From Scenedesmus sp. PABB004 (taxonomy: Eukaryota): a stretch of 64,000 nt of DNA. Of this stretch, positions 1-64,000 are shown in pieces (position 1 is the first letter of the stretch; every line of letters starts with the position of its first letter). The stretch spans positions 868,001 through 932,000 of the forward strand of contig JABVCE010000013.1 of the NCBI GenBank assembly GCA_014905635.1, read 5' to 3'. The position numbers and the translations under genes are program-made. The notes under the pieces are model-generated. The model ran no database searches. It was not told the origin of the DNA and worked only from the letters and a program-made list of their open reading frames with translations.

Positions 1-2168
1 CGTCGCGTCCAAGGCCAAGCAGCCCGACGCGGCGCAGCTGCAGTCGGTGCTCGCGCCCGTGGCGGAGCCGATGATGGCCGCCGCGGAGCTCGCAGACAAC
101 CGGCGCAGCGCGGCGTTCCAGCAGCACAAGGCCGCGGCCGAGGCGCTGCAGGGGCTCAGCTGGCTCGCCTACACCGGGCCGGCCTGCGGTGAGCGCCCGC
201 CGCGCCGCCGCAGTCCTTTGCTGCCCGCCGCGCCGCCCACGCCGCGCGCCCGCCGCACTCCTCGCTGCCCGCCTCGCCGCCCACGCCGCCCACGCCGCCC
301 GCGCAGGCATGCCGCCGCCGCCGCAGCACGTGGGCGAGGCGTGGAACGCGGCCGAGTTCTTTGCCAACAAACTGCTCAAGGAGTTCCGGGGCGTGGACGA
401 GGCGCAGGTCGCGTGGGTGCGCGCGCTCAAGGTGCGGCCGCCGCGCGGGCGCGGGCGTGGCCTCGCCGCGCGCGGGCGAGGCTGCCGCTGCGCGGGCGCG
501 CGCGGACGGCGCGCCGCGCGCCCCCGCTCGCAGGAGCTGTTTGCGGGGCTGGCGGGGGTCGTGCGGGCGCACTTCCCCGGCGGGCTGCGCTGGAACCCCA
601 ACGGCTGCGCGAGCATCGCCGCCGCGCTGGCGGCCGCCGCGGGCGGCGCGCCGGCGCCGGCGCCGGCGCCGGCGCCCGCGCCCGCGGCGGCTGCCACGCG
701 CGCGCCGCCGCCGCCGCCGCCCGGCGCAAAGGCGCCGCCGCCGCCGCCCCCGCCGCCGCCGCCGGGGCTGCTGCTGCAAGAGCGGCCGGCGCGCGGCGGC
801 GCCGTGCCGGCGGCCGCCCCCGCGGCGGCGGCGGCGGCGGCATGCAGGACGTTCTCGCGGCGCTGAAGCAGGTGCGTGTGTGCCGTGCGAATGAGCACGC
901 GCGTGAGCGCCGCGCCGTGCGGCCGCCCGCCCGGCCAGCCTCGCGGCGGCTCAACGCCCGCCCGCCGCGCCCGCGTGCGCGCAGGGCGCTGGCGTGACGT
1001 CGGGGCTGCGCAAGGTGACTGATGACATGAAAAGCAAAAACAGGCCCCAGCGCAGCGGCCACGTCGGCGCGGCGCCCGCGCCGGGCGGCGCCGGCGGCGG
1101 CGCCGCGAGCGGCACACCGGCCGCGAAGCAGGCGGGGCCGCCGAGGTGCGGCGCGGCGCCTGCGCGCCGCGCGCCGCGCGCCCGCCCGCGGCGGCGCACG
1201 AGCCGGCGGCCGCGGGCGTCCGTGCGCAGGGTGGAGCTGGAGCGGGAGCGCAAGTGGGTGGTGGAGAACCACGCCGGCGCGGGGGAGCTCGTGGTCACCG
1301 TGGCCAACCCGCGGCACAGCGTCTACATTTTCAACTGCAGCGCGAGCGTCATCCAGGCGCGCCGCGCGCACCTGGACCGCGCCGCGCCGCCCGCCAGCCT
1401 CCCCACGGGCGCGGCCGCGCCCTCTCGTCCCCCTGCGCCGCATGCACGCGCCGCGCCACCCGACGGTCGGCCGCCGCCGCCGCGGCCGGCCCGCTAGGTC
1501 AAGGGCAAGTGCAACGCCATCTCCATCGACAAGTGCTCCAAGACGGGCGTCGTCTTTGACAGCGCCATCGCCTCTTGCGAGCTCGTCAACTGCAGCGGCA
1601 TGCAGGCGAGCACGCGCGCGCGCGCCGGCCAGCCGGCCCCCGCCGCCGCCGCACGGCCGCTGCCGCGGCCGCGAGAGCTGCCCTCCCCCGCTCCGCCGCC
1701 GCGCAGGTGCAGTGCACCGGGCACGTGCCGACGATCTCCATCGACAAGTGCGACGGCGTGCAGGTGCGGCGCAGCGCAGCGCCGTGTGACGCCTGCGCTC
1801 GCGCGCGTCGCCCCGGCGCGCGCGACACCCCCGCCCGTGCCGCCGCCGGCCGCCAGGCCTACATCCCCGCGGCGCTGGCGGCCAACCCTGACTTCCAGGC
1901 GCGCGCGGCGCCGCGCTGGCCCGGCGCGCCACGCGCCCGCACGTGCGCCCTCCCCCTCGCCCGCCTTCGGCCGCCCGGCTGCTCGCTCACGCGCCGCGCC
2001 CCCGGCCCGGCCTCATCGCAGGTGGTGTCGGCCAAGTCGAGCGAGCTCAACCTGCTGGTCGTCGCCGCTGACCCTGACGCCGAGGACGTGGCGGAGCACC
2101 CGCTGCCGGAGCAGTACGTGAGCAGCTTCAAAAACGGCCGCCTCGTCACCGCGCCCGCGAGCCACTGA
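1..2168 (+). CDS. CAP1: Adenylyl cyclase-associated protein (CAP/Srv2), 5'-partial; 7 introns mapped
   Basis: The spliced product has the N-terminal CAP helical motifs (LQGLSWLAY, WNAAEFFANKLLKEF), a poly-Pro tract, the WH2-like GVTSGLRKVTDDMKSKNR and C-terminal CARP repeats (KWVVEN, VKGKCNAISIDKC, VPTISIDKCDG, SAKSSELN, EHPLPEQY). Introns: 189-306, 432-533, 872-984, 1146-1229, 1357-1497 (GC), 1606-1706 (GC), 1764-1856, 1899-2021 (GC). There is an apparent 1-nt frameshift at about 815-841. Confidence 0.93.
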
Positions 2169-2366
2169 TCAGTGGCGAGCTCATGAGCTCGCTGGGCTCG
2201 GGCGGACGGGCGCAAACTGCGTGCGCCGCGCGCGAACTGGGGCGGCGGGGCACTGGGCGGCGCGGCGAGTGATCGCTGGGGTGCAACGCGCTGAGCCCGT
2301 TCAAGGAGGAGCCAGCGGTCACAGGCACCCCGCGCACAGGCTCACAGCACACACGCTTGCCGCGCG

Positions 2367-3434
2367 TCAGCAGCTGTACGCCAGCGCCGCGGCCTCCACG
2401 CACAGCAGCTCAGGGCCGCGCATGCTCGGCAGCGCCCCGGGCTGCGCGGCCGCCGCCAGACCGGCCGCCGCCGCGGCGGCCAGCGCCGCGGCGTCGCCGC
2501 CCGCGGCCGCCGCGCCGGCCGCCAGCAGCGCCTGCCGGCGCTGCTGCGCCGGCAGGCCCAGCCCAGCCAGGGCGCCGGCCGCGTCGTGTGCGCCGTCGGC
2601 GCTGCCGTCGCTGTCGCCGAGCTGCCAGGCGTGCGTGGCAAAGAGCGCCAGCATCTCCGCCGCAGCCCCAGCGGCCGCCGCCGCCCGCGCCGCCGCGGCC
2701 GCCGCGGCCGCCCGCAGCGCGCCGCCCTCGCCACCGCCGCCGCCGCCGCCCCACCAGGTGCCCCCGACGGGGTCTGAGCCCGGCAGCGCGCCCGCCCCCT
2801 TCAGCAGCATCACCAGCGGCGGCACGCGCCTGCGGCGTGCGGCGGGGCGGCGGGGCAGGGCCCCCTGCGTGAGCGCGCCCCGGCGCTGCTGCCGCGCGCG
2901 CCGCGCGCCTCGCGCCGCGCCCCCGCCGGGGGCCCCGCGCACTTCGGCGGCCAGTCCACGAGCGTGGTGGCGGCGGGGTCCTCGGGCAGGCCCGCCAGCT
3001 CCTTTGCCACCTCCACCGCGCGCGCGACGCCGCCGAGCTCATCCACCAGCCCGGCCTGCGCCGCACGGCGCGCGCGGTCAGGCACGTGTGCAGGGCGCTC
3101 CCGCCCGTGCAAACGCTGCGGGCTCGCCAAGGGCCGCGTCTAGAGCGCCGCACCTCGAGCGCCTGCGCGCCGCTCCAGACGCGGCCCTTGGCGAGCGCGC
3201 GCACGTTGTCGCGGGCCAGCCCCCGCCCGCGCGCGACGACGTCCAGGAAGCTCGCGTATGTGTTATCAATCTGACCCTCAACCTGCCAGCCGACGCAGCG
3301 GCGGCGGCGGCCAGTGCGGGCGGGCAGTGCGGGCGGCGAGCGCGGGCGATGAGTGCGCGCGGCCGAGCGCTCCGGCGGCGTGGAGAGCGGGCAAGCGCGC
3401 GCGCGGCCGAGCGCTCCGGCAGCGAGGCGAGCGG

Positions 3435-3487
<53 letters not shown>

Positions 3488-6236
3488 GACCACGGGCGCG
3501 CCTGCTGGAGCTGCTTGGGCGTGAGCTCGCGGAAGGGGCTCGCCCAGTCGGCGTTGTCGCCGCGCGTCACCGCGTCGCCCGTGACGCCGACCTGCGCGAG
3601 CGCCTCGTCCAGCTGCGGCAGGCGGCGCAGGCGGCGGCGGCGCAGGGCGTGCGTCGTGGGGCCGCGCGTCGTGGGGCCGCGCGAGGCGCACCCGCTCGCC
3701 GTGCGGCCCCGGCCCGCGCCCTGGACGGCGCACCTTGAACTTGGCAAAGATGACGCCGATGGAGCCGGTGATCGTCCCCGGCTGCGCGAGGATGCGGCTC
3801 GCTGGCGCCGAGATGTAGTAGCCGCCGCTCGCTGCGCGACGGCGGCGCGTCCAGGGTTACGCGCGCGCTTGCGCGCGCGCCGCAAGCGGGCGGCACGGGC
3901 GGCGGCGCGCGCGCCGCCACCGCGCACCCGCGACGTCACCCATGCACGCGACCACGGGCTTTCCAGCGGCGACGAGCAGCTCCACCTCGCGCGCGATCAT
4001 GTCAGACGCAACGGCCGACCCGCCCGGGCTCGACACTCGCAGCACGACCGCCTTGACCTGCGCGGCGGCGGCGGCGCGCGGGGCTCGGGGCAACGCCCGC
4101 CAGCCACCCCGCCACGCAGCCCGCGCCTGCCAGCCCGCGCACGGCCCGGGCGGGCCGGCGCCGCCGACGCCCGGCCGCGCACGCGCCTGTGGGTTCTCCC
4201 GCATGCCCCGCAGCGCGCGCACGAGCTTGTGGCTCTCGACCGACCCCTCGCCGCCCCCGGCCCCGCCGCCGCCGGCCGCGGCCTGAATGATGGGACCGAC
4301 AGCGCTCACGACCACGACGGCGGGCTTGGCGCCGCCGCCGCGCGCGCCGCCGGCGCCGCGCGGCAGCGCAAGCAGCTGCGGCAGGCCGCTCGGCGGCTCG
4401 GCGCCGCCCGCGTCGGCCGCCGACGCGCCCCCAAGCGCCCGCGCCGCGGCCGGCGGGCCGCCGGGCGCCGCCGCCCCGGCCGGCGCGGCGCCGGCGCCGG
4501 CACCGCTGCCGCTGCCGTCGCCGGCGCCGCCGCCCCAGAGCTCCGCGCGGCTCTTGGCCCACTGCGTCGCGAGGCTGAAGCGCTGCAGCGACACGCGCGG
4601 CCCCGCGAGCGCGAGCGCGCTCGGCGGCGGCGCGCCGGGCTTGGCCGCCGCGGCGCTCCGCGCCTCCGCCAGGCGGCGCTGGACGTCCTCGGGCATGCGC
4701 GCGAGCATCAGCGCCTCCACCTGGTCCCTGCGCAGCCGGCGCGGACGCGGCGGCCTCGGCACACGCGGCGGCGCTCACGGCGGCCGCGGGCGCGCGGGGC
4801 AACCACGGCAGTGGCGGCGGCAGCGCCAGCGACAGGCACGGCGGCAGCGGCGGCAAGGGGCGCCCGTGCGCGCCTGTAAAGCAGCCCGTCGACGAGCTGC
4901 GCCGCGAGCGCGCGCTGCGGCGGCAGCGGCGCGTCGGCGATGGCGGCCTCGACCGCGCCGCGCGGCAGGCGCCGCGCTGACGCGACGCCGGTGACGACGC
5001 CGTCGTAGAGCGACTGGAGCAGCGACTCGAGGTTGGCGCGGTGCGCCGCGTCAAAGCCGGTGCCTGCGCGGCGGCGGCGGCGGTGCGACGGCGACGGCGG
5101 CGGCGGGGTGCTCGCACCGCAGCGCCCGGCGCGCGCGCAGGGGCGCGCCCCCTGCCCGCCGGGGCGGCCGCGCCCGACCGACCTGTGAGTGGCGCGAGTG
5201 CGGCCTTGTACTCCTCGCGCCGGAATACCTGCGGCTGCACCTTGAGCCTGTCCAGCAGCCCCCGCACAAAGACCTGGGTCGACTCAAACCCCAGGAGCGA
5301 GAGCACCGAAGTCGGCGGCATGAACACCTGCGAGCGGCGCGCGGCGGCGGCGCGCCGCTCGCAGGGGCTCGGGGCCTGGTGGGGCTCCGACTCACCACCG
5401 CCACGCACTGGTGAGGCGCCGCCAAGCACAGCCTGCGGCCCGCACACGCGCGCACACGCACCTTGTCCGCGGCCGAGGCCAGGTAAAACACGGCCGTGCC
5501 GTTGGTGCCGCCCTCACCAAAGGCGTTGGAGTAAGCGTAGATGGGCGCGCGGCCGCGCGTGTGAAACTGCGGCGGGCCGTGGGGGAGGGGGGCCGTCGGA
5601 GCGCCGGCCGCCGCGCGCGGCGGGCGGGGCCGAGGCGCCGCGCGCTCCGCGCTCCGCGCGCGCGCACCCGGAAGTCGAGCAGCGCGTTGCGCAGCTCCTG
5701 GAGCTGCGCGAGGCCGCCAAACTGCTCCCGCCCGCCGAGCACCGCAAGCACCCCGCGCACGCGCGCGTCGCGCTTGGCGTCGCTCAGCGCGCCGACGAGC
5801 GCGGCGAGCTCGAGCTGGTGCGCCCCCGCGAGCAGCGCGAGCGGGCTGCTGCTCGCGCGCTCCACGAGCGTCTGCGTCTCCAGGTCCACCTCCAGGTAGA
5901 AGGCCGGCGGCAGGCTGACAAACTCCTGCCGGCCGAGGGTGCGGCGGCGGCGGCGTGCGCGGCGTGCTGAGGCGGCGTGCGCGGCCGCAGCGTGCTCGCG
6001 CGCTGCTGGGCAGGCGGGCCGCGCAGCCGCGTGCGCGGCGTGCGTCGCGCGCCGCCGCGTGCGCGCCGCGCCTGCCAGGCGCGGTACTTGGCGTAGAGCG
6101 CGCTGCCGGCGCTGAAGACGAAGAGCGCCGCCGCGGCGCGCCCCGCGCCGCGCCACGCGCCGCGCGCCGCCGCCCAGAGGTCGGGGCGGCCGGCCGCCGG
6201 CGCCGGCGGCGCCGGCGGCGCCGGCGCCGGGTCCAT
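2367..6236 (-). CDS. SPPA: Signal peptide peptidase SppA / protease IV (S49, two-domain), 11 introns
   Basis: Spliced motifs: LQELRNALLDFR, REEYK (catalytic Lys), RVSSPGGSAVASD, GDVAASGGYYIS (catalytic Ser), TITGSIGV, AKGRVWSGAQA, GLVDELGG. The start at MDPAP is uncertain, because an out-of-frame transit-peptide-like ATG lies at about 6425. Confidence 0.9.
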
Positions 6237-7513
6237 GGACGCTGACCGCGGGCGGACGCGGCGGCGGCGGCGGCAGCAGCGGCGGACGCGGGAGCGGCGG
6301 CAGACGCGGGAGCGGCGGCGGCGTGGGGGCGGCGGTGGAAGTGGTGAGACCCTGGCCGCACCAGTGGGACTGCGCCTGTGCTGGGAGCGGCGGGCGCGGC
6401 GGCGCAGCAGCGCCGAACCGCCATGACAGCGTTGGGACGATAGGCGCAGGCGCCGCTCGCCGCCACCAGGCCCACTCCGCACCGTCGTGCGCCTCCCGGG
6501 TTCAGGATGCCGCGCGGTCCCACGCACGCTGCGGCGCTGAGGCCAGCGGCGCGCCTGCCTGATCTGCTGCTGCTGCTCTGCGCGTGCTCCGCGCCAGCAG
6601 TCCGCCCTGCGGCGCCTCTCGCCACCCCCCGCGTCGGCTGCGTGCCCGCCCTCAGCTTCAGCGGGCACGCAGCCGACGCGGCGGGCGGCGCAGCCGCCCT
6701 GCCGGACGGCGCCACGGAGATGCACGGCGCTGTGTTGATGGAGTCCTGGTGGAGTCGTGGTGGACCAGCTTGCGCTGCATCCGGCCCCATCCACCGCAAC
6801 TCCATCAACACACAGCGCCCACGCCGGCGCAGCGGCGCTGCCGTCGTGGACGCCCTGCGCGCACCCACCCGGAGCGCTTTCCCCCATCATCAGCGGCGCG
6901 CACCGCGAGCTGCTGGTTGCTGGTGTTCGTGAGCCAGGTTGTTGGCTGCTGTCACACAGGCAGAATCCGTGGCGCAGGCCTCTGCCTCTGCGACGGCACG
7001 AACAACCTGCTGACGACCATCAACAGCCAGCAGCTCGCCGCGAGGCGCTGCTCACCGCGTGCAGCGGCCGGCCGCGGCCGCCAGCCAGCGGCCGCGCGGC
7101 CGTGGGCAGCTGGCGCGCTCGGCACGTCAGCCGCCGCTCGGGCTGGCGGGCCCGCAGGGGAGGCCTGGCCGCGCGCGCCGAGGCGACGGCCGTGCTGGCG
7201 CGCGCGGGCACGCCGCTGCTGGTCGCCGAGCGCGGCGGCACCCCATGCGCACGCCCAGACGCCTCATGGTGTGCACATGCAGCTTCTCGGCGTGCACGTG
7301 GGGCGCCGCCACGCTCGGTGACCAGGGCGCGTGCAGCTTAGCACGCGGCGCGAAGAAGCGCACGCATCCCCAGCAGCCGGCCTCGAGGAGGCCGGCTGCT
7401 GGGGCTGCATGCGCTGCTTTGTGACGCGAGCCGGCGGCCGCGCTCGCAGCTGACCCGGGGGCTCCCGGCGCTGGGGCGCTCGCCGGCCATGTGTGTGCGC
7501 GCTCACGCCGCAG

Positions 7514-7966
7514 TCGGCGGCCATACTGGCAGCGGTCGTCCGCCAGCCGCGCGCTTGCGGCGGTGAGCCGGTGCTCCATCACCCCCCGCTGAGCCGCGGC
7601 TCCATCGCCGCAAGTGCGCCGCTGGCGGCCGGCAGCTGGGCGCGCGCCGCGCCGCGCCGCGCCGCGCGCGCCTGCTGGCCCCGCGCAGACGGCGGCGGCC
7701 TCGTGGTCGTGGCAGAGCTGTACGACGGCGGTTCGCAGGGCCCCGCCACGACCACGCGGCCGCCGTCGGTGTTGGGCGGCGCCGCGTCCACGTACGCGTC
7801 GCGCGCCAACGCACCTCGGGCGGTGCGCGACACCGACGTGGACGCGGCTGCGGCGGCCTTGCTCGAGCCCCACGGGCGCATGGTCCGGGAGGGCTTGAAC
7901 GCTCTCCAGGCCTTCAAGGCCATGCGCCGGCGGGGCTCAAGCAAGGCACGCGACGCGGGGTGTTAG
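7514..7966 (+). CDS. Probable 3' exons of a small hypothetical protein
   Basis: Coding-like codon usage (LVVVAELYDGG...GLNALQAFKAMRR), a plausible in-frame GT-AG intron at 7614-7688 and a TAG stop at 7966. The 5' end was not found and no family was recognised. Confidence 0.35.
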   Translation, partial: SAAILAAVVRQPRACGGEPVLHHPPLSRGSIAASAPLAAGSWARAAPRRAARACWPRADGGGLVVVAELYDGGSQGPATTTRPPSVLGGAASTYASRANAPRAVRDTDVDAAAAALLEPHGRMVREGLNALQAFKAMRRRGSSKARDAGC

Positions 7967-8359
7967 CGGCGCGCGGCGCGGTCGTGAAGTAACAGGCCGC
8001 GCCCTGCCGCACCGGTCCCCGACCTCCCGGCCGCCACTCCACGGCCACGCCCACGCTGCGGCCAGCCCGCCGGCGGCCGTGCCGCGCGGCAGCAGCGGCC
8101 GCGCAACCGCCGCCGTCTCCCGCTGCGGCGTGCGGGGGGAGACCCCGCGCAGCCGGTCGACAGGTCCGTCGACAGGCTCTCGCGCGCTGTCGCGCTGTCG
8201 CGGGCTGGCCGGCGCGGCCTGCTGGGCTGCGCCAGCGGCGGCAGCAGCGGCAGCAGCTGCTGCTGCGCCCGCCCGCGCTGCCGACGGGCCGCGCGGTGCC
8301 GACGCCCCCGCAGGCCATGCCCGCCCTCTGAGCTGCGCGCGTCGGCAGCTTGCAGAGGC

Positions 8360-10093
8360 ATGGCAGCGCCGGCGCGGCTGCTCGCGGCGGGGCGCGGCTG
8401 CCCGCCGGAGCTGCTCGGCGCCGGCCCCGGCGGCGCGCTCGCGGGGCTGGAGATCCTGCGCCCGCTCGCGGCGTCGGCGCAGTGCTTCGTCGCGGCGGTT
8501 CGCACCCGCGCGGGCGGGCGGCTGGGCGTGGTCAAGAGCTACCGCAAGAGCGCGCTCGACGACGGCGCGCTCGCGCAGGTGGAGCTGGAGGTCAAGATAC
8601 ACGAGCAGCTCGACCGCGCGCTGCCCGGCGGCGTCGTGGGCTTCTGGGCGGCGCTCGAGGACGGGTCGCAGCTCCACATCCTCACCGCGCACGCGGCGTG
8701 CGACCTGCGCGCGGCGCTCGCCGCGCGCCGCGGCGGCGGCATGCCCGAGGCCGCCGTCGCGGCGCGCGTCGTCGCGCCGCTGCTCGCCGTGCTGGCAGCG
8801 ATGCACGCGCGGCGCTGGCTGCACCGCGACGTCAAGCCGGAGAACGTGCTGCTCCCCGACAAGGACGGCCCCGCGGTGCTGGGTGACTTTGGCCTCGCCA
8901 TTGCGCTGCCCGCCGCCGCGCGGGACAGGGCGGAGCGGGCGCAGCCGGCGCCGGGGCAGCAGACGGCGACCGCGCCCGCGGCCGGCGGGCAGCGCCCTCC
9001 GCGCAGCGGCGGCGGCAGCTGCGGCGGCGGCGGCGCCGGCGCCGGCGGGCAGCGGCCGCCGATGCTGCGCAGCAGCGCGAGCAGCGACAGGATCTGCCTC
9101 CTCGGCGGCAGCGCCGGGGGCGGCGGTGGCGACGACGACGACGCGCCGCTGCCGCCGCGCGGCCCCCGCGTGCGGCGCAGCAGCAGCTCCGGCTGCCTGC
9201 CGTATGACTGCCGCAAGCTGCCGCAGCTCACGGCGGACCAGCTGCACGCCGGCGGCACGCCCGCCTACTCGGCGCCAGAGGTCGTGCTGTCGGCGTTCCA
9301 CAACACCCCCGTGGCGGCCGCGCTCGGCCCGCAGGCGCGCCGCTCAGCACCGCGACGCGCCGCGCCCCAGGCCGCGCTCCGGGCCGCGCGCGCGGCGGCG
9401 CCGCGCGCGCGCGCGCGCGCCCGCGCCCACACGACCACACGCCCGCGCCGCGCGCAGAACGACGTGTGGTCGCTGGGCGTGCTCGCTTGGGAGTGCCTGA
9501 CCGGGCAGCACCCCTTTGGCGATCCGAGCATGAGCCCTGGGGCCTACATGTGCCGGATCGTGAGCCCCGCGCCGCTGCCCTTTGACGGCCTGGCGCGTGC
9601 CGGCGTGTCGGCCGCCGCGCGCGACTGGCTCGCGGCGGCGCTCTGCCGCGACCCCGCGCAGCGCGCGACGGCGGCGCAGCTGGCGCGCCACGCGTGGCTG
9701 GACGGCGCCGCCGCCGCCGGGGAGGAGGACGAGCAGGCGGCTGCGGCGGCGCAGCAGCCGCGCGGCGGCGGCTGCCCGGAGCAGCTCCAGCACCGGCAGC
9801 GCTCCTGCCCCGAGCCGCGACTGCAGGGCTGCACCTCGGACGACCTGCCGGGCTCCGGGCCCAGCGGCAGCGGCGCGGCGGGGCTGCACTCGCTCAGCGG
9901 CGGCAGCCCGTTTGGCGCGCCGGCGGCGGCGGCAGCGGCCGGCGACGGCGGCGGCGACGCGGGCGGCGGCGGCGGCGACGCCCCGGGCAGCCGCGAGGGC
10001 AGCGCCAGCCATTGCGGCGGCGCGCTGCGCGCCTCGCTGCAGCAGCGCAGCGGCGGCACGCTCACGTTCCCCTTGAACAGCTGGGAGGACTGA
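8360..10093 (+). CDS. Ser/Thr protein kinase (algal Aurora-like family, tentative)
   Basis: Motifs VVKSY, HRDVKPEN, DFG, GTPAYSAPE and NDVWSLG. One in-frame GC-AG intron at 9335-9457 and a long insertion in the activation loop. Confidence 0.88.
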   Translation: MAAPARLLAAGRGCPPELLGAGPGGALAGLEILRPLAASAQCFVAAVRTRAGGRLGVVKSYRKSALDDGALAQVELEVKIHEQLDRALPGGVVGFWAALEDGSQLHILTAHAACDLRAALAARRGGGMPEAAVAARVVAPLLAVLAAMHARRWLHRDVKPENVLLPDKDGPAVLGDFGLAIALPAAARDRAERAQPAPGQQTATAPAAGGQRPPRSGGGSCGGGGAGAGGQRPPMLRSSASSDRICLLGGSAGGGGGDDDDAPLPPRGPRVRRSSSSGCLPYDCRKLPQLTADQLHAGGTPAYSAPEVVLSAFHNTPVAAALGPQARRSAPRRAAPQAALRAARAAAPRARARARAHTTTRPRRAQNDVWSLGVLAWECLTGQHPFGDPSMSPGAYMCRIVSPAPLPFDGLARAGVSAAARDWLAAALCRDPAQRATAAQLARHAWLDGAAAAGEEDEQAAAAAQQPRGGGCPEQLQHRQRSCPEPRLQGCTSDDLPGSGPSGSGAAGLHSLSGGSPFGAPAAAAAAGDGGGDAGGGGGDAPGSREGSASHCGGALRASLQQRSGGTLTFPLNSWED

Positions 10094-10481
10094 CGGCGTT
10101 CCGTCCAACCGCGACAACAACGCATGACTGGGGGCGGCCATTTTCAACTGGGGCCGCGCGTGACCTTGGGTTTTGCACAGCTGGGGGCTGGGGGCGGTGC
10201 GCCACTCGGGGCAAGTGCTGCGACGACGTCAAGATCACGTGTCGCTGGGGCGTGCAGCCGGGCGGGCGATCGGGTAACTGCGCCGACTGGGGGGCGAGTT
10301 GCAATCGAACGCGCGAGGCCGCGCAGGCGTGCCGTCCGTCGCCAGCCTCGCGGCTGGCAGGGGCGCGCCCAAGAAGAAATGTGCCGAGCCCCTCCGCCAG
10401 GCACCCGCGCGCGGGCGACGCGCGCGCTGCGCGTGCTGCGCGCTGCACAGGTGATTATTGCAGCGCTGTTCGCCCGACTAC

Positions 10482-12509
10482 TTAGTTGTTGTTGCCGCAG
10501 ATGCCGATGATGGCCAGCAACCAAATGAAGAGATTCACGATATCTGCACGCGAGCAGCCGCCGGCGGCGCGGTCAGCGCGGGCACGCGGCAGCGGCAGCG
10601 GCAGCGGCGCGCGGTCGGTGCGCCGCCTGCACGGGCACGCGGCGCGCGGGCGCGGCGCGGCACGCGGCGCGGCGCAGCGCCGCCCCGCCGGCGCACCGAG
10701 GTAGATGCTGAGCGCGCCGAGGACGTACTCGTCTGGGCTGAGGCTGTAGCGCTTGCCGCCCATGACCATCTGGATGTCGTACAGCAGGTACGCGCTGAAC
10801 AGCAGGCAGGCAAAGCCCGCGATCACCAGGTACAGCACCTGACAGCCGCGCCCGCCGCGCCCGCCGCCGCGCGGGTGAGAGCGTGCGCGGGCGCGCGCCG
10901 TGCGGCGCCCGGGCCCTCCCGCGCGCGCGGCGCCTGGCCAACTGGCCGGCCAGCTGGCCGAGTGAGCTCGGCTCGCCCCTTCCAGAGCCCCCGGGCCGGC
11001 GCGGACCTTGTTGATCCAGAAGATGCCCACGAGCAGGAGGACGATGAACGCGACCATGCCGACGAGCAGGAGGCTCGTCCAGCGCGTGACGTCGAGCTTG
11101 GTGTTGATCGCAAACAGCGACAAACTCACGACCGCGACTGCGGGCGCGGTCGCGGTCGCGGTCGCGGTCGCAGGGCGGCGGGTGCGGGTGCAGCAGGGCT
11201 CGGGCCGCGGCGCCGGCGAGCCGGCGCGCCGCGCTGCATGCGCCGCGCTGCATGCGCCGCGCTGCGTGCGCCGCGTGCGCCGCGTGCGCCGCGCGCGCCG
11301 AGCCACGCCGCGCACCTGAGGTGACGAGGAAGGCGAGCATGACGGCCTCTATGTTGTAGAACGCGGTGATCATGCCGACCAGGAACGCCTGCGCAAACGT
11401 GAACGCCGCGAGCAGCACCATGTTGAGCGGGAACTGGCGCCGCGCCTTTTCGACGCAGGAGATGACGAGCAGCAGCCCAAACGCGAGGCCCCAGGCGAGG
11501 TAGAAGGGCCACGAGTGCGTGCGCACGTAGAGCTGCGCGGCGCGCGGCACGCGGCGCGGGGCGGGACGGCAACAATTTGGCCGGCGCGGGCCGGCGGGGA
11601 GCGGCCCGGCGCGGCGGCGGCGGCGCGCGGACGGCGGCGGCGGCGCGGCGGCGGCGGCGCACCTTGATCGTGGGGTTGAAGAGGCAGACGGCGGCAAACC
11701 CGACCGTGATGGCGAGCTGTATGCCGACGATGCCAAAGACCTGGCCGCGGGCGGCGCCGACGGGGGGGGGGGGGGGGGGGGCGGCGCGGCGCTCGAGCCA
11801 GCCAGCCGCGCGCGCGCCGCCCCGCCCGGCTGCTGGCGCTGCCGAGCCGGCTGCTGGCGCTGCCGCGCGCGCACCGCCGCGCTCGGCTGCTGGCGCTGCC
11901 GAGCCGGCGCCGCCGCGCCGCCCTGAGCGGGCTGGCTCGCCGCGCGGCGCTGAGCGGCGCGCACCTTGCGCACAAAGCCATTGCGCACGGCCGTCTCGGC
12001 AAAGGCCATGGCGGTGGTCATGTCGGGGTCGAGGTTGACCTGCATGCCGTTGCCAGGCCCGTACGAGCGCTGCCGCTCCGGCGGCGCCATGCCGCCCTGC
12101 GCGACGCCGAACGCGGCCGGCGGCGGCGGCGCGGCGAAGCCGCCCTGCGGGTGCGCCGCGTAGCCGCCCTGCGGGTGCCCCTGAGGCGGGTAGCCCCCGG
12201 GCGCCGCGTAGCCATAGCCGGGCGGCGGCGGCGGCTGCGCCGCCCAGCCAGCGCCGGCAGCGGGCGCGCCGCCCGGCGCGTAGCCGGCGAAGCCCTTCTC
12301 AGGATCCTGCGGAGGGTACGGGGCCCCCGAGGGACCCGCGTGCGGGCCTGCCGGGGCGCGTGCGGGTCGGGGCAGGTCGGGGGAGGGCGTGGCAGCAGCT
12401 GCTGCATGCAGCCCCTCGCCTGGCGCCCAGCGGCGCGCTCGAGCTGCGCCCGGGGAGCCAGAGAGTGAGGGCGACGTCATAGGTTCCAGCCAGCCTCACC
12501 TCCCTGCAT
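10482..12509 (-). CDS. Bax inhibitor-1/Lifeguard (TMBIM) family membrane protein, 6 GT-AG introns
   Basis: ATG CAG GGA G|GTGAGG first exon, a Pro/Gly/Tyr-rich N-terminus, VRNGFVRKVFGIVGIQL, several TM helices and the signature YDIQMVMGGKRYSLSPDEYVLGALSIYLDIVNLF. Confidence 0.93.
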
Positions 12510-12878
12510 GATGCCCCCAATCGCAGCAAAGGCACACCGGTGGTTGGCGGCGCCGCTGCTGCCGCGGCTCCTGGCCTGGATCGTACGACCGCGACGCAGC
12601 GCGGGGCTGGGCACTGGCGAGCAGGGCACGGGGGCTGGGAGGCTGGCGCAAGCGGGCGCCGCGACGGCCAGCGGCGACCGCGCGGCTTCGGCTTCGGCGG
12701 CGACGACGATTACCCGGCGGGCCGGGCGCGCGCGCCGCGCACAATCATCAGACCCGGCCCCCCGCCGCGCCCGCCGGCACGCCGCGGGGCGGCGCGGCAC
12801 ACCGCAGGGTGCGCCGCGCGCGCCCCGGGCGCGCGGCGGCCGTGGCGCGGGCGCGGGCGCGGGCGACGGCGAGCGGGC

Positions 12879-13902
12879 TCACTTCTTGCCCTTGCCCTTG
12901 CCCTTGGCCTCCTGCTCCACCAGGTAGGTGGTGGCGCACTTGCCGCAGTACACGCGGTCAAAGTGGGTCGCCATGAAGATGCCGGGGCCGCACTGCGGGC
13001 ACTGCTTCCGCAGGCGCGACACCTTGCCGGAGTCGTCGACCTGCGCAGGCGCGCGGCACCGCGGGCGCGGCGGCGTGAGCAGCAGCGGCCCGCACGCGCG
13101 CGGCCAGCGCCCCGCGCGACCGTCGACGGCGGCAGCGCGCCGCCCGCGGCCGCCCGCCGCCCGCCGCGCCCGCCCGCCGCCGCGCCCGCCGCCGCCGCGG
13201 CCGCCGCAGCCGGCCCGCCGCGCCCGCGGGTCACCTTGTAGAACTTGAGCACCCGGAGCTTGATCTTCTTGTGCTTGTGCTTCTGCTTCTTGGGCTTGGT
13301 GTAGGTCTTCTTCTTGCGCTTCTTGCCGCCACCGAGCAGACGGCCGAGGATGTAGAGCGTCTGCTCCTCCTCCACGCCGGCGAGGCTCAGCAGCTCGCTG
13401 TCGGCGAGGGGCTTGCCGTTGAACACGGCATACAGGCCCTCCGCCGGCACGCCTGCGCGGGCAGCGGGGCGGCGGAGCAGCGGCGGCGGGCCGAGGTGAG
13501 CGCGCCGCCGCCGGGCGCTGCAGCCGGACGCGCTGCATGCCGAGCAGCAGGGGCGCCGAGCCGCCCGCTGCCGCCGGCCGCAAGGGGCCGGCGCTGCTGC
13601 TGCTCCGCCGCCGCCGCGCGCCGCGCCGCGCCGGCGCCGCACCCTCGCGGGCGTGCACGAGCTCCTTCACATCGGCGACGGTGGCGCCGGCGCCCACCTC
13701 AAAGAGGTGGGTCGCGCCTGCGCGTGATCGGCGGGGGCGGCGCAGCGCGGGGCGGGCGCGCGGATGGCGGGCCGTCAGCGCGCGCCGGCCGCCGCGGCGG
13801 GCCGCACGGCGCCCGCGGCCGCTCCAGAAGCGCGGGGGCCCGGCCCCGGCGCCCCACCGCGCGCCGGCCGCCGCCCGCACCCGCTTTCACGAAAATCTGC
13901 AT
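12879..13902 (-). CDS. RPS27A: Ubiquitin-like domain fused to 40S ribosomal protein eS31/S27a, 3 introns
   Basis: The spliced protein is [15 protein letters not shown]...YILGRLLGG followed by [14 protein letters not shown]...[40 protein letters not shown], which is the S27a zinc ribbon. Confidence 0.96.
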
Positions 13903-14255
13903 GCTGCCCACGGTGCTCAGCAGAGGCGAAACGCCTGTGCCTTCCTCACGCCGTGTCGCTCACGCCGTGGAGAGGGCGGGCGCGGCGGCGGCGCGCGGGC
14001 AAGAGCGCGATGCCGGCGCGTCTGGGAGCCAAAACCGCGCGGGGGCTGCCAAATGCGGCGTTGCGCGGCGCGAGTGACGGCCAGGAGCGCCATCAGGCCC
14101 CAGCCGGGCGCGCACGGGCCAGAGGGGGCACGCGCCGCGGAGTTGCCGCCGCTGCCAGCCGCGCACGCCGCCGGCAGCGCGCGCACACGCTCGGCGCCCC
14201 CCTGCCCCTCCCGTGCCAGCACCAGCACCAGCGGCTCCTGCCCCACACGAGGCAG

Positions 14256-17200
14256 CTACTCCGGCGCCACCGGCGGCACGCGCGTCGCGCGCAGCGCGAA
14301 GCGGAACGCGAGCGCCGCGTCGGCGCGCGCGGCGCGGTAGGGCGACCACATGACGTAGTTGGTGCCCCACACGTTGTTGGCCAGGTTGAACGCCACGCCC
14401 GACCCCAGGTCGGGCGGGAAGGCGCCGTTGGGAAACGGGTTGGCCGCGCCCGGGCTCACGAGCGGCGCGTCCCAGCTCAGCACCTGCAGCGCCTCGCGCC
14501 CGTCGGCGCTGCGCACGCTCACGCCGGCGTCGCCGACGGCGTGCATCGACTGGCTGCCGTTGGTCAGCACAGCGCCAGGGTCGACGGCGCCGCCGAGCTT
14601 GTGCAGGCGCCACGAGGACGCGTCGGCGCCGCCCGGCCCGGGCGCGAAGCGCAGCCAGAGCGCCTCGGGCAGCCGCGTGGCCGTCTTGCCCTGCCACACC
14701 ACGGCCAGCCCGAGGTCGCCGGCGCGCGGCCCCGCCGCGCCGCCGCCGCCGCCGCCACCTGGCGCGCCGCCCGGCACGCTGCCGCCATCGTCGCCGGGGC
14801 AGGTGATCAGCGTCCAGGCGGCGCGCGGCGCGCCGACGCGGCGCACGAGCTCGGCGGGGAAGCTGTGGCGCAGCGCCAGCTGGCGCAGCGCGCCCGAGGG
14901 CTCGCGGGTCTCCAGCACCTCCTCCAGCTTGGCCTGGGCGCGCGGGAAGGCGCGGGTCGCGAGCGCGCGTGAGCCGCGGCGCTCGTTCGCGGCCGTGGCC
15001 CTCGGACGCGTGGCGCGGCGCGGCAGCGGCGCGCGCGCACCGCGGCGTGCTCCTCCCGGTCCCACGCGGCGCTGCTGTTGACCTTGCCAAAGTCCAGGGG
15101 GTACCACCTGGCGCGCGGCGGCAGCGCCGACGGCAGCCACGCAGCTCGCGCGGCCAGCGCGGCCAGCGCGGCCAGCGCGGCCAGCGCGGCCAGCGCGGGG
15201 CGGGCGGCCCGGCGCGCGCCGCGCGGCGCCGCAGCGCGCGCACCACGGCAGCGGCAGCTGCCAGCTGTAGTGCCGCCAGACAAAGTCGTAGCTCGCCTCG
15301 CAGTAGGCGCTGTAGCGGAGCTGCCCCAGCAGCCCGCCGCGCGCGGCCCAGTCGGCGCCGGGCGCGCGCGCCGCGCCGTGCAGCTTGACGAGCGACGAGA
15401 GCCCGCCTGCGCCGGCGGGGCGCGGGCGCAGCGCGCGCGTCGGCACGCGGCGCGGGCCGCCGGCGACGCCCCAGGCGCGTGCCCACGCGCACGCACCTTG
15501 GGCCTCGTCCAGCTCGAAGCGCCAGCTGCCGCAGGTGTACTGCGTCACGCCGCCGACCGCTGACCGGGGGCGCCGCCGCTCCTCCCGCCGCCGCCGCCGC
15601 TCCTCCTCCTCCTCCTCCGCTGACGAGCCGGCGCCACGCCCGGGGCTGGCCGCCAGGCGGCGCCGCCGGCTGGCCGCGACGGCCCCCGCCCCGGGCTGCG
15701 CCCCCGCGGCGCGCCGCCGGCTCGCGCCGGCCGCCAGCAGGCCGGCCGCGCTGGTCGCCGCCAGCCGGCGCCGCTCCGCCGCGTCGGCCTCGAACGCCGC
15801 CCGCACCGGGTGCGCGGGCGGCAGCGCCTGCAGCGCCCAGTCGATGTACGCCGCCTGCCGGTCCCAGCTGTGCAGCACGCGCTCGTAGTTGGGGCACAGC
15901 GCAGCGCGCAGCGGCACGCCGTCGCCGCCGTCGCCGTCGCCGGCCGCGCCGGAGGCCGCGTCGGGCGGGAGGCAGGCGTGGAAGTCGGGGTTTGAATAGT
16001 TCACAAAATCAGCGAGCGTTTTCTTGATGTCGACGCCCCTGCCGTCCGGGGCGCGGCGGCCGGCCCAGGCGTTGTGCGCGAGGCGGCCCGCGGCGCGCGG
16101 CGGGCGGCGGGCAGCGCTCGGCGCGGCGCCTCACCACGTGTGCTCTGGGACTTTCAGCAGCAGCCGCGTGAAATTGGCAAACGCAGCGCCCTGCAGCGGC
16201 GCCGCGGCATGGGCGTGGGCGGCACGCGCGGCACGTGCGCGCAGGCGTGGGCGCTGGGCCACGCCCGCGCCGCACCTCGGAGGGGCACGCGGGGTCGGCG
16301 AGGCACGCGGCGCGCGCGCGGCTGGCCGCCCGAAAGTCTGCGGTCTTGGCCGGGTCGCTCGCGACGCCGTTGATCCAGGTGTCGCCCACCTCGCCTGCGG
16401 CCGCCGCGGCGGCGGCGGGCGGCGGCAGCGGCGTGGCACCCGCGCTCAGCGCGCGCTCAGCGGCACGGCGCACGCGCGTGGGTGCCCAGAGCGGCGGCGG
16501 GGGGCGCGCGGCAAGCGCGCCGCGCACCCGTGACGACCGTGAGGTTGAGCGTCGGCGCCGCGGCGAGCACGGCGTCGACAAACGCGTCAAAGCTGCTCGC
16601 CGCGACGCGCGCGCCCGGCCACTCGGCGCGCAGCAGGTCGTACACGCGAAGCGGCTCCAGCACCGTCAGCGGCGGCCCTGTGCGCCGGCGCGCGGCGGTG
16701 CGGCCTCCGCGCCTGCAGCGCCGCGCTGGAGCAGCCCCGCCCCGCGCGGCGCGGCGCGGCGCGCGGCGCGGCGTGCGGCGCGCCCGCGTTGTCGTTGCGC
16801 CACGACGTGCACAGCACGTGCTCCAGCCCCGGCGCCTGGATGCACTGCTCCGGCGGGTCGAGGTTGACGTCGTTCTCCCGCACGCCGCCGTAGCCGCCTG
16901 GGTTTGAGGTTCAGGGCGGCGGCGGTGGCGGCCAGCAGCACATGTCGGCGGCGGCCGCCGCGGAGGGGCTGGCCCCGGCACGGGGCCCCGCCTGCGCGGC
17001 GCGCGGCCGTGGCGCCGCGCACCCGGGCGCCAGAAGGCGAGCAGCTGCGTGCCGGAGGCCTCGTCGCGCCAGATAAAGGGGGTGAACTGGGGCACGCCAG
17101 GCGGCGCGGAGCCTGGCGGGGGCGGCGGGCGGCGCGCGTTCGATCGCACGCGCCAGGGCGCGGCCGCGCGGCAGGCGGCGGGGCTGGGCGGCGGGGCTGG

Positions 17201-18216
17201 GCGGCGCACCAGGGTTCACGCCGACCGACACCGCCCGCACGCCGCTCGCCACGAGCAGCGGGATCGCCGAACGCGTGAGGCCCGGCACGTCGCGCTGCGG
17301 CGGGCGCGCCGGGCGGGCGCGTCGCGCGGCGGCCGGCGCGCGGGCGGGCGGCCGGGCCCGCGCGCCGCCCGCTGCGGCGGCGGCGGCGGTGCACGTCGCC
17401 GGCGCACCAGCACGACGGTGCGCTTGGGGGGCAGGCCGAAGCGCGCGTCGAGGCCGTGCACGAGCGCCGTCGCGGCGGACAGCAGGGAGGCGTCGTACAG
17501 CTCATACTGTGCGTTGTGGGGGTGCGCGTGCCACGTGATCGCGCCCGACGCGACGCCGCGCAGCACCTGCGCGACGTGTGCCGCGCCGCGCCGGGCGGCG
17601 CGTGACGCGGCGGGCGGCGCGCGGCGGCGGCGGGCGCGGCGGCGGCGGTCGGCACCTTTGCGCGCAGCGCGGGCCCCGGGCAGGCGAGGCCCATGCCGGG
17701 CGGGCAGTCGAGGAAAAGGGAGAGCAGGTAGGCGTGTGTGGTGAAGACAAAGCTGGCGGCGCGGCGCGCGGCGGGGAGGGAAGGAGGGAGGGTGGCGCGC
17801 GGCGCTGGGGGGCCGCCGCCGCCGCTGGGCTCTGCTCCGCCGCGCGGCCTGGCCCCGCGCAGGCGGCGGCCAGCGCCCACCGGTCGCGGCCCGGGCTGAC
17901 GCGCTGCATCCAGTCCGCGACGTCGACCTGCGGCGCGCGCGCGGGGCCGCGCGGTGTGGGCTGGGCTGGTCCCCGCGCCGCCGCTGGCGCACGCGCGACG
18001 CCGCCGCCGGCGCCTCCGACCGACCGCGCGGGGGAGGTAGTCCTGGAAATATACGTTGAGCACGTTGCTGTCGTAGCCGGTGCGGTAGATGTTGTCAAAG
18101 CCGATGTCCAGGTGGTTGCCAAACACCACGTGCACCTGCTGCTGCTGCGGCGCCGCCGCCGCGGCGAGCGCGAGCAGCGGCAGCAGCAGCGCGCGGCCGC
18201 CGCCGCGGCGGCGCAT
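14256..18216 (-). CDS. Secreted DUF5054 / GH38-N-like carbohydrate-active protein, about 12 introns
   Basis: Signal peptide (ALLLPLLALAAAA), VHVVFGNHLDIGF, ITWHAHPHN, RDVPGLTRSAIPLL, DNAGPP, EVGDTWINGVASDP, KVPEHTWG, KTATRLPEALW and FNLANNVWGTNYVMW. The family assignment is recalled from motifs and was not searched. Confidence 0.78.
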
Positions 18217-18493
18217 CGCGTCCGGCGGTTGCGTGGCGAGTCAGGGTGTCGGTGGCGTGAGAGTGGGGCTGCGGGCGGGGCGCGTGGAAGGGGCGCCGCC
18301 GGCAGCTGTCACGCTCGAACCCCGCGCCGGGCGGCGCCGCCCCTGTTCACGCCGGCTCCACGGATCCGTCCCAGAGCTCTCCCTGGGTGTCGTGCGTCCG
18401 AATCTGCACGAGCTGCCGGGCATGTGGCGCTAGGCGGAGCGGCCAGGCCGGCGAGCAGCGGCGCCGGCGCGTGCGGAGCAGCTCCCCCCGGCG

Positions 18494-21400
18494 ATGGCCT
18501 CACGGCAGGGGCCGCCGGCGCGGCTGGGGATGCGCTGTGCCGTCGCCGTTCTCGTCGCCGCGCTGGCAGCCCGCGGACGGCTAGGTGAGAGCTGCCGCGC
18601 GCGGCAGCTGCCGCGCGCGGCAGCGGAGCGCTGACTCCGGCGCTCAAGCTCCCCGCCCCGCCGCCGCAGCCGCGTCGTCGTGCACGCCGCCGCCCGGCGC
18701 GCCGCCGGGCTGGCTCGACGCGGCGACGCCGCCCGAGGCCTGCACGCGCCGCGTGTGCACGGGGCCCGCGGCGGCGTGCGGCCGCGCGTCGCCGCCGGGC
18801 GGCGCGTTCAGCGAGCTGGCGCTCGTCTTCTCCGACGAGTTTGAGAGCCCGCGGCGCCGCTTCGAGGGCCAGGCCGGCGACAAGCGCTGGACGGCGATGG
18901 ACTTGTACTACTCATCAGACTACCGAGAGTGGTGCGGCGGGCGGCGACGGGTGTGCGCGGCACTTGACGCAGCGCCGCGTGAAGGGCGGGGCGGGGCGGG
19001 CCGCGCCGTGTGCGCAGCCGGGCGGCCGTTCGGCGCGCGCCCGGCGACCCGCGCGCCGCCCGCCGCCTGGCGCGCAGGCAGGCGTACAAGCCGGACAAGG
19101 TGGCCGTGGCTGACGGCGCGCTGCGCCTCACCCTCGCGCGCGAGAACAGCACCGGTGCGCGCGGCGGGCAGCGCGTGCGCGTGCGGGGCCGCCAGCGGCT
19201 CCCACGACCGTCGCCGCCGCCGCCCCCGACCGCCGCTGCCAGCGGTGCTGAACAGCGTCAACGGCTCGAAGCTCGTCGATGCAAACATGACCTCAGGCAT
19301 GGTTCAGAGCTGGAACAAGTTCTGCTTCACGGGTGAAACGCCGCCGCCGCGCGGTCGCCGTTGCTGGCTTGGCCTGCCGCGAGCCGCGCCGCGCCTGTGC
19401 AGGTGGCTACGTTGAGTTCGGCATCCAGCTCCCCGGCAACGCCGTCGACAGTGGGCTCTGGGCGGCCGCGTGGCTGCAGGGCAACCTCGGGCGCCCGGGG
19501 TACCTGCGGTGCGGCCGCCGTTGCGGCCGCCGCTGCGGCCGCCGCCGCCCGGCGCGCGCTGAGCCGCCGCCCGCGCGCGCGCTCCGCCCGCGCGCAGGAG
19601 CACCGCGGGGCGCTGGCCCTACTCCTACGACACCTGCGAGGGGAGCGGCCCGCTCGAGTGGTCGGTCGGGCAGCCGGGGCAGCGCACGAGCGCATGCGGC
19701 GGGCGGCGCGGTGCGCGCGCGCAGGGCCGGCGCGCACGCGCCGGGGGCCGCCGCCGGCCGCCCCCCGCGCACCGAGCACCGACGTGCGGCGACCTGGAAT
19801 CAACGCCCGCCCGCAGGTCGTGGCGCGCCTGAGATTGACGTCCTTGAATATGGCATCTTCCCTGTCCCCGGCGCCGACGCGCCGCAGCCGACGTTTGTGC
19901 ACACGATGCAGGCGCGCGCAGCCGCGAGCACGGGGCGGAAGAGCCGCGCACGCCGCGCGCCGCGCCCGCGCGGCGGCGGCGCCGAGCGCGCGCGCCGCCC
20001 GCGCCCGCGCCGCGCCACGCAGATGGCGCCGGTCGCGCCGCCGTTCACCAGCTGGATGCTGGCGCAGCCGCCGGGGTCGGGCGCCATCCCCGGCGTCAGC
20101 CTGCCCGGTGCAGCCGACCCCGCGGCGCGGACCTATCTTGGCAACACGTACGGCGAGCTCAGCCGCCCGGGCTTCCCCCGCACCGGTGCGTGCTGCGGCG
20201 CGCATGCCACGCGCCGCGCGGCCCCGCCTGCGCGCCTGGCGCGCCACCCGCCACCCGCGCCGCCGCCCGCCACCCGCGCCGCCGCCGCGCCGCCGCAGGC
20301 AACAACCTGACCGACACCTACACCGCCAGCAGCCTGCTCGGGCAGCAGCATTTCACGGCGGCGCACGCGTACGGCGTGCTGTGGGAGCCGGGGGAGCGCG
20401 TGCGCTGGTACCTGGACGGCCGGCTGCTGTTTGAGGTCACCAAGGAGGCGCTGCGCGCGCAGGCGCGTCTCGCCGCCGCGCCCGGGGCCGCGCCGCGCAG
20501 CCCCGCGCAGCCCTGCGCCGCCGCCCGGCGGCCCGCTGGTCCCGGTGCTGGCGCCGACGCGCCGCGCCGGCTCGCGGCGGGCGCAGGCCAACGACGCGGG
20601 GCAGGCGGTCGCTGCGCGGCTGATCCCGGTGGAGGCGATGTCGCTCGTGATCAACCTGGCCATGGCCGACTCGAGCTGGTGCGGCGGACGAGCGCGCCGC
20701 GGTCGGCCGCGCGCCGCGCTGCGCCGGGCGGCCCTGCCGAGCCGCCGCGCCCTGCTCGCCGGCGCGTGGCGCAGGTCCCGCGTGAGCGACGCGCTGCTCG
20801 CGTCGCTCGAGGCGGCGCCGGCGGTGATGAGCGTGGACTATGTCCGCGTGTGGCAGCGCCCCGGCAGCGTCAACGTGGGCTGCGACCCCCCGGGCTTCCC
20901 CACCGCCCAGGAGATCGCGTGCCACCGGTGCGGCGCGGCGCGGCAAGCGGGCAGGCAGGCGCGCGGCAGTGCGCGCTGGGAGTCATTGATCGCGGCGCGC
21001 CCGCCGCCGCGCCGGCGGCAGGGACGAGTACCTGGGCCCGAGCGATGAGGGCCTGTGGGCGCTGGGCGCGTGCAACAGCATCACCAGCCCGGTGCGCGGA
21101 GGCCGCGGCGCCGGCGCGACGGCCGCGGCGCCGGCGCGACGGCCGCGGCGCCGGCGCGACGGCCGCGGCGCCGGCGCGACGGCCGCGGCGCACGCGCGCG
21201 CGCGGCCCCGGGGCACCCACACCCGCCGCCGCCGGGCGCCGCCGCCGGGGGCTTGCAGGACAACAGCGTGCTGATGGGCGTGGGCGTCGCGGTGGGCGTG
21301 ATCGGGCTCTCCATTGCGGCGCTCTCGCACACCATGCGCCGAGCGGCGGCGGCGGCCAAGGCGGGCCGCGCGGGCGCGGAGTGGGCCGACCAGCGCGCCG

Positions 21401-21531
21401 CGCGCGAGGCGGGCGCGAAGCCGGGCTACTTTGACGCCGCCGCGGGCGGCGCCGACGCGGCGGCCGCGCAGCTGCTGGCCGCGCGCCCGGACCTCATTGC
21501 GGTCGCGGCGGCGCGGTCCGCCGGCGCGTGA
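18494..21531 (+). CDS. KRE6/SKN1-type GH16 beta-glucan transglycosylase-like protein, about 12 introns
   Basis: Signal-peptide-like start, LVFSDEF, SGMVQSWNKFCFTGG, GNLGRPGY, WPYSYDTC, GRGAPEIDVLE (intact GH16 ExDxxE), MSVDYVRVWQ, NVGCDPPGFPT and a C-terminal TM helix (VLMGVGVAVGVIGLSIAAL). Confidence 0.9.
21101..21190. repeat. Intronic tandem repeat of the 20-mer GGCCGCGGCGCCGGCGCGAC, about 4.5 copies
   Basis: Exact repeats are visible in the last intron of the GH16 gene. Confidence 0.9.
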
Positions 21532-21602
21532 CGGCGGCGGCGCTGAGACGCGCCCCCCGCGCTCGCCGCTCGTGGTGCGGGCGGCGGTCGAGCGACGAGT
21601 CG

Positions 21603-21607
21603 TGTAA
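21603..21607 (+). promoter_or_regulatory. TGTAA chlorophyte polyadenylation signal (also at 40755, 48586 and 55991)
   Basis: TGTAA occurs shortly downstream of the stop codons of four + strand genes in otherwise AT-poor DNA. UGUAA is the established green-algal poly(A) signal. Confidence 0.7.
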
Positions 21608-21682
21608 AGCTGTACAGGGGGGTGGGCCGAGCACACAGCCGGGCGGGGCGGTCCGCCCGGGAGCGGCGCAGCGGCGCCGACC

Positions 21683-23447
21683 ATGCCGGCCGGCCAGGAG
21701 GAGGCGCAGCAGCAGGCGAAGCTGTTAAAGCGCGCCAGCATCGTGAGGGCCGCGTCCACAGACGCCACCAGGCCGGCTGGGGCCCGCGGCGACCCGCACG
21801 CCGCCGGTCACTGCTCGCACCCGCTGCTCGCGCCGCGCCGCAGCTGGCAGCATGTCTGCGCACCTTCGTCGCCTCCCTGTCAGCTGCTCTGGTGGCGGTG
21901 GCGCCGGCGGCACCGCAGGCCGGCGCGGCAGTCAAGTTCGGCGGTGGCGCTGCCAAGGGCGGCGCGCGGCCGCCCGCCAAGGCTGCCAAGCCCGCCAAGG
22001 CCAAGGCCGTCAAGCAGCTCGCCAAGCCCAGGGACCCCGTGGCTGAGGCGTGGGGCTTGCTGCTGGCTGATCTGGACGAGCGCATCAACAAGACGAAGCG
22101 GTGTGCGGGGCTGGTTCGTCGGCGCTGGTCGGTGGCGCCTGGGTCTGCAGGCCGTCGTTGGCAGAGACCCCGCGCCCGCGCGCAGGTGCTGCCAGGAGGA
22201 CCTGTACCGCGCCGTTGCCGCGCTCGACGCCAGGGAACGCAGGGTGAGAGCGCGGCGCCAGCCAGCCGGCTGGCCACCGGCCCGTAGCGCTGCAGCGCCG
22301 CCCGCTCAGCAGCCGCCCGACGGCGGCCGCGGCCCGCAGGCGCTCGCCGGCGCGGCAGCCGCCGCACGCTGCGCTGCGCCGCACAGTGGGGGCAAGCCGC
22401 TGAGCGACGCGGCGCTCGCGCTGCGCGCGGCCGTGGTCGCGGCCGCCGCCGCGCACACTCTCGGCGAGGCGCCGGTGCCTGACGCCACGCGCGGGGCTGC
22501 TGCCTTCCGCGAGCTCGGCCTGCCGGCGGACGCGGCGCTGGAGGCGGGTGAGCCGGCCGCGGGCGGGAGCTGGGGCCGTGCCCGGCCGGCGGCGGCGCGC
22601 GGCGCAGGCTGACTGACGCCGACGACCGGCGCCGCTGCGGTGCACCAGGCTTCACGGTCGCGCAGCTGCTGGCGCCGGCGGCCGGGCTGTACACCGCGGC
22701 GGAGCTGGTCGGCAGCGCCGTGCCCGACCTGCGCCACCTGCGCGCCGGCGGCGTGAGCGTGGCGCAGCTGTTTGCGTCGCCGCGCGCCGCGGCGGCGCTG
22801 ACCGGCGTCGACGGCGCGCGCCGGCTCAGGGCGGCGGGCTTCGGCGCGGTCGAGGTCCAGGCGGGCGCGCCGCCCGGCGCGGTGACGCTGTGGGACCTCC
22901 GCCTCGCAGGTTACGCCCCCTCGCCGGCAGGCCGGGCGCGCACGGCGAGCGGCACCGGCGCGGCCAACGCCGGCGGCGGCGGCGCGGGCACTGGCCGGCA
23001 GCCCCCGGCGCAGCAGGCCGCGGCGCAGCAGGCGCTGCGCGCCGACGGGCCGTGGGATGTGGAGTACTTCCGGCACGCGGTCAAGCCGCTGATGCGCCTC
23101 GCGCCCGGGCGCGACCTGCCGCACCTCCTCCTGGGCACGCGCGTGAGCGCTCGCGCGGCTGGCGTGCGCGGGCGGCGGCGGCGGGCCGGGGCGCTGACGG
23201 GGGAGCTGCCGGCCGCCGTGCGCAGGACCGGCGCGCTGTCGCCGGGCTCGCGGCGGCGCCGGAGGAGGAAGCGCCGGCGCAGGTGCTGCTGGCGGCCAAC
23301 CCGCTGGCGCTGGCGCTGGCGCAGCGCAGGCGCGCGCTCGCGAGCGCGCCGAGCGCGGGCGCGCCGCGGGCAGGCGCGGCCAAGGCCGGCGGCGGCGCGA
23401 GCCGGCTGCGCGCGGTTGCGGGGACCGCTGACGCGCGGGGGCTTTGA
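21683..23447 (+). CDS. Hypothetical protein, multi-exon
   Basis: MPAGQEEAQQQAKLLKRASI|GTGAGG, followed by exons with coding-like usage (LADLDERINKTKR, GFTVAQLL, LRAAGFGA, EYFRHAVKPL) joined by GT-AG introns. No family was recognised. Confidence 0.55.
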
Positions 23448-23812
23448 AAACTTATACCTGCGAGGGCGGCATAAATACGCGCAGCCGCCGCCCGCCGGGC
23501 GACCGCAAAACCTGCCGCGTGGGCGCTAGAACATCCAAGAAGATCGGCCTCCAGCTGCCGACGCAGCGGCAGCCCGGGCCGCCGCGCGTGCAATCACAAT
23601 CACGGCCAACGCCTCTCACACACCACGGGCGCACTCGTCGGGCGGCGGCGCCGCCGCCGTCACGGGGTGCGCTGCTGCTACTGTACACTCCCCACGGGAG
23701 GCGCATGCGACGCACGAGGGGGCCGTGCAGGGGTACACATGGGCACGCGCACGCGGGAGCCCCGCCGCCACCCGCGCACGTCGATAGCACAGGGTGGCGG
23801 GGGCTGGCCGCC

Positions 23813-26289
23813 TCACGACTGCATGACCGTGTTGCTCAGCGCCGGCAGCGGTTCGACGAGCGCGCTCTCGCGCTCCCCGTCCTCCACGCTGCCCGGCGGC
23901 GGCGCCGCGCCGGCGCCGGCGCGGTCCTCGGCGGCCTGCGCGCGCCACATGTCGGCGTACACGCCGCCCGCCGCCAGCAGCGCGCCGTGGCTGCCCTGCT
24001 CGACGAGCCGGCCCTCCGACAGCACCAGGATGCGGTCGCACCCCGCGACCGTGCTGAGCCGGTGCGCGACAAAGATGCTCGTGCGCCCCTGGCGGCGGCC
24101 GCGGGGCGGCGGCGGCGCGGCGCGTGGGCCGCGAGGCCAGGAGACGGGGGGCACGCGCCGCCGGCCGCGCCGGCCGCGCCGCACGCAGCGCGCCGCGCGC
24201 CGTGCGCCGCACCCGGGCGAGCTCGTCGAGGCTGCCGAGGATGCTGGCCTCGGTCGCAGTGTCCAGCGCGCTCGTGGCCTCGTCGCACACGAGCAGCCGC
24301 GGCGCGCGCAGGAACGCGCTGCGCGGGGCGCGGCGGCGAGCGGGCGCGGGCGCGGCAGCGGCCGCGTCAGCGCACGCGCGGAGCGGCCAGCCGGCGGGCG
24401 CGGCGGCGAGGCCCCTGCTGCCGCCGCGGGCGCCGCCGCACCGCGCGATCGCGACGCGCTGCTTCTCGCCGCCGCTGAGCTTGAGCCCGCGCTCGCCGAC
24501 CATGGTGCCGTAGCCGTCCGGCATGCGCAGCACGGCCTCGTGCAGGTGCGCCAGCTGCGCCGCAGCAATGACCTCGTCATCACCCGCGGTCGGCTTGCCA
24601 TACCTGGAAGCGGCCCAGATCGGTCGGCACGTCCCGGCGGCGGCGGCGGCGGCGGCGGCGGAGTGAGCCGGCAGCCCAGGCCGCGGCGGCGCCGGCGGCG
24701 GGGTGAACCGGCAGGCAGCCCCCGGCGGCACGGCGCGGCGGCGCGGGCGAGGCGCCCTGCCGGCGGCGGCGCCGGCGGCGGCGGCGGCCCGCACCGTATG
24801 TTTTGGAGGATGGTGTCGTTGAAGAGGACGGTGTCCTGCGGCACGACCGCGACGGCGCTGCGCAGGCTCGCGGTCTGGAGGTCGCGCACGTCGACGCCGT
24901 TGACGCGCACCACGCCGCCGCTCGCGTCGTAGAGCCGCGTGACGAGCTTGAGGATCGTCGACTTGCCGCTCCCGCTCGCGCCCACGACCGCGACGCTCTC
25001 GCCCGGCAGGATGCGCAGGCTGACGCCCTTGAGCACCTGCGGCGCGCAACCCGCGGGCGGCGCGCTCGGCCGGCGCGCGCGCTCGCTCGCGCGGCCGGCC
25101 GGCCGGGCAGCCCGGCGCCGCGCGGCGCGCGGGGCGGTGCGCGCGTCGCTGGCGCGTCTGCGCGGGTCAGCAACGGGTGCGCGCCGCCGCGCCTGGCGCT
25201 GCTCGTTGTAGCCGAACACCACGTCGTCGAGCTCCACCTCCAGCCCCAGCCCCGAGATGGAGAGCGCGGGGTCGGGCGCGTCGCCGCGGAAGCCGCCGCC
25301 GTCGGCGCTGCCGAGGTTGCGCCGCGCGCCCGGCGGCGGCGAGTGCGGGTGCTGCTGCTGCTCCAGGCGCAGCGCGGCCTCCACGAGGCTCTGCCGGTCC
25401 GCGCCGTCGCTCGCGGCGCCGGCGGCCGCGGCCGCGGCGGCGGCGGGCGCGAGCGAGGGCGGCAGGTCCGGCAGCTTGACGCTGCCGCCGGGGAGGCTGT
25501 TGGGGGTCTTGAGGATGTCGAAAAACTCCTCCATGTCCACCAGGGACTGCCGAATCTCCCTGGACGGCGTCGAGCGGAGGGGGTGTGCGTGTGCGCGCGC
25601 GCATGTGAGAGGCAGTGGGAGCGCGGGTTGGGCGCGGGCGGCGGCAGCTCGGCGCGGCGCGGCTTGGCGCGGCTGCGGCGCGGCACAGAGTGGCGCGCCT
25701 GTAGAACCAACCCAAGAACTGCAGGGGCCCCCACAGCTGCAGCAGCAGGCCCTGCAGCAGGACCAGGTCGCCTGGCGATGCCGCCGCGCCGAGCGCGCCG
25801 CTGACGGCGGCGCCGCCGCCGCGCCCGAGCGCCGCCGACGCCGCCGCGGCGACGACGCCGCTGCCCGCGGCCGCCGCGGCCATGGCCGCCTCGCCCGCGG
25901 GGCCGCCGATGACCGCGGCGACCATCACGCACGTCAGGCCTGCGCGGTGTGCGGCGCGGCGCGCGCCGCGGGGTCGGCTCGGCGGCGGCGCCAGCGCGCG
26001 CGCGCGCGCCGGCGCGCGCGGCGCCAGCCAGCGCGCGCGGGCGGCGCACCCGCGCTGAGGATGACCGACTGCCCGGCGTTGAGCAGCGCGGCGAGGCGCT
26101 CCGTCTGGATCGCGGCGGCCTGGTAGCCGCGGAGGTAGTGGTCGTACTGGGACACCTGGTGATAGGGGTGTGGGTGTGTGTGTGTGGAGAAAGGGTTTAG
26201 GGAGGGCTTAGGGAGGGCTTAGGGAGGGCTTAGGGAGGGTTTAGGGGAGCAGGGGCAGAGGAGCGGGGCGGCGGCGGCCGCGCGGGCGG

Positions 26290-26320
<31 letters not shown>

Positions 26321-27939
26321 CGCCGGCGGCTGCGGGGCGGCGCGCCTCGAGCTGGCGGTTGTTGAAGAGCGCGACCGTCTCTGCGTTGAGCAGCGCGTCG
26401 ACGGCCTTGCTCGTGGTGAGGTTGTCCAGCTGGTTGACCTGCTTGCGCACCTCCACCGCCGCCTGCGTCATGGTGAGCGTCCACGCGACGTACAGCACAA
26501 ACGTGCCGCCCACGAGCCCCGCGACGAGCGGGCTGAAGCGCGTGGCGAGGAGGCCGACCACGAACACGAGCTCGATCGCGGTCGGCGCAAAGGTGAAGAG
26601 CACGGCGCGGTAGAGCATCTGGATCGACCGCGTGCCTGCGCGGCGGCGTGGGCGTGCGTGCGTGCGTGTGTGCACATGTGTGTGTGCGTGTGTGCGGGCG
26701 CGCGTGGGGCGCGTCGAGTGAGCGGCGGCGCCGCGTGCCGGCGCGCGCGCGGCGTGGGGCGCACCGCGCTCGAGGATGCGCGAGAGGCGCCCCGTGCGGC
26801 GGTTCATGTGGAACGTGATGTCCAGCTCCAGCACGTGGCTGAACGTCTGGTAGGCCACGCGCCGCGCGACCGCCTGCGTGCGCGCGGCGCGGCGGGGCAG
26901 GCGGGTGGGCCTCGGCGGCGGTGGCGGCGCGGCCGTGCGCGGGCCGCGAGCCCCGCTGGTGCGAGGCGCTGCCCGGCGCGCCCGCCGCCGCCCGCCGTGC
27001 CCCGCGGGCGCGCCTGGGAGATGGGCGTGAAGGTTGGGTAGGTCAGCTCCTTGGTGAGGTGCTGCGCGACAGCACCCGTGCGTTGCCGCGGGCAGCGCGG
27101 CGGGCGCGGTCAGTCGCGCCCCTGCACGGCGCGGCGGCGCGGCGCGGCGGCGGCGCGCGGACCTGCACGATGCCGCACAGCCCAAAGCACAGCACGCAGC
27201 GCACGGCCGGCAGCAGCGCGGCGTCGCCGGCCGCGCCGAGCGCGTCGACCGCGGCCTTGAGAAACAGCGGGCCGCTCAGGCCTACGATGCGGCGGGCAGG
27301 CGCAGGATTCGGCGGGCGCGTGCGTCGTCGCGCCGCGCCGCCGCGGCGAGGCGCGCGGCCCGCGGCCCGCGGCCCGCGGCCGCTGCTGCTGCCGCGCGCA
27401 GCACAGCACGACGGCGACGCGCGTCGCGGCCGCTGCCGCGCCGCCGCACCGGCGGCCTTTGAGACGAGCATGAATGCAAACGCCGCGCCGAGGCGCCAGC
27501 TGAGCTGGCGCTCCGCCATGGCGAGCTTGAGCAGGTAGGGCAGCACCTCCACGAGGCTCTCCCCGCTGCGCGGCGGCGCCGGCAGCGGCGCGACCGCGGG
27601 CGCCGCCGCGGCCTCGCGCGCGTCGAACGAGACGTGCTGCTGCTCGCCCGCGCCGCCCGGCCACGCCGACGCGGCGGCCGCCGCTGCGACGGCCACGCCG
27701 CCGCGCCGGCGCTGGCGGAGGCTAATGCCGCCGCCGCTGCCGCCGCCGCCGCCGGAGACGGGCGCTGGCGCCGCGGCGTGCGGGCGCGCCGCCGCCGCTG
27801 GCGCAGCAGCAGCCTGGCGCCGCCGCGTGTGGCCGGCGGCGCGGCGCAGCGGGCGCGGCGCCGCTCCCAGGCGCGCCCGCTGCGCCGCCGGCAGCGCGGC
27901 CCGGCAGCCGCCGGGCGCCAGGGCGGCGGCCTGCATCAT
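23813..27939 (-). CDS. ABCB half-transporter of the ATM1/ABCB7/HMT1 type, organelle-targeted, 11 introns
   Basis: Transit-peptide-like N-terminus and TM domain motifs ([39 protein letters not shown]). The NBD has Walker [15 protein letters not shown], the signature [14 protein letters not shown], Walker [12 protein letters not shown] and the H-loop AHRLST. Confidence 0.94.
26192..26246. repeat. Interstitial telomere-like repeat (AGGGYTTAGGG) x5 in an ABCB intron
   Basis: Five 11-nt units, two containing TTTAGGG and three containing CTTAGGG, next to a (GT)n tract. Confidence 0.85.
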
Positions 27940-28557
27940 GCGGCCTCGCCGCGCAGCGGCGCTCGCCGCCTGCTGCTGTGGTCAAAACGTCGTCAGGACC
28001 GCGTCTCGCTGCGGGTGTGGCAAATTGACACGGATGTCTCCACGCTGCGACGGAGAGCGTGTGCGTTCGCGCGGCTGGCTCGCCGCGAGCTCGATGCCCG
28101 GGCCACGCAGTCGCGCGGGACGCTGCGAGCTGGGGGCGCGATCTGGGGTGACGACGAGCGACGTGACTGTGCCTCTCACGGTGGGCCTGCCGCGCGGTGC
28201 GGCTGCGCCGGCCGCAGTCGCCGGACTGCGGCTGCAGCGGGTGGTCAGCGGCGGGCTGCAGCCGCATGCCGCCCGCCTCGGCCTAGGGCACATCGCCGCT
28301 GCCGCCGTCGTCGCTGCAGGTGCCGGGCGGCGCGCTGCCTGACGGGGCTGCCCCGTCGCCAGCTTCACTGCCGGCGGCCGCCCCGCGCTCCTCCTGGGCC
28401 TGCTCCTGCACGCCCGCCGATTCGAGCGCCCCCGCGTCCGCACCCGCCGCGCACGCGCCCCCATCGCGGCGCAGCTGGCGCAGCCGCAGCGGGTCGGCCG
28501 GCCAGCTGCGGCTTGACGCGCGCTGGTACACGAGCGTGAGGTGCCACTGCAGCAGGC

Positions 28558-29356
28558 TCAGCTCGGCCGCTGCGGCGGGCTCGCGCTGCGTGAGCTGCTC
28601 TCCACATCAAACGACTGCGCCGCTGTGGGGCACGGTGCAGCGCGGCGGCGCGCGGCGGCGGCGTGGGCAGACACGGTAGGACGGGGCGGCGCGGCGCGCG
28701 GCGCGTGCGCGGCGGGCAGGCTGCGGAGCGCGCGGAGTCGCGCGCGGGAGCGGGCCGCGCCTTGATCTCGCCTGCAAAGCGCGTCGGGAAGTCGGTCGCG
28801 TCGAAGCTCTCGATCGGGCTCACGCCGCTCTTGCCAGCCAGCAGCGCGTCGTAAAAGGGCTCGACCTGGGCGCGGCGCGGCGTGAAAGGACGGAGCACGC
28901 GGGCGCTGCGGCGGCGGAGGCGCGCGCTGCGGCGGCGGCGGCCGGGCGCCCCGCGGGCCCCGCCCGCTGCCGGCCGCACCTCGTGCCCCAGCGACAACAC
29001 CACGGCCATGCCTGTGACCATGACTCGCCGGCTGCTGCTGTCCTGCGGGCGCAGCCGCAAAACGCGCGGGCGCGCGCGGGCGGCGTCGGCGGGCGGGCGC
29101 CCTGCGCGCTGTGGCGGCGCCGCCGGCCGCTGCGCGCGCCGAGCAGCGCGCGCCGCCCACCGTGCAGGCGGCTGCCCGCGTCACCACCCGCGCGCGGCTA
29201 CGAGCTGCTGCTAGCCGCGGGCACTGCGGGCGCCGTCTCGGGATCGCGCCGTCTCGGGACCGCGCCGCTGCGTCCGCCGCCCGCCGCAGCAACGCACCAA
29301 GCTGCTAGTCTCTGCACGCCTGCTCGAGCGGGCGGCGGGCGGGCGGGCGTGATCAT
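28558..29356 (-). pseudogene. Truncated plastid beta-ketoacyl-ACP synthase (KAS/FabF) fragment
   Basis: RRVMVTGMAVVLSLGHE|VEPFYDALLAGKSGVSPIESFDATDFPTRFAGEIK|SFDVE matches the FabF N-terminus. Homology is then lost and a TGA follows at 28558. A 16-nt duplication at 29232-29263 frameshifts the transit peptide. Confidence 0.75.
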
Positions 29357-29922
29357 GGCGGTATGACACCGACCATGGCGGCACGGGGAATCTGGCAGCC
29401 GCTGGGCGCCCGGGCGGCCGCGGGGGGCTAGAGCAGGCCCTCCCCCCCAAGCGCCCCCCTGCCCTCCCCGCCCGTGCCCGGGGCGCACCTCAGCGGCTTG
29501 CCAGCGGTCACCGAAGGCTCTGCAGCGGCTGGGCGGGCCGAGCCGGAGCCTTCTGCAAAAATATTTAGGGCAGGAGTTGCGGCGGTGTTGGCGGCGCGGT
29601 GTAGGCTGTAGGTTGCGCCCCCCAATGACCCGTGCACAGGGTAATAAGAGGGCTCTCTGGTTTTTAGCCTCCCCGCACTCTGGGCGCGCCGCGTGAGCCT
29701 GAGCAGGCGGTCAGCGCGAGGTGGTTGGCAGCGGCGGCGCACGGCGCCGCCAGCGAGCGAAGCAGCCACCCGCACCAGCCGCACGCCCTCGCAGTGAACG
29801 ACCCCCGGCACGATGCCGCCGCCCCCAGCCCGGTGACGCGGGGCGGCAGCCCCTCGGTCGACGCGGCAGCGCGACAGTTGCGCCCGCTGTTCGCGCGCCG
29901 GCGCCGCCGTGCGGGGCCAGGC

Positions 29923-31799
29923 ATGGCCGACGTCCACCCCGACGTGCGGCGCTGGGTGGCAGAGCTCTTTGACCGCGTGGTGGCGGCGGCGGAGCTGGAC
30001 GCCGCCGCGGCGGCGGCGGGCGGCGGCGCGCTGGCGCTGGCGGGCGCGCACAAGCTCGACGCCAAGGGCGGTGACGCCGTCGCTGACGCGCCGCCGCCGG
30101 CGGTGCTGCGCGCCGTGAGCGGCGAGTTTGGCGCGGTCGCGGTGCTGCGGCGCTCCGACCTGGGCCTCGCGCCGCCGGCACCGGCCCGGCAGCACGCGGC
30201 CCCCTCCGCCTCGGCGGCCGCGGCCGCGGCGACCGCGGCGGCGGCGGCGTGCGCGGCGGCGGCGGCCGCCGCCGCGCGCCCGAGCGGCATCCCCGCCAGC
30301 CCGGCCGGCCGCGCGCCGGCGGCGGTCGCGGCGAGCACCACGAGCGTCGCCGAGCTGGTGGGCGCGGCGGGTCGGGCGCCGCCGCCCGCGCGCGCGCTGG
30401 AGCGCAGCGTGAGCAGCAGCTCCGGCGGCGGCGGCGGCGGCAGCAGCAGGGAGGCGGACGGCGCGTGGGCCGCGTCGCTCCGCCGGCCGGCGCAGCTGGC
30501 GGCGCCGCCGAGCCAGCGCAGGTGAGCGGGCGAGGGGGCGCGTCGCCACCGCGCGCCACGCCGGCCGGCTCCGCGCCGCCTGCAGCGGCCCGCGGCCGCC
30601 CGCCCGACGGCCGCCCCCGCCGCCCCCGGCGCAGGATTTCCAGCGGCGGCGGCTCCGCCGCCGCGTCGCCGGCGTCTGCGGCCGCCTCGCCCGGCGCCGC
30701 CGGCCGGCCGCCCAGCACGCCCCGCAGCGCGGGCCGCGCCGCGCCAGCCACGCCGGGCGGCAGCGGCCGGTACAGCCTGCGGCAGGGCCACAGCTCCAAG
30801 AGCCCCAGCCCCGCCGTCAGCCCGCGCGGCGGCCTCGCAGCCGCCGGCGGGGGCGCGCGGCCGAGCGCGGCGGCGGCGGGCCCGCCCGCGCGCCGCGCCG
30901 CGGCGACGCCGCCCGCCAAGGCCGCGCCGCCCACGCCCCGGCGCGCGGCGGGCAGCCCCGGCGCTGCCGCCGCGGCCAGGGCCGGCGGCGGCAGCCCCGC
31001 GACGCCGCTGCGGGGCGGCAAGGCCCGGACGGCCCTCCGCACGCCGCCGGGCCGCGCCTCTGCACCCGCCGCGGCCGCGCCACCGGCCGCGCCGCCGGCC
31101 GCGCCGCGGCCCCCGCCGGCCGCCGCCACAGCAGCCGCCGCGCTGGCGGCCGCGCGCGCGGCGGCCGAGTCTGCCGCCGCCGGCGCGGCCGCGGCCGCGG
31201 CCGCCGCCGCCGCCGCCGCCGCCGCCGCGCGGGGCGCCTCGGACGGCGGCGCGCCGCCCGCGGAGCTGCCGTCGCCGACGGCGGCGTGCGGCAGCGGCGC
31301 CGGCCCGCTGTGGGGCGACGAGGACGACGAGGACGCGGAGGGCTACCTGGACGGCTACCGCGCCGTGATCGAGGCCATCGACGCCGCCGCGTTTGGCGAG
31401 CGCGCCAGCGGCGGCGGCGGCGCCGGCGCCGCGGCCGAGCCGGCGGCGGCGCAGGGGGCGGCGAGCGCGGCGAGCGCGGGCGGCGCGGCGGCGAGCGTAT
31501 TCCGGCTGAGCAGCTGCGGCGCGGCGCCGGCGGCGACAGGGGCGGTGACAACGGCCGGCGCGGCTGCGTGCGAGGCGCCCGAGGCGGGCGGCGCGGCCGC
31601 AGAGGTCGGCGCGGCGAGCCCGCGAGCGGCCGAGGCAGCGGCTGCCCAGCCGGAGGCGGCTGCGGCAGAGGCTGCCGAGGCGGCGCAGCCGCACGGCGCC
31701 GACGGCGAGCCGGCGGGCGACGCGGCGGAGCCGCCCGGCGGCGCGGGGGAGCAGGAGGCGCCGGCGCCGCAGTGCGGGTGCGCGTGCGCGATCATGTGA
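29923..31799 (+). CDS. Low-complexity Ala/Pro/Ser-rich hypothetical protein with a C-terminal CaaX motif
   Basis: MADVHPDVRRWVAELFDRVV start, intron 30522-30635, and an end of QCGCACAIM*. Confidence 0.65.
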
Positions 31800-32175
31800 G
31801 CTGGACTGGGCACCTGACCTTGGGTCTTGACGCACGGCTGTGGCTCGAGCAGCCCACAAAGAGCCCACCCCCCCCACACACAGTGGCCCTGTGCTGGGGC
31901 ACTGACGGGCGTGTGCATCCCTGGGCGGCGGCGTCTCAGACTCGGGGCTTGGGTCTCAGCGCGCGGGCGTCGCGCGCGCGAGCAAGAAGAAGAAGCGTGG
32001 CCCCATTGTGGCCCCCACAGGGCAGCTCGTTGAACGACCGCGAGCAGGACGCAGCAGCCGTGTGCGAGCGACAGCCGACGAGCGACCGACCGCCGCCGCT
32101 GCCGCCGCTGACTCCGCGCACCGCCTGCAGGCGCGTCGCGTGATCGCGGCGCTGCTCTCGCAGTGCCAGGACGCC

Positions 32176-34878
32176 ATGCTGGGAGCTGGGCAGGGCCGGG
32201 GGGCGCCGCAGGGCGCGCCTGGCGGCCGATGCCAGCAGCGGCACCCCCGGCCAGCGCGCCTGGGGCGGGGCAGCAGCCTGGCGCCGAGCTTGACGCGCTC
32301 TGTGCGGTCATCAGCAGCGGCTGACGACGCGGCGGAGCAGCTGGCGCCCGCAGCAGACGGCCCGGACCCCCGAGCGCGGCGGGCGGAGCGCCAGCAGCGC
32401 CGGCTCGCGCGGCGGTCGGCCAGCGACTCGGAGGACGACTCCGAGGGCCAGCAGCCAGCCCCCGCCGGCGCAGCAGCGGCGGTGGCCGAGCCGCTGGGCG
32501 GTGCGCCGGGCGGCGGCAGCAGCGGCGGCAGCGGCGCTGCCGGCGCGTCGCCGCCGCGGCCGCCGCCGAGCCGCATCGCAGCGCGGCGGGCGGCCCGCGG
32601 CCGGCCCGTGCGGCGCGGCGCGGCGGCGGTGCCCGCGGCGAGCGTGCCGGACGCCGGCGACGACGAGCCGGGCTCGTATGACTTTGACGGCGACGGCGCG
32701 GAGGACGAGCTGGAGGGCGACGACGCCGACGGCGGCCTGGCGTTGCCGCAGGACTGGCAGTACTACGGCGACGAGCAGGCGGAGCTGGACGACGCCGCGG
32801 CGGCAGAGGCGGCCGCAGGCGGCGCCGCCGCCGCGCCGAGCATCCCGCTCGCCGTCGTGCGCGAGGCGCTGCGCGGCGGCGCGCGGCAGCAGCGCGCGCG
32901 CGCGGGCGCCGGCGCCGGCGCCGCGGGCGCGGGCGCGGGCGCGGGCGGCGAGCGGGGGGCGGCGGCGAGTGGCGGCGGCCCGAGCCGATGGCGCTGTCCG
33001 AGGCCAACCCGATGTACCTCCCGGTGCTGACCGACGAGGACCTCGCGGCCGACCCGCCGGGGCACCGCAGCGGCTACGTCGCCGTCATCGGCCGCCCCAA
33101 CGCGGGTGCGCGGCCGGGGGCCGCGCCCGGCGGCCGGGGCTGCGGGCCGCGGCGGGGGCGCCGCCGCGGGGCGCCGCGGGGCCTTTTCTTGCGCCTTGGC
33201 CGCCGCGCCCTCAACCCCGCCCGCCCCGCCGCGTGCGCCGCGCCGCGCCGCGCCGCGCCGCGGCAGGCAAGAGCACGCTGATCAACGCCATCGTGGGGCA
33301 GAAGCTCTCGATCGTGACGTTCAAGCCCCAGACCACGCGGCACCGCGTCGTCGGCATCTCCAGCGATCCCGACCACCAGATGATACTGGTGCGCGCCGCG
33401 CCGCGCCGCGTGCTGCGGGGGCGCGTGCCAGTGCCAAGCGCTCGGCTCCTCACGCCGCCGCCGTCGCGGCGCAGTTTGACACGCCGGGCATCATGTCGGA
33501 GCAGCGCAGCAAGCTCGACGAGCGCATGATGGCGGCGGTCGTGAGCAGCATCAAGGCGGCGGAGGTCATCGTGGCCGTGGTCGACGCGGGTGCGCGGCCG
33601 CGAGGGAGGGGCTCACGATTGGGGCCAGCCCCGTCGCGGCTCTGCGCTGGCTGCAGCGTGCTGCAGCGCGCGGGCGCGCCCCGACCCTGCCCGTCGAACC
33701 GCCGCCGCCGCTGCCGCCGCGGCCGCCAGGCGACGCGCCGCAGGAGGCGCTGGGCATGTTCCAGCCCGGCCCCGACTGGTCGGGCCCGCCGATGGCGGTG
33801 CTGCTGAACAAGGCAGACCTGCTCGCGCCCGAGGCGGTGGCCGCGCTGGAGGCGTGGTACAAGGCCAACTGCCGCGCCGAGCAGGCGCGCGCGCGCGACC
33901 CGGCTGCGTCGGCGCTGCGCTGCGTGCGCTCCCGGCTGTGCGCTGCACTCACGCGCCGCCGCCGCCGCCGCCGCCATGCCGCGCCGCGCAGGTGTTTGTC
34001 GGCAGCGCGCTCTCGGGCGACGACGCCGGCGTCGCGGCGGTCAAGACGTGGGCGATCAGCAAGCTGCCGGAGGGGCCAACGCTCTACCCCAAGGCGCGCC
34101 CCGCCCCGCGCCGCCCTGCTGGCGCCAGCCCCGCCCGCGCCCGTAGGCGGCGGCAGCCCCGCCGCCGCGCTGCCCCGCGCCGACCCGCGTGCCGGGCCAC
34201 GCGCCGACCCGCGCGCCGCTGCGCGCCCTCCGCCCGCGCGCGCAGTCGATGGTGAGCGAGCAGCCGGAGCGCTTCTTTGTGTCGGAGATCATCCGCGAGC
34301 AGATCTTCCTGCAGTACGAGCAGGAGATCCCCTACGCCGTGCAGGTGCAGATCGCAGACTTCAAGGAGCGCCCAGGTGCGGCGCGGCGCGACCTGTGCGG
34401 CCGCCGGCGGCGGGCGCGCTGCATGTGCCTCTCTCGTGCCGCTTCCGCGCCGCCTCTCACGTGCCGCCTCTCACGCGCCGCCACTCGCGCGCCGCCCCTC
34501 GCGCGCCGCCTCGCACCCTGGCCCCTCCCCTCTCCCTTCAAGGCGCCAAGGACTTCATCAGCGCCCTCATCCTGGTCGAGCGCGAGAGCCAGGCGCCGAT
34601 CGTGCTCGGCGCGGGCGGCGCGCGGTCAAGCGCCTCGGCCAGGCGGCGCGCGGCGCGATCGAGGCCTTCCTCGAGCGCCCCGTGTACCTGGAGCTCAGCG
34701 TGCAGGTGCGGGGCAAGGGGCACGGCGGGCGGGGGCAGTGGGGGGCGTGCGCGAGACGGCGGCAGGGGGCAGCGGGCGGCCTGCGACGGGGGCCGCCGCC
34801 GCGTGCCGCGCGCAGGTCGCGCCGAGCTGGCGGCAGCAGTCGGACAAGCTCAAGGACTTTGGTTACTTTGACCTCTGA
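32176..34878 (+). CDS. ERA: Organellar GTPase Era, 7 introns
   Basis: G1 GRPNAGKST, PQTTR, G3 DTPG, G4 NKAD and the KH-domain region ([31 protein letters not shown]). Transit-peptide-like start. Apparent 1-nt frameshifts at about 32955 and 34620. Confidence 0.92.
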
Positions 34879-35236
34879 GGCCGCTGGCCTTCGATGCGCA
34901 CGACGCCGCCCACGCGCACGACGCCGCGCACGCACGGGGCCTGCTGCCAGCGCAGCGCCGCGCGCGGCCGACCATTTGTCGGCGCCCGGCGGGCGGCGGT
35001 AACCCGGCGGCCCCACTCTCTCTGCTCGCCGGCGCGCGCGACACGGGTCGCGCGGCGCCCCAAAACTGCCCGGCACGAGCTGTTGTACAAAAAACCCAAC
35101 CCAAAACCTCGTGCGCGGCGCGGCGCGCCGGACACCCAAAACCTCAGCTGCGCGGCATGGCGCCGCGCGCGCCCTCAGCCGCCCCGCGCCCGCCGGCCAG
35201 GCGTGGCCCGGGCTCGGCTCAGCGTCCTCAGCCTCC

Positions 35237-37565
35237 TCAGCTGCCGGGCATGCCGGCGGCCTTGAGCAGCTCGCGGCCGATGAGCATGCGCCGTATCTCG
35301 CTCGTCCCCGCGCCGATCTCAAACAGCTTTGCGTCGCGCAGCAGCCGCCCCGTGGGGTAATCGTTGGTGTAGCCGTTGCCGCCCAGCACCTGCGCAAGGC
35401 GGGCGCGGCGGGGCGCGGCGGGGCGCGGCGACGGCAAGGCGAGGCGTGTGCACGGGTGGGCGAGCGGCGTGGCGCTGTGCGCCGTGAATTGGCCGTGAGC
35501 TGGCGGGCGCGGCGCCGCGGCGCGGCCGCGCCTGTATGGCGTCGAGCGCGGCGCGCGTGGCGGCCTCCGCCGCAAAGAGGATGACCGCCGCGCAGTCGGC
35601 GCGGCTCGCGCGCCCCGCGTCGGCCGCCGCCGCGACGGCGCCGACAAACGCGCGGCACGCGGCTGTCGCGGCGTGCATGTCGGCCAGCTTGCCCTGCACC
35701 AGCTGCGGCGCGGCGCGGGACCGCGCGTGCGCGGGGCGTGCCCTTAATGAGGCCCCCGCACCATCGGCACGTGCGGCGCCGCCGCGATGCGCTGCGCCCC
35801 CACACCAGCGCGCCCAGCGCGCACCGCGCCCCAGCTCCCCGCGCGCCTGGAAGGTGCCGATCGGCCGCCCGAACTGGCGCCGCGTCGCGGCGTATGGCAG
35901 CGCGACGTCGAGCGCCGCCTGCATGAGCCCGACCGGCCCGCCCGCGAGCACGAGGCGCTCGTAGTCCTGCAAGCGGCGGCAGCGACGGCGCCCGGGCGCG
36001 CGGGCGCGGGAGAGGGAGAGCGGGGCGGGGGAGAGGGAGTGAGCGCGCACACACCCGCGCACACACCGCACGCGGCGCGTCGGCCCGGCGCCCTGCCCCC
36101 CCGCCGCACCAGGCCGCTCATGAGCACCGCCGCGCCGCCGTTCTCTGCGCCGAGCACGTTCTCGGCCGGCACCTCCACGTCCTCAAACACGAGCTCGCAC
36201 GTGTCGCTGCCGCGCATGCCGAGCTTGTCGAGCTTCTGCGCCGTGCTGAACCCACGCGCGCCGCGCGGGACGACGAACGCGGTGATGCCGCGAGCGCCGC
36301 GCTCGGGGGCGGTCTTGGCGTAGACTATGAACGTGGAGGCCTGCAGACAGGGGCCAGGGGGGTGCAGCGGGAGCGGGGTTTAGGGGGCCAGCGGGGCATC
36401 GGGGCCGGCCGCGCGTGCGTGCGCAAGGGCGGCGGCGCGCCGCCGCGCGGGGCCAGCCGCGCGGGCCAGCTGGCTGCGCGCGGGAGAGCCCGCTCGAGCA
36501 GCCCACACCACCCCCCCCCCTCTCGCTGGCCGCGCCTTGGGGCCGTTTGTGATCCACATCTTGGTGCCATTGAGCACGTAGGTGTCGCCGCGCCGCTCCG
36601 CGCGCGTGGCCATGCCCATCGCGTCGCTGCCGGCGTTGGGCTCGCTGATCGCGAGCGCGCCGACCGCCTCGCCTGCGGGGCGCGCCGGCGCCGGCGCGCC
36701 CGCAGCCTGGTGGCGGGGGGCCCGCCGCGCGCGCGCGGCCGTGCGCGCATGCCGCCGCTGCCGCCGGCGCTGGCGCAGCGGCGCAGCGAGGCTGCTGCGG
36801 GCTGGGCTGGACCCAGTCTGCCCCGGCTCCGCTCACCGGAGATGAGGGGCGGCAGGAACGCCGCCTTTTGCGCGTCGCTGCCGTTGCGCACGAGCTGGTT
36901 GACGCACAGGTTGCTGTGCGCGCCGTAGCTCAGGCCAACCGACCCCGACGCACGGCTGAGCTCCTGCGGCAGCGCGCAGGGGCCGAGCGCGCGGTCGCCG
37001 ACCGCGCGGCGCCGCGCAGCGGTCAGCGAGGTCTGGTGCCGCGGCGCGCGCACCTCCATCGCGATGCAGTGCGCCTGGTAGCCCAGGCCCAGGCCGCCGT
37101 ACTCCTCGGGCGCCGTCACGCCTGAGCGGGCGCGCGCGCGCGGGCGGGTCTCCCAGCAGCCTGGCGCGGCGCGGCGCGGCGCGCGGCGTGCGTGGCGGGC
37201 GCGCGGCACGCACCGAGCAGGCCGAACGCGCCCATCTCGCGCCAGAGGTCGACGCTGGTGGGGAACGCGTTGCTGCGGTCGATCTCCTCCGCGTGCGGGG
37301 CGACGACGGACGCCGCGAAGCCCGCCACCGCCTCCCTGAACTCGTCCAGCGCGGCCGGGCTGCTGTCCCCGGCGGCGCCCGCGGCCAGGCCCCGCCACTG
37401 CTGCTGCTGCTGGCCCGGCCCCGCGCCGCCGGGGCCGGCGCGCTGCGCTGGCGCGGACGCGGCGCCGGGCCCGCCGCCGCGCGCCGCCGCGGCCACCGCA
37501 GCGCCCGCGGCGCCCCAGGCGGGCAGGCCGCGCCCGCCGCGGGCCAGGGCGGCCACCAGCGCCAT
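35237..37565 (-). CDS. IVD: Isovaleryl-CoA dehydrogenase, mitochondrial, 7 introns
   Basis: [116 protein letters not shown]. Confidence 0.96.
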
Positions 37566-37903
37566 CGGGGCGGGCGTGAGGGTGTCGGAGAAGGGGGTCG
37601 GTCGCGTCCCGTTGGCGCTGCCGGCTCCGCCGCGTCCCGGGCGGTGGCGGGTGTTCGAAGCGTGGCCTCGCGAACGACAGCTCGGCACCGCGCCAGGCGA
37701 GCAGGCGCTGGATCGCGGGCGCGAGCGTTAAGACCGCAACTCGACCCCGCCTCCACTTTGAAGCGATCGTTAGCACCCAGGATCGCTCGCCCGCGCGACC
37801 GGAGCGCCAGCCGCACGCCCACCACCGCCCGCCCTCGCCCGCCCGCGCAAGCGCAGCACCGGCCTCCGTCCCAGGGCGCCCCCGAGGGCGGTACCGAGGC
37901 GCG

Positions 37904-39396
37904 ATGGTGCGTGGCGGGCCGGCTAGCGGCCTGCGGCGCCGCCGCGCGCCGCCGCGGGCCGCCAACCCCCGCTGCCCGCGGCGCTGCTGCTGCTCCCCCG
38001 CCCGCGCCAACCGCCGCGCAGGGCGCGGAGCAGAGCACCCCCGCCGGCCAGGACGGCGTGCCCGAGGCGGGGCCGGGCGCCAAGCCGCGCGCCCTGGTGA
38101 TCTGTGGGCCTTCGGGCGTCGGCAAGGGTGCGCGCCGCCGCCGGGGGCGCTGCTGCTGCGCGCCGCGCGGCCGCCGCGGCGGCGCCGTCACGCGCCGTCG
38201 CCGCCGCTCCTCGCGCAGGCACGCTCATCAAGCGCCTGCTGGGCGGCCCGGACGGCGGGAAGCTCGCGTTCAGCGTGAGCCACACCACGCGCGCGCCGCG
38301 CCCGGGCGAGGCCGACGGCGTGCACTATCACTTTGTCTCGCGCGAGGCCTTTGAAGCGGGTGCGCACGGCGCGGCGGCGGCGCGGCGGCGGCGCAGCGGC
38401 GGCGGCGGCGCGGCGGCGCGCTCGCCTGCGGGGCATGCGCGGCAACGCGCCGTCTCGCTGCGCCGCTGCGCCTCGGCAGGCATCGCGGCGGGCGACTTCC
38501 TGGAGCACGCGTCGGTGCACGGCCACCTGTACGGCACGAGCAAGGCGGCCGTGTCGGCGACCCTCGCGGCGGGCAGGGCGGCGGTGCTGGACGTGGACGT
38601 GCAGGGCGCGCGCCAGGTGCGCGCGGCGGGGCTGCCGGCGCTGCTCGTCTTTGTCGCGCCGCCGTCGCTCGAGGAGCTGGAGCGCCGCCTGCGCGGCCGC
38701 GGCACCGAGACGCCCGTCAGCATGGAGCGGCGCATCGCCGCGGCGCGACAGGAGATCTCCAGGCGCGCGCGCCGCGCCGCGCGCGCCGGCGCCGGCGCAC
38801 GCCAGCAGCACGCCCCGCGCAGCCTCGCGCCCCCGCCTCACCCTGTTCCGCCCCGCCCCGCCTCCGGGTGGCCGGCCAGCTTGAACGAGCGGGGGTTATT
38901 TGACTATCTGCTGCTCAACGACGACCTCGACGCCACGTCGGCCGAGCTCGGCCGCATCGCCACGCGCGCGCTGCAGGGCCTGCCGGCGGAGCCGGGCCAG
39001 GTGCCCGACGAGGTGCGGCGCGGCGCGGGCAGCGGGCGGGCGGCCGCGGCGGCGGCCGCGGCCGCGGCGGCGGCGGCGGGGCGGCGGAGGCCCACGCGCC
39101 GCGGCGCGGCGCGCCGCGCAGGTGCGGTTTGAGGACGGCGACGAGGCGGGCAGCCGGGCGCCGGGCGACGACGAGGCCGCGGCGGCGCTGGGCGGCTCCG
39201 GCTCCAACGCGGCTGCGGCGGCCGCCGCGGGCATCCAGGCCGCCGCGGCGCTGCCGAGCGTCGACTCGGGCGCGCTGGCGCGCAGCCCGCGCCCGCGTGC
39301 GGACGCAGCGGAGCAGCAGCAGGCGCCGCAGCCGGCGGGCGGCACCGGCGCAGCGGCGGCGGCCGCTGCGGCGGTGCCGTCGCCGCCCCAGCAGCA

Positions 39397-39436
<40 letters not shown>

Positions 39437-40724
39437 CAGCAGCAGCAGGCGCCGGTGCCGGAGCAGCAGCAGCAGCCGGCGGCGGCAGCGGGCCCCTCCG
39501 GCGCGGCCGCGGGCGCCGCGGTCGCGGCGGGGCTTGACGCGTGGCGCGGCAAGGTCGCGCTCGTGACGGGCGCGTCGTCCGGCATCGGCTGGGCGGTGTG
39601 CGAGGCGCTCGGCCGCGCGGGCCTGCGCGTCGTCGCGGTCGCGCGGCGCCGCGAGCGCCTGCAGGAGCTGCAGGCGCTCGTGCTCGGCCCGGGCGTCGGC
39701 ATGGCGCCGTCCGACTTCCTGCCTGTCGTGTGCGACGTGACCAAGGAGGCGGAGGTCGCGGCGCTGCCCAAGATCATTCTCAAGCACTGGCCCGACGCCG
39801 GCGTGGACGTGCTGGTGCGCCCGCCGCGGGCGGGCGGGCGTCTGCGCGCGCCGCGTGCACGCGCGCGGGCGGGCGGGCGGCTGGGGCGTCGGGGGCGCGC
39901 CGCGCGCCCGCGCACGGGGCTCGACGCCGCCGGCGCCGCCGGCGCGCCGCGCGCCGCAGGTGAACAACGCCGGCCTGTCGCGCAACGACGCGTCGCTGTT
40001 CAACGGCAACACCGCGAGCTGGTGCGGCGGCGGCGCGCGCGCTGCGGACCCGCGCCGGCCCTGCCGGCCGGCGCGGCGCGCCACGCGCAACGCCGCGCCG
40101 CCGCGGCGCCGGCAGGGTTGAGATGGTGAGCACCAACATCCTCGGCAACGCCATGGCCACGCGCATGGCGGTGCAGGACATGAAGCGCCGCGGCGCGTGG
40201 GGGCACATCATCAACATGTGCGCCTGCGCCCGCCGCCGCCGCCGCCACGCCGCCGCCGCCGCCACGCCGCCGCGGCCGCCACACCCGCGGCCGCCCGCGC
40301 CGAGCGCCCACACCACCCCGACGCCCGCCCACGCCCCGGCGCCCGCCGCCGCTTCACTCGCGCCCGCTCCCCTCGCGCGCGCAGGGTGGGCCTGAGCGGG
40401 CACCGCATCCCCGACGGGCCCGCGGGGGGCGGCTTCTTCGCCGCGACCAAGTTTGCGGTCCGCGCGCTGACCGAGGGCCTGCGCCAGGAGGCGCGCGGCG
40501 CGGGCGTGCCGCTGCGTGTGAGCGGCATCTCGCCGGGCCTGGTGGAGACCGAGTTCTTCGCCGTGCGCGCGTTTGGCGACGCCGGCGCCGCGGCGGCGGT
40601 CACGGCCGCGATCGAATGCCTGCAGCCGGCCGACGTCGCGGCCGCGGTGCTGTGGGCGCTCGCCGCGCCGGCGCGCATGGAGGTCAACGACATCGTCATC
40701 CGCCCCACGGCGCAGATGGTGTGA
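37904..40724 (+). CDS. Guanylate kinase fused to a DHRS11-like short-chain dehydrogenase domain, 8 introns
   Basis: ATG|intron|GAEQS start. GK motifs: [61 protein letters not shown]. Intron 39013-39121 joins in frame to a poly-Q linker and then SDR motifs ([33 protein letters not shown]). Confidence 0.85.
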
Positions 40725-41200
40725 CGGCGGCACGCGCGCGCGTGTGCGTGGTGGTGTAAAGCGCTGACAACACACGAGCTCGTCCCGCAAAAGCTGAAGA
40801 GACTGCCGGCAGCGGCTTGCCGGTTGCGCTCCCGCGCGCGCCGCCGGCACGTGCGCCTCCGCCGCTGCGCAGCGGCGACCGCCGGCTACCGCACGGCGCG
40901 ATCGCACGATCTGGAGGCGATGTGGGGCGCGCGGGGGAGCGGTCCGGGGCTTGTGGGTTCTGCCGCCGCCGCGCTCCAATGATAGTGACAGCACTGGCGC
41001 CCGAACTGGGCAGCGCCGCGCCCGACGCCCCACTCCGATCGCGCATGGGTCGATCACAGACCGTCGTCGCGCCCCGCAGGGCCGGCGTGCGCTGCTCGCT
41101 CGCGGGCCATCCGGCTCACAGCTCCGCGTCTGCCATCTTTTCCGCTTTCGACCTGGAGCTACTCTACTGGACGCCTGAGCGCCGGGGCGCGGCCGCCGAG

Positions 41201-41586
41201 ATGCGGGGAGCCGCGCTCGCGGCGGCGGTTTGCATCCATGCGCGCCGGCCACACCAGGTGCGCGCGGGGGCGCGGGGGCGCGATCGCGGCGGCCCCCGGG
41301 CCCGCTCGCATCCGGGGGGAGCCGTCCCCGCGCCAGCAGCGGCGCGCGCGTGCAGGCAGCCGCCGCGCCCGCCCACGCGCCGCGCCCGCTCCGCCCCGCG
41401 CCGCGCAGGCCTGCGCGAGCCTTGCAGCCGCCTTGCTGGCGGCGGCTCCCGCGCCGCTGTGGCTGCGGCTGGCGGAGGCCGTCCTGCTCGCGCTGCTGTG
41501 CGCGCCGTGCGCCGCGGCGGCGTCCCCCACGGCGCGGGCAGCGCGCGGCCGCGGCCCGCCCGCCAAGCAGGCGCCGGCCGGCCCGA

Positions 41587-41628
<42 letters not shown>

Positions 41629-44600
41629 CGACCGGCAGCGGCGGCAGCAGGACCGGCAGCGGCGGCAGCGACGGCGGGCGCGCGCGCGTGAGCAGCGCGA
41701 GTAGCGGCTCGTCGCGCGGCGCCGGCTGGCCGGCCAGCGGCAGCGGCGGCAGCGGCGGCGACGACGGCGGCGACGGCGACGACGAGCGGCAGCGGCGCGG
41801 CGGGCTGCCGAGCGCGCACTCGCTGGACGGCGCGGGCGCGCCGCCGGCGGGCGAGCAGCAGGACGCGCACACGACGCCGCCCGCCTCCGCTGCCGTGACG
41901 GGGCCCTGGCGCCTGGCCTCGCCGTTTGCTGCGCCGCTGCCGGCGTTCAGCGGCGAGCCGCCCGACCCCGGCCAGCCCCGGCCCGCCGGCAGCGCCGGCG
42001 GCAGCCGGCGCAGCAGCGCGAGCGGCAGCAGCAGGAGCGCCAGCGGCGGCGGCGACGCCCCGCACGACGGCGCCGGCGCGCCGCGCGACCAGGGTCAGCG
42101 GGCCAAGCCCGGCGGCGGCACGGCCGCCCCGGCCCAGGTGACGGGCGGCGGCAGCAGCGCCGCGAGCACGCGCCGCGCAACCGAGCATGCGGCCCGGCAG
42201 CTGCTCGCGCAGCAGCTGCAGCCTGTGCGCGCGGCGCGCCCCAAGCCGCGCCGCGCGTCCCTAGAGCTGCCGGCGGAGCAGCGCCAGACGGCATCGCCCA
42301 GGGGCACGACGGGGCCCTTTGCGCTGTCGTCCCCTTTCGCGGCCGCGGCAGTGGGCGGCGGCGGCGGCGCTTCCGCCGCAGCGCTCGTGTGCCCCGGGAC
42401 GGCCGACCCGTTTGGCAGCCCGTTCCCGCTGCTCGCGCAAGGCGCGGCGGCCGAGGCGGTTGCCATCGCAGCCGCGGCGGTGCAGGCTGGCGCGCTGCAG
42501 GCGGCAGCGGCCGCCACGTGCGCGGCCGGCCGGGCGCAGGCCGTGGCGGGCGCGGCGGGCGAGCAGGAGGCGCCGCGGGGCGCGCAGGCGCCGTCCGGGG
42601 CGAGCAGGGCCGGCAGCGCTGGCTCCGCCGGGCGGGGCGGCGGCGCCGTCGGCGACGCGCAGCAGCTCCCGCTGCCGCCCGGCGGCGGCGAGGCCTGCCA
42701 GCCGCGGGGCCAGCCGCTCGTGGGCGCGTGCACGGGCATGAGCAGCCTGGCGAGCCACGCGACCGAGCCGCGCTTCAGTCTGCCCTTCAGCTTCCCCAGC
42801 CTGGGCGCGAGCGCCGCGGGGCTGAGCAGCAGCGCCGGCACGGCCGCGCTCGACTACGGCGGCGCGGCGAGCGCCGCGCCCGCGCTGCACGACGGCGAGC
42901 TCGCGGAGCTGCAGGCCCAGCCCGTCGAGCCCAGCTCCTCGCTGCTGCTCGGCGCGGCGGGGCTCAGCCCCGCGTCCTCGGCGGAGCGGGCCGGCGAGGC
43001 GGCGCCGCGCGAGCTGCCGACGCTGGGCGGCGAGGACGGCGCGTGCGCGGCGCCCGGGCTCAAGGAGCGGGCGGCGCAGGCGGCGGCGCTGCAGGTCCAC
43101 GACAGCGTGAGCAGCCACCAGCAGAACATCAAGCAGCGCCTGCTGGCGCAGCTCGCCGCGCGCGCGCAGGCACCCGAGCCGGCACCGCTGCAGCCGCCGG
43201 CGCCGGCGCTGGCGCCGGTGCTCGCGACGCCCGTGGCAGCGGCCGTGGCCGCCCCGATGGCGCTGCCGCAGGCCGTGCTGGGCGCCGTCGCTGCCGCCGC
43301 GCCCGGCAGCGTGCTGCTGGCGCCGCTGGCGCCGCTGCCTGGCACGTCGCCGGCGGCAACCATGCAGCTGGCGGCCGCCGTGCTGGCCACGCAGGCCCAG
43401 GCCGGAGCCCTGGAGGCGGCCGGCCCCTCCCTGGAGGCGGCGGTGGCGACGCAGCTGGCCGCGGCCGGGGTGCAGCAGGTCGCGGCCCTGCCAGTGGTGC
43501 CGGTGCCGGCGGCGGGCCGGCCGGTCCCCATCAAGACGCCGTCGCCCGCCCAGGCTGCGGCCGCCCAGGCGGCGGCGACGGCGGCGGGCGTGGCGCCCTG
43601 CCCGGCGCCGCCCAGCCCCGCGGCCGCGCCGCCGTCGGCGCAGGGCGCCGCCCTGCTCGAGCCGCAGCCTGCCGCGGCGGCGGCGGCGGTGCAGGCGAGC
43701 GGCGTCAGCTGCGCCTGCTGCTACCCGGCCTGCCTGACTGAGGCGCAGGCCGTGGTGGTGTCCGTGCACGTGGCCGGCCTGGAGCGGCTCGCGGGCGGCT
43801 GGCCTGGCGGCGCGTCGCTCGCGTTCCGGGCCGTCGCGTGCCACAGCCAGCAGGTCGTGGCAGACGTGCGCGGCACGCTGCTGCCCGGCGAGGGGTTCCT
43901 GCGCGTGGCGCTGCCGCCGCTGCCCCGCGGCGTGCTGCAGCTGGTCCTGCTGCTCCCGGAGCCGGCGCTCGCGTTCACGCAGGCGCTCCTGGTGCTGCCG
44001 GCGCCGTGCGCGGCCGAGATGTGCCTGCTGTGGGCAAGCCAGCTGCAGGCGCGCCTCAGCGCGGCGGCCGCGCTGCAGCGCGGCCTCGCCGGCGGCGGGC
44101 GGCCGTCGGAGCAGGGGGAGGCCGGCACGCGCGGCTCGCTGGAGGTGGGCAGCTGGGCGGGCTCCGGCTGGACCAGCCAGGGCAGCAACGCCAGCGCCGG
44201 CAGCAGCTGCGGCCCGGCTGCTAGCAGCCCGCGCCCCGCCGCCGGCGCCTGGGCCGACCAGCTGCACGCCGCGGCGGCGCGGGCGCGCCTGCAGTGCGCC
44301 GCCGCGCCGCACGGCGCGAGCCCGCCCTCGCCTGCGGCGTCGCCGTCGGCGCCAGCGTCGTCCGGCGCCAGCGCCGTCAGCGCGGCCGAGGCCGCCGACG
44401 TGTGGGCGGGCGAGTACATGCCTGTGGCCTCGGACCTGGCGTGCCTGCTGACCCACGCGGCGCAGCTGCAGGCGCACCACAAGCCGCCCGCGCTCGCGGC
44501 GGCGCTCAGCCTCGCCGCCAGCGGCGTGTCCGGCACGCCCTCCACGGCGCCCAGCACGCCCGCGGCGCCCGCCTCGCCGCGCCCGCCGCCGGCGGGGGGC

Positions 44601-45347
44601 GCGCCCGCGGGCGGCAGCTTCGCCGCGCCCGCCAGCGCCGCCGCGCTCGCCGGCCTGTGCGGCCCCGCCGCGGCCGCGCTCGCGGAGGCGCTCGCGGCGC
44701 CGGCGGGCGCGGTGAGCGCAGACGACCCTGGGTTCAAGGGCCTCGTGACGGGCCTGGTGCAGGCCCTCGCCGCCGCGGCGCTGTGGGCGACGCTGCAGCT
44801 CACGACGGACTTGGTGTACGGCGTGGGCGCGAGCGCAAAGGCCCTCTACGTGGCCAAGGCCGGCCGGGGCGCGCCCGGCAGCGGCAGCGGCGCGACGACC
44901 AAGGCGGGCAGCGAGGCGAGCGCCGACGGCGGCGGCGCCCGCCCGGGCTCGGGTGCGGGCGCGGGCGCGGCGCGCGCCCGCGGCGCGGCGGCCGCCGGCG
45001 CCGGCGCCGCGCCGGGCGGCGGCGGGCCGGCCGCGCGCGACGCAGTGGCGGACGCGCTCGCCGCGGCGCGGGGCGGGCAGGCGCCCGAGCTGCCCGGCGT
45101 GGCGCTGCTGCTGCTCCTGGTCGTGCGCGCCGCGCTCGCACGCCGCGCCGCCGGCCTGCGCCGCGGCGCGGCCGCGGCGGGCGGCGCCGCGCTGCCCGCG
45201 CTGCGCGCGGCCGCGGCCGCGGCCGGCCGCGCGCTGCTGGTGGTGGCAGTCGTGCTCGTGTGGGCGCTCGAGCGCGCGGCGCAGCTGCCGCAGCTGCTCG
45301 TCGCGCGCCTGACGCTGGGCGCCGACACCGGGCTGGAGGAGGAGTGA
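41201..45347 (+). CDS. Large low-complexity hypothetical protein (about 1300 aa) with hydrophobic segments near both ends
   Basis: An open frame of about 4 kb with GC3-biased codons. The probable first exon is MRGAAL...PHQ|GTGCGC with an acceptor at about 41408. The start is uncertain and no family was recognised. Confidence 0.6.
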
Positions 45348-46326
45348 TGCGGGACGGGGGGGGGGGGGGGGGGCGCCCGGAGGCACGCGCGGGCGCGCAT
45401 TGTCGCCCGCAGTGCTGCTCAGTCAGCGGAGAGGGGGGTGCGGGCGGGGGACGCCCAGCGCACGCCTCGTGCGCGTGCATGCTGTGGGCGCGAGGGGCGC
45501 GGCCGCGGGCTTTCGTTCAGCTTGCAGAGGCCCTGCCTCTGCCTTTGTTTGCCGTCCGAGGCCATCGCTGGAGATGCGTGTGCGTGGGCGGGTGCGGGGC
45601 GGGTGTGCGTCCCTGCTGCTGATCGGTCTAGACCAGGTCTGCCATCGCCGTCGTTGGGACCACCCCCGGCCACTGCGCCGCAGCGCCCCGCGCGCCCCCT
45701 GCTTGCTTTGCTGCTACCGCTTTTCACCGCCCGCGCGGCAGTACAGGGCAGGGACGTGTTGTGTTGTTTTGTGTGAGTGCCCCGAGCCAGGCTGGCGCGC
45801 GGCGCCGATTGTCCGTGCGTCGCGTGGAGCCCTTCCTTGTGTGTGCTTTCCTCGTGCGCCCGCGTTTTGCTGAGCCCGCCGCCTCCTTTTGCTTCTGAAT
45901 TCAGAGGTAGCTTCTATCAGTACATCACCGCGGTTTGAGAGAGGGGGCGCGACTTTGCAGCGCTTCCCACGCGCACAAGCAAAAACCGGGGATCAGGGCC
46001 TAAACCGAGTGACCTGCACCACGCGGCACAGCACTGGGCCGGCGGTGGGGCGCGGTGGTGGTTGGTGCGCGTGCTCGCGAGCCACAGCACCTGGGCGACG
46101 GCAGGGCCGGGACTGCTGGGGCGCGCGCGAGTTGGCAACCGACGGCGGTTCAGTCAACACCGCGGCACGCCGTAGACCGCAGTCTGGCCTGCCCTCTCCC
46201 CCAGGGCCAGACTCACGCCGCCAGCAGCTGCCCCACTCAAACAGAGACACTGTCGCCGTCGCCGGTCGTGGACGCCGCGCGGCTGGCCACACGCTCGGCA
46301 GCGGCGCCGCCGTGACCGCAGGCGGC

Positions 46327-48295
46327 ATGCAGCTCGCCGGCAGCTGCGCGCAGATGAGGTGCCCGTACTCGCTGGGCATGGCGCGTGGTCGGGGCGCGCC
46401 CGTGCCGCCGCCGCGGCGGCAGCAGCAGCGTGCACGCGTGCCGGCGCCGCTGCGACGTGCAGAGGCTGCTCAGGTGCTGGGCGGTGGTCGCACCGCATCC
46501 TACCTTTGCTGCCGCGACTCCACCCGCAGCTTCAGCCTGCCGCGCGCACCGCCACGACTGCCCCGCCCACCGCTGCTGCCGCTGCCGCCCACCATCACCG
46601 CAGGCGCCGGCGCGCCCGACGCGGCGCCGCTGCGTGGCTGCGGCGGCAGCGGCGGCGGTCGGCGCGCCGCGCTTTGCACAGCCGTCCGGCCCGTTCGCGG
46701 TCTCGGCGCTGCCGGTGCTGAACGTGCCGCTCGGGCCGTCGCCCAAGGACCCGTCGCTGGCGCTGGAGCTGCAGCTCGAGGTGCTCACGCCAGCGGGGCG
46801 CGGCGCGTGCCCGCTCGTGCTGCTCACGCCGGGCTTCCTGCTCAACAGCAGCCTGTACCGGTCGTATGCCACCCGGCTCGCGAGCTGGGGCTTCACGGTT
46901 GTCCTGCACGACCTCAGCGACGTCCTCGACGACACGCTCACCTGCGCCTACATGCGCCAGGCAATCCAGCGCGCGGCGGCGCCGCGCACGCCCGCGCGTG
47001 CTGAAGCCGCGGCGCGGACCGCGGCGGCGCGCGGACCGCGAGCGCGCCGCCGCCGCCGCCGCCGCACCGCGCGCCGCAGGTGCTGGAGCTGTGCGGCCGC
47101 GACCGCCGGCTCGCGCCGCACTGCGCGTGCGACTCGCTGCTGCTCGTGGGCCACTCACGCGGCGCAAAGCTCAGCTGCCTGCTCGCCGACCAGGCGCGCG
47201 CGCGCTGCGGCGCGGCGGCGCGCCGGCGGCGCCCGGCGCCCCCGCGCGTCGCGGCGCAGAGCGCGCAGGCCGACGCGCGCTGCCTCTCTGCGCGTGCACG
47301 CCGCTGCTGCAGGACCCGCGCGTGCGGGGCCTGGTGCTGCTCGACCCGGTCGACAACAGCGACATGGGGCCGTCGGGCGTCGGCTACCCGTCCGCGCTGC
47401 CGGCGCTCACGTCCGCCGCGTCGTCGCGGCGCCTGCCCGTGCTGGTGGTGAGCGCCCGCGCCGGCGAGCCACCCGCGCCGCCACCCGCGCCGCCGCCCGC
47501 GCTGCCGCGCGCGCCCGGCGCCGCGGCAGCGCGCCGACGCGCGGCGGCCGCCGCGGCCGCGCGGCGCAGGTCGGCGCCGCGCTCAACAGCGACATCGTGC
47601 CGCCGGCCGCCAACTGGCGCCGCTTCGCCGCGGCCGCCGCCGCGGGCGGCGCGCCGGTGTGGGAGGTCGTGCTGCGCGGCGCGGCGCACCTGCAGTTCCT
47701 GGACAAGCAGAATATGCTCTCGATGTTCAGCCGCCCGGGGACCACGCCGGACGAGGCCGTGCGCAGCGTATCGCAGGCGTGCATGGTCGCGTTTGCGGAG
47801 CTCGCGGTCTGCCCCAAGGCCGAGGTCAGCGGCGCGCAGGTGCAGACGCTGCTGGCGGAGGAGGGCGAGGCGCTGAAGCGCGTCGCGCCGCTCGACGCGA
47901 GCCTGCTCAACTGGGAGCCCCGCGCAGCGCGCGGCGCCGGCGCCGGCGCGGGGCAGCAGCAGCGCGCGCAGGCGGCGGCGGCCGCGGCGGCGGGCGGGGC
48001 GCGGCCGAAGCCCGTGTCGGCCAGCCGGGCGCAGCTCATGGGCATGCGCGTGCGCGAGCTCAAGCGCCTGCTGCAGGTGCGGCCGCCAGCGCGGCGCGGC
48101 GCCGCCCCGCCGCGCGCGCGCGAGGGCCGGGGCCAGCCAGGCAGGGGGCGGCGCGCGGTTCTCCACGCTCGCCGGACCCGCGCACCCGCCGCCGCGCGCG
48201 CGCCGCCGCAGGAGCACGGCGTCGACTCGGCCGACTGCTTTGAGAAGGAGGAGCTCGTGCGGCGCGTGCTCGAGCGCTGCACGCTCTCCGCCTGA
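46327..48295 (+). CDS. Chlorophyllase-like alpha/beta hydrolase with a C-terminal ARMET_C/SAP-like domain, 5 introns
   Basis: PLVLLTPGF, YATRLASWGF, the nucleophile motif GHSRG, LLDPVD and AAHLQFLD. The tail is LMGMRVRELKRLLQEHGVDSADCFEKEELV. Transit-peptide-like N-terminus. Confidence 0.82.
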
Positions 48296-48856
48296 GCCCG
48301 AGCCCACGGCGGCGGCGGGTGGGGACCGCGGCGCGCAGCGTGTTGCGCTGCCATCACGCATGCGGCCTCGTTACTCTCATCATGCAGGGGCGCGGCCTGC
48401 GCCCCCTCCCTGCCTTGCCGCCGGCATATGCACGCGGCGGCGGCGGCTGCAACGTGCTCATGCAGCTGGAGTTGCCCGGCGCCGGGCAACTGGGACGGCC
48501 CGCAGCGCGCGCCGGCGCGCGCTGCGGGCCGTCAGCCCCCCAGCGCGACGCGGCCAAAATGGGTCGAGCCGGCGCGCCACGCGGCTGTAACCGTCAGGGG
48601 CGCCGCACAGCCGGTCATCGTCGGTCGTCAGCGTGCGGTGTCGCGCGCGCGGTGCCAGTCCGCCGCGCGTTGTTGTGACAAAAACGTGCGTGCCGCCGCG
48701 CGGCGGAAGCGATGCAAGTGCCCTCTGGTCAAAGCGATGCGTTGCGTGTCATCAGTGCCGCCGCCGTCGCCAGCTCGGTTCCGTCAGAAAAAAAGCCCCG
48801 GCGTGCCGCTCACCGCGTCGCGCTGCCCCCCACGTGCGGTCGTGCGTTGCCCTCCC

Positions 48857-51820
48857 TCAGCGCCCCAGGCGCTGCCTCTTGAAGCCCTGCCTCACGCAGT
48901 CTGGGTAGGTCAGCGGCGCGACGGTGAGCCCCGCGAGCGCGCCTGCGGGCGGGCGGGCGGCACCGAGTCAGTCGCCGCCGCCGCGCGCCCGTCGCGGGCA
49001 CGCCCGGCCCGGCGCTGCCCCGCGGCGGAGGGCCACCGCGCTGCGCAGCATGCGCTGCGCACTCACCGGTGAAGCCCGCATTATAGTCGACCGCGACCTC
49101 GTTGCTCATCGCGTCAGTTCGGTCGTCCCTGTAGACGTCGCTCGGGTCTGGGCCCCCCACCAGCGCGCCCGTGATCGTGCGCGGGTTTGGCCCGGGCAGG
49201 GTAAAGGCCCGATAGTCGCAGGGCGCGGGCGGGTCGGGGCACGACGCCGCGCGGTGGTGCACGCGGCGCGGCGGGTCGGTGCCGTAGCCGACGACGAACG
49301 ACCGCCCCGCGTCGCCGAGGGCGTAGCGGATCTGACCGTGAGCGAAGCAGACCGCGCGGTCGCGGCGCGGCGCGTCCAGGCGCGTCGCGTGGATCAGCAT
49401 GAGGAGCGCGGCGTTGGCCGCGTGCCGAAGGCTGCCCCAACCATTGTCTGCAACAAACCAGGCGAAGCCCTTCGGACTGAAGACCCAGCTCTCGGTGCCC
49501 TTGTAGGCCGTCAGCGTCTGGCGGCGCGGCGGCGGGCGCGCGCGGGCGTTTGACCGGGCGGTTTGACCGGTTTCGGGGCCGCAACGCGGCCAGCGCAGCC
49601 ACAGCGCGGCGCGGCGCGCGCGCCAGGGGCGCGCGTCACCTCGAAGAGCGCGCCGATGTGCTCCGCGTAGGCCGCGTCCGGCAGCCGGCGCGAGAGCAGC
49701 AGCGCCGTCGCGGCCGCCGTGGTGTCCCAGTAGTGGCCGAGGCGGTACTTTGCAAACGCCGCGGCCTCGAGGCTGCGGTGCGCCGCGTAGTGCCGCGCGG
49801 CGTCGGCCAGGTAGGCGGGCGCGCCGGTCGCGGCGTACAGCCAGGCGGCGGCCCAGGCGAGGTCGTCGTAGAAGCTATGGCTCGGATAGAACTGGGCCGC
49901 GTCGGTCGAGCAGTTGACCCAGTAGAGGCCTTTGAAGGTGGACGCAAACCTGCGGGCGCGGCGGGCAGCGGCGCGGCGGTGGCGCCCGTGCGCGCGCGTG
50001 TCTGGGGTCGAGGGGAGGGGGGATCCCAAGCCTGCCCGCCCAAGTTGCTCGGAGCCCGCGCCGCTGGCGCCGCCGCTCACGTGTACATGCGCTGCGCCGA
50101 TTTCAGGCACCGCGCCGCGTAGCTCGGCTGTCCCCCGCCGCTGGCACTGGTGGCGGCAGCTGCGCCGCCGCTGCTGCCGCCGCCCTGGCTGCTGCCGCCG
50201 CCGCCACCCGAGCTGCTGCCGCCGCTCGCCTGTGAGCTGCCAGCGCTCGGCGCCGGCGAGCTCGGCGCCGGCGAGCTCGGCGCCGGCGACCTCGAGCTCG
50301 GCGCCGCCTGCGCGCCCCTGCTGGCCGCCGCGAGCGAGGCGCTGCCCGCCTGCGCGCTGCTGGCGTTGCCGCCCTGCAGCAGGCGCCGCGCCGCCGCGCC
50401 GCCGCCCTCCTCCGCAGCCGCCATCGCCATGAGGGTGCTGTTGCCAAAGACCATCGACGCCGCCGCGAGCGCCGCGGCCATCGCGCCCGCGACGTCCGAC
50501 CCCGGCGCGCCCGGGCCGCACACCGCCACCGGCCGCGGGTCGGTGATGTCCTCGGGCCGCCTGCGCCGCGCCGCAAACGGGGCGAGCGCGTGCGCATGCT
50601 CGGCTGCCCGCCGCGCCGCCCGCTCGCCGCCCGCGCCGCGCCGCCCGCCGCGCGCCACGCCGCCCAGGCCGCCGGCGCGCCGCGCCGCCCCGGCCGCCGC
50701 CGCCGCGCGGCGCCCGCACCTCCAGAACGCGTGGTCGGCCTTGCCCAGCCCCACCTGCGCTGCGACCTGGTTGGGCCCGAGGTCGCACTTGAGCAGATAG
50801 TCAGTACCCCATTTTAGCGTGGCCACCGCGTGGCCCAGCTCCCCCGCGCGGCGATAGCCCTGCACGCAGCGCAGCGGGCGGCGGCGGGCGGCGTCTGCGC
50901 CGGCGCGGCGCTGCGCGGCAGCTGTGTGACGCGCGGCGCCCCGGCGGCGCGCAGCGTCAATCAGCGCGCGCGCCTCTGCAAACTCCAGGATGCTCCACGC
51001 TATGTTAGTCAGCGCGAACGCCTGCGGGAGGTTGAACTTGACGTAGTCCCCTGGGGGGGGGGGGGGCGCGCGGGGGCGGCGCTGGCGGGGACCAGGGGAG
51101 GGCAGCTGCGCCGGGGTGCGCAGCAGGCGGGGGGCCGCACGCGCTACCTGCGTCGAAATACCCGCCGACGAGGTCCTGCCCCCGGGCGCGCGGTCGGCGA
51201 GCGCCGCGCTGCGCCGCCAGGCCACGCGCTGGTTGGGCGGCAGGAAGCCGCTGCGCTGGGCCTCGTAGAAGAGGAGCGACAGCCCCAGCACCTCGCCGTA
51301 GTCAAAGTCGCCGGACGGCGTGAAGCGCGCGGGGATATCGTCGACCGCCGCGAGCCGCCGAGCGGCGGCGCCTGCGCACACCGTTGCGGCGGCCGGTGAG
51401 GGCGGCGGCGGGCGGCGAGCGCGGCGGTCAGCGGCGGTTGCGGCGGCGGCGGCGGCGGGGGAAAGAGCGTGCCCTCGCGCAGGCGCGGCGGCGGGTGAGA
51501 AGCAGCGGCGTTTGGCGTCACTCGCGGCCGGCGCCGCCACGCGGCGGTCTGGCGACGAGCTGTCAAGCTGCGCTCCACTGAGACCGGGCCGGTCAATTGC
51601 GGCCGGGGCGGCCAGGGCGGGGAGCCAGCCGCGGGCTGGCTCGCGATTGCGCACCAGGGCGCTGCAGCCAGCACCTCGCGCGCGCAGCCACCGGCGCGCG
51701 CGCCGGCGTGTTTGTGTCACACATGCACCACCTCACGCGCGCACCTGCATGAGGCGTGAAGCCGAGCAGCGCGACGAGCAGCGCTGCCGCCGCCCGCGCC
51801 GGCGCGAGCGCTCTCAGCAT
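48857..51820 (-). CDS. Secreted glycoside hydrolase family 9 endoglucanase, 7 introns
   Basis: Signal peptide, SLLFYEAQRSG, DLVGGYFDAGDYVKF, KWGTDYLLK, YDDLAWAAAWLY, HHRAASC, GALVGGP and NEVAVDYNAGF. There is an apparent 1-nt frameshift in a homopolymer at 51179-51183. Confidence 0.93.
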
Positions 51821-52009
51821 GTTTCCATTCGCGCGCGCTGGCGCGCGTCGAGTTCGCGAGGACTGGAGCCGGACGGGCAAGCTGGAGCCTGTTCCCGGGC
51901 GCCGCGCGCCGCGCGCCGCGCGCCGCGCGCCCGCAAAGCCCTGGGCGCTGCGCCCGCCGCCAAACGGCCAACTCGCCGCCGGAGCCGCGACGCACACACA
52001 AGCGCAGCC

Positions 52010-52378
52010 TCACTGCTCGCCCCAGCCCGCCTGCAGCAGCAGCTCGGGCACCTCGGCGCCGGAGCCGTCGCCGAGCCCAGGCGCAGGCGCGGGCTCCGGG
52101 GCCGCCGCGCCGCCGCTGCCGCTGCCGCTGCCGCCGCCGCCGCCGCCGCCGCCGCCGTCGCCGCTGCCGCTCGCGCCGGCGATGGTGGGCCCCGCGGCGC
52201 CCACGGCCGCCGGCATCGCCGCCGCCAGCCCCGGGTTCGCCGCCGCCACCTCGGCGGGCGTGCCGCCCGCCGGCCGCTCGCCGACGACGTCGGCGCGCGT
52301 CCGCGGCGGCAGCAGGCCGGGGCTGAATGCCAGGTCGGCCTCCGCGCCGCGCGCGACGCCCCGCTGCGGGCTGGTCAT
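52010..52378 (-). CDS. Possible small Gly/Ala-rich hypothetical protein
   Basis: MTSPQRGVARGAEADLAFSPG...LLLQAGWGEQ* with coding-like codon usage. No homology was recognised. Confidence 0.35.
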   Translation of the reverse strand: MTSPQRGVARGAEADLAFSPGLLPPRTRADVVGERPAGGTPAEVAAANPGLAAAMPAAVGAAGPTIAGASGSGDGGGGGGGGGSGSGSGGAAAPEPAPAPGLGDGSGAEVPELLLQAGWGEQ

Positions 52379-52700
52379 CGCCGCCGGCCGCGTGGCGTCG
52401 CCGGGGCGGGAGCGGCCTGGAGTGGTGGCGGCGGCGCGGGTGCTGCTGCGAGCTGGGGGCCTCGGCCGCGCCGGTGCACCGGCGGCGCCCCCGTGCCGAT
52501 GCGGTGCAGGGCGGCGGTGCAAGGCCGCAAGCCGCGGTCGCCCCTCCAGTCTTCCCCGCGCGCTCACAGCGCTCCGCGAGCAACGCAGCGACGCAGCGGC
52601 GGGACACCGCGTCGCGTGCGCGGCGGCGACCGGCGGAGGCCATCAACGCCTGCTGCCGCCGCTGCCGCTGCTCTCCTGCTGCCTTCCGCCTGCTGGCCCC

Positions 52701-55700
52701 ATGGCGCCGGTGCGGCGCGCTCCGGCCGGCTGCGATTGAGGAAGCGGCGGCGCGCCCTGGCTGCGCCCTGAGCTGCCGGCCGCCGCTCCGCTGCTGCCGG
52801 CACCCGCAGTCGGCCGCCGCCGTCCGGGGCGGCGACGGCGACGGCGGCTGCTTCGTGACCTTCCTGCCCGGCGACAACCAGGACCTCGCAAGCGCGTCGA
52901 CGCAGGCGACGGTGGAGCTGATGTCGGCGGACCTGTCGCAGCTGCTCCGCCTGCCGCCGGCGGCGTTCTGGCACGTCGTCCTCGCCGACGCGTCGCTGCA
53001 CGCCTGCCTGGACTCCTTCCTGCGCTTCCGCAGGCGCGCGCGGGGCGGCCGCGCGGCGCAAGCGCGCGCGGGGTGCCTGCAGCGCGTGCACGCCGCGGAC
53101 GCAGCCGCGGCGCCGACCTCCCTCCCCGGCGCAGGCGGTGCTACGACGACGACGGCGACGCGCAGGGCGCGGTGCAGGGCTCGTCGGACGTGCTGCTGCA
53201 GCTGTCGCAGCGCGTGTTCAAAGTCTTCTGGCGCATGTGCGCGCGGCGCGGGGCCAGCAGCCCGACCGCCCCTGCAGCGCCGCTCGCCCGCCGACGCGCG
53301 CCCCGCGCGCGCCTCGCTCGCGCAGGGCGCACCCGCAGGAGCTCACGGACGCCGCGCCGCGGCAGCCGCCCGCCGCTGGCGGGCGCGGCGGCGGGCGCGG
53401 CGGGCGCGGCGGTGGCGGCCGGGCCGGCGCAGCACCTGCGGGCGCGCTGCAGCCGGGCGATGCGGCGGCCGCGCTGTACGATCGCTGGCTGGTGGACGTG
53501 CCGAAGCTCATGGACCTGGCCGTGCTCTATGGCCCCGGCAACCCGGAGCTCACGCGCCAGCTGCTGCAGCAGGTGCTGCGCCTGCAGCCGCGCTACGCCC
53601 AGGTGCGGCGGGGAGGTGTGCTCGGCGGCGGTCCCGCCGCGGCGCCCTCGCGCACGGCGCGGCGCGGCGCGCGCTCACGCGCCTGCGGCGTCCGTCCGTC
53701 CGTCCCGGGCGGCCGGGCAGGACGTGGTGCGCCTCGCCGAGCCGCTGAGCGGCAACCTGCACGAGCTGGCGTTGAGCGTGAAGCGCCTGGCCAACCGCGC
53801 GCTCGCGGGCGCCAGCGCGGGCGACGGCGCCGGCGCGCCGCTGCTCGCGGAGCTCTCCGGTGCGCGGCACGGCCGCGCGGCGGCGCGCCCGCGTCGAACA
53901 TGCGGACGGCCGCGCCGCCGCCGCGTGCGGCCCGCCGCCGCCGCCTTCTCTGCCGCCGACCCGCCGCTGCGCCGACGCCGGTCCCACCACTGCAGAGTCG
54001 GTGCGTTACTTCACGGACGCGTTCCTGACGCTGCAGGCCCTGGCCGACTGCCTGCCCGAGGCCGCCGCGCTGCTGCTGGCGCCGGTGCACCACGGCGCGC
54101 TGCTGCTCGCGCTCGCCGTCGTGCACGGCGGCGTGCTGCCGCTGCTCGCGCGCGTCGCGGCGCAGCCGCAGGCCGCGGCGCACCCGGCGCTCGCGCCGGG
54201 CCGCGTGCGGCGGCTGCAGGTCGCGCTCGAGCGCCTGGTCTTCTGCCTCCTGCGCGCGGCGTTCTGCACCCCCGAAGGCGCCAGCGCGGCTGCCGCTGCC
54301 GCCGCTGCAGCTGCGGCCGCGGCGGGCGCGGGCGCCGAGGCGCGCCGCGCCGGGCGCGGCCCGCGGCGGCGCCGGCGGACGGCGGCGGCTTCAGCGCTGA
54401 GCTGCAGGGCCAGGAGCTGATGAACCTGCTCATGCTGCTGGCGCACCCCTCGGACCACACAGCTGCTGGCGGCGACGGCGGCGGCGGCGGCGCGCCGCAC
54501 CAGCAGGCGGGCCTGCTGACGGCGCTGAATCACGCGCACCACCTGGACGTCGCAGTGGCGGGCGCCGCGGAGCTGGTGCGCAGCGCGCGGGTCATTGCAG
54601 CGCCTCCGCGCTCGTCGCTGCGGCGCCTGCGCCTTGACCGCCCGCCCGCCCGCCCGCGCGCGCGCAGGGCCTGCTGTCGCTGGACGACGCCCAGTTTGAT
54701 TACATGCTGGCGCTGCTGGACGGCGACCGCGAGCTGCTGCAGCGCCGCCAGCAGCAGCAGGTGCAGCAGCAGCAGCAGCAGCAGCCGCAGCCGGGCGGGG
54801 CAGCTGGCGCCGTCGCCGCCGCCGCCGCCGGCGCCGCGCAGACGGCGCCGCCGCCTCTGGGCGAGCTCGCGGCGCAGCTGGCCGCCATCCGCGAGCTGCT
54901 GCCTGACTTTGGCGACGGCTACCTCACCGCCGCGCTCTTCCACTGCGGCTGGAGCACCGAGGCGGCGATCAACTGCCTGCTCGAGGGCGCCCTGCCCGCG
55001 GGGCTGCGCGGCCTCGAGCCGGGGCTCAAGTCCTGGACGCCGCCGGCCGCGGGCGCCGGCGGCGACGGCGGGCAGGCGGGGGCGCTGTCGTGGACAGGCC
55101 TCGCGCGCGAGGCGGCGTCCGCCGCGCCGCCGCGCGGCGCCGCCGACGTGCCGCTGCCGAGCGCCGCGGCCGCGGCGGCGGCGGCGGCGGGCGGCGGGCC
55201 GCGCCCGGCCGTCGACCGGCGCACGGGGCGCGTGCTCGGCGCGCTGCCGGCCGCTCTGCGCTCGGCGACCAAGAGCATCGCGGCGGAGATGCAGTTTGAG
55301 TATGACGACGAATATGACGACTCCTTTGACGACCTGGTCGGCCCCGGCGCCGACGGCGTGTGCGACATCGAGGTCGAGGACAGCGGCGCGGCGGCGGCCG
55401 CGCGCGGCGGCGGCGCGGGGCCGAGCGGCGGCGGCGCCGGCGGCGCGGGCCCGGGCGGCGCGGGCCCGAGCGGCGGCGCCGGCGCGGGTGCGCGCGGCGG
55501 CCGGCGGCCCGCGGCGGACCGGCTGTGGGTGGCGGACGGCAAGGTCTATAACTACAAGCGCGCGGGCGCGCAGGAGGTCGCCGGCCAGGCGGGCGCGGCG
55601 GCGGCGCTCGCGGCGGCGCGCGCGGCGGCGGCGCAGATCCACGGGCTCGGCCCCGGCGGCAACGTGCCGCCGCCCGCGGCGCCGCCGCCGGGGCAGGGCC

Positions 55701-55969
55701 GCGGTGGCGGCGGCGGCGGCGCAGCGGCGCCCGGCCCGCCGCCCGGCGACGGCGGCGGCGGCGGCCGGGGGCGCGGCGGCGCGCCGGGCCGCGGCGGCGG
55801 CGGCGGCGAGCCGGGCGGCGCGCCGCCCGGCGAGGACGGCGGCGGCGGCGGGCGCGGCCGCGGGCGCGGGCGGGGCGGCTACGCGCACAAGGAGGCGCAC
55901 AAGGGCGCCATTGGCAACCACCACCGCAAGGACCGCGCCACGGCCAAGGCGGCGCGGGGCATGTTCTGA
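52701..55969 (+). CDS. ASCC2: Activating signal cointegrator 1 complex subunit 2 (CUE-domain protein)
   Basis: SLHACLDSFLRFR, LVDVPKLMDLAVLYGPGN, a CUE domain (IRELLPDFGDGYL...AAINCLLEG), EYDDEYDDSFD and the C-terminal NHHRKDRATAKAARGMF. Confidence 0.9.
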
Positions 55970-56096
55970 CCGGCCGGACCGGGCACTGGGTGTAACCGCG
56001 GTCGCCCGCCACGCCCGCCGGCCTGCGCAACAGTCAACCTCGCCGCCGCGCACGGCCGCCAGCCGGCCGGCCGCCGGCCGGCCGCCGGCCCCGCGC

Positions 56097-56942
56097 TCAC
56101 GCCGCGCCGCCCGCGCCGCGGCCGTCGTCGCCGGGCGGCGGCAGGCCCTCCGCCTCGCGCACGCGCCGCGCCGCGTCGGCATAGCCGGCCGCCTTGCGGG
56201 CCACCATGCCGTCGTCAGCCGTCCCGCCGGCGGTGTCGATCTCGCCCGCGCGCCGCGTGTCGGTGTTGAGGTTGGCGTCCGGCGCCTGCTCGCCCCACGC
56301 GGCGCGGCCGTCCGCGTCCGACACGGGGGAGTCGTCGGGGCGCGGCGCGCCGTGCCCCGCGGCCGTGTCGGCGCCGCCGCCCGCCGCGGCCTGCACGGCG
56401 GCGCCGAGCGCCGACGCCGCGCCGGCGGCCGCCCGCGCAGCGGCGCCCGCGGCGCCGGCGGCCTTCTCTGCCAGCCGGCCGGCGATGTGGGGCGCGTGCG
56501 CCGCGAACGAGCCGCCCACGCCGGGGCCGCGGCTCTCGTCGGAATAGCTGCTGCGGCGACGGCAGACGGTTGTGGCTGCCGCGGCGCGGCACGCGCGCAC
56601 GAGCGCCGCCGCCCGCGCGCGCGCGGCGCACCTGCCGGCCATGGCCTGGTCCGCCTGCCACGGCGCGCGGCGCAGCGCCTCGTCCGGGTCGGCGCCCCTG
56701 TTGGCGGCCGCGGCCGCCGGGTCGGCCGGCGCGTCGGGGCTGCGCGCCGGCCCGCTCTCGACGTTGGCCTCCCCCGCCGCCGCAGCCTGCTGCACGCTGC
56801 GGCTCCGGGGCCCCGGGCCCGGGCCGGCGGGCCGCTCGCCGCGGTCGCCGCCCGCGCTGAGGCCGCGCCGCGCAGCGGCGGCGGCGGCGGCGGGCGCGCG
56901 CCGCGCGGGCGCGGTGCCGGCGCGCAGGAAGAGCGGCAGCAT
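56097..56942 (-). CDS. Hypothetical hydrophilic protein with a mitochondrial-presequence-like N-terminus
   Basis: MLPLFLRAG...ARRGLSAGG start, a probable in-frame intron at about 56553-56631 and an Ala/Asp/Gly-rich body. Confidence 0.55.
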   Translation of the reverse strand: MLPLFLRAGTAPARRAPAAAAAAARRGLSAGGDRGERPAGPGPGPRSRSVQQAAAAGEANVESGPARSPDAPADPAAAAANRGADPDEALRRAPWQADQAMAGRCAARARAAALVRACRAAAATTVCRRRSSYSDESRGPGVGGSFAAHAPHIAGRLAEKAAGAAGAAARAAAGAASALGAAVQAAAGGGADTAAGHGAPRPDDSPVSDADGRAAWGEQAPDANLNTDTRRAGEIDTAGGTADDGMVARKAAGYADAARRVREAEGLPPPGDDGRGAGGAA

Positions 56943-57759
56943 CGTGGCAGGCACAACGGCGAGGGCGGGGGAGTGGCGAGCGAGGCGGCGCGGCGCGCTG
57001 GGAGCGGTCGGGCGCGCGGCCGGCCGTCACGCGCAGCGCGCGCACAACAGTCGCGAGGCGACGTCGGATCGCGCGTGCAGTAGCTCGTGCCCCCCTCTGC
57101 CTGCGGCGGGTGCGGGACCGAGCGGGCGCGTTGCCGCCGCCGGCGCCGGCCGCCGGCGACGTCGCGTGCGCCGCGCCGGCCCTGGCCGCCCTGGCCTGCT
57201 GCGCGTGTCGACGACGTGACCCCGCTCTATCTAGCATGATGGCGTGCCAGCAGCGACCGCGGTCGGAGAACGGCGGCTCGAGGTCGTGGGCACCGCTGGC
57301 ACGACTCCCGGCGCTGCGCGGCCTCCCCGCGCCCCGAGCGCCTGCTCTCCACATCACCACTCCACACGCCCCCTCTCCGGCGCCAGGCAGGCGGCCGGAA
57401 CGCCCTGCGCGCGAGCAGCAGGCAGCGGCAGCCGCGCGCCAGCGCCCCGCCCCACCCCACCCAGGCCTCGCCAGCCGCCCACGCCACCCTCACAGGCTGT
57501 GCCCCCACCCGGCCAGCCCCACGCGCCACCCCCCGAGCTCCCACGCGCGCCGGTCACCGGGAAGGGCGCTTCCCCGCTTCGCGGCCGGCAGAAGCGCAGC
57601 CGGAGGCCCCTCGCCGCCCGCGCGCGCGCCTGGCAGCTCACTTACATTACGTCCCACCCTCTCGACCATCGCGCCGCGCCCCCCTCGCCCCGCATCGTCG
57701 AGAAGCCGGTGCCCCCCCGGACGGCGGCACCGCGCGCGCCGCGCCCTGCGCAGTGCGTC

Positions 57760-60000
57760 ATGGCCAGCGGTCGTTCGCGGCTCTCCTGCTGCTTCGCGGC
57801 CCCCAGAGGTGCGTGCGCCCGGTGGCGCCCGGTGGCGCTGCGGGCGGGTGCGCCCGGCCGCTGCGGTGCGCCATCGGGCCCGCCGCGGCGCGGTGTGACG
57901 AGGGGGGATGTCGACGGCACCGCTGGGCGCGCGCCCCGCCCGCGGCGCGGCCCGGAGCGGCGGGGGCGCCGGCAGATGCGCGCCAGCCTGCCCCCGCCCC
58001 AATCGCCGCGCCCCGGCGCCGTGGGCCCGCCCGCGCCCGCGTGGGGCCTGCTCGCTGCCCCTCGCCCCTGACGCGACCGCCGCCGCGCCGCCGCAGTCGA
58101 GGAGGAGCCCGCCGCCGCCGTGGCGCCGGCGCCCGCGGGCGAGCACAAGCAGCTGACCTGCAAGACCTCGGTGGTCACGGCCCACGCCAAGGCCCTCTCC
58201 GCCGCCGACGCGACCGCCGACTTCGGCATGGGCGACGGCAAGGCCGGCTCGCCGCGCGTCGCGGGCCGCAAGTCGGAGCAGCAGCCGCTCGCGCAGCAGC
58301 CGTCGCTGGGCCTGCAGGACATGCCTAGCATCAAACCCCTCACCGCGATGACGCTCAACCGCACCTACACCGGTGCGGCGCGCCGCGCAGCCGGCGGCGC
58401 GGCCAGCGCGGGGCGCGCGCCCGCCGCCGCGCCGCGCCGCGCCGCGCCGGGCCGCGCGGGCCGCCAGCAACCGCCGCCAACCGCCCGGCACGCGCGTCGC
58501 CGCGCCGGCGCGCCGCCGCCGCGTCGGCGCAGACGACGACTGGTTTGCGGCCATGGCCGCGCTGGACCGCGTTAAGAAGATCCAGCAGGCCCGCGCGCTG
58601 GCGGCGCTGCGCGCGGCGCACCCGCACCGCGGCCCCGGCGCCGCGGGCGGCGGCGCGGGCGGCCCCGCCGGCGGCGGCGACGACGACACCGAGGCGTGGT
58701 ACGACGCGCGGAGCCACACCATGAGCGACAGCAGCGTCGCGTTCATCAGCGACGCGGAGCGCGAGGAGGTGGCGCGGCTCGCGCACGAGCTCGAGGCGCA
58801 GGAGCACGCGCAGCAGCAGCTCACCGTGTCGCTCTCGGTCAAGCGCGAGCTCGCGGCGCCCACGCCCGCGTGCGTGCCCGACCCGCCGCTGCTGTTTGCG
58901 GAGAAGCACTGGCGCTACTGCGAGGCACGGCGCCGCATGCGGGGCGCGTGGGGCGCCAGCGCGCTGCGGCTGCGCGCCGCGCGGCGGCGCGCCCACCCGT
59001 CGCCGCGCCGTAACTCTCACCCCCCGCCGCGCCGGCGCCGCGCCGCGCCGCGCGCCGCAGGTCGACCTGAAGCCCTTTTGCTTCTACTGGGAGCGCGACC
59101 CCGTGCGCAGCAGCCCCTTCCCGCTGCCCATCGACCTGCAGATGAACCTCAACAGCCTCTTCCAAAAGACACACCAGTCCATCCCGGGCATGTGGGTGAG
59201 TGCCACCCCGCGCCGAGCGCCGCCGAGCGCCGCCGCCGAGCGCCGGCGCGGCGGGCGACGGGGGCGCGCGCGCCGCGGGCGCGCGCAGACCGCGCTGACC
59301 GCGGCGCCGCCGCGCCGCGCGCAGCTGCGCGACGTGGGCAACCAGCTGCTGCTGCACGCGCAGCCGACCATCATGGCCATCCCGGGTGCGGCCCGCCGCG
59401 CCGCGCCACGCGCTGCTTCCCCGCCTCTCCGCCCGCGCCCGCGGCCCCCAGAGCTCAGGCTCCATCTCGGGTGCGACCCGCAAAGAAAAACACTCAGCAC
59501 ACACTCAACACACACGCACACCCTGTCGCACCGCAGGCATCGTGAACTACACCGAGTACTACAACAAGGACCAGAGCCCCGAGTCGTGGACGCTGCGGCG
59601 CGACATCAAGGTCGGGAAGACGACCGGCCAGATGTTCATGACGACCGACGGCCTCCTCATCTTCCGGTGAGCCCCGGCCCGCCCGGCGTGCGCCGCCGCC
59701 CGCGCGGCGCATTGAGCGCGCCGTCGCCCGCGCCGCCGCCGACGCGCCGCGGCCGACACGCTGCTGCCGCTGCCGCCGCCGCCGCCGCCGCCGCTCGCGC
59801 CGCCGTGCAGCGTGTTCACGTCTGGCGTGTTCAGCAAGGCGATCGAGTGGATCGGCGAGGACTACATCCGCCTCGAGGACGGCGGCGAGACGATCGTGAC
59901 GCGCCAGCTGTGCAAGCTGTTCAGCGACAACTCCACGTGCAGCCAGTTCCTCATCGGCCGCAAGATCGGCGACGCGCCGCCGGGGCGCAAGGCGCACTGA
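57760..60000 (+). CDS. Uncharacterised protein, 6 introns, with a globular C-terminal domain
   Basis: A consistent exon chain: MASGRSRLSCCFAAPR|VEEE..., DDDWFAAM..., VDLKPFCFYWERD..., YTEYY...WTLRRDIKVGKTTGQMF..., IEWIGEDYIRLEDGGETIVTRQ...*. Confidence 0.75.
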
Positions 60001-60978
60001 GCCGGGCCCGCCCGCCGCGGGGGCTGTTTTGAGCGCGCGCCGCGCACGTCCACATGCGCGCGCGCGGCGCCGGCGGAACGCATAGCTGGTGCTTGACGAC
60101 AGACGGACGGCCGGCGGCCTTGCATAAGGGCCGCACTCTTGACCCTCACACGGCGCCGCCGGGCGTGCGGCGCGCAGCAGCCGCGCGCCCGGCGGCGCAT
60201 GACCGCCTGCGGGCGCTCGGCGGCGGCGGCGGACGGCAGGCGGCGCGCGTCGGCCGGCCGCCCGTGGTGCGTGCATCTACCCACCCTCCCCTGCCGCACC
60301 AGGGGCGGCCGGCGCGGCGCGACGCCGCCGGCCGCCGAGCTTAGCTTCGGCGTCGGGGCTCGGCTCGAGACGCAGGCAGGGCGCCGTGCGTGCGCGCGGC
60401 GGGGCTGCACATGTGCATTGATTGCGGCGCGTGTTTTGTGTTTGGTGTGTGTCCGCGTGCGCTCGCGGCACGTGCGCGCGGCAGCAGCGGCGGCAGCAGC
60501 GGCGGCAGGAGCACTGCACTCGGCGTGGGGGCTGCAGGCGCGGCGGCAGGATGGGGCCGGACTGGCGGACGCGCGGCGGCTGCTGAGACGGGCCGCGCCC
60601 TCTGGCGGCGGCGGGATGACTGGGCGGCTGCCCGGCCGCGTAACGAGTGCATTCATTCATCCGGCGAGCGCGGCGTTACTCGGTCAGCGCATGCGCGCCG
60701 CCCAGCCACGAGCCGGCCCGGTCACGCGCCCTCGCCGCCCGCTCGGCGGCCAGCGCTAGCCGCAGCGCGGCCCAGCACGCGCGCAGCAGGCCCTCCCCTA
60801 GACAGCCGTTGCGCGCAGCGCGCGGCGCCGCCGGTGCGCGCCGGGCGTGTTCGCTCGCGCCCGCCCGCGCGCTCAGCCGCCCCTCCTACTATGACGCCCC
60901 CGCCGCGGCGCCGCCGCCGCGGCGCGCGCGCAAGCCCTCACAGCCCTCGAGCCTCTCTCAGCCCCTCAGCCCTCCCGC

Positions 60979-63410
60979 TCAGAGCTTGCCCTGCTGAGCG
61001 AGGCCGTCCCTGAAGGCCTCGATCACGAGCGCCACGTTGGCAGGCGTGGCGTTGTAGCCCATGATGCCGATGCGCCACACCTTGCCCGCGGTCGGGCCGA
61101 GCCCGCCGGCAATCTCGAGGTTGTACCTGCGCCCGGGCGCGGCGCGGCGCGGCGGTGAGCGCGGCGGTCAGCGCGGCGCCGACGCGGGCAGCGCGGGCGC
61201 GGCGGTGGCGGCGCGTCGCGGCGTCGCACTTGTCCATCGCGTTCTTGACGACCGCCGCCCAGTCGACGCCGTCCGGGATCTTGATCGTGTTGACAGTGAT
61301 GAGCCTGGCGGCGGCGGCGCGGCGCGGCGCGGCGCTCGGCGGCGCCCGGCGACCGCGCGCGCGCGCTCGCGCGCTGCCGTGCACCCAGGCGTGCGGCGCC
61401 GCCGGCGCGCCGGTCACCTGTCGGCGTCGTTCTCAACAAACGGCTTCAGGCCCAGCTTGCTCAGCCCCTCCCACAGCTGCTGGTGGCCCGCGAGGTGCCG
61501 CGCCCTGCGCGCGCCGCGGCGGCGGCGTGAGGCGCGCCGCGGGGCGGGGCGTGGGGGCCTCGGGCGAGCGCCCGTGCGGCGGCAGCGGCGGCGCGTGACG
61601 CCCGCGCACCAGAGGTTGTCCAGGCCCTCCTCCGCCACGATGGCCAGCGCCTCGCGCATGGCGTACATCGTGGAGACCATGCCGGTGTGGTGGTAGCTGC
61701 GCTTGCCAAACCAGCCCCAGTAGTCGCCTGCGCGCGGCGCGGGCGCGCGGCGGCGTCGGCCGGGCCGCCCCGCCCGCGCCCGGGCCCGAGCGCGGCGCGG
61801 CCCGAGCTGAGCAGAGCTGAGACTGCCGAGCTGAGCTGGGTTCGGGGTTAGGATCTAGGGGTGTAGGGGTGTAGGGTCTAGGGGTTTAGGGTCGAGGGGT
61901 TTAGGGTCTAGCAGCTCACCAATGAGGTTCATGTCGAGGTTGAACGTTGCCGGCTTGGTCGCCCGCGACTGCAGCTTCTCCATCGCCCGCTCGCTCATGA
62001 AAAAGGGCGCAGCGCCTGCGCCGACGACGCGCGGGGGCGCGCGCGGGCGAGACGCGGTGTTGAGGGCGCCGCCGCGCGCCGCGCAGCGCGACTGCCGCCG
62101 AGCGCCGGGCGACCCAGGTGCGCCGCGCGGCCCGCCCGCGCGCGCGCACCCGGCGGGCCGCTGAGGCACTTCTGGGAGCCGGAGTAGATGCAGTCCACGC
62201 CCCACGCGTCGGCAAAGAGCGGCACGCCGCCGAGGCTGCACACCGTGTCGACCAGCAGCAGCGTGCCGGTGCGGCGGCAGACCTCGCCGAGCCCCGCGAG
62301 CGACTGGTGCGTGCCCGTGCTGCTCTCGCCCTGGCAGAGGAAGAGGACCTTGGGCTTGTGCTGCTCCAGCGCGGCCGTGAGCTCGGGCAGGCTGAAGGTC
62401 TTGCCCGCGGGCACCTTCAGCTCAATCACGTCGCCTGCGGCGCGCGGTCAGGGGCCCCCCGCGCGCGCGGTCAGGCCCCCGCGCCGGCCACGCGCCGCCG
62501 CCGCCGGGCCAACGGCGCCCGCCGCGCCGCCCGCCGCGCCGCGCCCGCCGCGCTGCGCGCCGCGCGCGCACCGCCGTAGCGCGCCGAGAGGTCTGCCACG
62601 CGCTCGCCCCAGATGCCGGCGTTGCCGACGATGATCTTCTCCCCCGGCTCCAGCAGGTTGGCGATCGCGGCCTCCATGCCCGCGTGCCCCGTGCCCGACA
62701 CCATCAGCGTGTACTTGCTGTCCGTCTGGAAGACGTACCTGCGGCGCGGCCGCGCCGGCGGCGGCGCGTCGGCGCCCGCATCGGCCAGCCGAGGGCGGGC
62801 GAGGGCGGGCGGGCCGCCTTTCCAGCGCGCCTGCGCCGGCGCGGCGCGGCCGCGGCTCACCGCAGGCCCTCGCTGATCTCGTCCATTATCTTGAGGAAGG
62901 GCGGGTGCATGTGCCCCAGCAGCGGCAGCGCCTGCGCCGCCAGGATGCGCGGGTGCGCGTTGGCGGGCCCGGGGCCCATCAGCAGGCGCTGCGGCACCTG
63001 CGGGCGGGCGCCGGCCGGGGCGGCGGGCGGCCGGGCGGCGGCGGCGCGTGGGCGCGGCAGGGCGGTGCGAACGCCGCTGCGCCAGGGGCGTGGGGCGGCG
63101 GCGCCCGCCGTCGAGGCGGCGCGGCGCCCGCCGCCGCTGCTGCCGCGGCCAGCGCCGGCTGTGCGGCGCGTGCCGGGCGCGGGCGGCCCGCATCGAGCAC
63201 GGTGGGGCCGGCCCGAGTCGGGGGCGGCCAATGCGCCGCAATCGGGCACGCGCACGCCCACGCCGGCAAAGCCGCGCACACCTCCATCACGCTGCTCGCG
63301 GCGCGGTGCGCATTGCTCACGGTCCCAACCACCTCGCCCGCGCGAGCGGCGTGCGCGAAGGCGCGGGCGCCGAACGGCAGCAGCCGCGCCGCTGCTTGGC
63401 GGGCGGACAT
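60979..63410 (-). CDS. AGT: Alanine:glyoxylate aminotransferase (class V PLP enzyme), 8 GT-AG introns
   Basis: [54 protein letters not shown] (PLP Lys), YHHTG, EIAGGLG and WRIGIMG. It ends QQGKL*. Confidence 0.96.
61839..61911. repeat. Degenerate telomere-like repeats (TTTAGGG/TCTAGGG/TGTAGGG) in an AGT intron
   Basis: The sequence reads GGGGTTAGGATCTAGGGGTGTAGGGGTGTAGGGTCTAGGGGTTTAGGGTCGAGGGGTTTAGGGTCTAG and is preceded by GAGCTGA repeats. Confidence 0.75.
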
Positions 63411-63727
63411 CTTGCTGCGCCGGCTGCGGGTGACTGGCGGGCGGCGCGCCGGGGACGGAGGGGGCCGGCGGTGACGGGACCGCGGGCGCGGGCGCGGCGA
63501 GGGAGGCGCGCCGCCGCGCGGCGGCGGGCGGCGGCGGCGCAGGGCCCGGGCCGCTTGAACTGCCGCCGCCGCCGCAGGGCCCCCTGCGCGCGCCCGCTCT
63601 CCCGGTCTGCTCCTGCGCCGTCGTCGTCACGTGTCACGGCAGCCCCTCGCCCGCACGCCCGCAACAGCAGCAGACCCGCGGCCCCCCTCCCGCAGCAGCC
63701 CGCCCCCGCCCGATCGGGCCGCCCGCG

Positions 63728-64000
63728 ATGCTCTCCCGCGTCGCCGGCGCCCTGGTCGGCGCCTCGCACGGCGCCCCGGCGCTGCTGGCGGGCGGCGCGC
63801 CGCTGCAGCAGCAGGCGGTCGCCGCCGCTGCTGCGGGCGGCGCGTCGGGCCTCGCGACCAAGGCGACCCGCGCGGCGCCGCCCTACAAGGCCGCCGCGGC
63901 GGGCAAGGCGCCGCGCGGGCCCAAGGGCGGCGCCAAGAAGAAGGCCGGCCCGCCGCGCGCGGTCTCGGCGTACGCGTTTTTCATCAAGCAGCGTGCGACC
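63728..64000 (+). CDS. HMG-box protein with an organelle-presequence-like N-terminus, 3'-partial
   Basis: MLSRVAGALVG... (no acidic residues), a Lys-rich linker, and then PPRAVSAYAFFIKQ, which matches the HMG-box start PxxPxSAYxxF. The ORF runs off the window. Confidence 0.65.
   Translation, partial: MLSRVAGALVGASHGAPALLAGGAPLQQQAVAAAAAGGASGLATKATRAAPPYKAAAAGKAPRGPKGGAKKKAGPPRAVSAYAFFIKQRAT

What the first reader, a model, noticed from the sequence alone, without database searches (positions are those of the whole stretch)
1357..59060. Exceptionally frequent GC-AG introns (about 1 in 5) across the window
Seen in sequence: splicing conserved proteins by hand requires GC donors at 1357, 1606, 1899 (CAP); 6071, 4873, 4186, 3501 (SppA); 9335; 16783; 19912, 20463; 27013, 26345, 25698, 25192 (ABCB); 28760; 33885, 34094 (Era); 36535, 35846, 35531 (IVD); 38763; 46961, 47194; 50973; 53034; 58925. 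That is 27 of about 121 mapped introns (about 22%, manual count). In 26 of the 27 the exon ends in AG (CAG/AAG/GAG|GC), whereas GT donors follow varied exon ends. Established: GC-AG introns are about 1% of introns in most eukaryotes and normally compensate with a near-perfect AG|GCAAGT. Here the intronic part is mostly GCGCG, with no such compensation. Inference: this alga's spliceosome tolerates +2C routinely when the exon ends in AG, which would be a relaxed, exon-end-driven mode of 5' splice-site recognition. Standard gene finders would mis-annotate these genes.
Basis: partly seen in the sequence, partly recalled or inferred. Interest (0 to 1): 0.85.

Follow-up and report, generated by a model that had tools for sequence, protein, structure and literature searches.

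The report
Frequent GC-AG introns in high-GC alga
About one intron in five in this stretch of an extremely GC-rich green alga starts with GC instead of GT, almost only where the preceding exon ends in AG; this is real, but the same pattern is already known from other GC-rich algae.

Summary
Sources name the window as Scenedesmus sp. PABB004. A comparative paper lists that genome at 78.5% GC; the window is 79%.

All 27 listed sites read as claimed: 26 AG|GC and 1 GG|GC, and 24 introns start GCGCG.

Support for the 27 sites:
- 14 are the best GY-AG junction against relatives' proteins.
- 6 more are exactly collinear with Pfam profiles or solved structures.
- 3 fit by length only.
- 2 rest on the public gene models.
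- 2 rest on composition alone.

No RNA run was available. Six public gene models give an independent count of 12 GC-AG among 72 introns, or 17%.

The AG rule is strong: 26 of 27 GC donors follow AG, against 22 of 65 GT donors (p = 9e-9).

The intron side is the same in both classes, GCG(C/G). The exon side, -3C and -2A, makes up for the lost +2 pair.

Read-through ORFs of relatives start with Val at four of these junctions, which implies GT at the orthologous donors.

The public annotation already uses 12 of the 15 claimed sites I could examine.

Abundant GC-AG introns in GC-rich algae were published in 2011, 2014 and 2024. Verdict: a new member of a known kind, of moderate interest.

The parts
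1357..1497 (+). GC-AG intron in the CAP gene (141 nt)
   Evidence: Class B. CAP_C profile positions 45|46 abut across it.
1606..1706 (+). GC-AG intron in the CAP gene (101 nt), donor CAG|GCGAG
   Evidence: Class B. The upstream exon ends at CAP_C 81. The downstream exon starts at human CAP1 chain residue 81, which equals Pfam position 82.
1899..2021 (+). GC-AG intron in the CAP gene (123 nt, in frame)
   Evidence: Class C. Length fits within 3 residues. There is no frame-compatible GT with the same acceptor.
3283..3501 (-). GC-AG intron in the SppA gene (219 nt)
   Evidence: Class A. Scores 147 and 145, equal to the optimum, against GT alternatives at 94 and 93. Peptidase_S49 positions 87|88 abut. 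Used by public model P0015.
4058..4186 (-). GC-AG intron in the SppA gene (129 nt)
   Evidence: Class A. With P0017 it scores 185, the optimum, against GT at 170. With P0016 the scan did not return this pair, but P0016 is collinear across the junction. Used by P0015.
4728..4873 (-). GC-AG intron in the SppA gene (146 nt)
   Evidence: Class A. Scores 107 and 111, the optimum, against GT at 74 and 78. Used by P0015.
5926..6071 (-). GC-AG intron in the SppA gene (146 nt)
   Evidence: Class A. Scores 178 and 181, the optimum, against GT at 115. Used by P0015.
9335..9457 (+). GC-AG intron in a protein kinase gene (123 nt, in frame)
   Evidence: Class A. The alignment to the T. obliquus protein P0012 is gap-free and scores 239. 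The nearest GT donor, at 9311, scores 194 with an 8-residue gap. Public model P0040 reads through the intron.
16678..16783 (-). GC-AG intron in the DUF5054-family gene (106 nt); the only one after GG
   Evidence: Class A. With P0038 it scores 220, the optimum, against GT at 164. Used by public model P0027.
19912..20022 (+). Putative GC-AG intron in the KRE6/SKN1 gene (111 nt, in frame)
   Evidence: Class E. It has 9% A+T and a coding score of -0.41 per codon, like proven introns. Public model P0021 reads through it. Pfam gave no hit on either version.
20463..20586 (+). GC-AG intron in the KRE6/SKN1 gene (124 nt)
   Evidence: Class D. Used by public model P0021. Composition is intron-like. No relatives were retrieved.
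25037..25192 (-). GC-AG intron in the ATM1 gene (156 nt)
   Evidence: Class A. Implied by P0001. The alignment with P0002, P0006 and P0009 is gap-free. Five relatives' read-through ORFs show Val, hence GT, at this point.
25560..25698 (-). GC-AG intron in the ATM1 gene (139 nt)
   Evidence: Class A. Scores 223, the optimum, against GT at 209. Also supported.
26156..26345 (-). GC-AG intron in the ATM1 gene (190 nt)
   Evidence: Class A. Scores 198, the optimum, against GT at 135. Also supported.
26874..27013 (-). GC-AG intron in the ATM1 gene (140 nt)
   Evidence: Class A. Scores 202 and 196, the optimum, with no GT alternative. There is no GT within -30..+45 of the donor.
28595..28760 (-). Putative GC donor after a ketoacyl-synthase-like exon; the acceptor is uncertain
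   Evidence: Class E. The exon before it matches ketoacyl-synt weakly. The segment after it has intron-like composition. No downstream homologous exon was found. P0001 reads through it.
33885..33991 (+). GC-AG intron in the Era GTPase gene (107 nt)
   Evidence: Class C. Two exons of 51 and 34 residues fill Era profile positions 92 to 177.
34094..34245 (+). GC-AG intron in the Era GTPase gene (152 nt)
   Evidence: Class C. Same bookkeeping as the previous intron. The acceptor is fixed at 34246 by the profile. There is no GT within -30..+45 of the donor.
35390..35531 (-). GC-AG intron in the isovaleryl-CoA-dehydrogenase-like gene (142 nt)
   Evidence: Class B. Acyl-CoA_dh_1 positions 108|109 abut. 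There is no GT within -30..+45 of the donor.
35703..35846 (-). GC-AG intron in the same gene (144 nt)
   Evidence: Class B. Acyl-CoA_dh_1 positions 51|52 abut.
36341..36535 (-). GC-AG intron in the same gene (195 nt)
   Evidence: Class B. Acyl-CoA_dh_M positions 42|43 abut.
38763..38879 (+). GC-AG intron in the guanylate kinase gene (117 nt)
   Evidence: Class B. The read-through ORF aligns to human guanylate kinase chain residues 64-156 and then 158-185, with about 40 extra residues exactly over this span. There is no GT nearby.
46961..47079 (+). GC-AG intron in a chlorophyllase-like hydrolase gene (119 nt), donor CAG|GCAAT
   Evidence: Class A. Scores 154, 147 and 155, against optima of 154, 153 and 155. 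GT alternatives score 77, 75 and 70.
47194..47312 (+). GC-AG intron in the same gene (119 nt)
   Evidence: Class A. With P0010 it scores 172, the optimum, with no GT alternative. The scans with P0013 and P0014 were uninformative. All five relatives are collinear across the junction.
50860..50973 (-). GC-AG intron in the glycoside hydrolase family 9 gene (114 nt)
   Evidence: Class A. Four relatives score 113, 150, 109 and 141, against optima of 116, 150, 112 and 141. The best GT alternatives score 45, 71, none and 87.
53034..53134 (+). GC-AG intron in a gene of unknown family that includes a CUE domain (101 nt)
   Evidence: Class D. Used by public model P0019. Composition is intron-like and the flanking exons are strongly periodic. 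No relatives were found.
58925..59060 (+). GC-AG intron in a conserved gene of unknown function (136 nt), donor GAG|GCACG
   Evidence: Class A. It is the best canonical pair with 3 of 3 relatives: 332, 299 and 317 against optima of 335, 299 and 320. Used by P0020. Four relatives' ORFs show Val, hence GT, at this point.

Best explanation
These are ordinary U2-type spliceosomal introns of Scenedesmus sp. PABB004 whose donor reads GC instead of GT.

The genome is under extreme pressure towards G and C. Introns are 86-87% GC, and among pyrimidines inside introns C makes up 87%. That pressure turns the +2 T of donors into C.

The change survives only where the loss of the +2 pair with U1 snRNA is made good by pairing of the exon end. 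In practice this means exons ending in CAG, and less often AAG or GAG.

After CAG the +2 letter is close to free, with C in 69-77% of cases. After other exon ends it is held at T in about 98% of cases.

**Shown here:** the positions of the introns, the AG/CAG rule, the identical intron-side consensus in both classes, and the equal total match to the U1 consensus.

**Inferred:** that U1 pairing is the constraint, that the direction of change was T to C, and that the window's frequency holds genome-wide.
For: **Reality of the introns.**
- 20 of the 27 claimed introns are fixed by relatives' proteins, Pfam profiles or solved structures.
- 16 of the 27 have lengths that are not multiples of 3, so they must be removed to keep the downstream homologous exons in frame.

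**Same kind as the GT introns.**
- Mean length is 137 nt, against a median of 120 nt for GT introns.
- A+T is 13.3% against 14.0%, while flanking exons have about 30%.
- The acceptor is GCAG in 22 of 27 GC introns and 44 of 60 GT introns.
- None carries U12 motifs, 0 of 27.

**Rule and compensation.**
- Exons end in AG at 26 of 27 GC donors and 22 of 65 GT donors (p = 9e-9).
- CAG ends 20 of 27 GC exons and 6 of 65 GT exons.
- +3..+6 is GCGC or GCGG in 22 of 27 GC donors and 40 of 65 GT donors.
- Matches to CAG|G.AAGT outside +2 are 4.93 for GC and 3.95 for GT donors.

| Exon end | GT | GC |
|---|---|---|
| CAG | 4 | 9 |
| other AG | 14 | 2 |
| not AG | 42 | 1 |

**Neutral expectation.** Inside introns C/(C+T) is 0.866.

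**Direction of change.** Relatives' ORFs that read through the intron begin it with Val, or with Arg-Cys in phase 2. This implies GT. It is seen at the junctions orthologous to 25192 (5 ORFs), 25698 (1), 46961 (1) and 58925 (4). None begins with Ala, as the window's read-through does.

**Literature.** GC-AG abundance tracks genomic GC content in algae, and the U1 5' end is canonical in Aureococcus and Micromonas (passages of PMC3033335). The rest of the GC 5' splice-site consensus is stronger than in GT sites (passage of PMC3167603).
Against: - No transcript of this organism was seen, so splicing at these sites is inferred from homology. Two of the relatives are transcriptome-derived proteins of other algae.
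- The U1 snRNA of this species was not seen. No genome is held and Rfam found nothing in the window.
- The GT state in relatives is read from protein letters, not from DNA.
- The 27 GC sites were picked by hand by a reader who may have looked for AG|GC. This is partly answered by the public-model subset and by the unbiased junction scans, which found no well-supported GC donor after a non-AG exon end other than 16783.
- Seven sites are not firmly fixed.
- The genes for which I retrieved relatives were chosen because they held claimed sites, so the 13 GC among about 42 clean scanned junctions is biased upward.
- Micromonas RCC299, at 64% GC, has only 2.7% GC-AG. GC content alone therefore does not determine the fraction.
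Confidence: 0.8

Rival explanations
1. The spliceosome of this lineage has itself changed, for example through a variant U1 snRNA 5' end, U1C, or a U6 or Prp8 contact. Under this reading +2 C is recognised as well as +2 T, and the GC-AG excess reflects altered machinery rather than tolerated decay.
For: After CAG the +2 letter is C in 69-77% of donors, near the neutral 87%. Iwata and Gotoh could not explain the 22% against 2.7% difference between two Micromonas species by U1 sequence, and they suggested U1 snRNP proteins or base modification (passage).
Against: A changed machinery that accepted C freely would not need the CAG exon end. Yet only 1 of 44 donors after a non-AG end is GC. Total complementarity to the standard U1 consensus is the same in both classes, as the standard machinery predicts. 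No component of the spliceosome was examined here.
Confidence: 0.13
2. Most of the GC donors are artefacts of hand splicing. AG|GC and AGGCGCG are common by chance in 79% GC DNA, and the true donors are nearby GT sites or the segments are coding.
For: AGGCGCG is not enriched, with 71 found against 110.6 expected. An unconstrained self-training gene parser drifted to more than 50% GC donors. A supervised parser called 52 GC donors among 158 introns, many of them dubious. So GC donors are easy to over-call.
Against: At 20 of the 27 sites homology fixes the junction, and GT alternatives score 14 to 83 points lower or do not exist. Six sites have no GT at all within -30..+45. On the sense strand of genes, 23 of 40 AGGCGCG heptamers sit exactly at the claimed exon ends.
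Confidence: 0.03
3. The C at +2 is an assembly or base-calling error, and the real letter is T.
For: No reads covering the donors could be examined. The one DNA run laid gave only a few short, near-identical contigs, and none of those listed lies on a donor.
Against: A substitution error would have to strike 27 times at exactly +2, and only after AG exon ends. The rest of each locus translates cleanly into conserved proteins. This is an argument from inference.
Confidence: 0.02
4. The GC-AG introns are copies of a spreading intron family (introner-like elements) that happens to carry a GC donor.
For: The donor and acceptor ends are stereotyped (GCGCG ... GCAG). An all-against-all BLASTN of 87 introns gave 1880 non-self hits.
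Against: No pair exceeds 77% identity. GC and GT introns hit each other alike, as expected for two-letter (87% GC) sequence. Relatives have introns at the same positions at four junctions, so those introns are old.
Confidence: 0.02

Closest known systems
Abundant GC-AG introns of GC-rich algae: Aureococcus anophagefferens 39.6%, Micromonas pusilla 22.2%, Chlorella sp. 7.7% (Iwata and Gotoh 2011, PMC3033335; passages read)
   Same: The genome is very GC-rich. GC-AG introns make up a tenth to a third of all introns, and they are U2-type. The authors attribute the excess to GC content.
   Different: This is another lineage (Chlorophyceae, Scenedesmaceae) and a still higher GC content (78.5%). The strict (C)AG exon-end rule, and the near-neutral +2 after CAG, are quantified here. 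I did not see either in the passages I read.
Emiliania huxleyi, 56% GC-AG among 241 manually mapped junctions (Feldmesser et al. 2014, PMC4028052; passages read)
   Same: GC donors were forced by manual gene definition. The shift is attributed to GC content. Ab initio models under-call GC donors.
   Different: That organism is a haptophyte, the fraction is much higher, and it was confirmed by RT-PCR. No RNA evidence is available here.
Pelagophytes: Aureococcus about 14-17% and Pelagomonas about 14% GC-AG (bioRxiv 10.1101/2024.10.30.620910; one passage read)
   Same: The fraction is similar, and the excess is attributed to high GC content.
   Different: Those are stramenopiles with few introns per gene. 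This alga has many short introns per gene.
Ordinary GC-AG introns of animals and plants, about 1% (PMC3167603, passages read)
   Same: The +2 C mismatch with U1 is offset by a stronger remaining consensus.
   Different: There the compensation includes the intron side (GCAAGT). Here the intron side is GCG(C/G) in GT and GC donors alike, and all the compensation sits at -3 and -2.

Membership tests
U2-type GC-AG introns | The intron begins with GC and ends with AG | tested here: met
   27 of 27 begin GC. With the acceptors assigned, 27 of 27 end AG. The acceptor of 28760 is uncertain.
U2-type GC-AG introns | The segment is absent from the mature mRNA | not testable with these tools
   No RNA run is listed. 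Indirect support: the spliced reading is collinear with relatives' proteins, including transcriptome-derived P0006, P0013, P0022 and P0034.
U2-type GC-AG introns | The remaining 5' splice-site positions are stronger than in GT introns (compensation) | tested here: met
   Met on the exon side: -2A is 96% against 38%, -3C is 77% against 49%, and consensus matches outside +2 are 4.93 against 3.95. The intron side shows no difference.
U2-type GC-AG introns | The length, composition and acceptor match the species' GT-AG introns | tested here: met
U12-type (minor spliceosome) introns | An ATCC(TT) donor box and a TCCTTAAC-like branch box | tested here: not met
   0 of 27 have ATCC at +3..+6. 0 of 27 have CTTAAC in the last 40 nt. 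Both motifs are recalled; PMC3033335 gives ATATCC and CCTTAAC.
GC-AG enrichment of GC-rich algal genomes (pattern of Iwata and Gotoh 2011) | A genome GC content of about 65% or more | tested here: met
   The window is 79.3% GC. The genome is listed at 78.5% in a table of PMC12571836.
GC-AG enrichment of GC-rich algal genomes (pattern of Iwata and Gotoh 2011) | GC-AG introns make up several per cent or more of all introns, genome-wide | tested here: inconclusive
No genome is held.
Introner-like repeated introns | The introns are near-identical copies of one another | tested here: not met
   The best pair among 87 introns is 77% identical, and the hits are compositional.

The most novel reading that the evidence does not exclude
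In this lineage the identity of donor position +2 has become effectively neutral whenever the exon ends in CAG. C is found there in 69-77% of donors, against 87% expected with no selection. The 5' splice-site code has then shifted from 'GT' to 'CAG|GY or G|GT'. If this holds genome-wide, and if it rests on a change in the U1 snRNP or in later proofreading of +2, it would be a natural experiment on how the spliceosome reads +2.
Probability: 0.15. Interest if true: 0.6.

Novelty: new member of a known kind. Interest (0 to 1): 0.35.

Why it matters
- **Annotation.** Gene finding in this and similar very GC-rich algae must allow GC donors, ideally conditioned on the exon end. The public annotation has only 7,092 genes, and the models I examined include fusions and read-through errors. 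In DNA where nearly every frame is open, a missed in-frame intron goes unnoticed.
- **Splice-site evolution.** The window gives a clean, quantitative case of mutation pressure eroding a core splice signal exactly as far as U1 pairing allows. This bears on the question that Iwata and Gotoh left open, of why GC-AG fractions differ so much among GC-rich algae.
- **Limits.** This is not a new kind of splicing.

Tried and rejected
- **RNA evidence.** No RNA holder was listed for window:24500-34499.
- **Reads.** The one DNA run (X1, contigs) was laid on 19500-39499. 94% of what was laid runs on unlike the window. Only a few short contigs about 99% alike appeared, and none of the eight listed pieces lies on a claimed donor. 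This gives nothing on the +2 letter.
- **Whole genome.** None is held, so no genome-wide count and no U1 search were possible.
- **Rfam on the window.** 0 matches.
- **Ab initio parsing.** An unconstrained self-training parser ran away to 505 'introns', 286 of them GC, on both strands together. A supervised parser gave 158 introns, 52 of them GC, in sense regions. It also made errors: it chose 46979 instead of 46961, invented a 10-residue micro-exon after 35846, and placed the acceptor of 50973 wrongly. I used it only to propose exon pieces, not as evidence.
- **Motif enrichment.** AGGCGCG occurs 71 times against 110.6 expected, and GGTGCG 161 against 160. On the sense strand the 17 AGGCGCG that are not claimed donors compare with 22 antisense copies, so there is no clear avoidance.
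- **Orthologous DNA from metagenomes.** The search for related loci with P0020 matched 60 stretches, but none encodes a relative. I did not use the second scan, because an 8-residue pattern invariant in the JGI relatives had already failed.
- **Representative search.** A four-gene alignment was swamped by glycoside hydrolase family 9, which took 131 of 132 hits. It returned nothing for CAP or KRE6.
- **Pfam and NCBIfam on single exons.** No hits for the two Era exons next to 33885 and 34094, for the KRE6 exons around 19912, or for the exons after 28760 and 53034.
- **A possible further GC donor in the family 9 hydrolase gene** (about 50386-50389 to 49950). It scored 9-16 points below the optimum with all four relatives, so I left it open.
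- **Alternative GT donor at 9311 in the kinase gene.** It restores the spacing that I recall as usual between two kinase motifs. I rejected it because the T. obliquus protein keeps the eight extra residues.

Full report
**What the window is.**
- The 64 kb are 79.3% G+C (G 25,639, C 25,141, A 6,716, T 6,504). Every 4-kb bin lies between 76.8 and 81.3%.
- Nearly all six reading frames are open: 118,581 of about 128,000 codons lie in stop-free stretches of 50 codons or more.
- A three-base periodicity marks short exons.
- A search with one exon returned a protein 100% identical over 94% of the query. Its sources name it ATM1 of Scenedesmus sp. PABB004, on a contig of 1,182,092 bases.
- A table in a comparative paper lists this genome as 39.8 Mb, 77 contigs, 7,092 genes, 78.5% GC, GCA_014905635.1 (PMC12571836, passages read).
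- Pfam on 111 open frames identified the genes:
  - CAP
  - SppA
  - a protein kinase
  - Bax inhibitor-1
  - ubiquitin-RPS27a
  - a DUF5054-family gene
  - KRE6/SKN1
  - ATM1
  - Era
  - an isovaleryl-CoA-dehydrogenase-like gene
  - guanylate kinase
  - a short-chain dehydrogenase
  - a chlorophyllase-like hydrolase
  - a family 9 glycoside hydrolase
  - a CUE-domain gene
  - a class-V aminotransferase

**The observation at face value.**
- All 27 coordinates are the G of a GC that follows AG (26 sites) or GG (16783) on the stated strand.
- 24 of the 27 introns begin GCGCG.

**Controls against chance.**
- The heptamer AGGCGCG is not enriched. It occurs 71 times on both strands, against 110.6 +/- 11.6 in dinucleotide-preserving shuffles.
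- A self-training gene parser that was free to use GC donors drifted to more than half GC donors.
- So neither the motif nor ab initio parsing counts as evidence. The test has to be homology.

**Homology tests.** For each pair of neighbouring exons I scanned all donor and acceptor positions within 45-100 nt. No splice-site rule was imposed. Each in-frame, stop-free joined translation was scored against a relative's protein.

- **Behaviour at known GT introns.** The GT pair reached the unconstrained optimum, or came within 6 points of it, and always beat the best GC pair.
- **Behaviour at 13 claimed GC sites.** The claimed GC-AG pair was the best GY-AG pair. It equalled the optimum or lay within 6 points of it.

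| Gene | Site(s) | Result |
|---|---|---|
| ATM1 | 27013, 26345, 25698 | GT alternatives absent, 63 lower and 14 lower |
| SppA | 6071, 4873, 4186, 3501 | GT alternatives 15-63 lower |
| Hydrolase | 46961, 47194 | best pair with P0010 |
| Unknown gene | 58925 | best pair with 3 of 3 relatives |
| DUF5054 gene | 16783 | 220 against 164 for GT |
| Family 9 hydrolase | 50973 | best pair with 4 of 4 relatives |
| Kinase | 9335 | 239 gap-free, against 194 with an 8-residue gap for the GT at 9311 |

- **25192.** The scan did not cover it. It is implied by the public protein, and it gives a gap-free alignment with three relatives.
- **Rows that did not reproduce a claimed pair.** These were SppA 4186 with P0016, and 47194 with P0013 and P0014. 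In each the ungapped seed alignments were placed differently. The same relatives are collinear across these junctions.

**Profile and structure tests.**
- Exon-by-exon Pfam coordinates abut exactly at four sites:
  - 1357: CAP_C 45|46
  - 36535: Acyl-CoA_dh_M 42|43
  - 35846: Acyl-CoA_dh_1 51|52
  - 35531: Acyl-CoA_dh_1 108|109
- They also abut at 3501 (Peptidase_S49 87|88).
- For 1606, the upstream exon ends at CAP_C 81. The next exon starts at the human CAP1 residue that corresponds to position 82.
- For 38763, the read-through frame aligns to human guanylate kinase residues 64-156 and then 158-185. About 40 surplus residues sit exactly over the claimed intron.
- For Era, the two exons bounded by 33885 and 34094 hold 85 residues, for 84 profile positions between anchored exons. 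This is a fit by length only.
- 1899 fits within three residues.

**Composition.**
- The 27 claimed introns have 13.3% A+T, and 60 GT introns have 14.0%. Flanking exons have about 30%.
- The unverified segments look like proven introns. 19912-20022 has 9% A+T and a coding score of -0.41 per codon. The stretch after 28760 scores -0.53.
- Six sites have no GT at all within -30..+45 nt. Six more have no frame-compatible GT-AG alternative.

**What the public annotation does.**
- I retrieved seven public models overlapping the window: P0001, P0015, P0019, P0020, P0021, P0027 and P0040.
- Exact mapping shows 72 canonical introns in six of them, 12 of which are GC-AG.
- All 12 are claimed sites. The models read through three other claimed sites: 19912, 28760 and 9335.
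- The models have other faults.
  - P0027 fuses the DUF5054-family, ubiquitin-RPS27a and Bax inhibitor-1 genes into 1,388 residues.
  - P0001 carries a ketoacyl-synthase-like N-terminus.
  - P0040 is a single 577-residue read-through.

**Anatomy of the two donor classes**.
- The set is 65 GT donors and 27 GC donors. The 65 GT donors are 60 from the public models and 5 from my mapping.
- Both classes share G at -1 (90% and 100%) and GCG(C/G) at +3..+6.
- They differ in the exon. -2 is A in 96% of GC donors and 38% of GT donors. -3 is C in 77% and 49%.

| Exon end | GT | GC |
|---|---|---|
| CAG | 6 | 20 |
| other AG | 16 | 6 |
| not AG | 43 | 1 |

- The public models alone show the same pattern: 4/9, 14/2 and 42/1.
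- Matches to the universal donor consensus outside +2 are 3.95 for GT donors and 4.93 for GC donors. With the +2 T counted, GT donors reach 4.95, so the two classes are equal.
- Inside introns C/(C+T) is 0.866. After CAG, therefore, the +2 letter is not far from free drift. After other ends it is held at T.
- GC introns are mostly phase 0 (8 of 12 in the public models, against 23 of 60 for GT introns). This fits exons that end in a Gln, Glu or Lys codon.

**Direction of change.**
- Several relatives in the protein collection are open frames called on genomic contigs, and they run on into the intron.
- At the junction orthologous to 25192, five of eight relatives continue with Val followed by unrelated residues. 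The same is seen in one of five relatives at 46961 and four of twelve at 58925.
- At 25698 (phase 2), one relative continues Arg-Cys.
- Val is GTN, so these introns begin GT. The window's own read-through gives Ala (GCN) at every one of these sites.
- This is an inference from protein letters. I could not fetch the DNA.

**Mechanism.**
- The best reading is tolerated decay of +2 under GC pressure, bounded by base pairing of the donor with the U1 5' end.
- The consensus and the principle of compensation come from passages of PMC3167603 and PMC3033335.
- The introns are not U12-type, and they are not copies of a repeated intron.

**Novelty.**
- Abundant GC-AG introns in GC-rich algae are in print.
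- For this organism I found nothing.
  - 'PABB004' occurs in 15 papers, none on splicing by title.
  - 'GC-AG' with 'Scenedesmus' gives 2 irrelevant papers.
  - 'GC-AG' with 'Chlamydomonas' gives 19 papers, none reporting such a fraction by title or abstract.
- Supplements were not consulted, and the species table of PMC3033335 (its Additional file 1) was not read.
- Earlier notes of this scan concern Ostreococcus GT introns with a GTGCG donor. They do not bear on GC donors.

**Verdict.** This is a new member of a known kind.

Noticed in passing
window 10485-18216 (-): Public model P0027 (1,388 aa) fuses three separate genes: a DUF5054-family gene, ubiquitin-RPS27a and Bax inhibitor-1. Between aa 848 and 853 no canonical junction could be found. 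This fits the genome's very low annotated gene count of 7,092.
   Followed up: partly
window 28761-29021 (-): Two exons encode the N-terminus of a beta-ketoacyl-ACP-synthase-like protein, but there is no room for the rest of the gene before ATM1. The public ATM1 model P0001 takes them as its own N-terminus through a 707-nt intron. This may be a truncated gene copy.
   Followed up: partly
window 27933-28194 and 29666-29858: One 547-nt contig of the freshwater metagenome run X1 lies on both stretches, with 94 other letters in place of the 1,471 bases between them. This may be an indel between strains that spans the synthase-like fragment, or it may be a chimeric contig.
   Followed up: no
whole window: Introns are much more GC-rich than exons, at 86-87% against about 70%. 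Low A+T content is therefore itself a good intron marker here.
   Followed up: yes
whole window: The heptamer AGGCGCG is under-represented relative to dinucleotide shuffles, with 71 copies against 110.6 +/- 11.6. All 100 shuffles had at least 71. The cause was not determined.
   Followed up: partly
window 8849-9238 (+): The kinase gene carries about 130 codons between the DFG motif and the activation-loop motif. The T. obliquus protein P0012 lacks them: its residues 169 to 171 bridge the gap. This stretch is an intron, a low-complexity insert, or both, and its boundaries were not resolved.
   Followed up: no
P0012 compared with window 8357-10093 and 46300-48500: The T. obliquus model P0012 joins a kinase domain and a chlorophyllase-like domain in one protein. 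Here the two orthologous genes lie 37 kb apart. Either that model fuses neighbouring genes or the loci have been rearranged.
   Followed up: no
window 49950-50389 (-): A further junction in the family 9 glycoside hydrolase gene has a GC donor near 50386-50389 as its best canonical solution. It scores 9-16 points below the unconstrained optimum with four relatives, so this may be an additional GC-AG intron.
   Followed up: no

Follow-up and report, generated by a model that had tools for sequence, protein, structure and literature searches.

Positions 37904 to 40724 (plus strand) of the window, by which we mean the whole 64,000-nucleotide stretch of Scenedesmus sp. PABB004 DNA analysed here, raise the question whether a guanylate kinase (GK) and a short-chain dehydrogenase (SDR) that seems to have lost its usual catalytic residues truly belong to one protein and, if they do, what the SDR half is kept for.

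The locus and its gene model

The GK-SDR gene was modelled with nine exons and an 1863-nt coding sequence for 620 amino acids, in which an N-terminus reading MGAEQS is followed by a complete GK, then by a linker rich in Ala and Gln (about 140 residues) and last by an SDR of the DHRS11/YdfG type. The features of the locus are as follows.

35240-37727, minus-strand frames: Acyl-CoA_dh_N/M/1 Pfam matches; a minus-strand ATG lies at 37565-37563
37566-37903, no strand: intergenic, separating the head-to-head acyl-CoA dehydrogenase gene (minus) from the GK-SDR start; presumably a bidirectional promoter and the exon 1 5' UTR
37904-37906, plus: start codon, last three bases of exon 1; donor GTGCGT next; spliced to 38022 it gives MGAEQS, the orthologues' N-terminus
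37907-38021, plus: intron 1, 115 nt, GT-AG; P0003 alignment gapless at the junction
38022-38127, plus: exon 2, coding for Gly2-Ser6 (myristoylation motif, 38022-38036), an acidic spacer and the P-loop start
38128-38218, plus: intron 2, 91 nt, GT-AG, interrupting the P-loop codons
38219-38359, plus: exon 3, with the P-loop end and the SHTTR GMP-binding motif (38278-38292); Pfam Guanylate_kin 44.4 bits, cut-off 25.2
38360-38479, plus: intron 3, 120 nt, GT-AG; open in frame, retention would add 40 aa
38480-38762, plus: exon 4, GK core including the lid; Pfam Guanylate_kin 85.8 bits; guanylate kinases in the PDB match (1LVG E 5.5e-26)
38763-38879, plus: intron 4, 117 nt, GC-AG; open in frame, retention would add 39 aa; orthologues have no insertion here
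38880-39012, plus: exon 5, GK C-terminal helices and the conserved EPGxVP motif
39013-39121, plus: intron 5, 109 nt, GT-AG, GK-to-linker junction; retention leads to a stop at 39130-39132 and a 261-aa GK-only product
39122-39814, plus: exon 6, Ala/Gln/Gly/Pro-rich linker and N-terminal third of the SDR; Pfam adh_short 49.3 bits, cut-off 26.6
39122-39538, plus: linker, with a CAG array (tandem repeat) at 39389-39476
39566-39589, 39641-39652 and 39731-39742, plus: SDR motifs of exon 6, namely Rossmann TGASSGIG, ARRR and CDVT
39815-39959, plus: intron 6, 145 nt, GT-AG; gapless against P0003
39960-40021, plus: exon 7, NNAG motif (39963-39974)
40022-40115, plus: intron 7, 94 nt, GT-AG; gapless against P0003
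40116-40217, plus: exon 8, helix with tetrad Asn481 (40135-40137) and strand beta5
40218-40384, plus: intron 8, 167 nt, GT-AG; gapless against P0003, with the INMVGLSGHR codons straddling it
40385-40724, plus: exon 9, with Gly510 (40389-40391), Phe526 (40437-40439) and Lys530 (40449-40451); 1XG5 E 1e-22; adh_short 28.0 bits
40434-40451, 40530-40556 and 40722-40724, plus: FFAATK, the PGxxxT motif and the stop codon TGA, all in exon 9
40755-40759, plus: TGTAA, likely polyadenylation signal, 31 nt beyond the stop codon

Since the DNA is 80% GC and an open-frame count gave 363 stop-free stretches of at least 120 aa within the window, open frames are no evidence here, and it is collinearity with orthologues that raises the GK-SDR observation above chance. 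Aligned to the 608-residue orthologue P0003, the gene model is 76% identical, without a single gap at any of its eight splice junctions. The initial annotation had the GK exons splice in frame over the intron at 39013-39121, and this was reproduced, giving an open coding sequence; the intron is bounded by GTGCGG...CAG and joins ...PDE to VRF... with the same junction sequence in P0003. Reproduced as well was its statement that neither a Met nor a stop precedes the Rossmann motif in frame, as the SDR-side frame including the linker is open from 38885. At the 5' end, where the gene is bounded by the divergent acyl-CoA dehydrogenase gene, the ATG at 37904 is the sole plus-strand ATG in 37500-38021 and is directly followed by GTGCGT, and the unspliced frame of exon 2 has no ATG upstream of 38022 as far back as a stop at 36957. 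Splicing does create MGAEQS, but the first exon is not ATG-only as had been suggested, the ATG being merely its coding end with a 5' UTR expected upstream. At the 3' end, the TGTAA listed above, which we take to be the green-algal poly(A) signal, is the only one on the plus strand between 30000 and 48000, and none lies between the GK and SDR parts. Intron 4 (38763-38879) is of the GC-AG type, unlike the GT-AG introns elsewhere in the gene.

That GK and SDR instead belong to neighbouring genes or to transcripts of their own, the GK stopping at TGA 39130-39132 and the fusion being an artefact of GC-rich open frames, is scarcely credible: intron 5 retention would indeed yield the 261-aa product and long open frames abound in the window, but the spliced junction is identical in P0003, one ORF carries both domains in at least 62 database proteins, some of them transcriptome-assembled, the region between junction and Rossmann motif holds no Met and that between the two parts no TGTAA, and the donor and acceptor of intron 5 resemble those of the gene's other introns. 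A minor GK-only isoform may arise through intron 5 retention. Judged by the gene model and its orthologues, GK and SDR are one coding unit in a single gene, as the fusion claim had it.

The kinase half and its N-terminus

The GK half is predicted to be an active GMP kinase. Its P-loop GPSGVGKGT (residues 30-38) fits GxxGxGK[ST] and is identical in nearly all fusions, and SHTTR, YGTS, DxDxQG, the lid arginines and the other GMP-binding or lid residues (Arg, Glu, Tyr) are all present, the contact residues for GMP and ATP being those assigned from solved GK structures. At every one of the 57 GK columns whose conservation among 56 fusions reaches 95%, the window carries the consensus residue. Scored singly, its exons passed Pfam PF00625 (44.4 and 85.8 bits against 25.2), and orthologue P0003 passed the TIGR03263 cut-off (214.4 against 160.45). 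The domain aligns end to end with mouse GUK1 (1LVG) and yeast Guk1 (1EX6/1GKY), with E 3.4e-51 for P0003 against 1LVG; both of these consist of one domain of about 190-200 aa, whereas the window protein carries in addition a lipidation motif, an extended linker and an SDR of 260 aa. To our knowledge, GMP is converted to GDP and GTP by no route other than guanylate kinase.

Other GK proteins with added parts differ from this arrangement. Streptophyte cytosolic GKs (land plants and Closterium; P0255), seen among the GK matches of the same search, also carry a large accessory domain, which is a Kelch beta-propeller N-terminal to the GK in contrast to the SDR located C-terminally in the window protein. 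The MAGUKs (PSD-95, MPP/p55), membrane proteins with the GK fold, appear as weaker PDB matches of the window GK; there the pseudoenzyme is the GK domain itself, while in the window protein the GK seems to have its full catalytic equipment and it is the SDR partner that lost catalytic residues.

The PROSITE myristoylation pattern has Gly at position 2, a small or uncharged residue at 3, a Ser/Thr-type residue at 6 and no Pro at 7. MGAEQST, as formed by splicing exon 1 to exon 2, conforms to it, whereas land-plant GK N-termini, MGEAPA, are a misfit to the pattern at position 3. Among the 47 fusions with both an initial Met and a P-loop, 45 show MG-x-x-x-[STAGCN], so the MGxxxS motif first noticed in this one gene is real and its Gly2 is conserved across full-length chlorophyte fusions. 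On this pattern, Gly2 of the GK-SDR protein is probably N-myristoylated. Cys is absent from the first 12 positions in all 42 fusion N-termini compared, none of which has a net basic charge; given such an acidic N-terminus without Cys, a weak single-lipid anchor would be expected. Our literature search found no paper reporting myristate on Gly2 of a guanylate kinase-SDR protein. Mammalian AK1-beta and Plasmodium AK2 are N-myristoylated adenylate kinases, a feature thought to provide local nucleotide supply. Together with the ODA5-associated kinase of Chlamydomonas, they share with the window protein the idea of a myristoyl tether on an NMP kinase, but all are adenylate kinases without an SDR. 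In the Chlamydomonas flagellar proteome study (PMC2171396), that ODA5-associated adenylate kinase is predicted to be myristoylated (Table II), and two GKs are reported, neither among the predicted myristoylated proteins.

The SDR half and the fusion family

Scored singly, exons 6 and 9 both exceed the adh_short (PF00106) cut-off of 26.6 bits (49.3 and 28.0), while P0003 and the window SDR exons missed the NCBIfam equivalog cut-offs (YdfG 120.3 against 411 for P0003), so that the domain is best described as a member of the fold family but as no named enzyme. With E values up to 1 allowed, no NmrA-family Pfam model matched the window SDR exons; the domain being a classical SDR and not NmrA-like, any sensor role would be convergent. 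The Gly-rich TGxxxGxG, NNAG and the adenine-pocket Asp (TGASSGIG, NNAG and CDVT) are all in the window. Basic residues after beta2 select NADP(H) in SDRs, and ARRR (residues 396-399) provides them here, in agreement with the initial annotation, which had TGASSGIG and a basic ARR as kept. A passage on MAT2B (PMC3793261) supports this NADP(H)-selecting role for such arginines.

The Asn-Ser-Tyr-Lys tetrad, in contrast, is incomplete in the window, reading Asn481, Gly510, Phe526 and Lys530. The Tyr is the catalytic acid/base of SDRs, and in the characterised SDRs that we know of its replacement by Phe abolishes activity. In a HMMER alignment to PDB 1XG5 (human DHRS11), the Ser of ININSMSGHR is aligned with Gly in the window and the Tyr of FYSATK with Phe, which confirms that YxxxK reads FAATK with TTC (40437-40439) at the Tyr position and that ININSMSGHR, given in the initial annotation as the DHRS11 motif for comparison with INMVGLSGHR, was correct. 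A Ser two residues past the lost Ser, His514 and Lys530 are still in place. Two trivial origins of Phe526 were discarded, namely a sequencing error, as Phe is common to P0001, P0002, P0003, P0005, P0011 and P0021, and GC pressure as the driver of the Tyr to Phe change, which seems untenable given AT-rich codons for both residues.

Among solved structures, the SDR half is closest to DHRS11 (1XG5; E 1.2e-56 with P0003, 1e-22 with the last window exon), which has in common with it the G(M/L)xxW lead-in, TGASxGIG, ARR, NNAG, SGHR and a helix marked by 16 residues. DHRS11 differs in its catalytic residues, since Ser and Tyr, replaced by Gly and Phe in the window, are found in it and in 99 of 107 unfused homologues (motif scan); the remaining eight have Gly at the Ser position, and at least seven of them resemble pieces of fusion orthologues. 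DHRS11/YdfG enzymes also stand alone, whereas the window SDR is fused to a kinase. Leads from an atlas search were a cluster of bacterial AAA + SDR proteins, scored 0.95, and clusters of DHRS11, scored 0.90.

The fusion is, going by public protein sets, a Chlorophyta-wide family and no oddity of one genome. A profile built from 13 fusions found PF00625 and PF00106 together in at least 62 proteins among the 120 matches listed, which extends the Guanylate_kin + adh_short architecture across the chlorophytes; at least 28 named green algae have it, in sources that include MMETSP, TSA and Trinity transcript ORFs, and seven further fusions emerged among 38 representative matches tested. Chlorophyceae, Trebouxiophyceae, Ulvophyceae and Tetraselmis are represented, and in the SDR tree the fused SDRs form one clade against six bacterial homologues with 99% support. 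The orthologues share the MG...S N-terminus, the GK, a low-complexity linker (18-161 aa across fusions) and the DHRS11-like SDR. Two of them are 56-64% identical to the window in the GK and 72-78% in the SDR: Chlamydomonas reinhardtii CHLRE_09g394102v5 (592 aa) has the part order of the window protein and keeps the Tyr of YxxxK (NGYK), and the Monoraphidium neglectum 'guanylate kinase 1' (653 aa), so named by automatic annotation, has the same order with NGFK. In metagenome contigs, a scan with P0003 returned one relative, a 2152-nt fragment with Gly at the Ser position, Tyr kept and other intron positions. When the SDR region of P0126 was searched for in shorter proteins, the named algal ones among the 120 matches listed were partial models of fusion genes, and the other named ones came from bacteria or animals and were about 50% identical; most of the 120 carried no name, and a stand-alone intact SDR paralogue of green algae was not seen among the named matches listed.

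The tetrad varies along this family. Of 60 rows, 15 read NSYK and 14 read NGYK. Trebouxiophyte-like fusions keep NSYK, and all Chlorophyceae have Gly at the Ser position, with NGYK in Chlamydomonas and other Chlamydomonadales. Among the 60 rows, NGFK is confined to a clade (99% support) made up of Monoraphidium, P0003, P0005 and the window. Catalytic residues were lost at least four times each in the SDR tree, the SDR decays independently in the Chlorella-like and Tetraselmis lineages, and in Caulerpa and some other lineages even the Gly-rich motif is decayed, from which it follows that NADP(H) binding is not the common function of the whole family. The claim of a catalytically dead SDR thus holds for the window, which lacks both Ser and Tyr, but "pseudo-SDR" fits the window clade and some other lineages only. 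The Tyr to Phe change is likewise conserved within the window clade including Monoraphidium, yet Tyr is kept in the NGYK and NSYK rows, so that the possibility raised against a dead SDR, namely that orthologues keep YxxxK, is borne out in part. As many orthologues keep YxxxK or the full tetrad, the ancestral fusion probably had a working reductase.

Loss of catalytic residues did not bring general decay in the window clade, whose SDR retains the Gly-rich motif, the Arg pair, the Asp, NNAG, the Asn, the Lys and PGxxxT. Of 43 SDR columns that are invariant in 13 Ser/Tyr-keeping fusions and six bacterial homologues, this clade alters five, the Ser to Gly and Tyr to Phe changes being the sole ones common to its three members; Chlorella-like lineages alter 22. 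The median SDR/GK divergence ratio is 0.61 in the window clade (three pairs only), 0.77 in full-tetrad lineages and 1.68 in Chlorella-like ones, and window identity is 56% in the GK and 72% in the SDR against C. reinhardtii, and 64% and 78%, respectively, against Monoraphidium. By these comparisons, the SDR domain of the window clade evolves more slowly than its GK domain.

Possible roles of the SDR domain

Taking these data together, we find it probable that the protein is an active, probably myristoylated GK whose SDR lacks canonical catalysis and has been retained as a module for cofactor binding or oligomerisation. The SDR half would no longer perform canonical hydride transfer and would be retained for a non-catalytic job, most likely NADP(H) binding together with the usual SDR dimer or tetramer formation; such an oligomer would gather several myristoyl-GK units, and membrane association or GK output could depend on the cofactor state. 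The NADP(H) or redox sensor role linked to GMP/GDP or cGMP that was originally proposed may belong here. The linker, with its range of 18-161 aa, speaks against a fixed GK-SDR interface and hence against tight allostery. For the use of an SDR fold in NADP(H) binding or regulation, MAT2B, HSCARG/NMRAL1, NmrA and HSDL1 offer a functional analogy only, as none of them is fused to its partner enzyme or close in sequence, and MAT2B keeps YxxxK. NmrA is a non-catalytic, regulatory SDR-fold protein, HSDL1 has Tyr replaced by Phe, and HSCARG is said to be an NADPH sensor. MAT2B, according to a passage of PMC3793261, binds NADP(H) and regulates methionine adenosyltransferase.

An unlikely but better surviving alternative is a true bifunctional enzyme, whose SDR would still be an oxidoreductase, either by non-canonical catalysis, for instance through the neighbouring Ser, His514 or Lys530, or on a substrate that needs no Tyr acid/base. 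The strong constraint on the SDR (ratio 0.61, with 38 of 43 invariant columns intact), the retention of all cofactor motifs plus Asn and Lys, and the full tetrad of trebouxiophyte-like orthologues, suggestive of an ancestral enzymatic role, would fit it, and so would the loop after beta5 (GLSGHRIPD...GG), which is conserved throughout Chlorophyceae; this conserved pocket region appears equally compatible with residual or altered catalysis. In the window, however, Gly replaces the Ser and Phe the Tyr, and the second of these changes abolishes activity in the characterised SDRs known to us. Other lineages shed more residues or motifs and yet keep the SDR, an indication that it is retained there without catalysis. 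Very unlikely, in our view, is a functionless relic, that is, an appendage decaying on an essential GK in the window lineage. The recurrent losses of catalytic residues, the Chlorella-like SDRs that outpace their GK (ratio 1.68, 22 of 43 columns changed) and Caulerpa, devoid even of the Gly-rich motif, resemble such decay, but the SDR of the window clade is more conserved than the GK towards both Monoraphidium (78% vs 64%) and Chlamydomonas (72% vs 56%), five of the 43 invariant columns are touched, the frame is intact across three introns, and in none of the at least 62 database fusions among the matches listed is the SDR replaced by unrelated sequence.

The GK-SDR architecture already sits in the databases; no paper describing the fusion was found in a literature search that included the Chlamydomonas gene id. 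A paper that matched GK, SDR and Chlamydomonas was rejected as a precedent because it lists unrelated genes, and guanylate kinase went unmentioned in the algal organelle proteome papers among the matches listed. For annotation, neither of the names assigned automatically, "guanylate kinase 1" or "DHRS11", covers more than half of the protein.

A cytosolic GK with a lipidation motif and a dehydrogenase-derived domain occurs in 28 of 28 named green algae found, in the four classes sampled. The family offers a graded natural experiment in the origin of pseudoenzymes, with the full tetrad in some classes, one residue lost in Chlorophyceae, two lost in the window clade without relaxed constraint, and free decay in Chlorella-like lineages, and it raises the questions of what use a non-catalytic SDR is to a nucleotide kinase and whether photosynthetic redox input reaches GTP/cGMP metabolism. 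We speculate, and regard it as rather improbable at present, that green algae couple redox state to guanine-nucleotide supply in this way, the SDR sensing the NADPH/NADP+ ratio and its cofactor-dependent oligomerisation setting either the number of weakly anchoring myristoyl-GK units held together at the membrane or GK output directly. If this were true, the family would be a series from NSYK (bifunctional) through NGYK to NGFK, in which an enzyme domain was turned stepwise into a sensor under full constraint.

Gene model and genomic setting

The initial annotation proposed a guanylate kinase (GK) fused through a linker to a short-chain dehydrogenase (SDR), and this GK-SDR gene is real and was correctly read: when rebuilt, its nine coding segments join in one coding sequence of 1863 nt specifying 620 residues, the motif coordinates are right (TTC at 40437-40439 occupies the Tyr position of YxxxK), and the window contains all of the motifs [11 protein letters not shown] and INMVGLSGHR.

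Coding segments of the GK-SDR gene and its 5' neighbour (window coordinates)
37904-37906, 38022-38127, 38219-38359, 38480-38762, 38880-39012; plus strand; coding segments 1-5
39122-39814, 39960-40021, 40116-40217, 40385-40724; plus strand; coding segments 6-9
35240-37565; minus strand; acyl-CoA dehydrogenase gene, with Pfam N-terminal, middle and C-terminal domains over several exons

Pfam Guanylate_kin is matched by exons 3 and 4 (44.4 and 85.8 bits, cut-off 25.2) and adh_short by exons 6, 8 and 9 (49.3, 14.9 and 28.0 bits, cut-off 26.6). Seven introns are of the GT-AG type with donors GTGCG[CGT], and intron 4 (38763-38879), a GC-AG intron of 117 nt, has the sole non-GT donor of the gene; it is in frame and stop-free, and if left unspliced it would place 39 extra residues in the GK domain, an insertion that the orthologues lack. 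Directly followed by GTGCGT, the ATG at 37904 is the only one within the 520 nt preceding exon 2; without splicing there is no in-frame ATG back to a stop at 36957. At the 3' end, the green-algal poly(A) signal TGTAA lies 31 nt beyond the stop codon as the only plus-strand copy within 18 kb, with none between the GK and SDR parts. A (CAG)n array at 39389-39476 (about 29 units, 83% matches) codes for the poly-Gln/Glu run of the linker, and its length could be variable between strains.

The G+C content is about 80% along the whole window, introns are short with ends GTGCG...CAG, and the gene content according to Pfam (CAP, S49 peptidase, protein kinase, Bax inhibitor-1, ubiquitin-S27a, SKN1/KRE6, ABC transporter, acyl-CoA dehydrogenase and GH9) is that of ordinary eukaryote nuclear genes. 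Since stop codons are rare at this composition (363 stop-free stretches of at least 120 aa in the window), a reading frame that stays open between GK and SDR does not in itself count as evidence. The acyl-CoA dehydrogenase gene is transcribed divergently from the GK-SDR gene and bounds its 5' side, its start being read at 37565-37563, about 338 nt from the other start codon; on the 3' side, Pfam recognised nothing before the GH9 gene at 48.8-51.7 kb (minus strand). Two stop-free plus-strand frames of about 1450 codons each (40989-45344 and 52740-57080), both without a Pfam match, may be artefacts of 80% GC DNA or low-complexity proteins. In addition, ARAGORN placed a 92-nt tRNA-Gly(GCC) at 27707-27798; as the Rfam scan of the window at gathering thresholds reported no family, this tRNA is either unconfirmed or a gene with an intron.

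A fusion family in Chlorophyta

The fusion was tested by comparison with orthologues. Among longer proteins, a search with the last SDR exon returned 13 proteins carrying both PF00625 and PF00106 in its top 24, including Chlamydomonas reinhardtii CHLRE_09g394102v5 and proteins of Gonium, Tetrabaena, Astrephomene, Volvox africanus, Edaphochlamys, Haematococcus and Monoraphidium neglectum. A profile built from the 13 fusions matched at least 62 double-domain proteins (62 of the 120 matches listed), which together with cluster names represent at least 28 named species, presumably belonging to the Chlorophyceae, Trebouxiophyceae, Ulvophyceae (Bryopsis, Caulerpa) and Chlorodendrophyceae (Tetraselmis). 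Open reading frames taken from assembled transcriptomes (MMETSP, a TSA record and Trinity contigs) account for several of the 62, and an exhaustive search of representatives added further members, with both domains in 7 of the 38 matches tested. The closest relative, P0003, is a 608-aa reading frame without interruption on contigs of at most 2659 nt and, as the window gene has eight introns, is most simply regarded as cDNA-derived. Our model shares 472 identities with P0003 over 620 residues, with gaps in the N-terminal spacer and linker only; as none falls at a splice junction, the alignment supports the ATG-only join, the GC-AG intron and the join of GK to linker (...PDE, then VRF...). The GK-SDR gene belongs to a family widespread in Chlorophyta, and these orthologue data argue against GK and SDR being separate genes or transcripts, which is very unlikely. 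A minor GK-only isoform of 261 aa, ending at the stop at 39130-39132, may nevertheless arise by retention of intron 5.

All sequence criteria examined place the GK half in the guanylate kinase family: at each of the 57 GK columns with at least 95% conservation in 56 fusions the window carries the consensus residue, orthologues exceed the curated guanylate-kinase equivalog cut-off, and the best solved relatives are the mouse and human enzymes. Among 47 fusions with an initial Met and a P-loop (window included), 45 start with MG and fit the generally known myristoylation pattern, 17 of these reading MGAEQS. Membrane attachment of myristoylated proteins follows a two-signal principle, and since all 42 such N-termini lack Cys in their first 12 residues and none is net basic over its first 20, the proteins, if myristoylated, would have neither of the usual second signals near the lipid. 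The land-plant GKs P0192, P0197, P0208, P0210, P0212, P0215 and P0216 begin with MGEAPA, which keeps Gly2 and has a Glu at position 3 that lies outside this pattern.

Catalytic residues and constraint in the SDR half

Canonical SDR chemistry requires Tyr, and residue roles in both domains are taken here from general knowledge of the two families. In HMMER alignments with human DHRS11 (PDB 1XG5), the Ser of ININSMSGHR is matched by Gly in the window protein and the Tyr of FYSATK by Phe, so that the SDR half fails the defining catalytic tetrad. We aligned the window protein with 62 fusions and 7 unfused homologues, and 60 fusion rows had all four tetrad columns filled.

Residues at the Asn-Ser-Tyr-Lys columns in 60 fusion rows
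Asn-Ser-Tyr-Lys (complete): 15 rows; 13 trebouxiophyte-like and 2 without a species name
NGYK: 14 rows; all other Chlorophyceae
NGFK: 4 rows; window, P0003, P0005 (a database protein) and Monoraphidium neglectum
NQYK: 7 rows; Tetraselmis-like
NCHK: 4 rows; Chlorella-like
Other combinations: 16 rows; Bryopsis and Caulerpa among them

Hence the proposal of a dead-looking SDR holds for the lineage of the window (Gly510, Phe526) but not for the family, in which 15 of 60 rows keep the complete tetrad. The Bryopsis protein P0139 keeps Ser and Tyr and has Gln for the catalytic Lys, and P0165 of Caulerpa lentillifera, like Bryopsis an ulvophyte of the order Bryopsidales, retains the SDR domain although its tetrad and Gly-rich motif are gone. 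A maximum-likelihood tree of this domain unites the fused SDRs in a single clade apart from bacterial homologues (99% support), containing a Chlorophyceae clade (95%) and a clade of the four NGFK rows (99%); once the two trait columns are masked, the tree requires at least four changes of Ser state and at least four of Tyr state. The distribution of tetrad states on this tree suggests that the ancestral fusion was most likely a working reductase, with repeated loss of catalytic residues. P0186 is a 336-aa metagenomic protein for which the alignment shows no recognisable GK P-loop and in which Gly and Phe replace the catalytic Ser and Tyr; it joins the fused clade at its base by a long branch and may represent either a fragment or a separate loss. 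A search among shorter proteins gave no named intact stand-alone green-algal paralogue among the 120 matches listed, which is weak evidence.

Catalytic loss in the window's clade is narrowly targeted. Among 43 SDR columns invariant in 13 fusions with catalytic Ser and Tyr and in 6 bacterial homologues, only five are altered in any of the three NGFK members, Ser510Gly and Tyr526Phe being the sole changes common to all three; elsewhere, 9 of the 43 are altered in NGYK Chlorophyceae, 14 in Tetraselmis-like and 22 in Chlorella-like fusions.

Median SDR/GK divergence within lineages
Window's clade (NGFK): 0.61 (3 pairs)
Full tetrad, trebouxiophyte-like: 0.77 (78 pairs)
Other Chlorophyceae (NGYK): 0.86 (91 pairs)
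Tetraselmis-like: 1.08 (15 pairs)
Chlorella-like: 1.68 (45 pairs)

Between the window and Chlamydomonas, identity is 72% in the SDR and 56% in the GK domain. Fixed SDR differences between Chlorophyceae and trebouxiophyte-like fusions are few, several lying beside NNAG and the lost Ser. The divergence ratios and invariant columns, together with the fully intact cofactor motifs of the window (three glycines, the Arg pair, Asp, NNAG and PGxxxT), indicate that selection on the SDR of this clade is as strong as in the presumed-enzyme lineages. The two-residue inactivation is genuine and specific to the window's clade, with constraint undiminished, and these data argue against the SDR half being a decaying relic.

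Probable working of the protein and known systems

We infer that the GK half phosphorylates GMP, that Gly2 is probably myristoylated, and that the SDR half most likely binds NADP(H) without turnover and forms dimers or tetramers through its long helices, as classical SDRs do. As one myristate at an acidic N-terminus anchors only weakly, such oligomerisation would raise membrane avidity, which cofactor occupancy could tune. The linker is of low complexity and ranges from 18 to 161 residues among fusions (median 83), and a flexible tether thus fits better than a fixed allosteric interface. From the initial annotation we therefore keep the idea of a non-catalytic role, with the weight moved from a redox sensor acting on GK catalysis to a cofactor-binding module for oligomerisation or tethering. 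NADP(H) binding cannot be what all family members have in common, since the Gly-rich motif is lost in some lineages. One rival is residual or altered catalysis by the SDR half, for which a Ser two residues downstream of the lost one, the retained His514 and Lys530 and the conservation in Chlorophyceae of the loop after beta5 speak.

The SDR half is closest to DHRS11 and YdfG-type enzymes, with which it shares the classical SDR fold family, and no enzyme-level model cut-off was reached by the sequences scanned (P0003 and the window SDR exons). Its resemblance to the regulatory SDR-fold proteins HSCARG, NmrA, HSDL1 and MAT2B is functional, and it is unrelated to the NmrA family according to Pfam matches of the window exons. 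For MAT2B, both NADP(H) binding and regulation of methionine adenosyltransferase are described in PMC3793261. In MAGUKs it is the GK domain that is the pseudoenzyme, so that GK-SDR represents their mirror image, and streptophyte GKs carry a Kelch domain in place of the SDR. The nearest protein-atlas cluster by language-model features (score 0.95) is a bacterial (Acidobacteriota) family of 434 aa under the name AAA + short-chain dehydrogenase, which may be an analogous bacterial P-loop kinase-SDR fusion.

In the literature searched, we found no description of the fusion or of its Chlamydomonas member, and the family, although catalogued, is as far as we found undescribed. GK-SDR represents a moderately interesting case of pseudoenzyme evolution that is testable in model algae.
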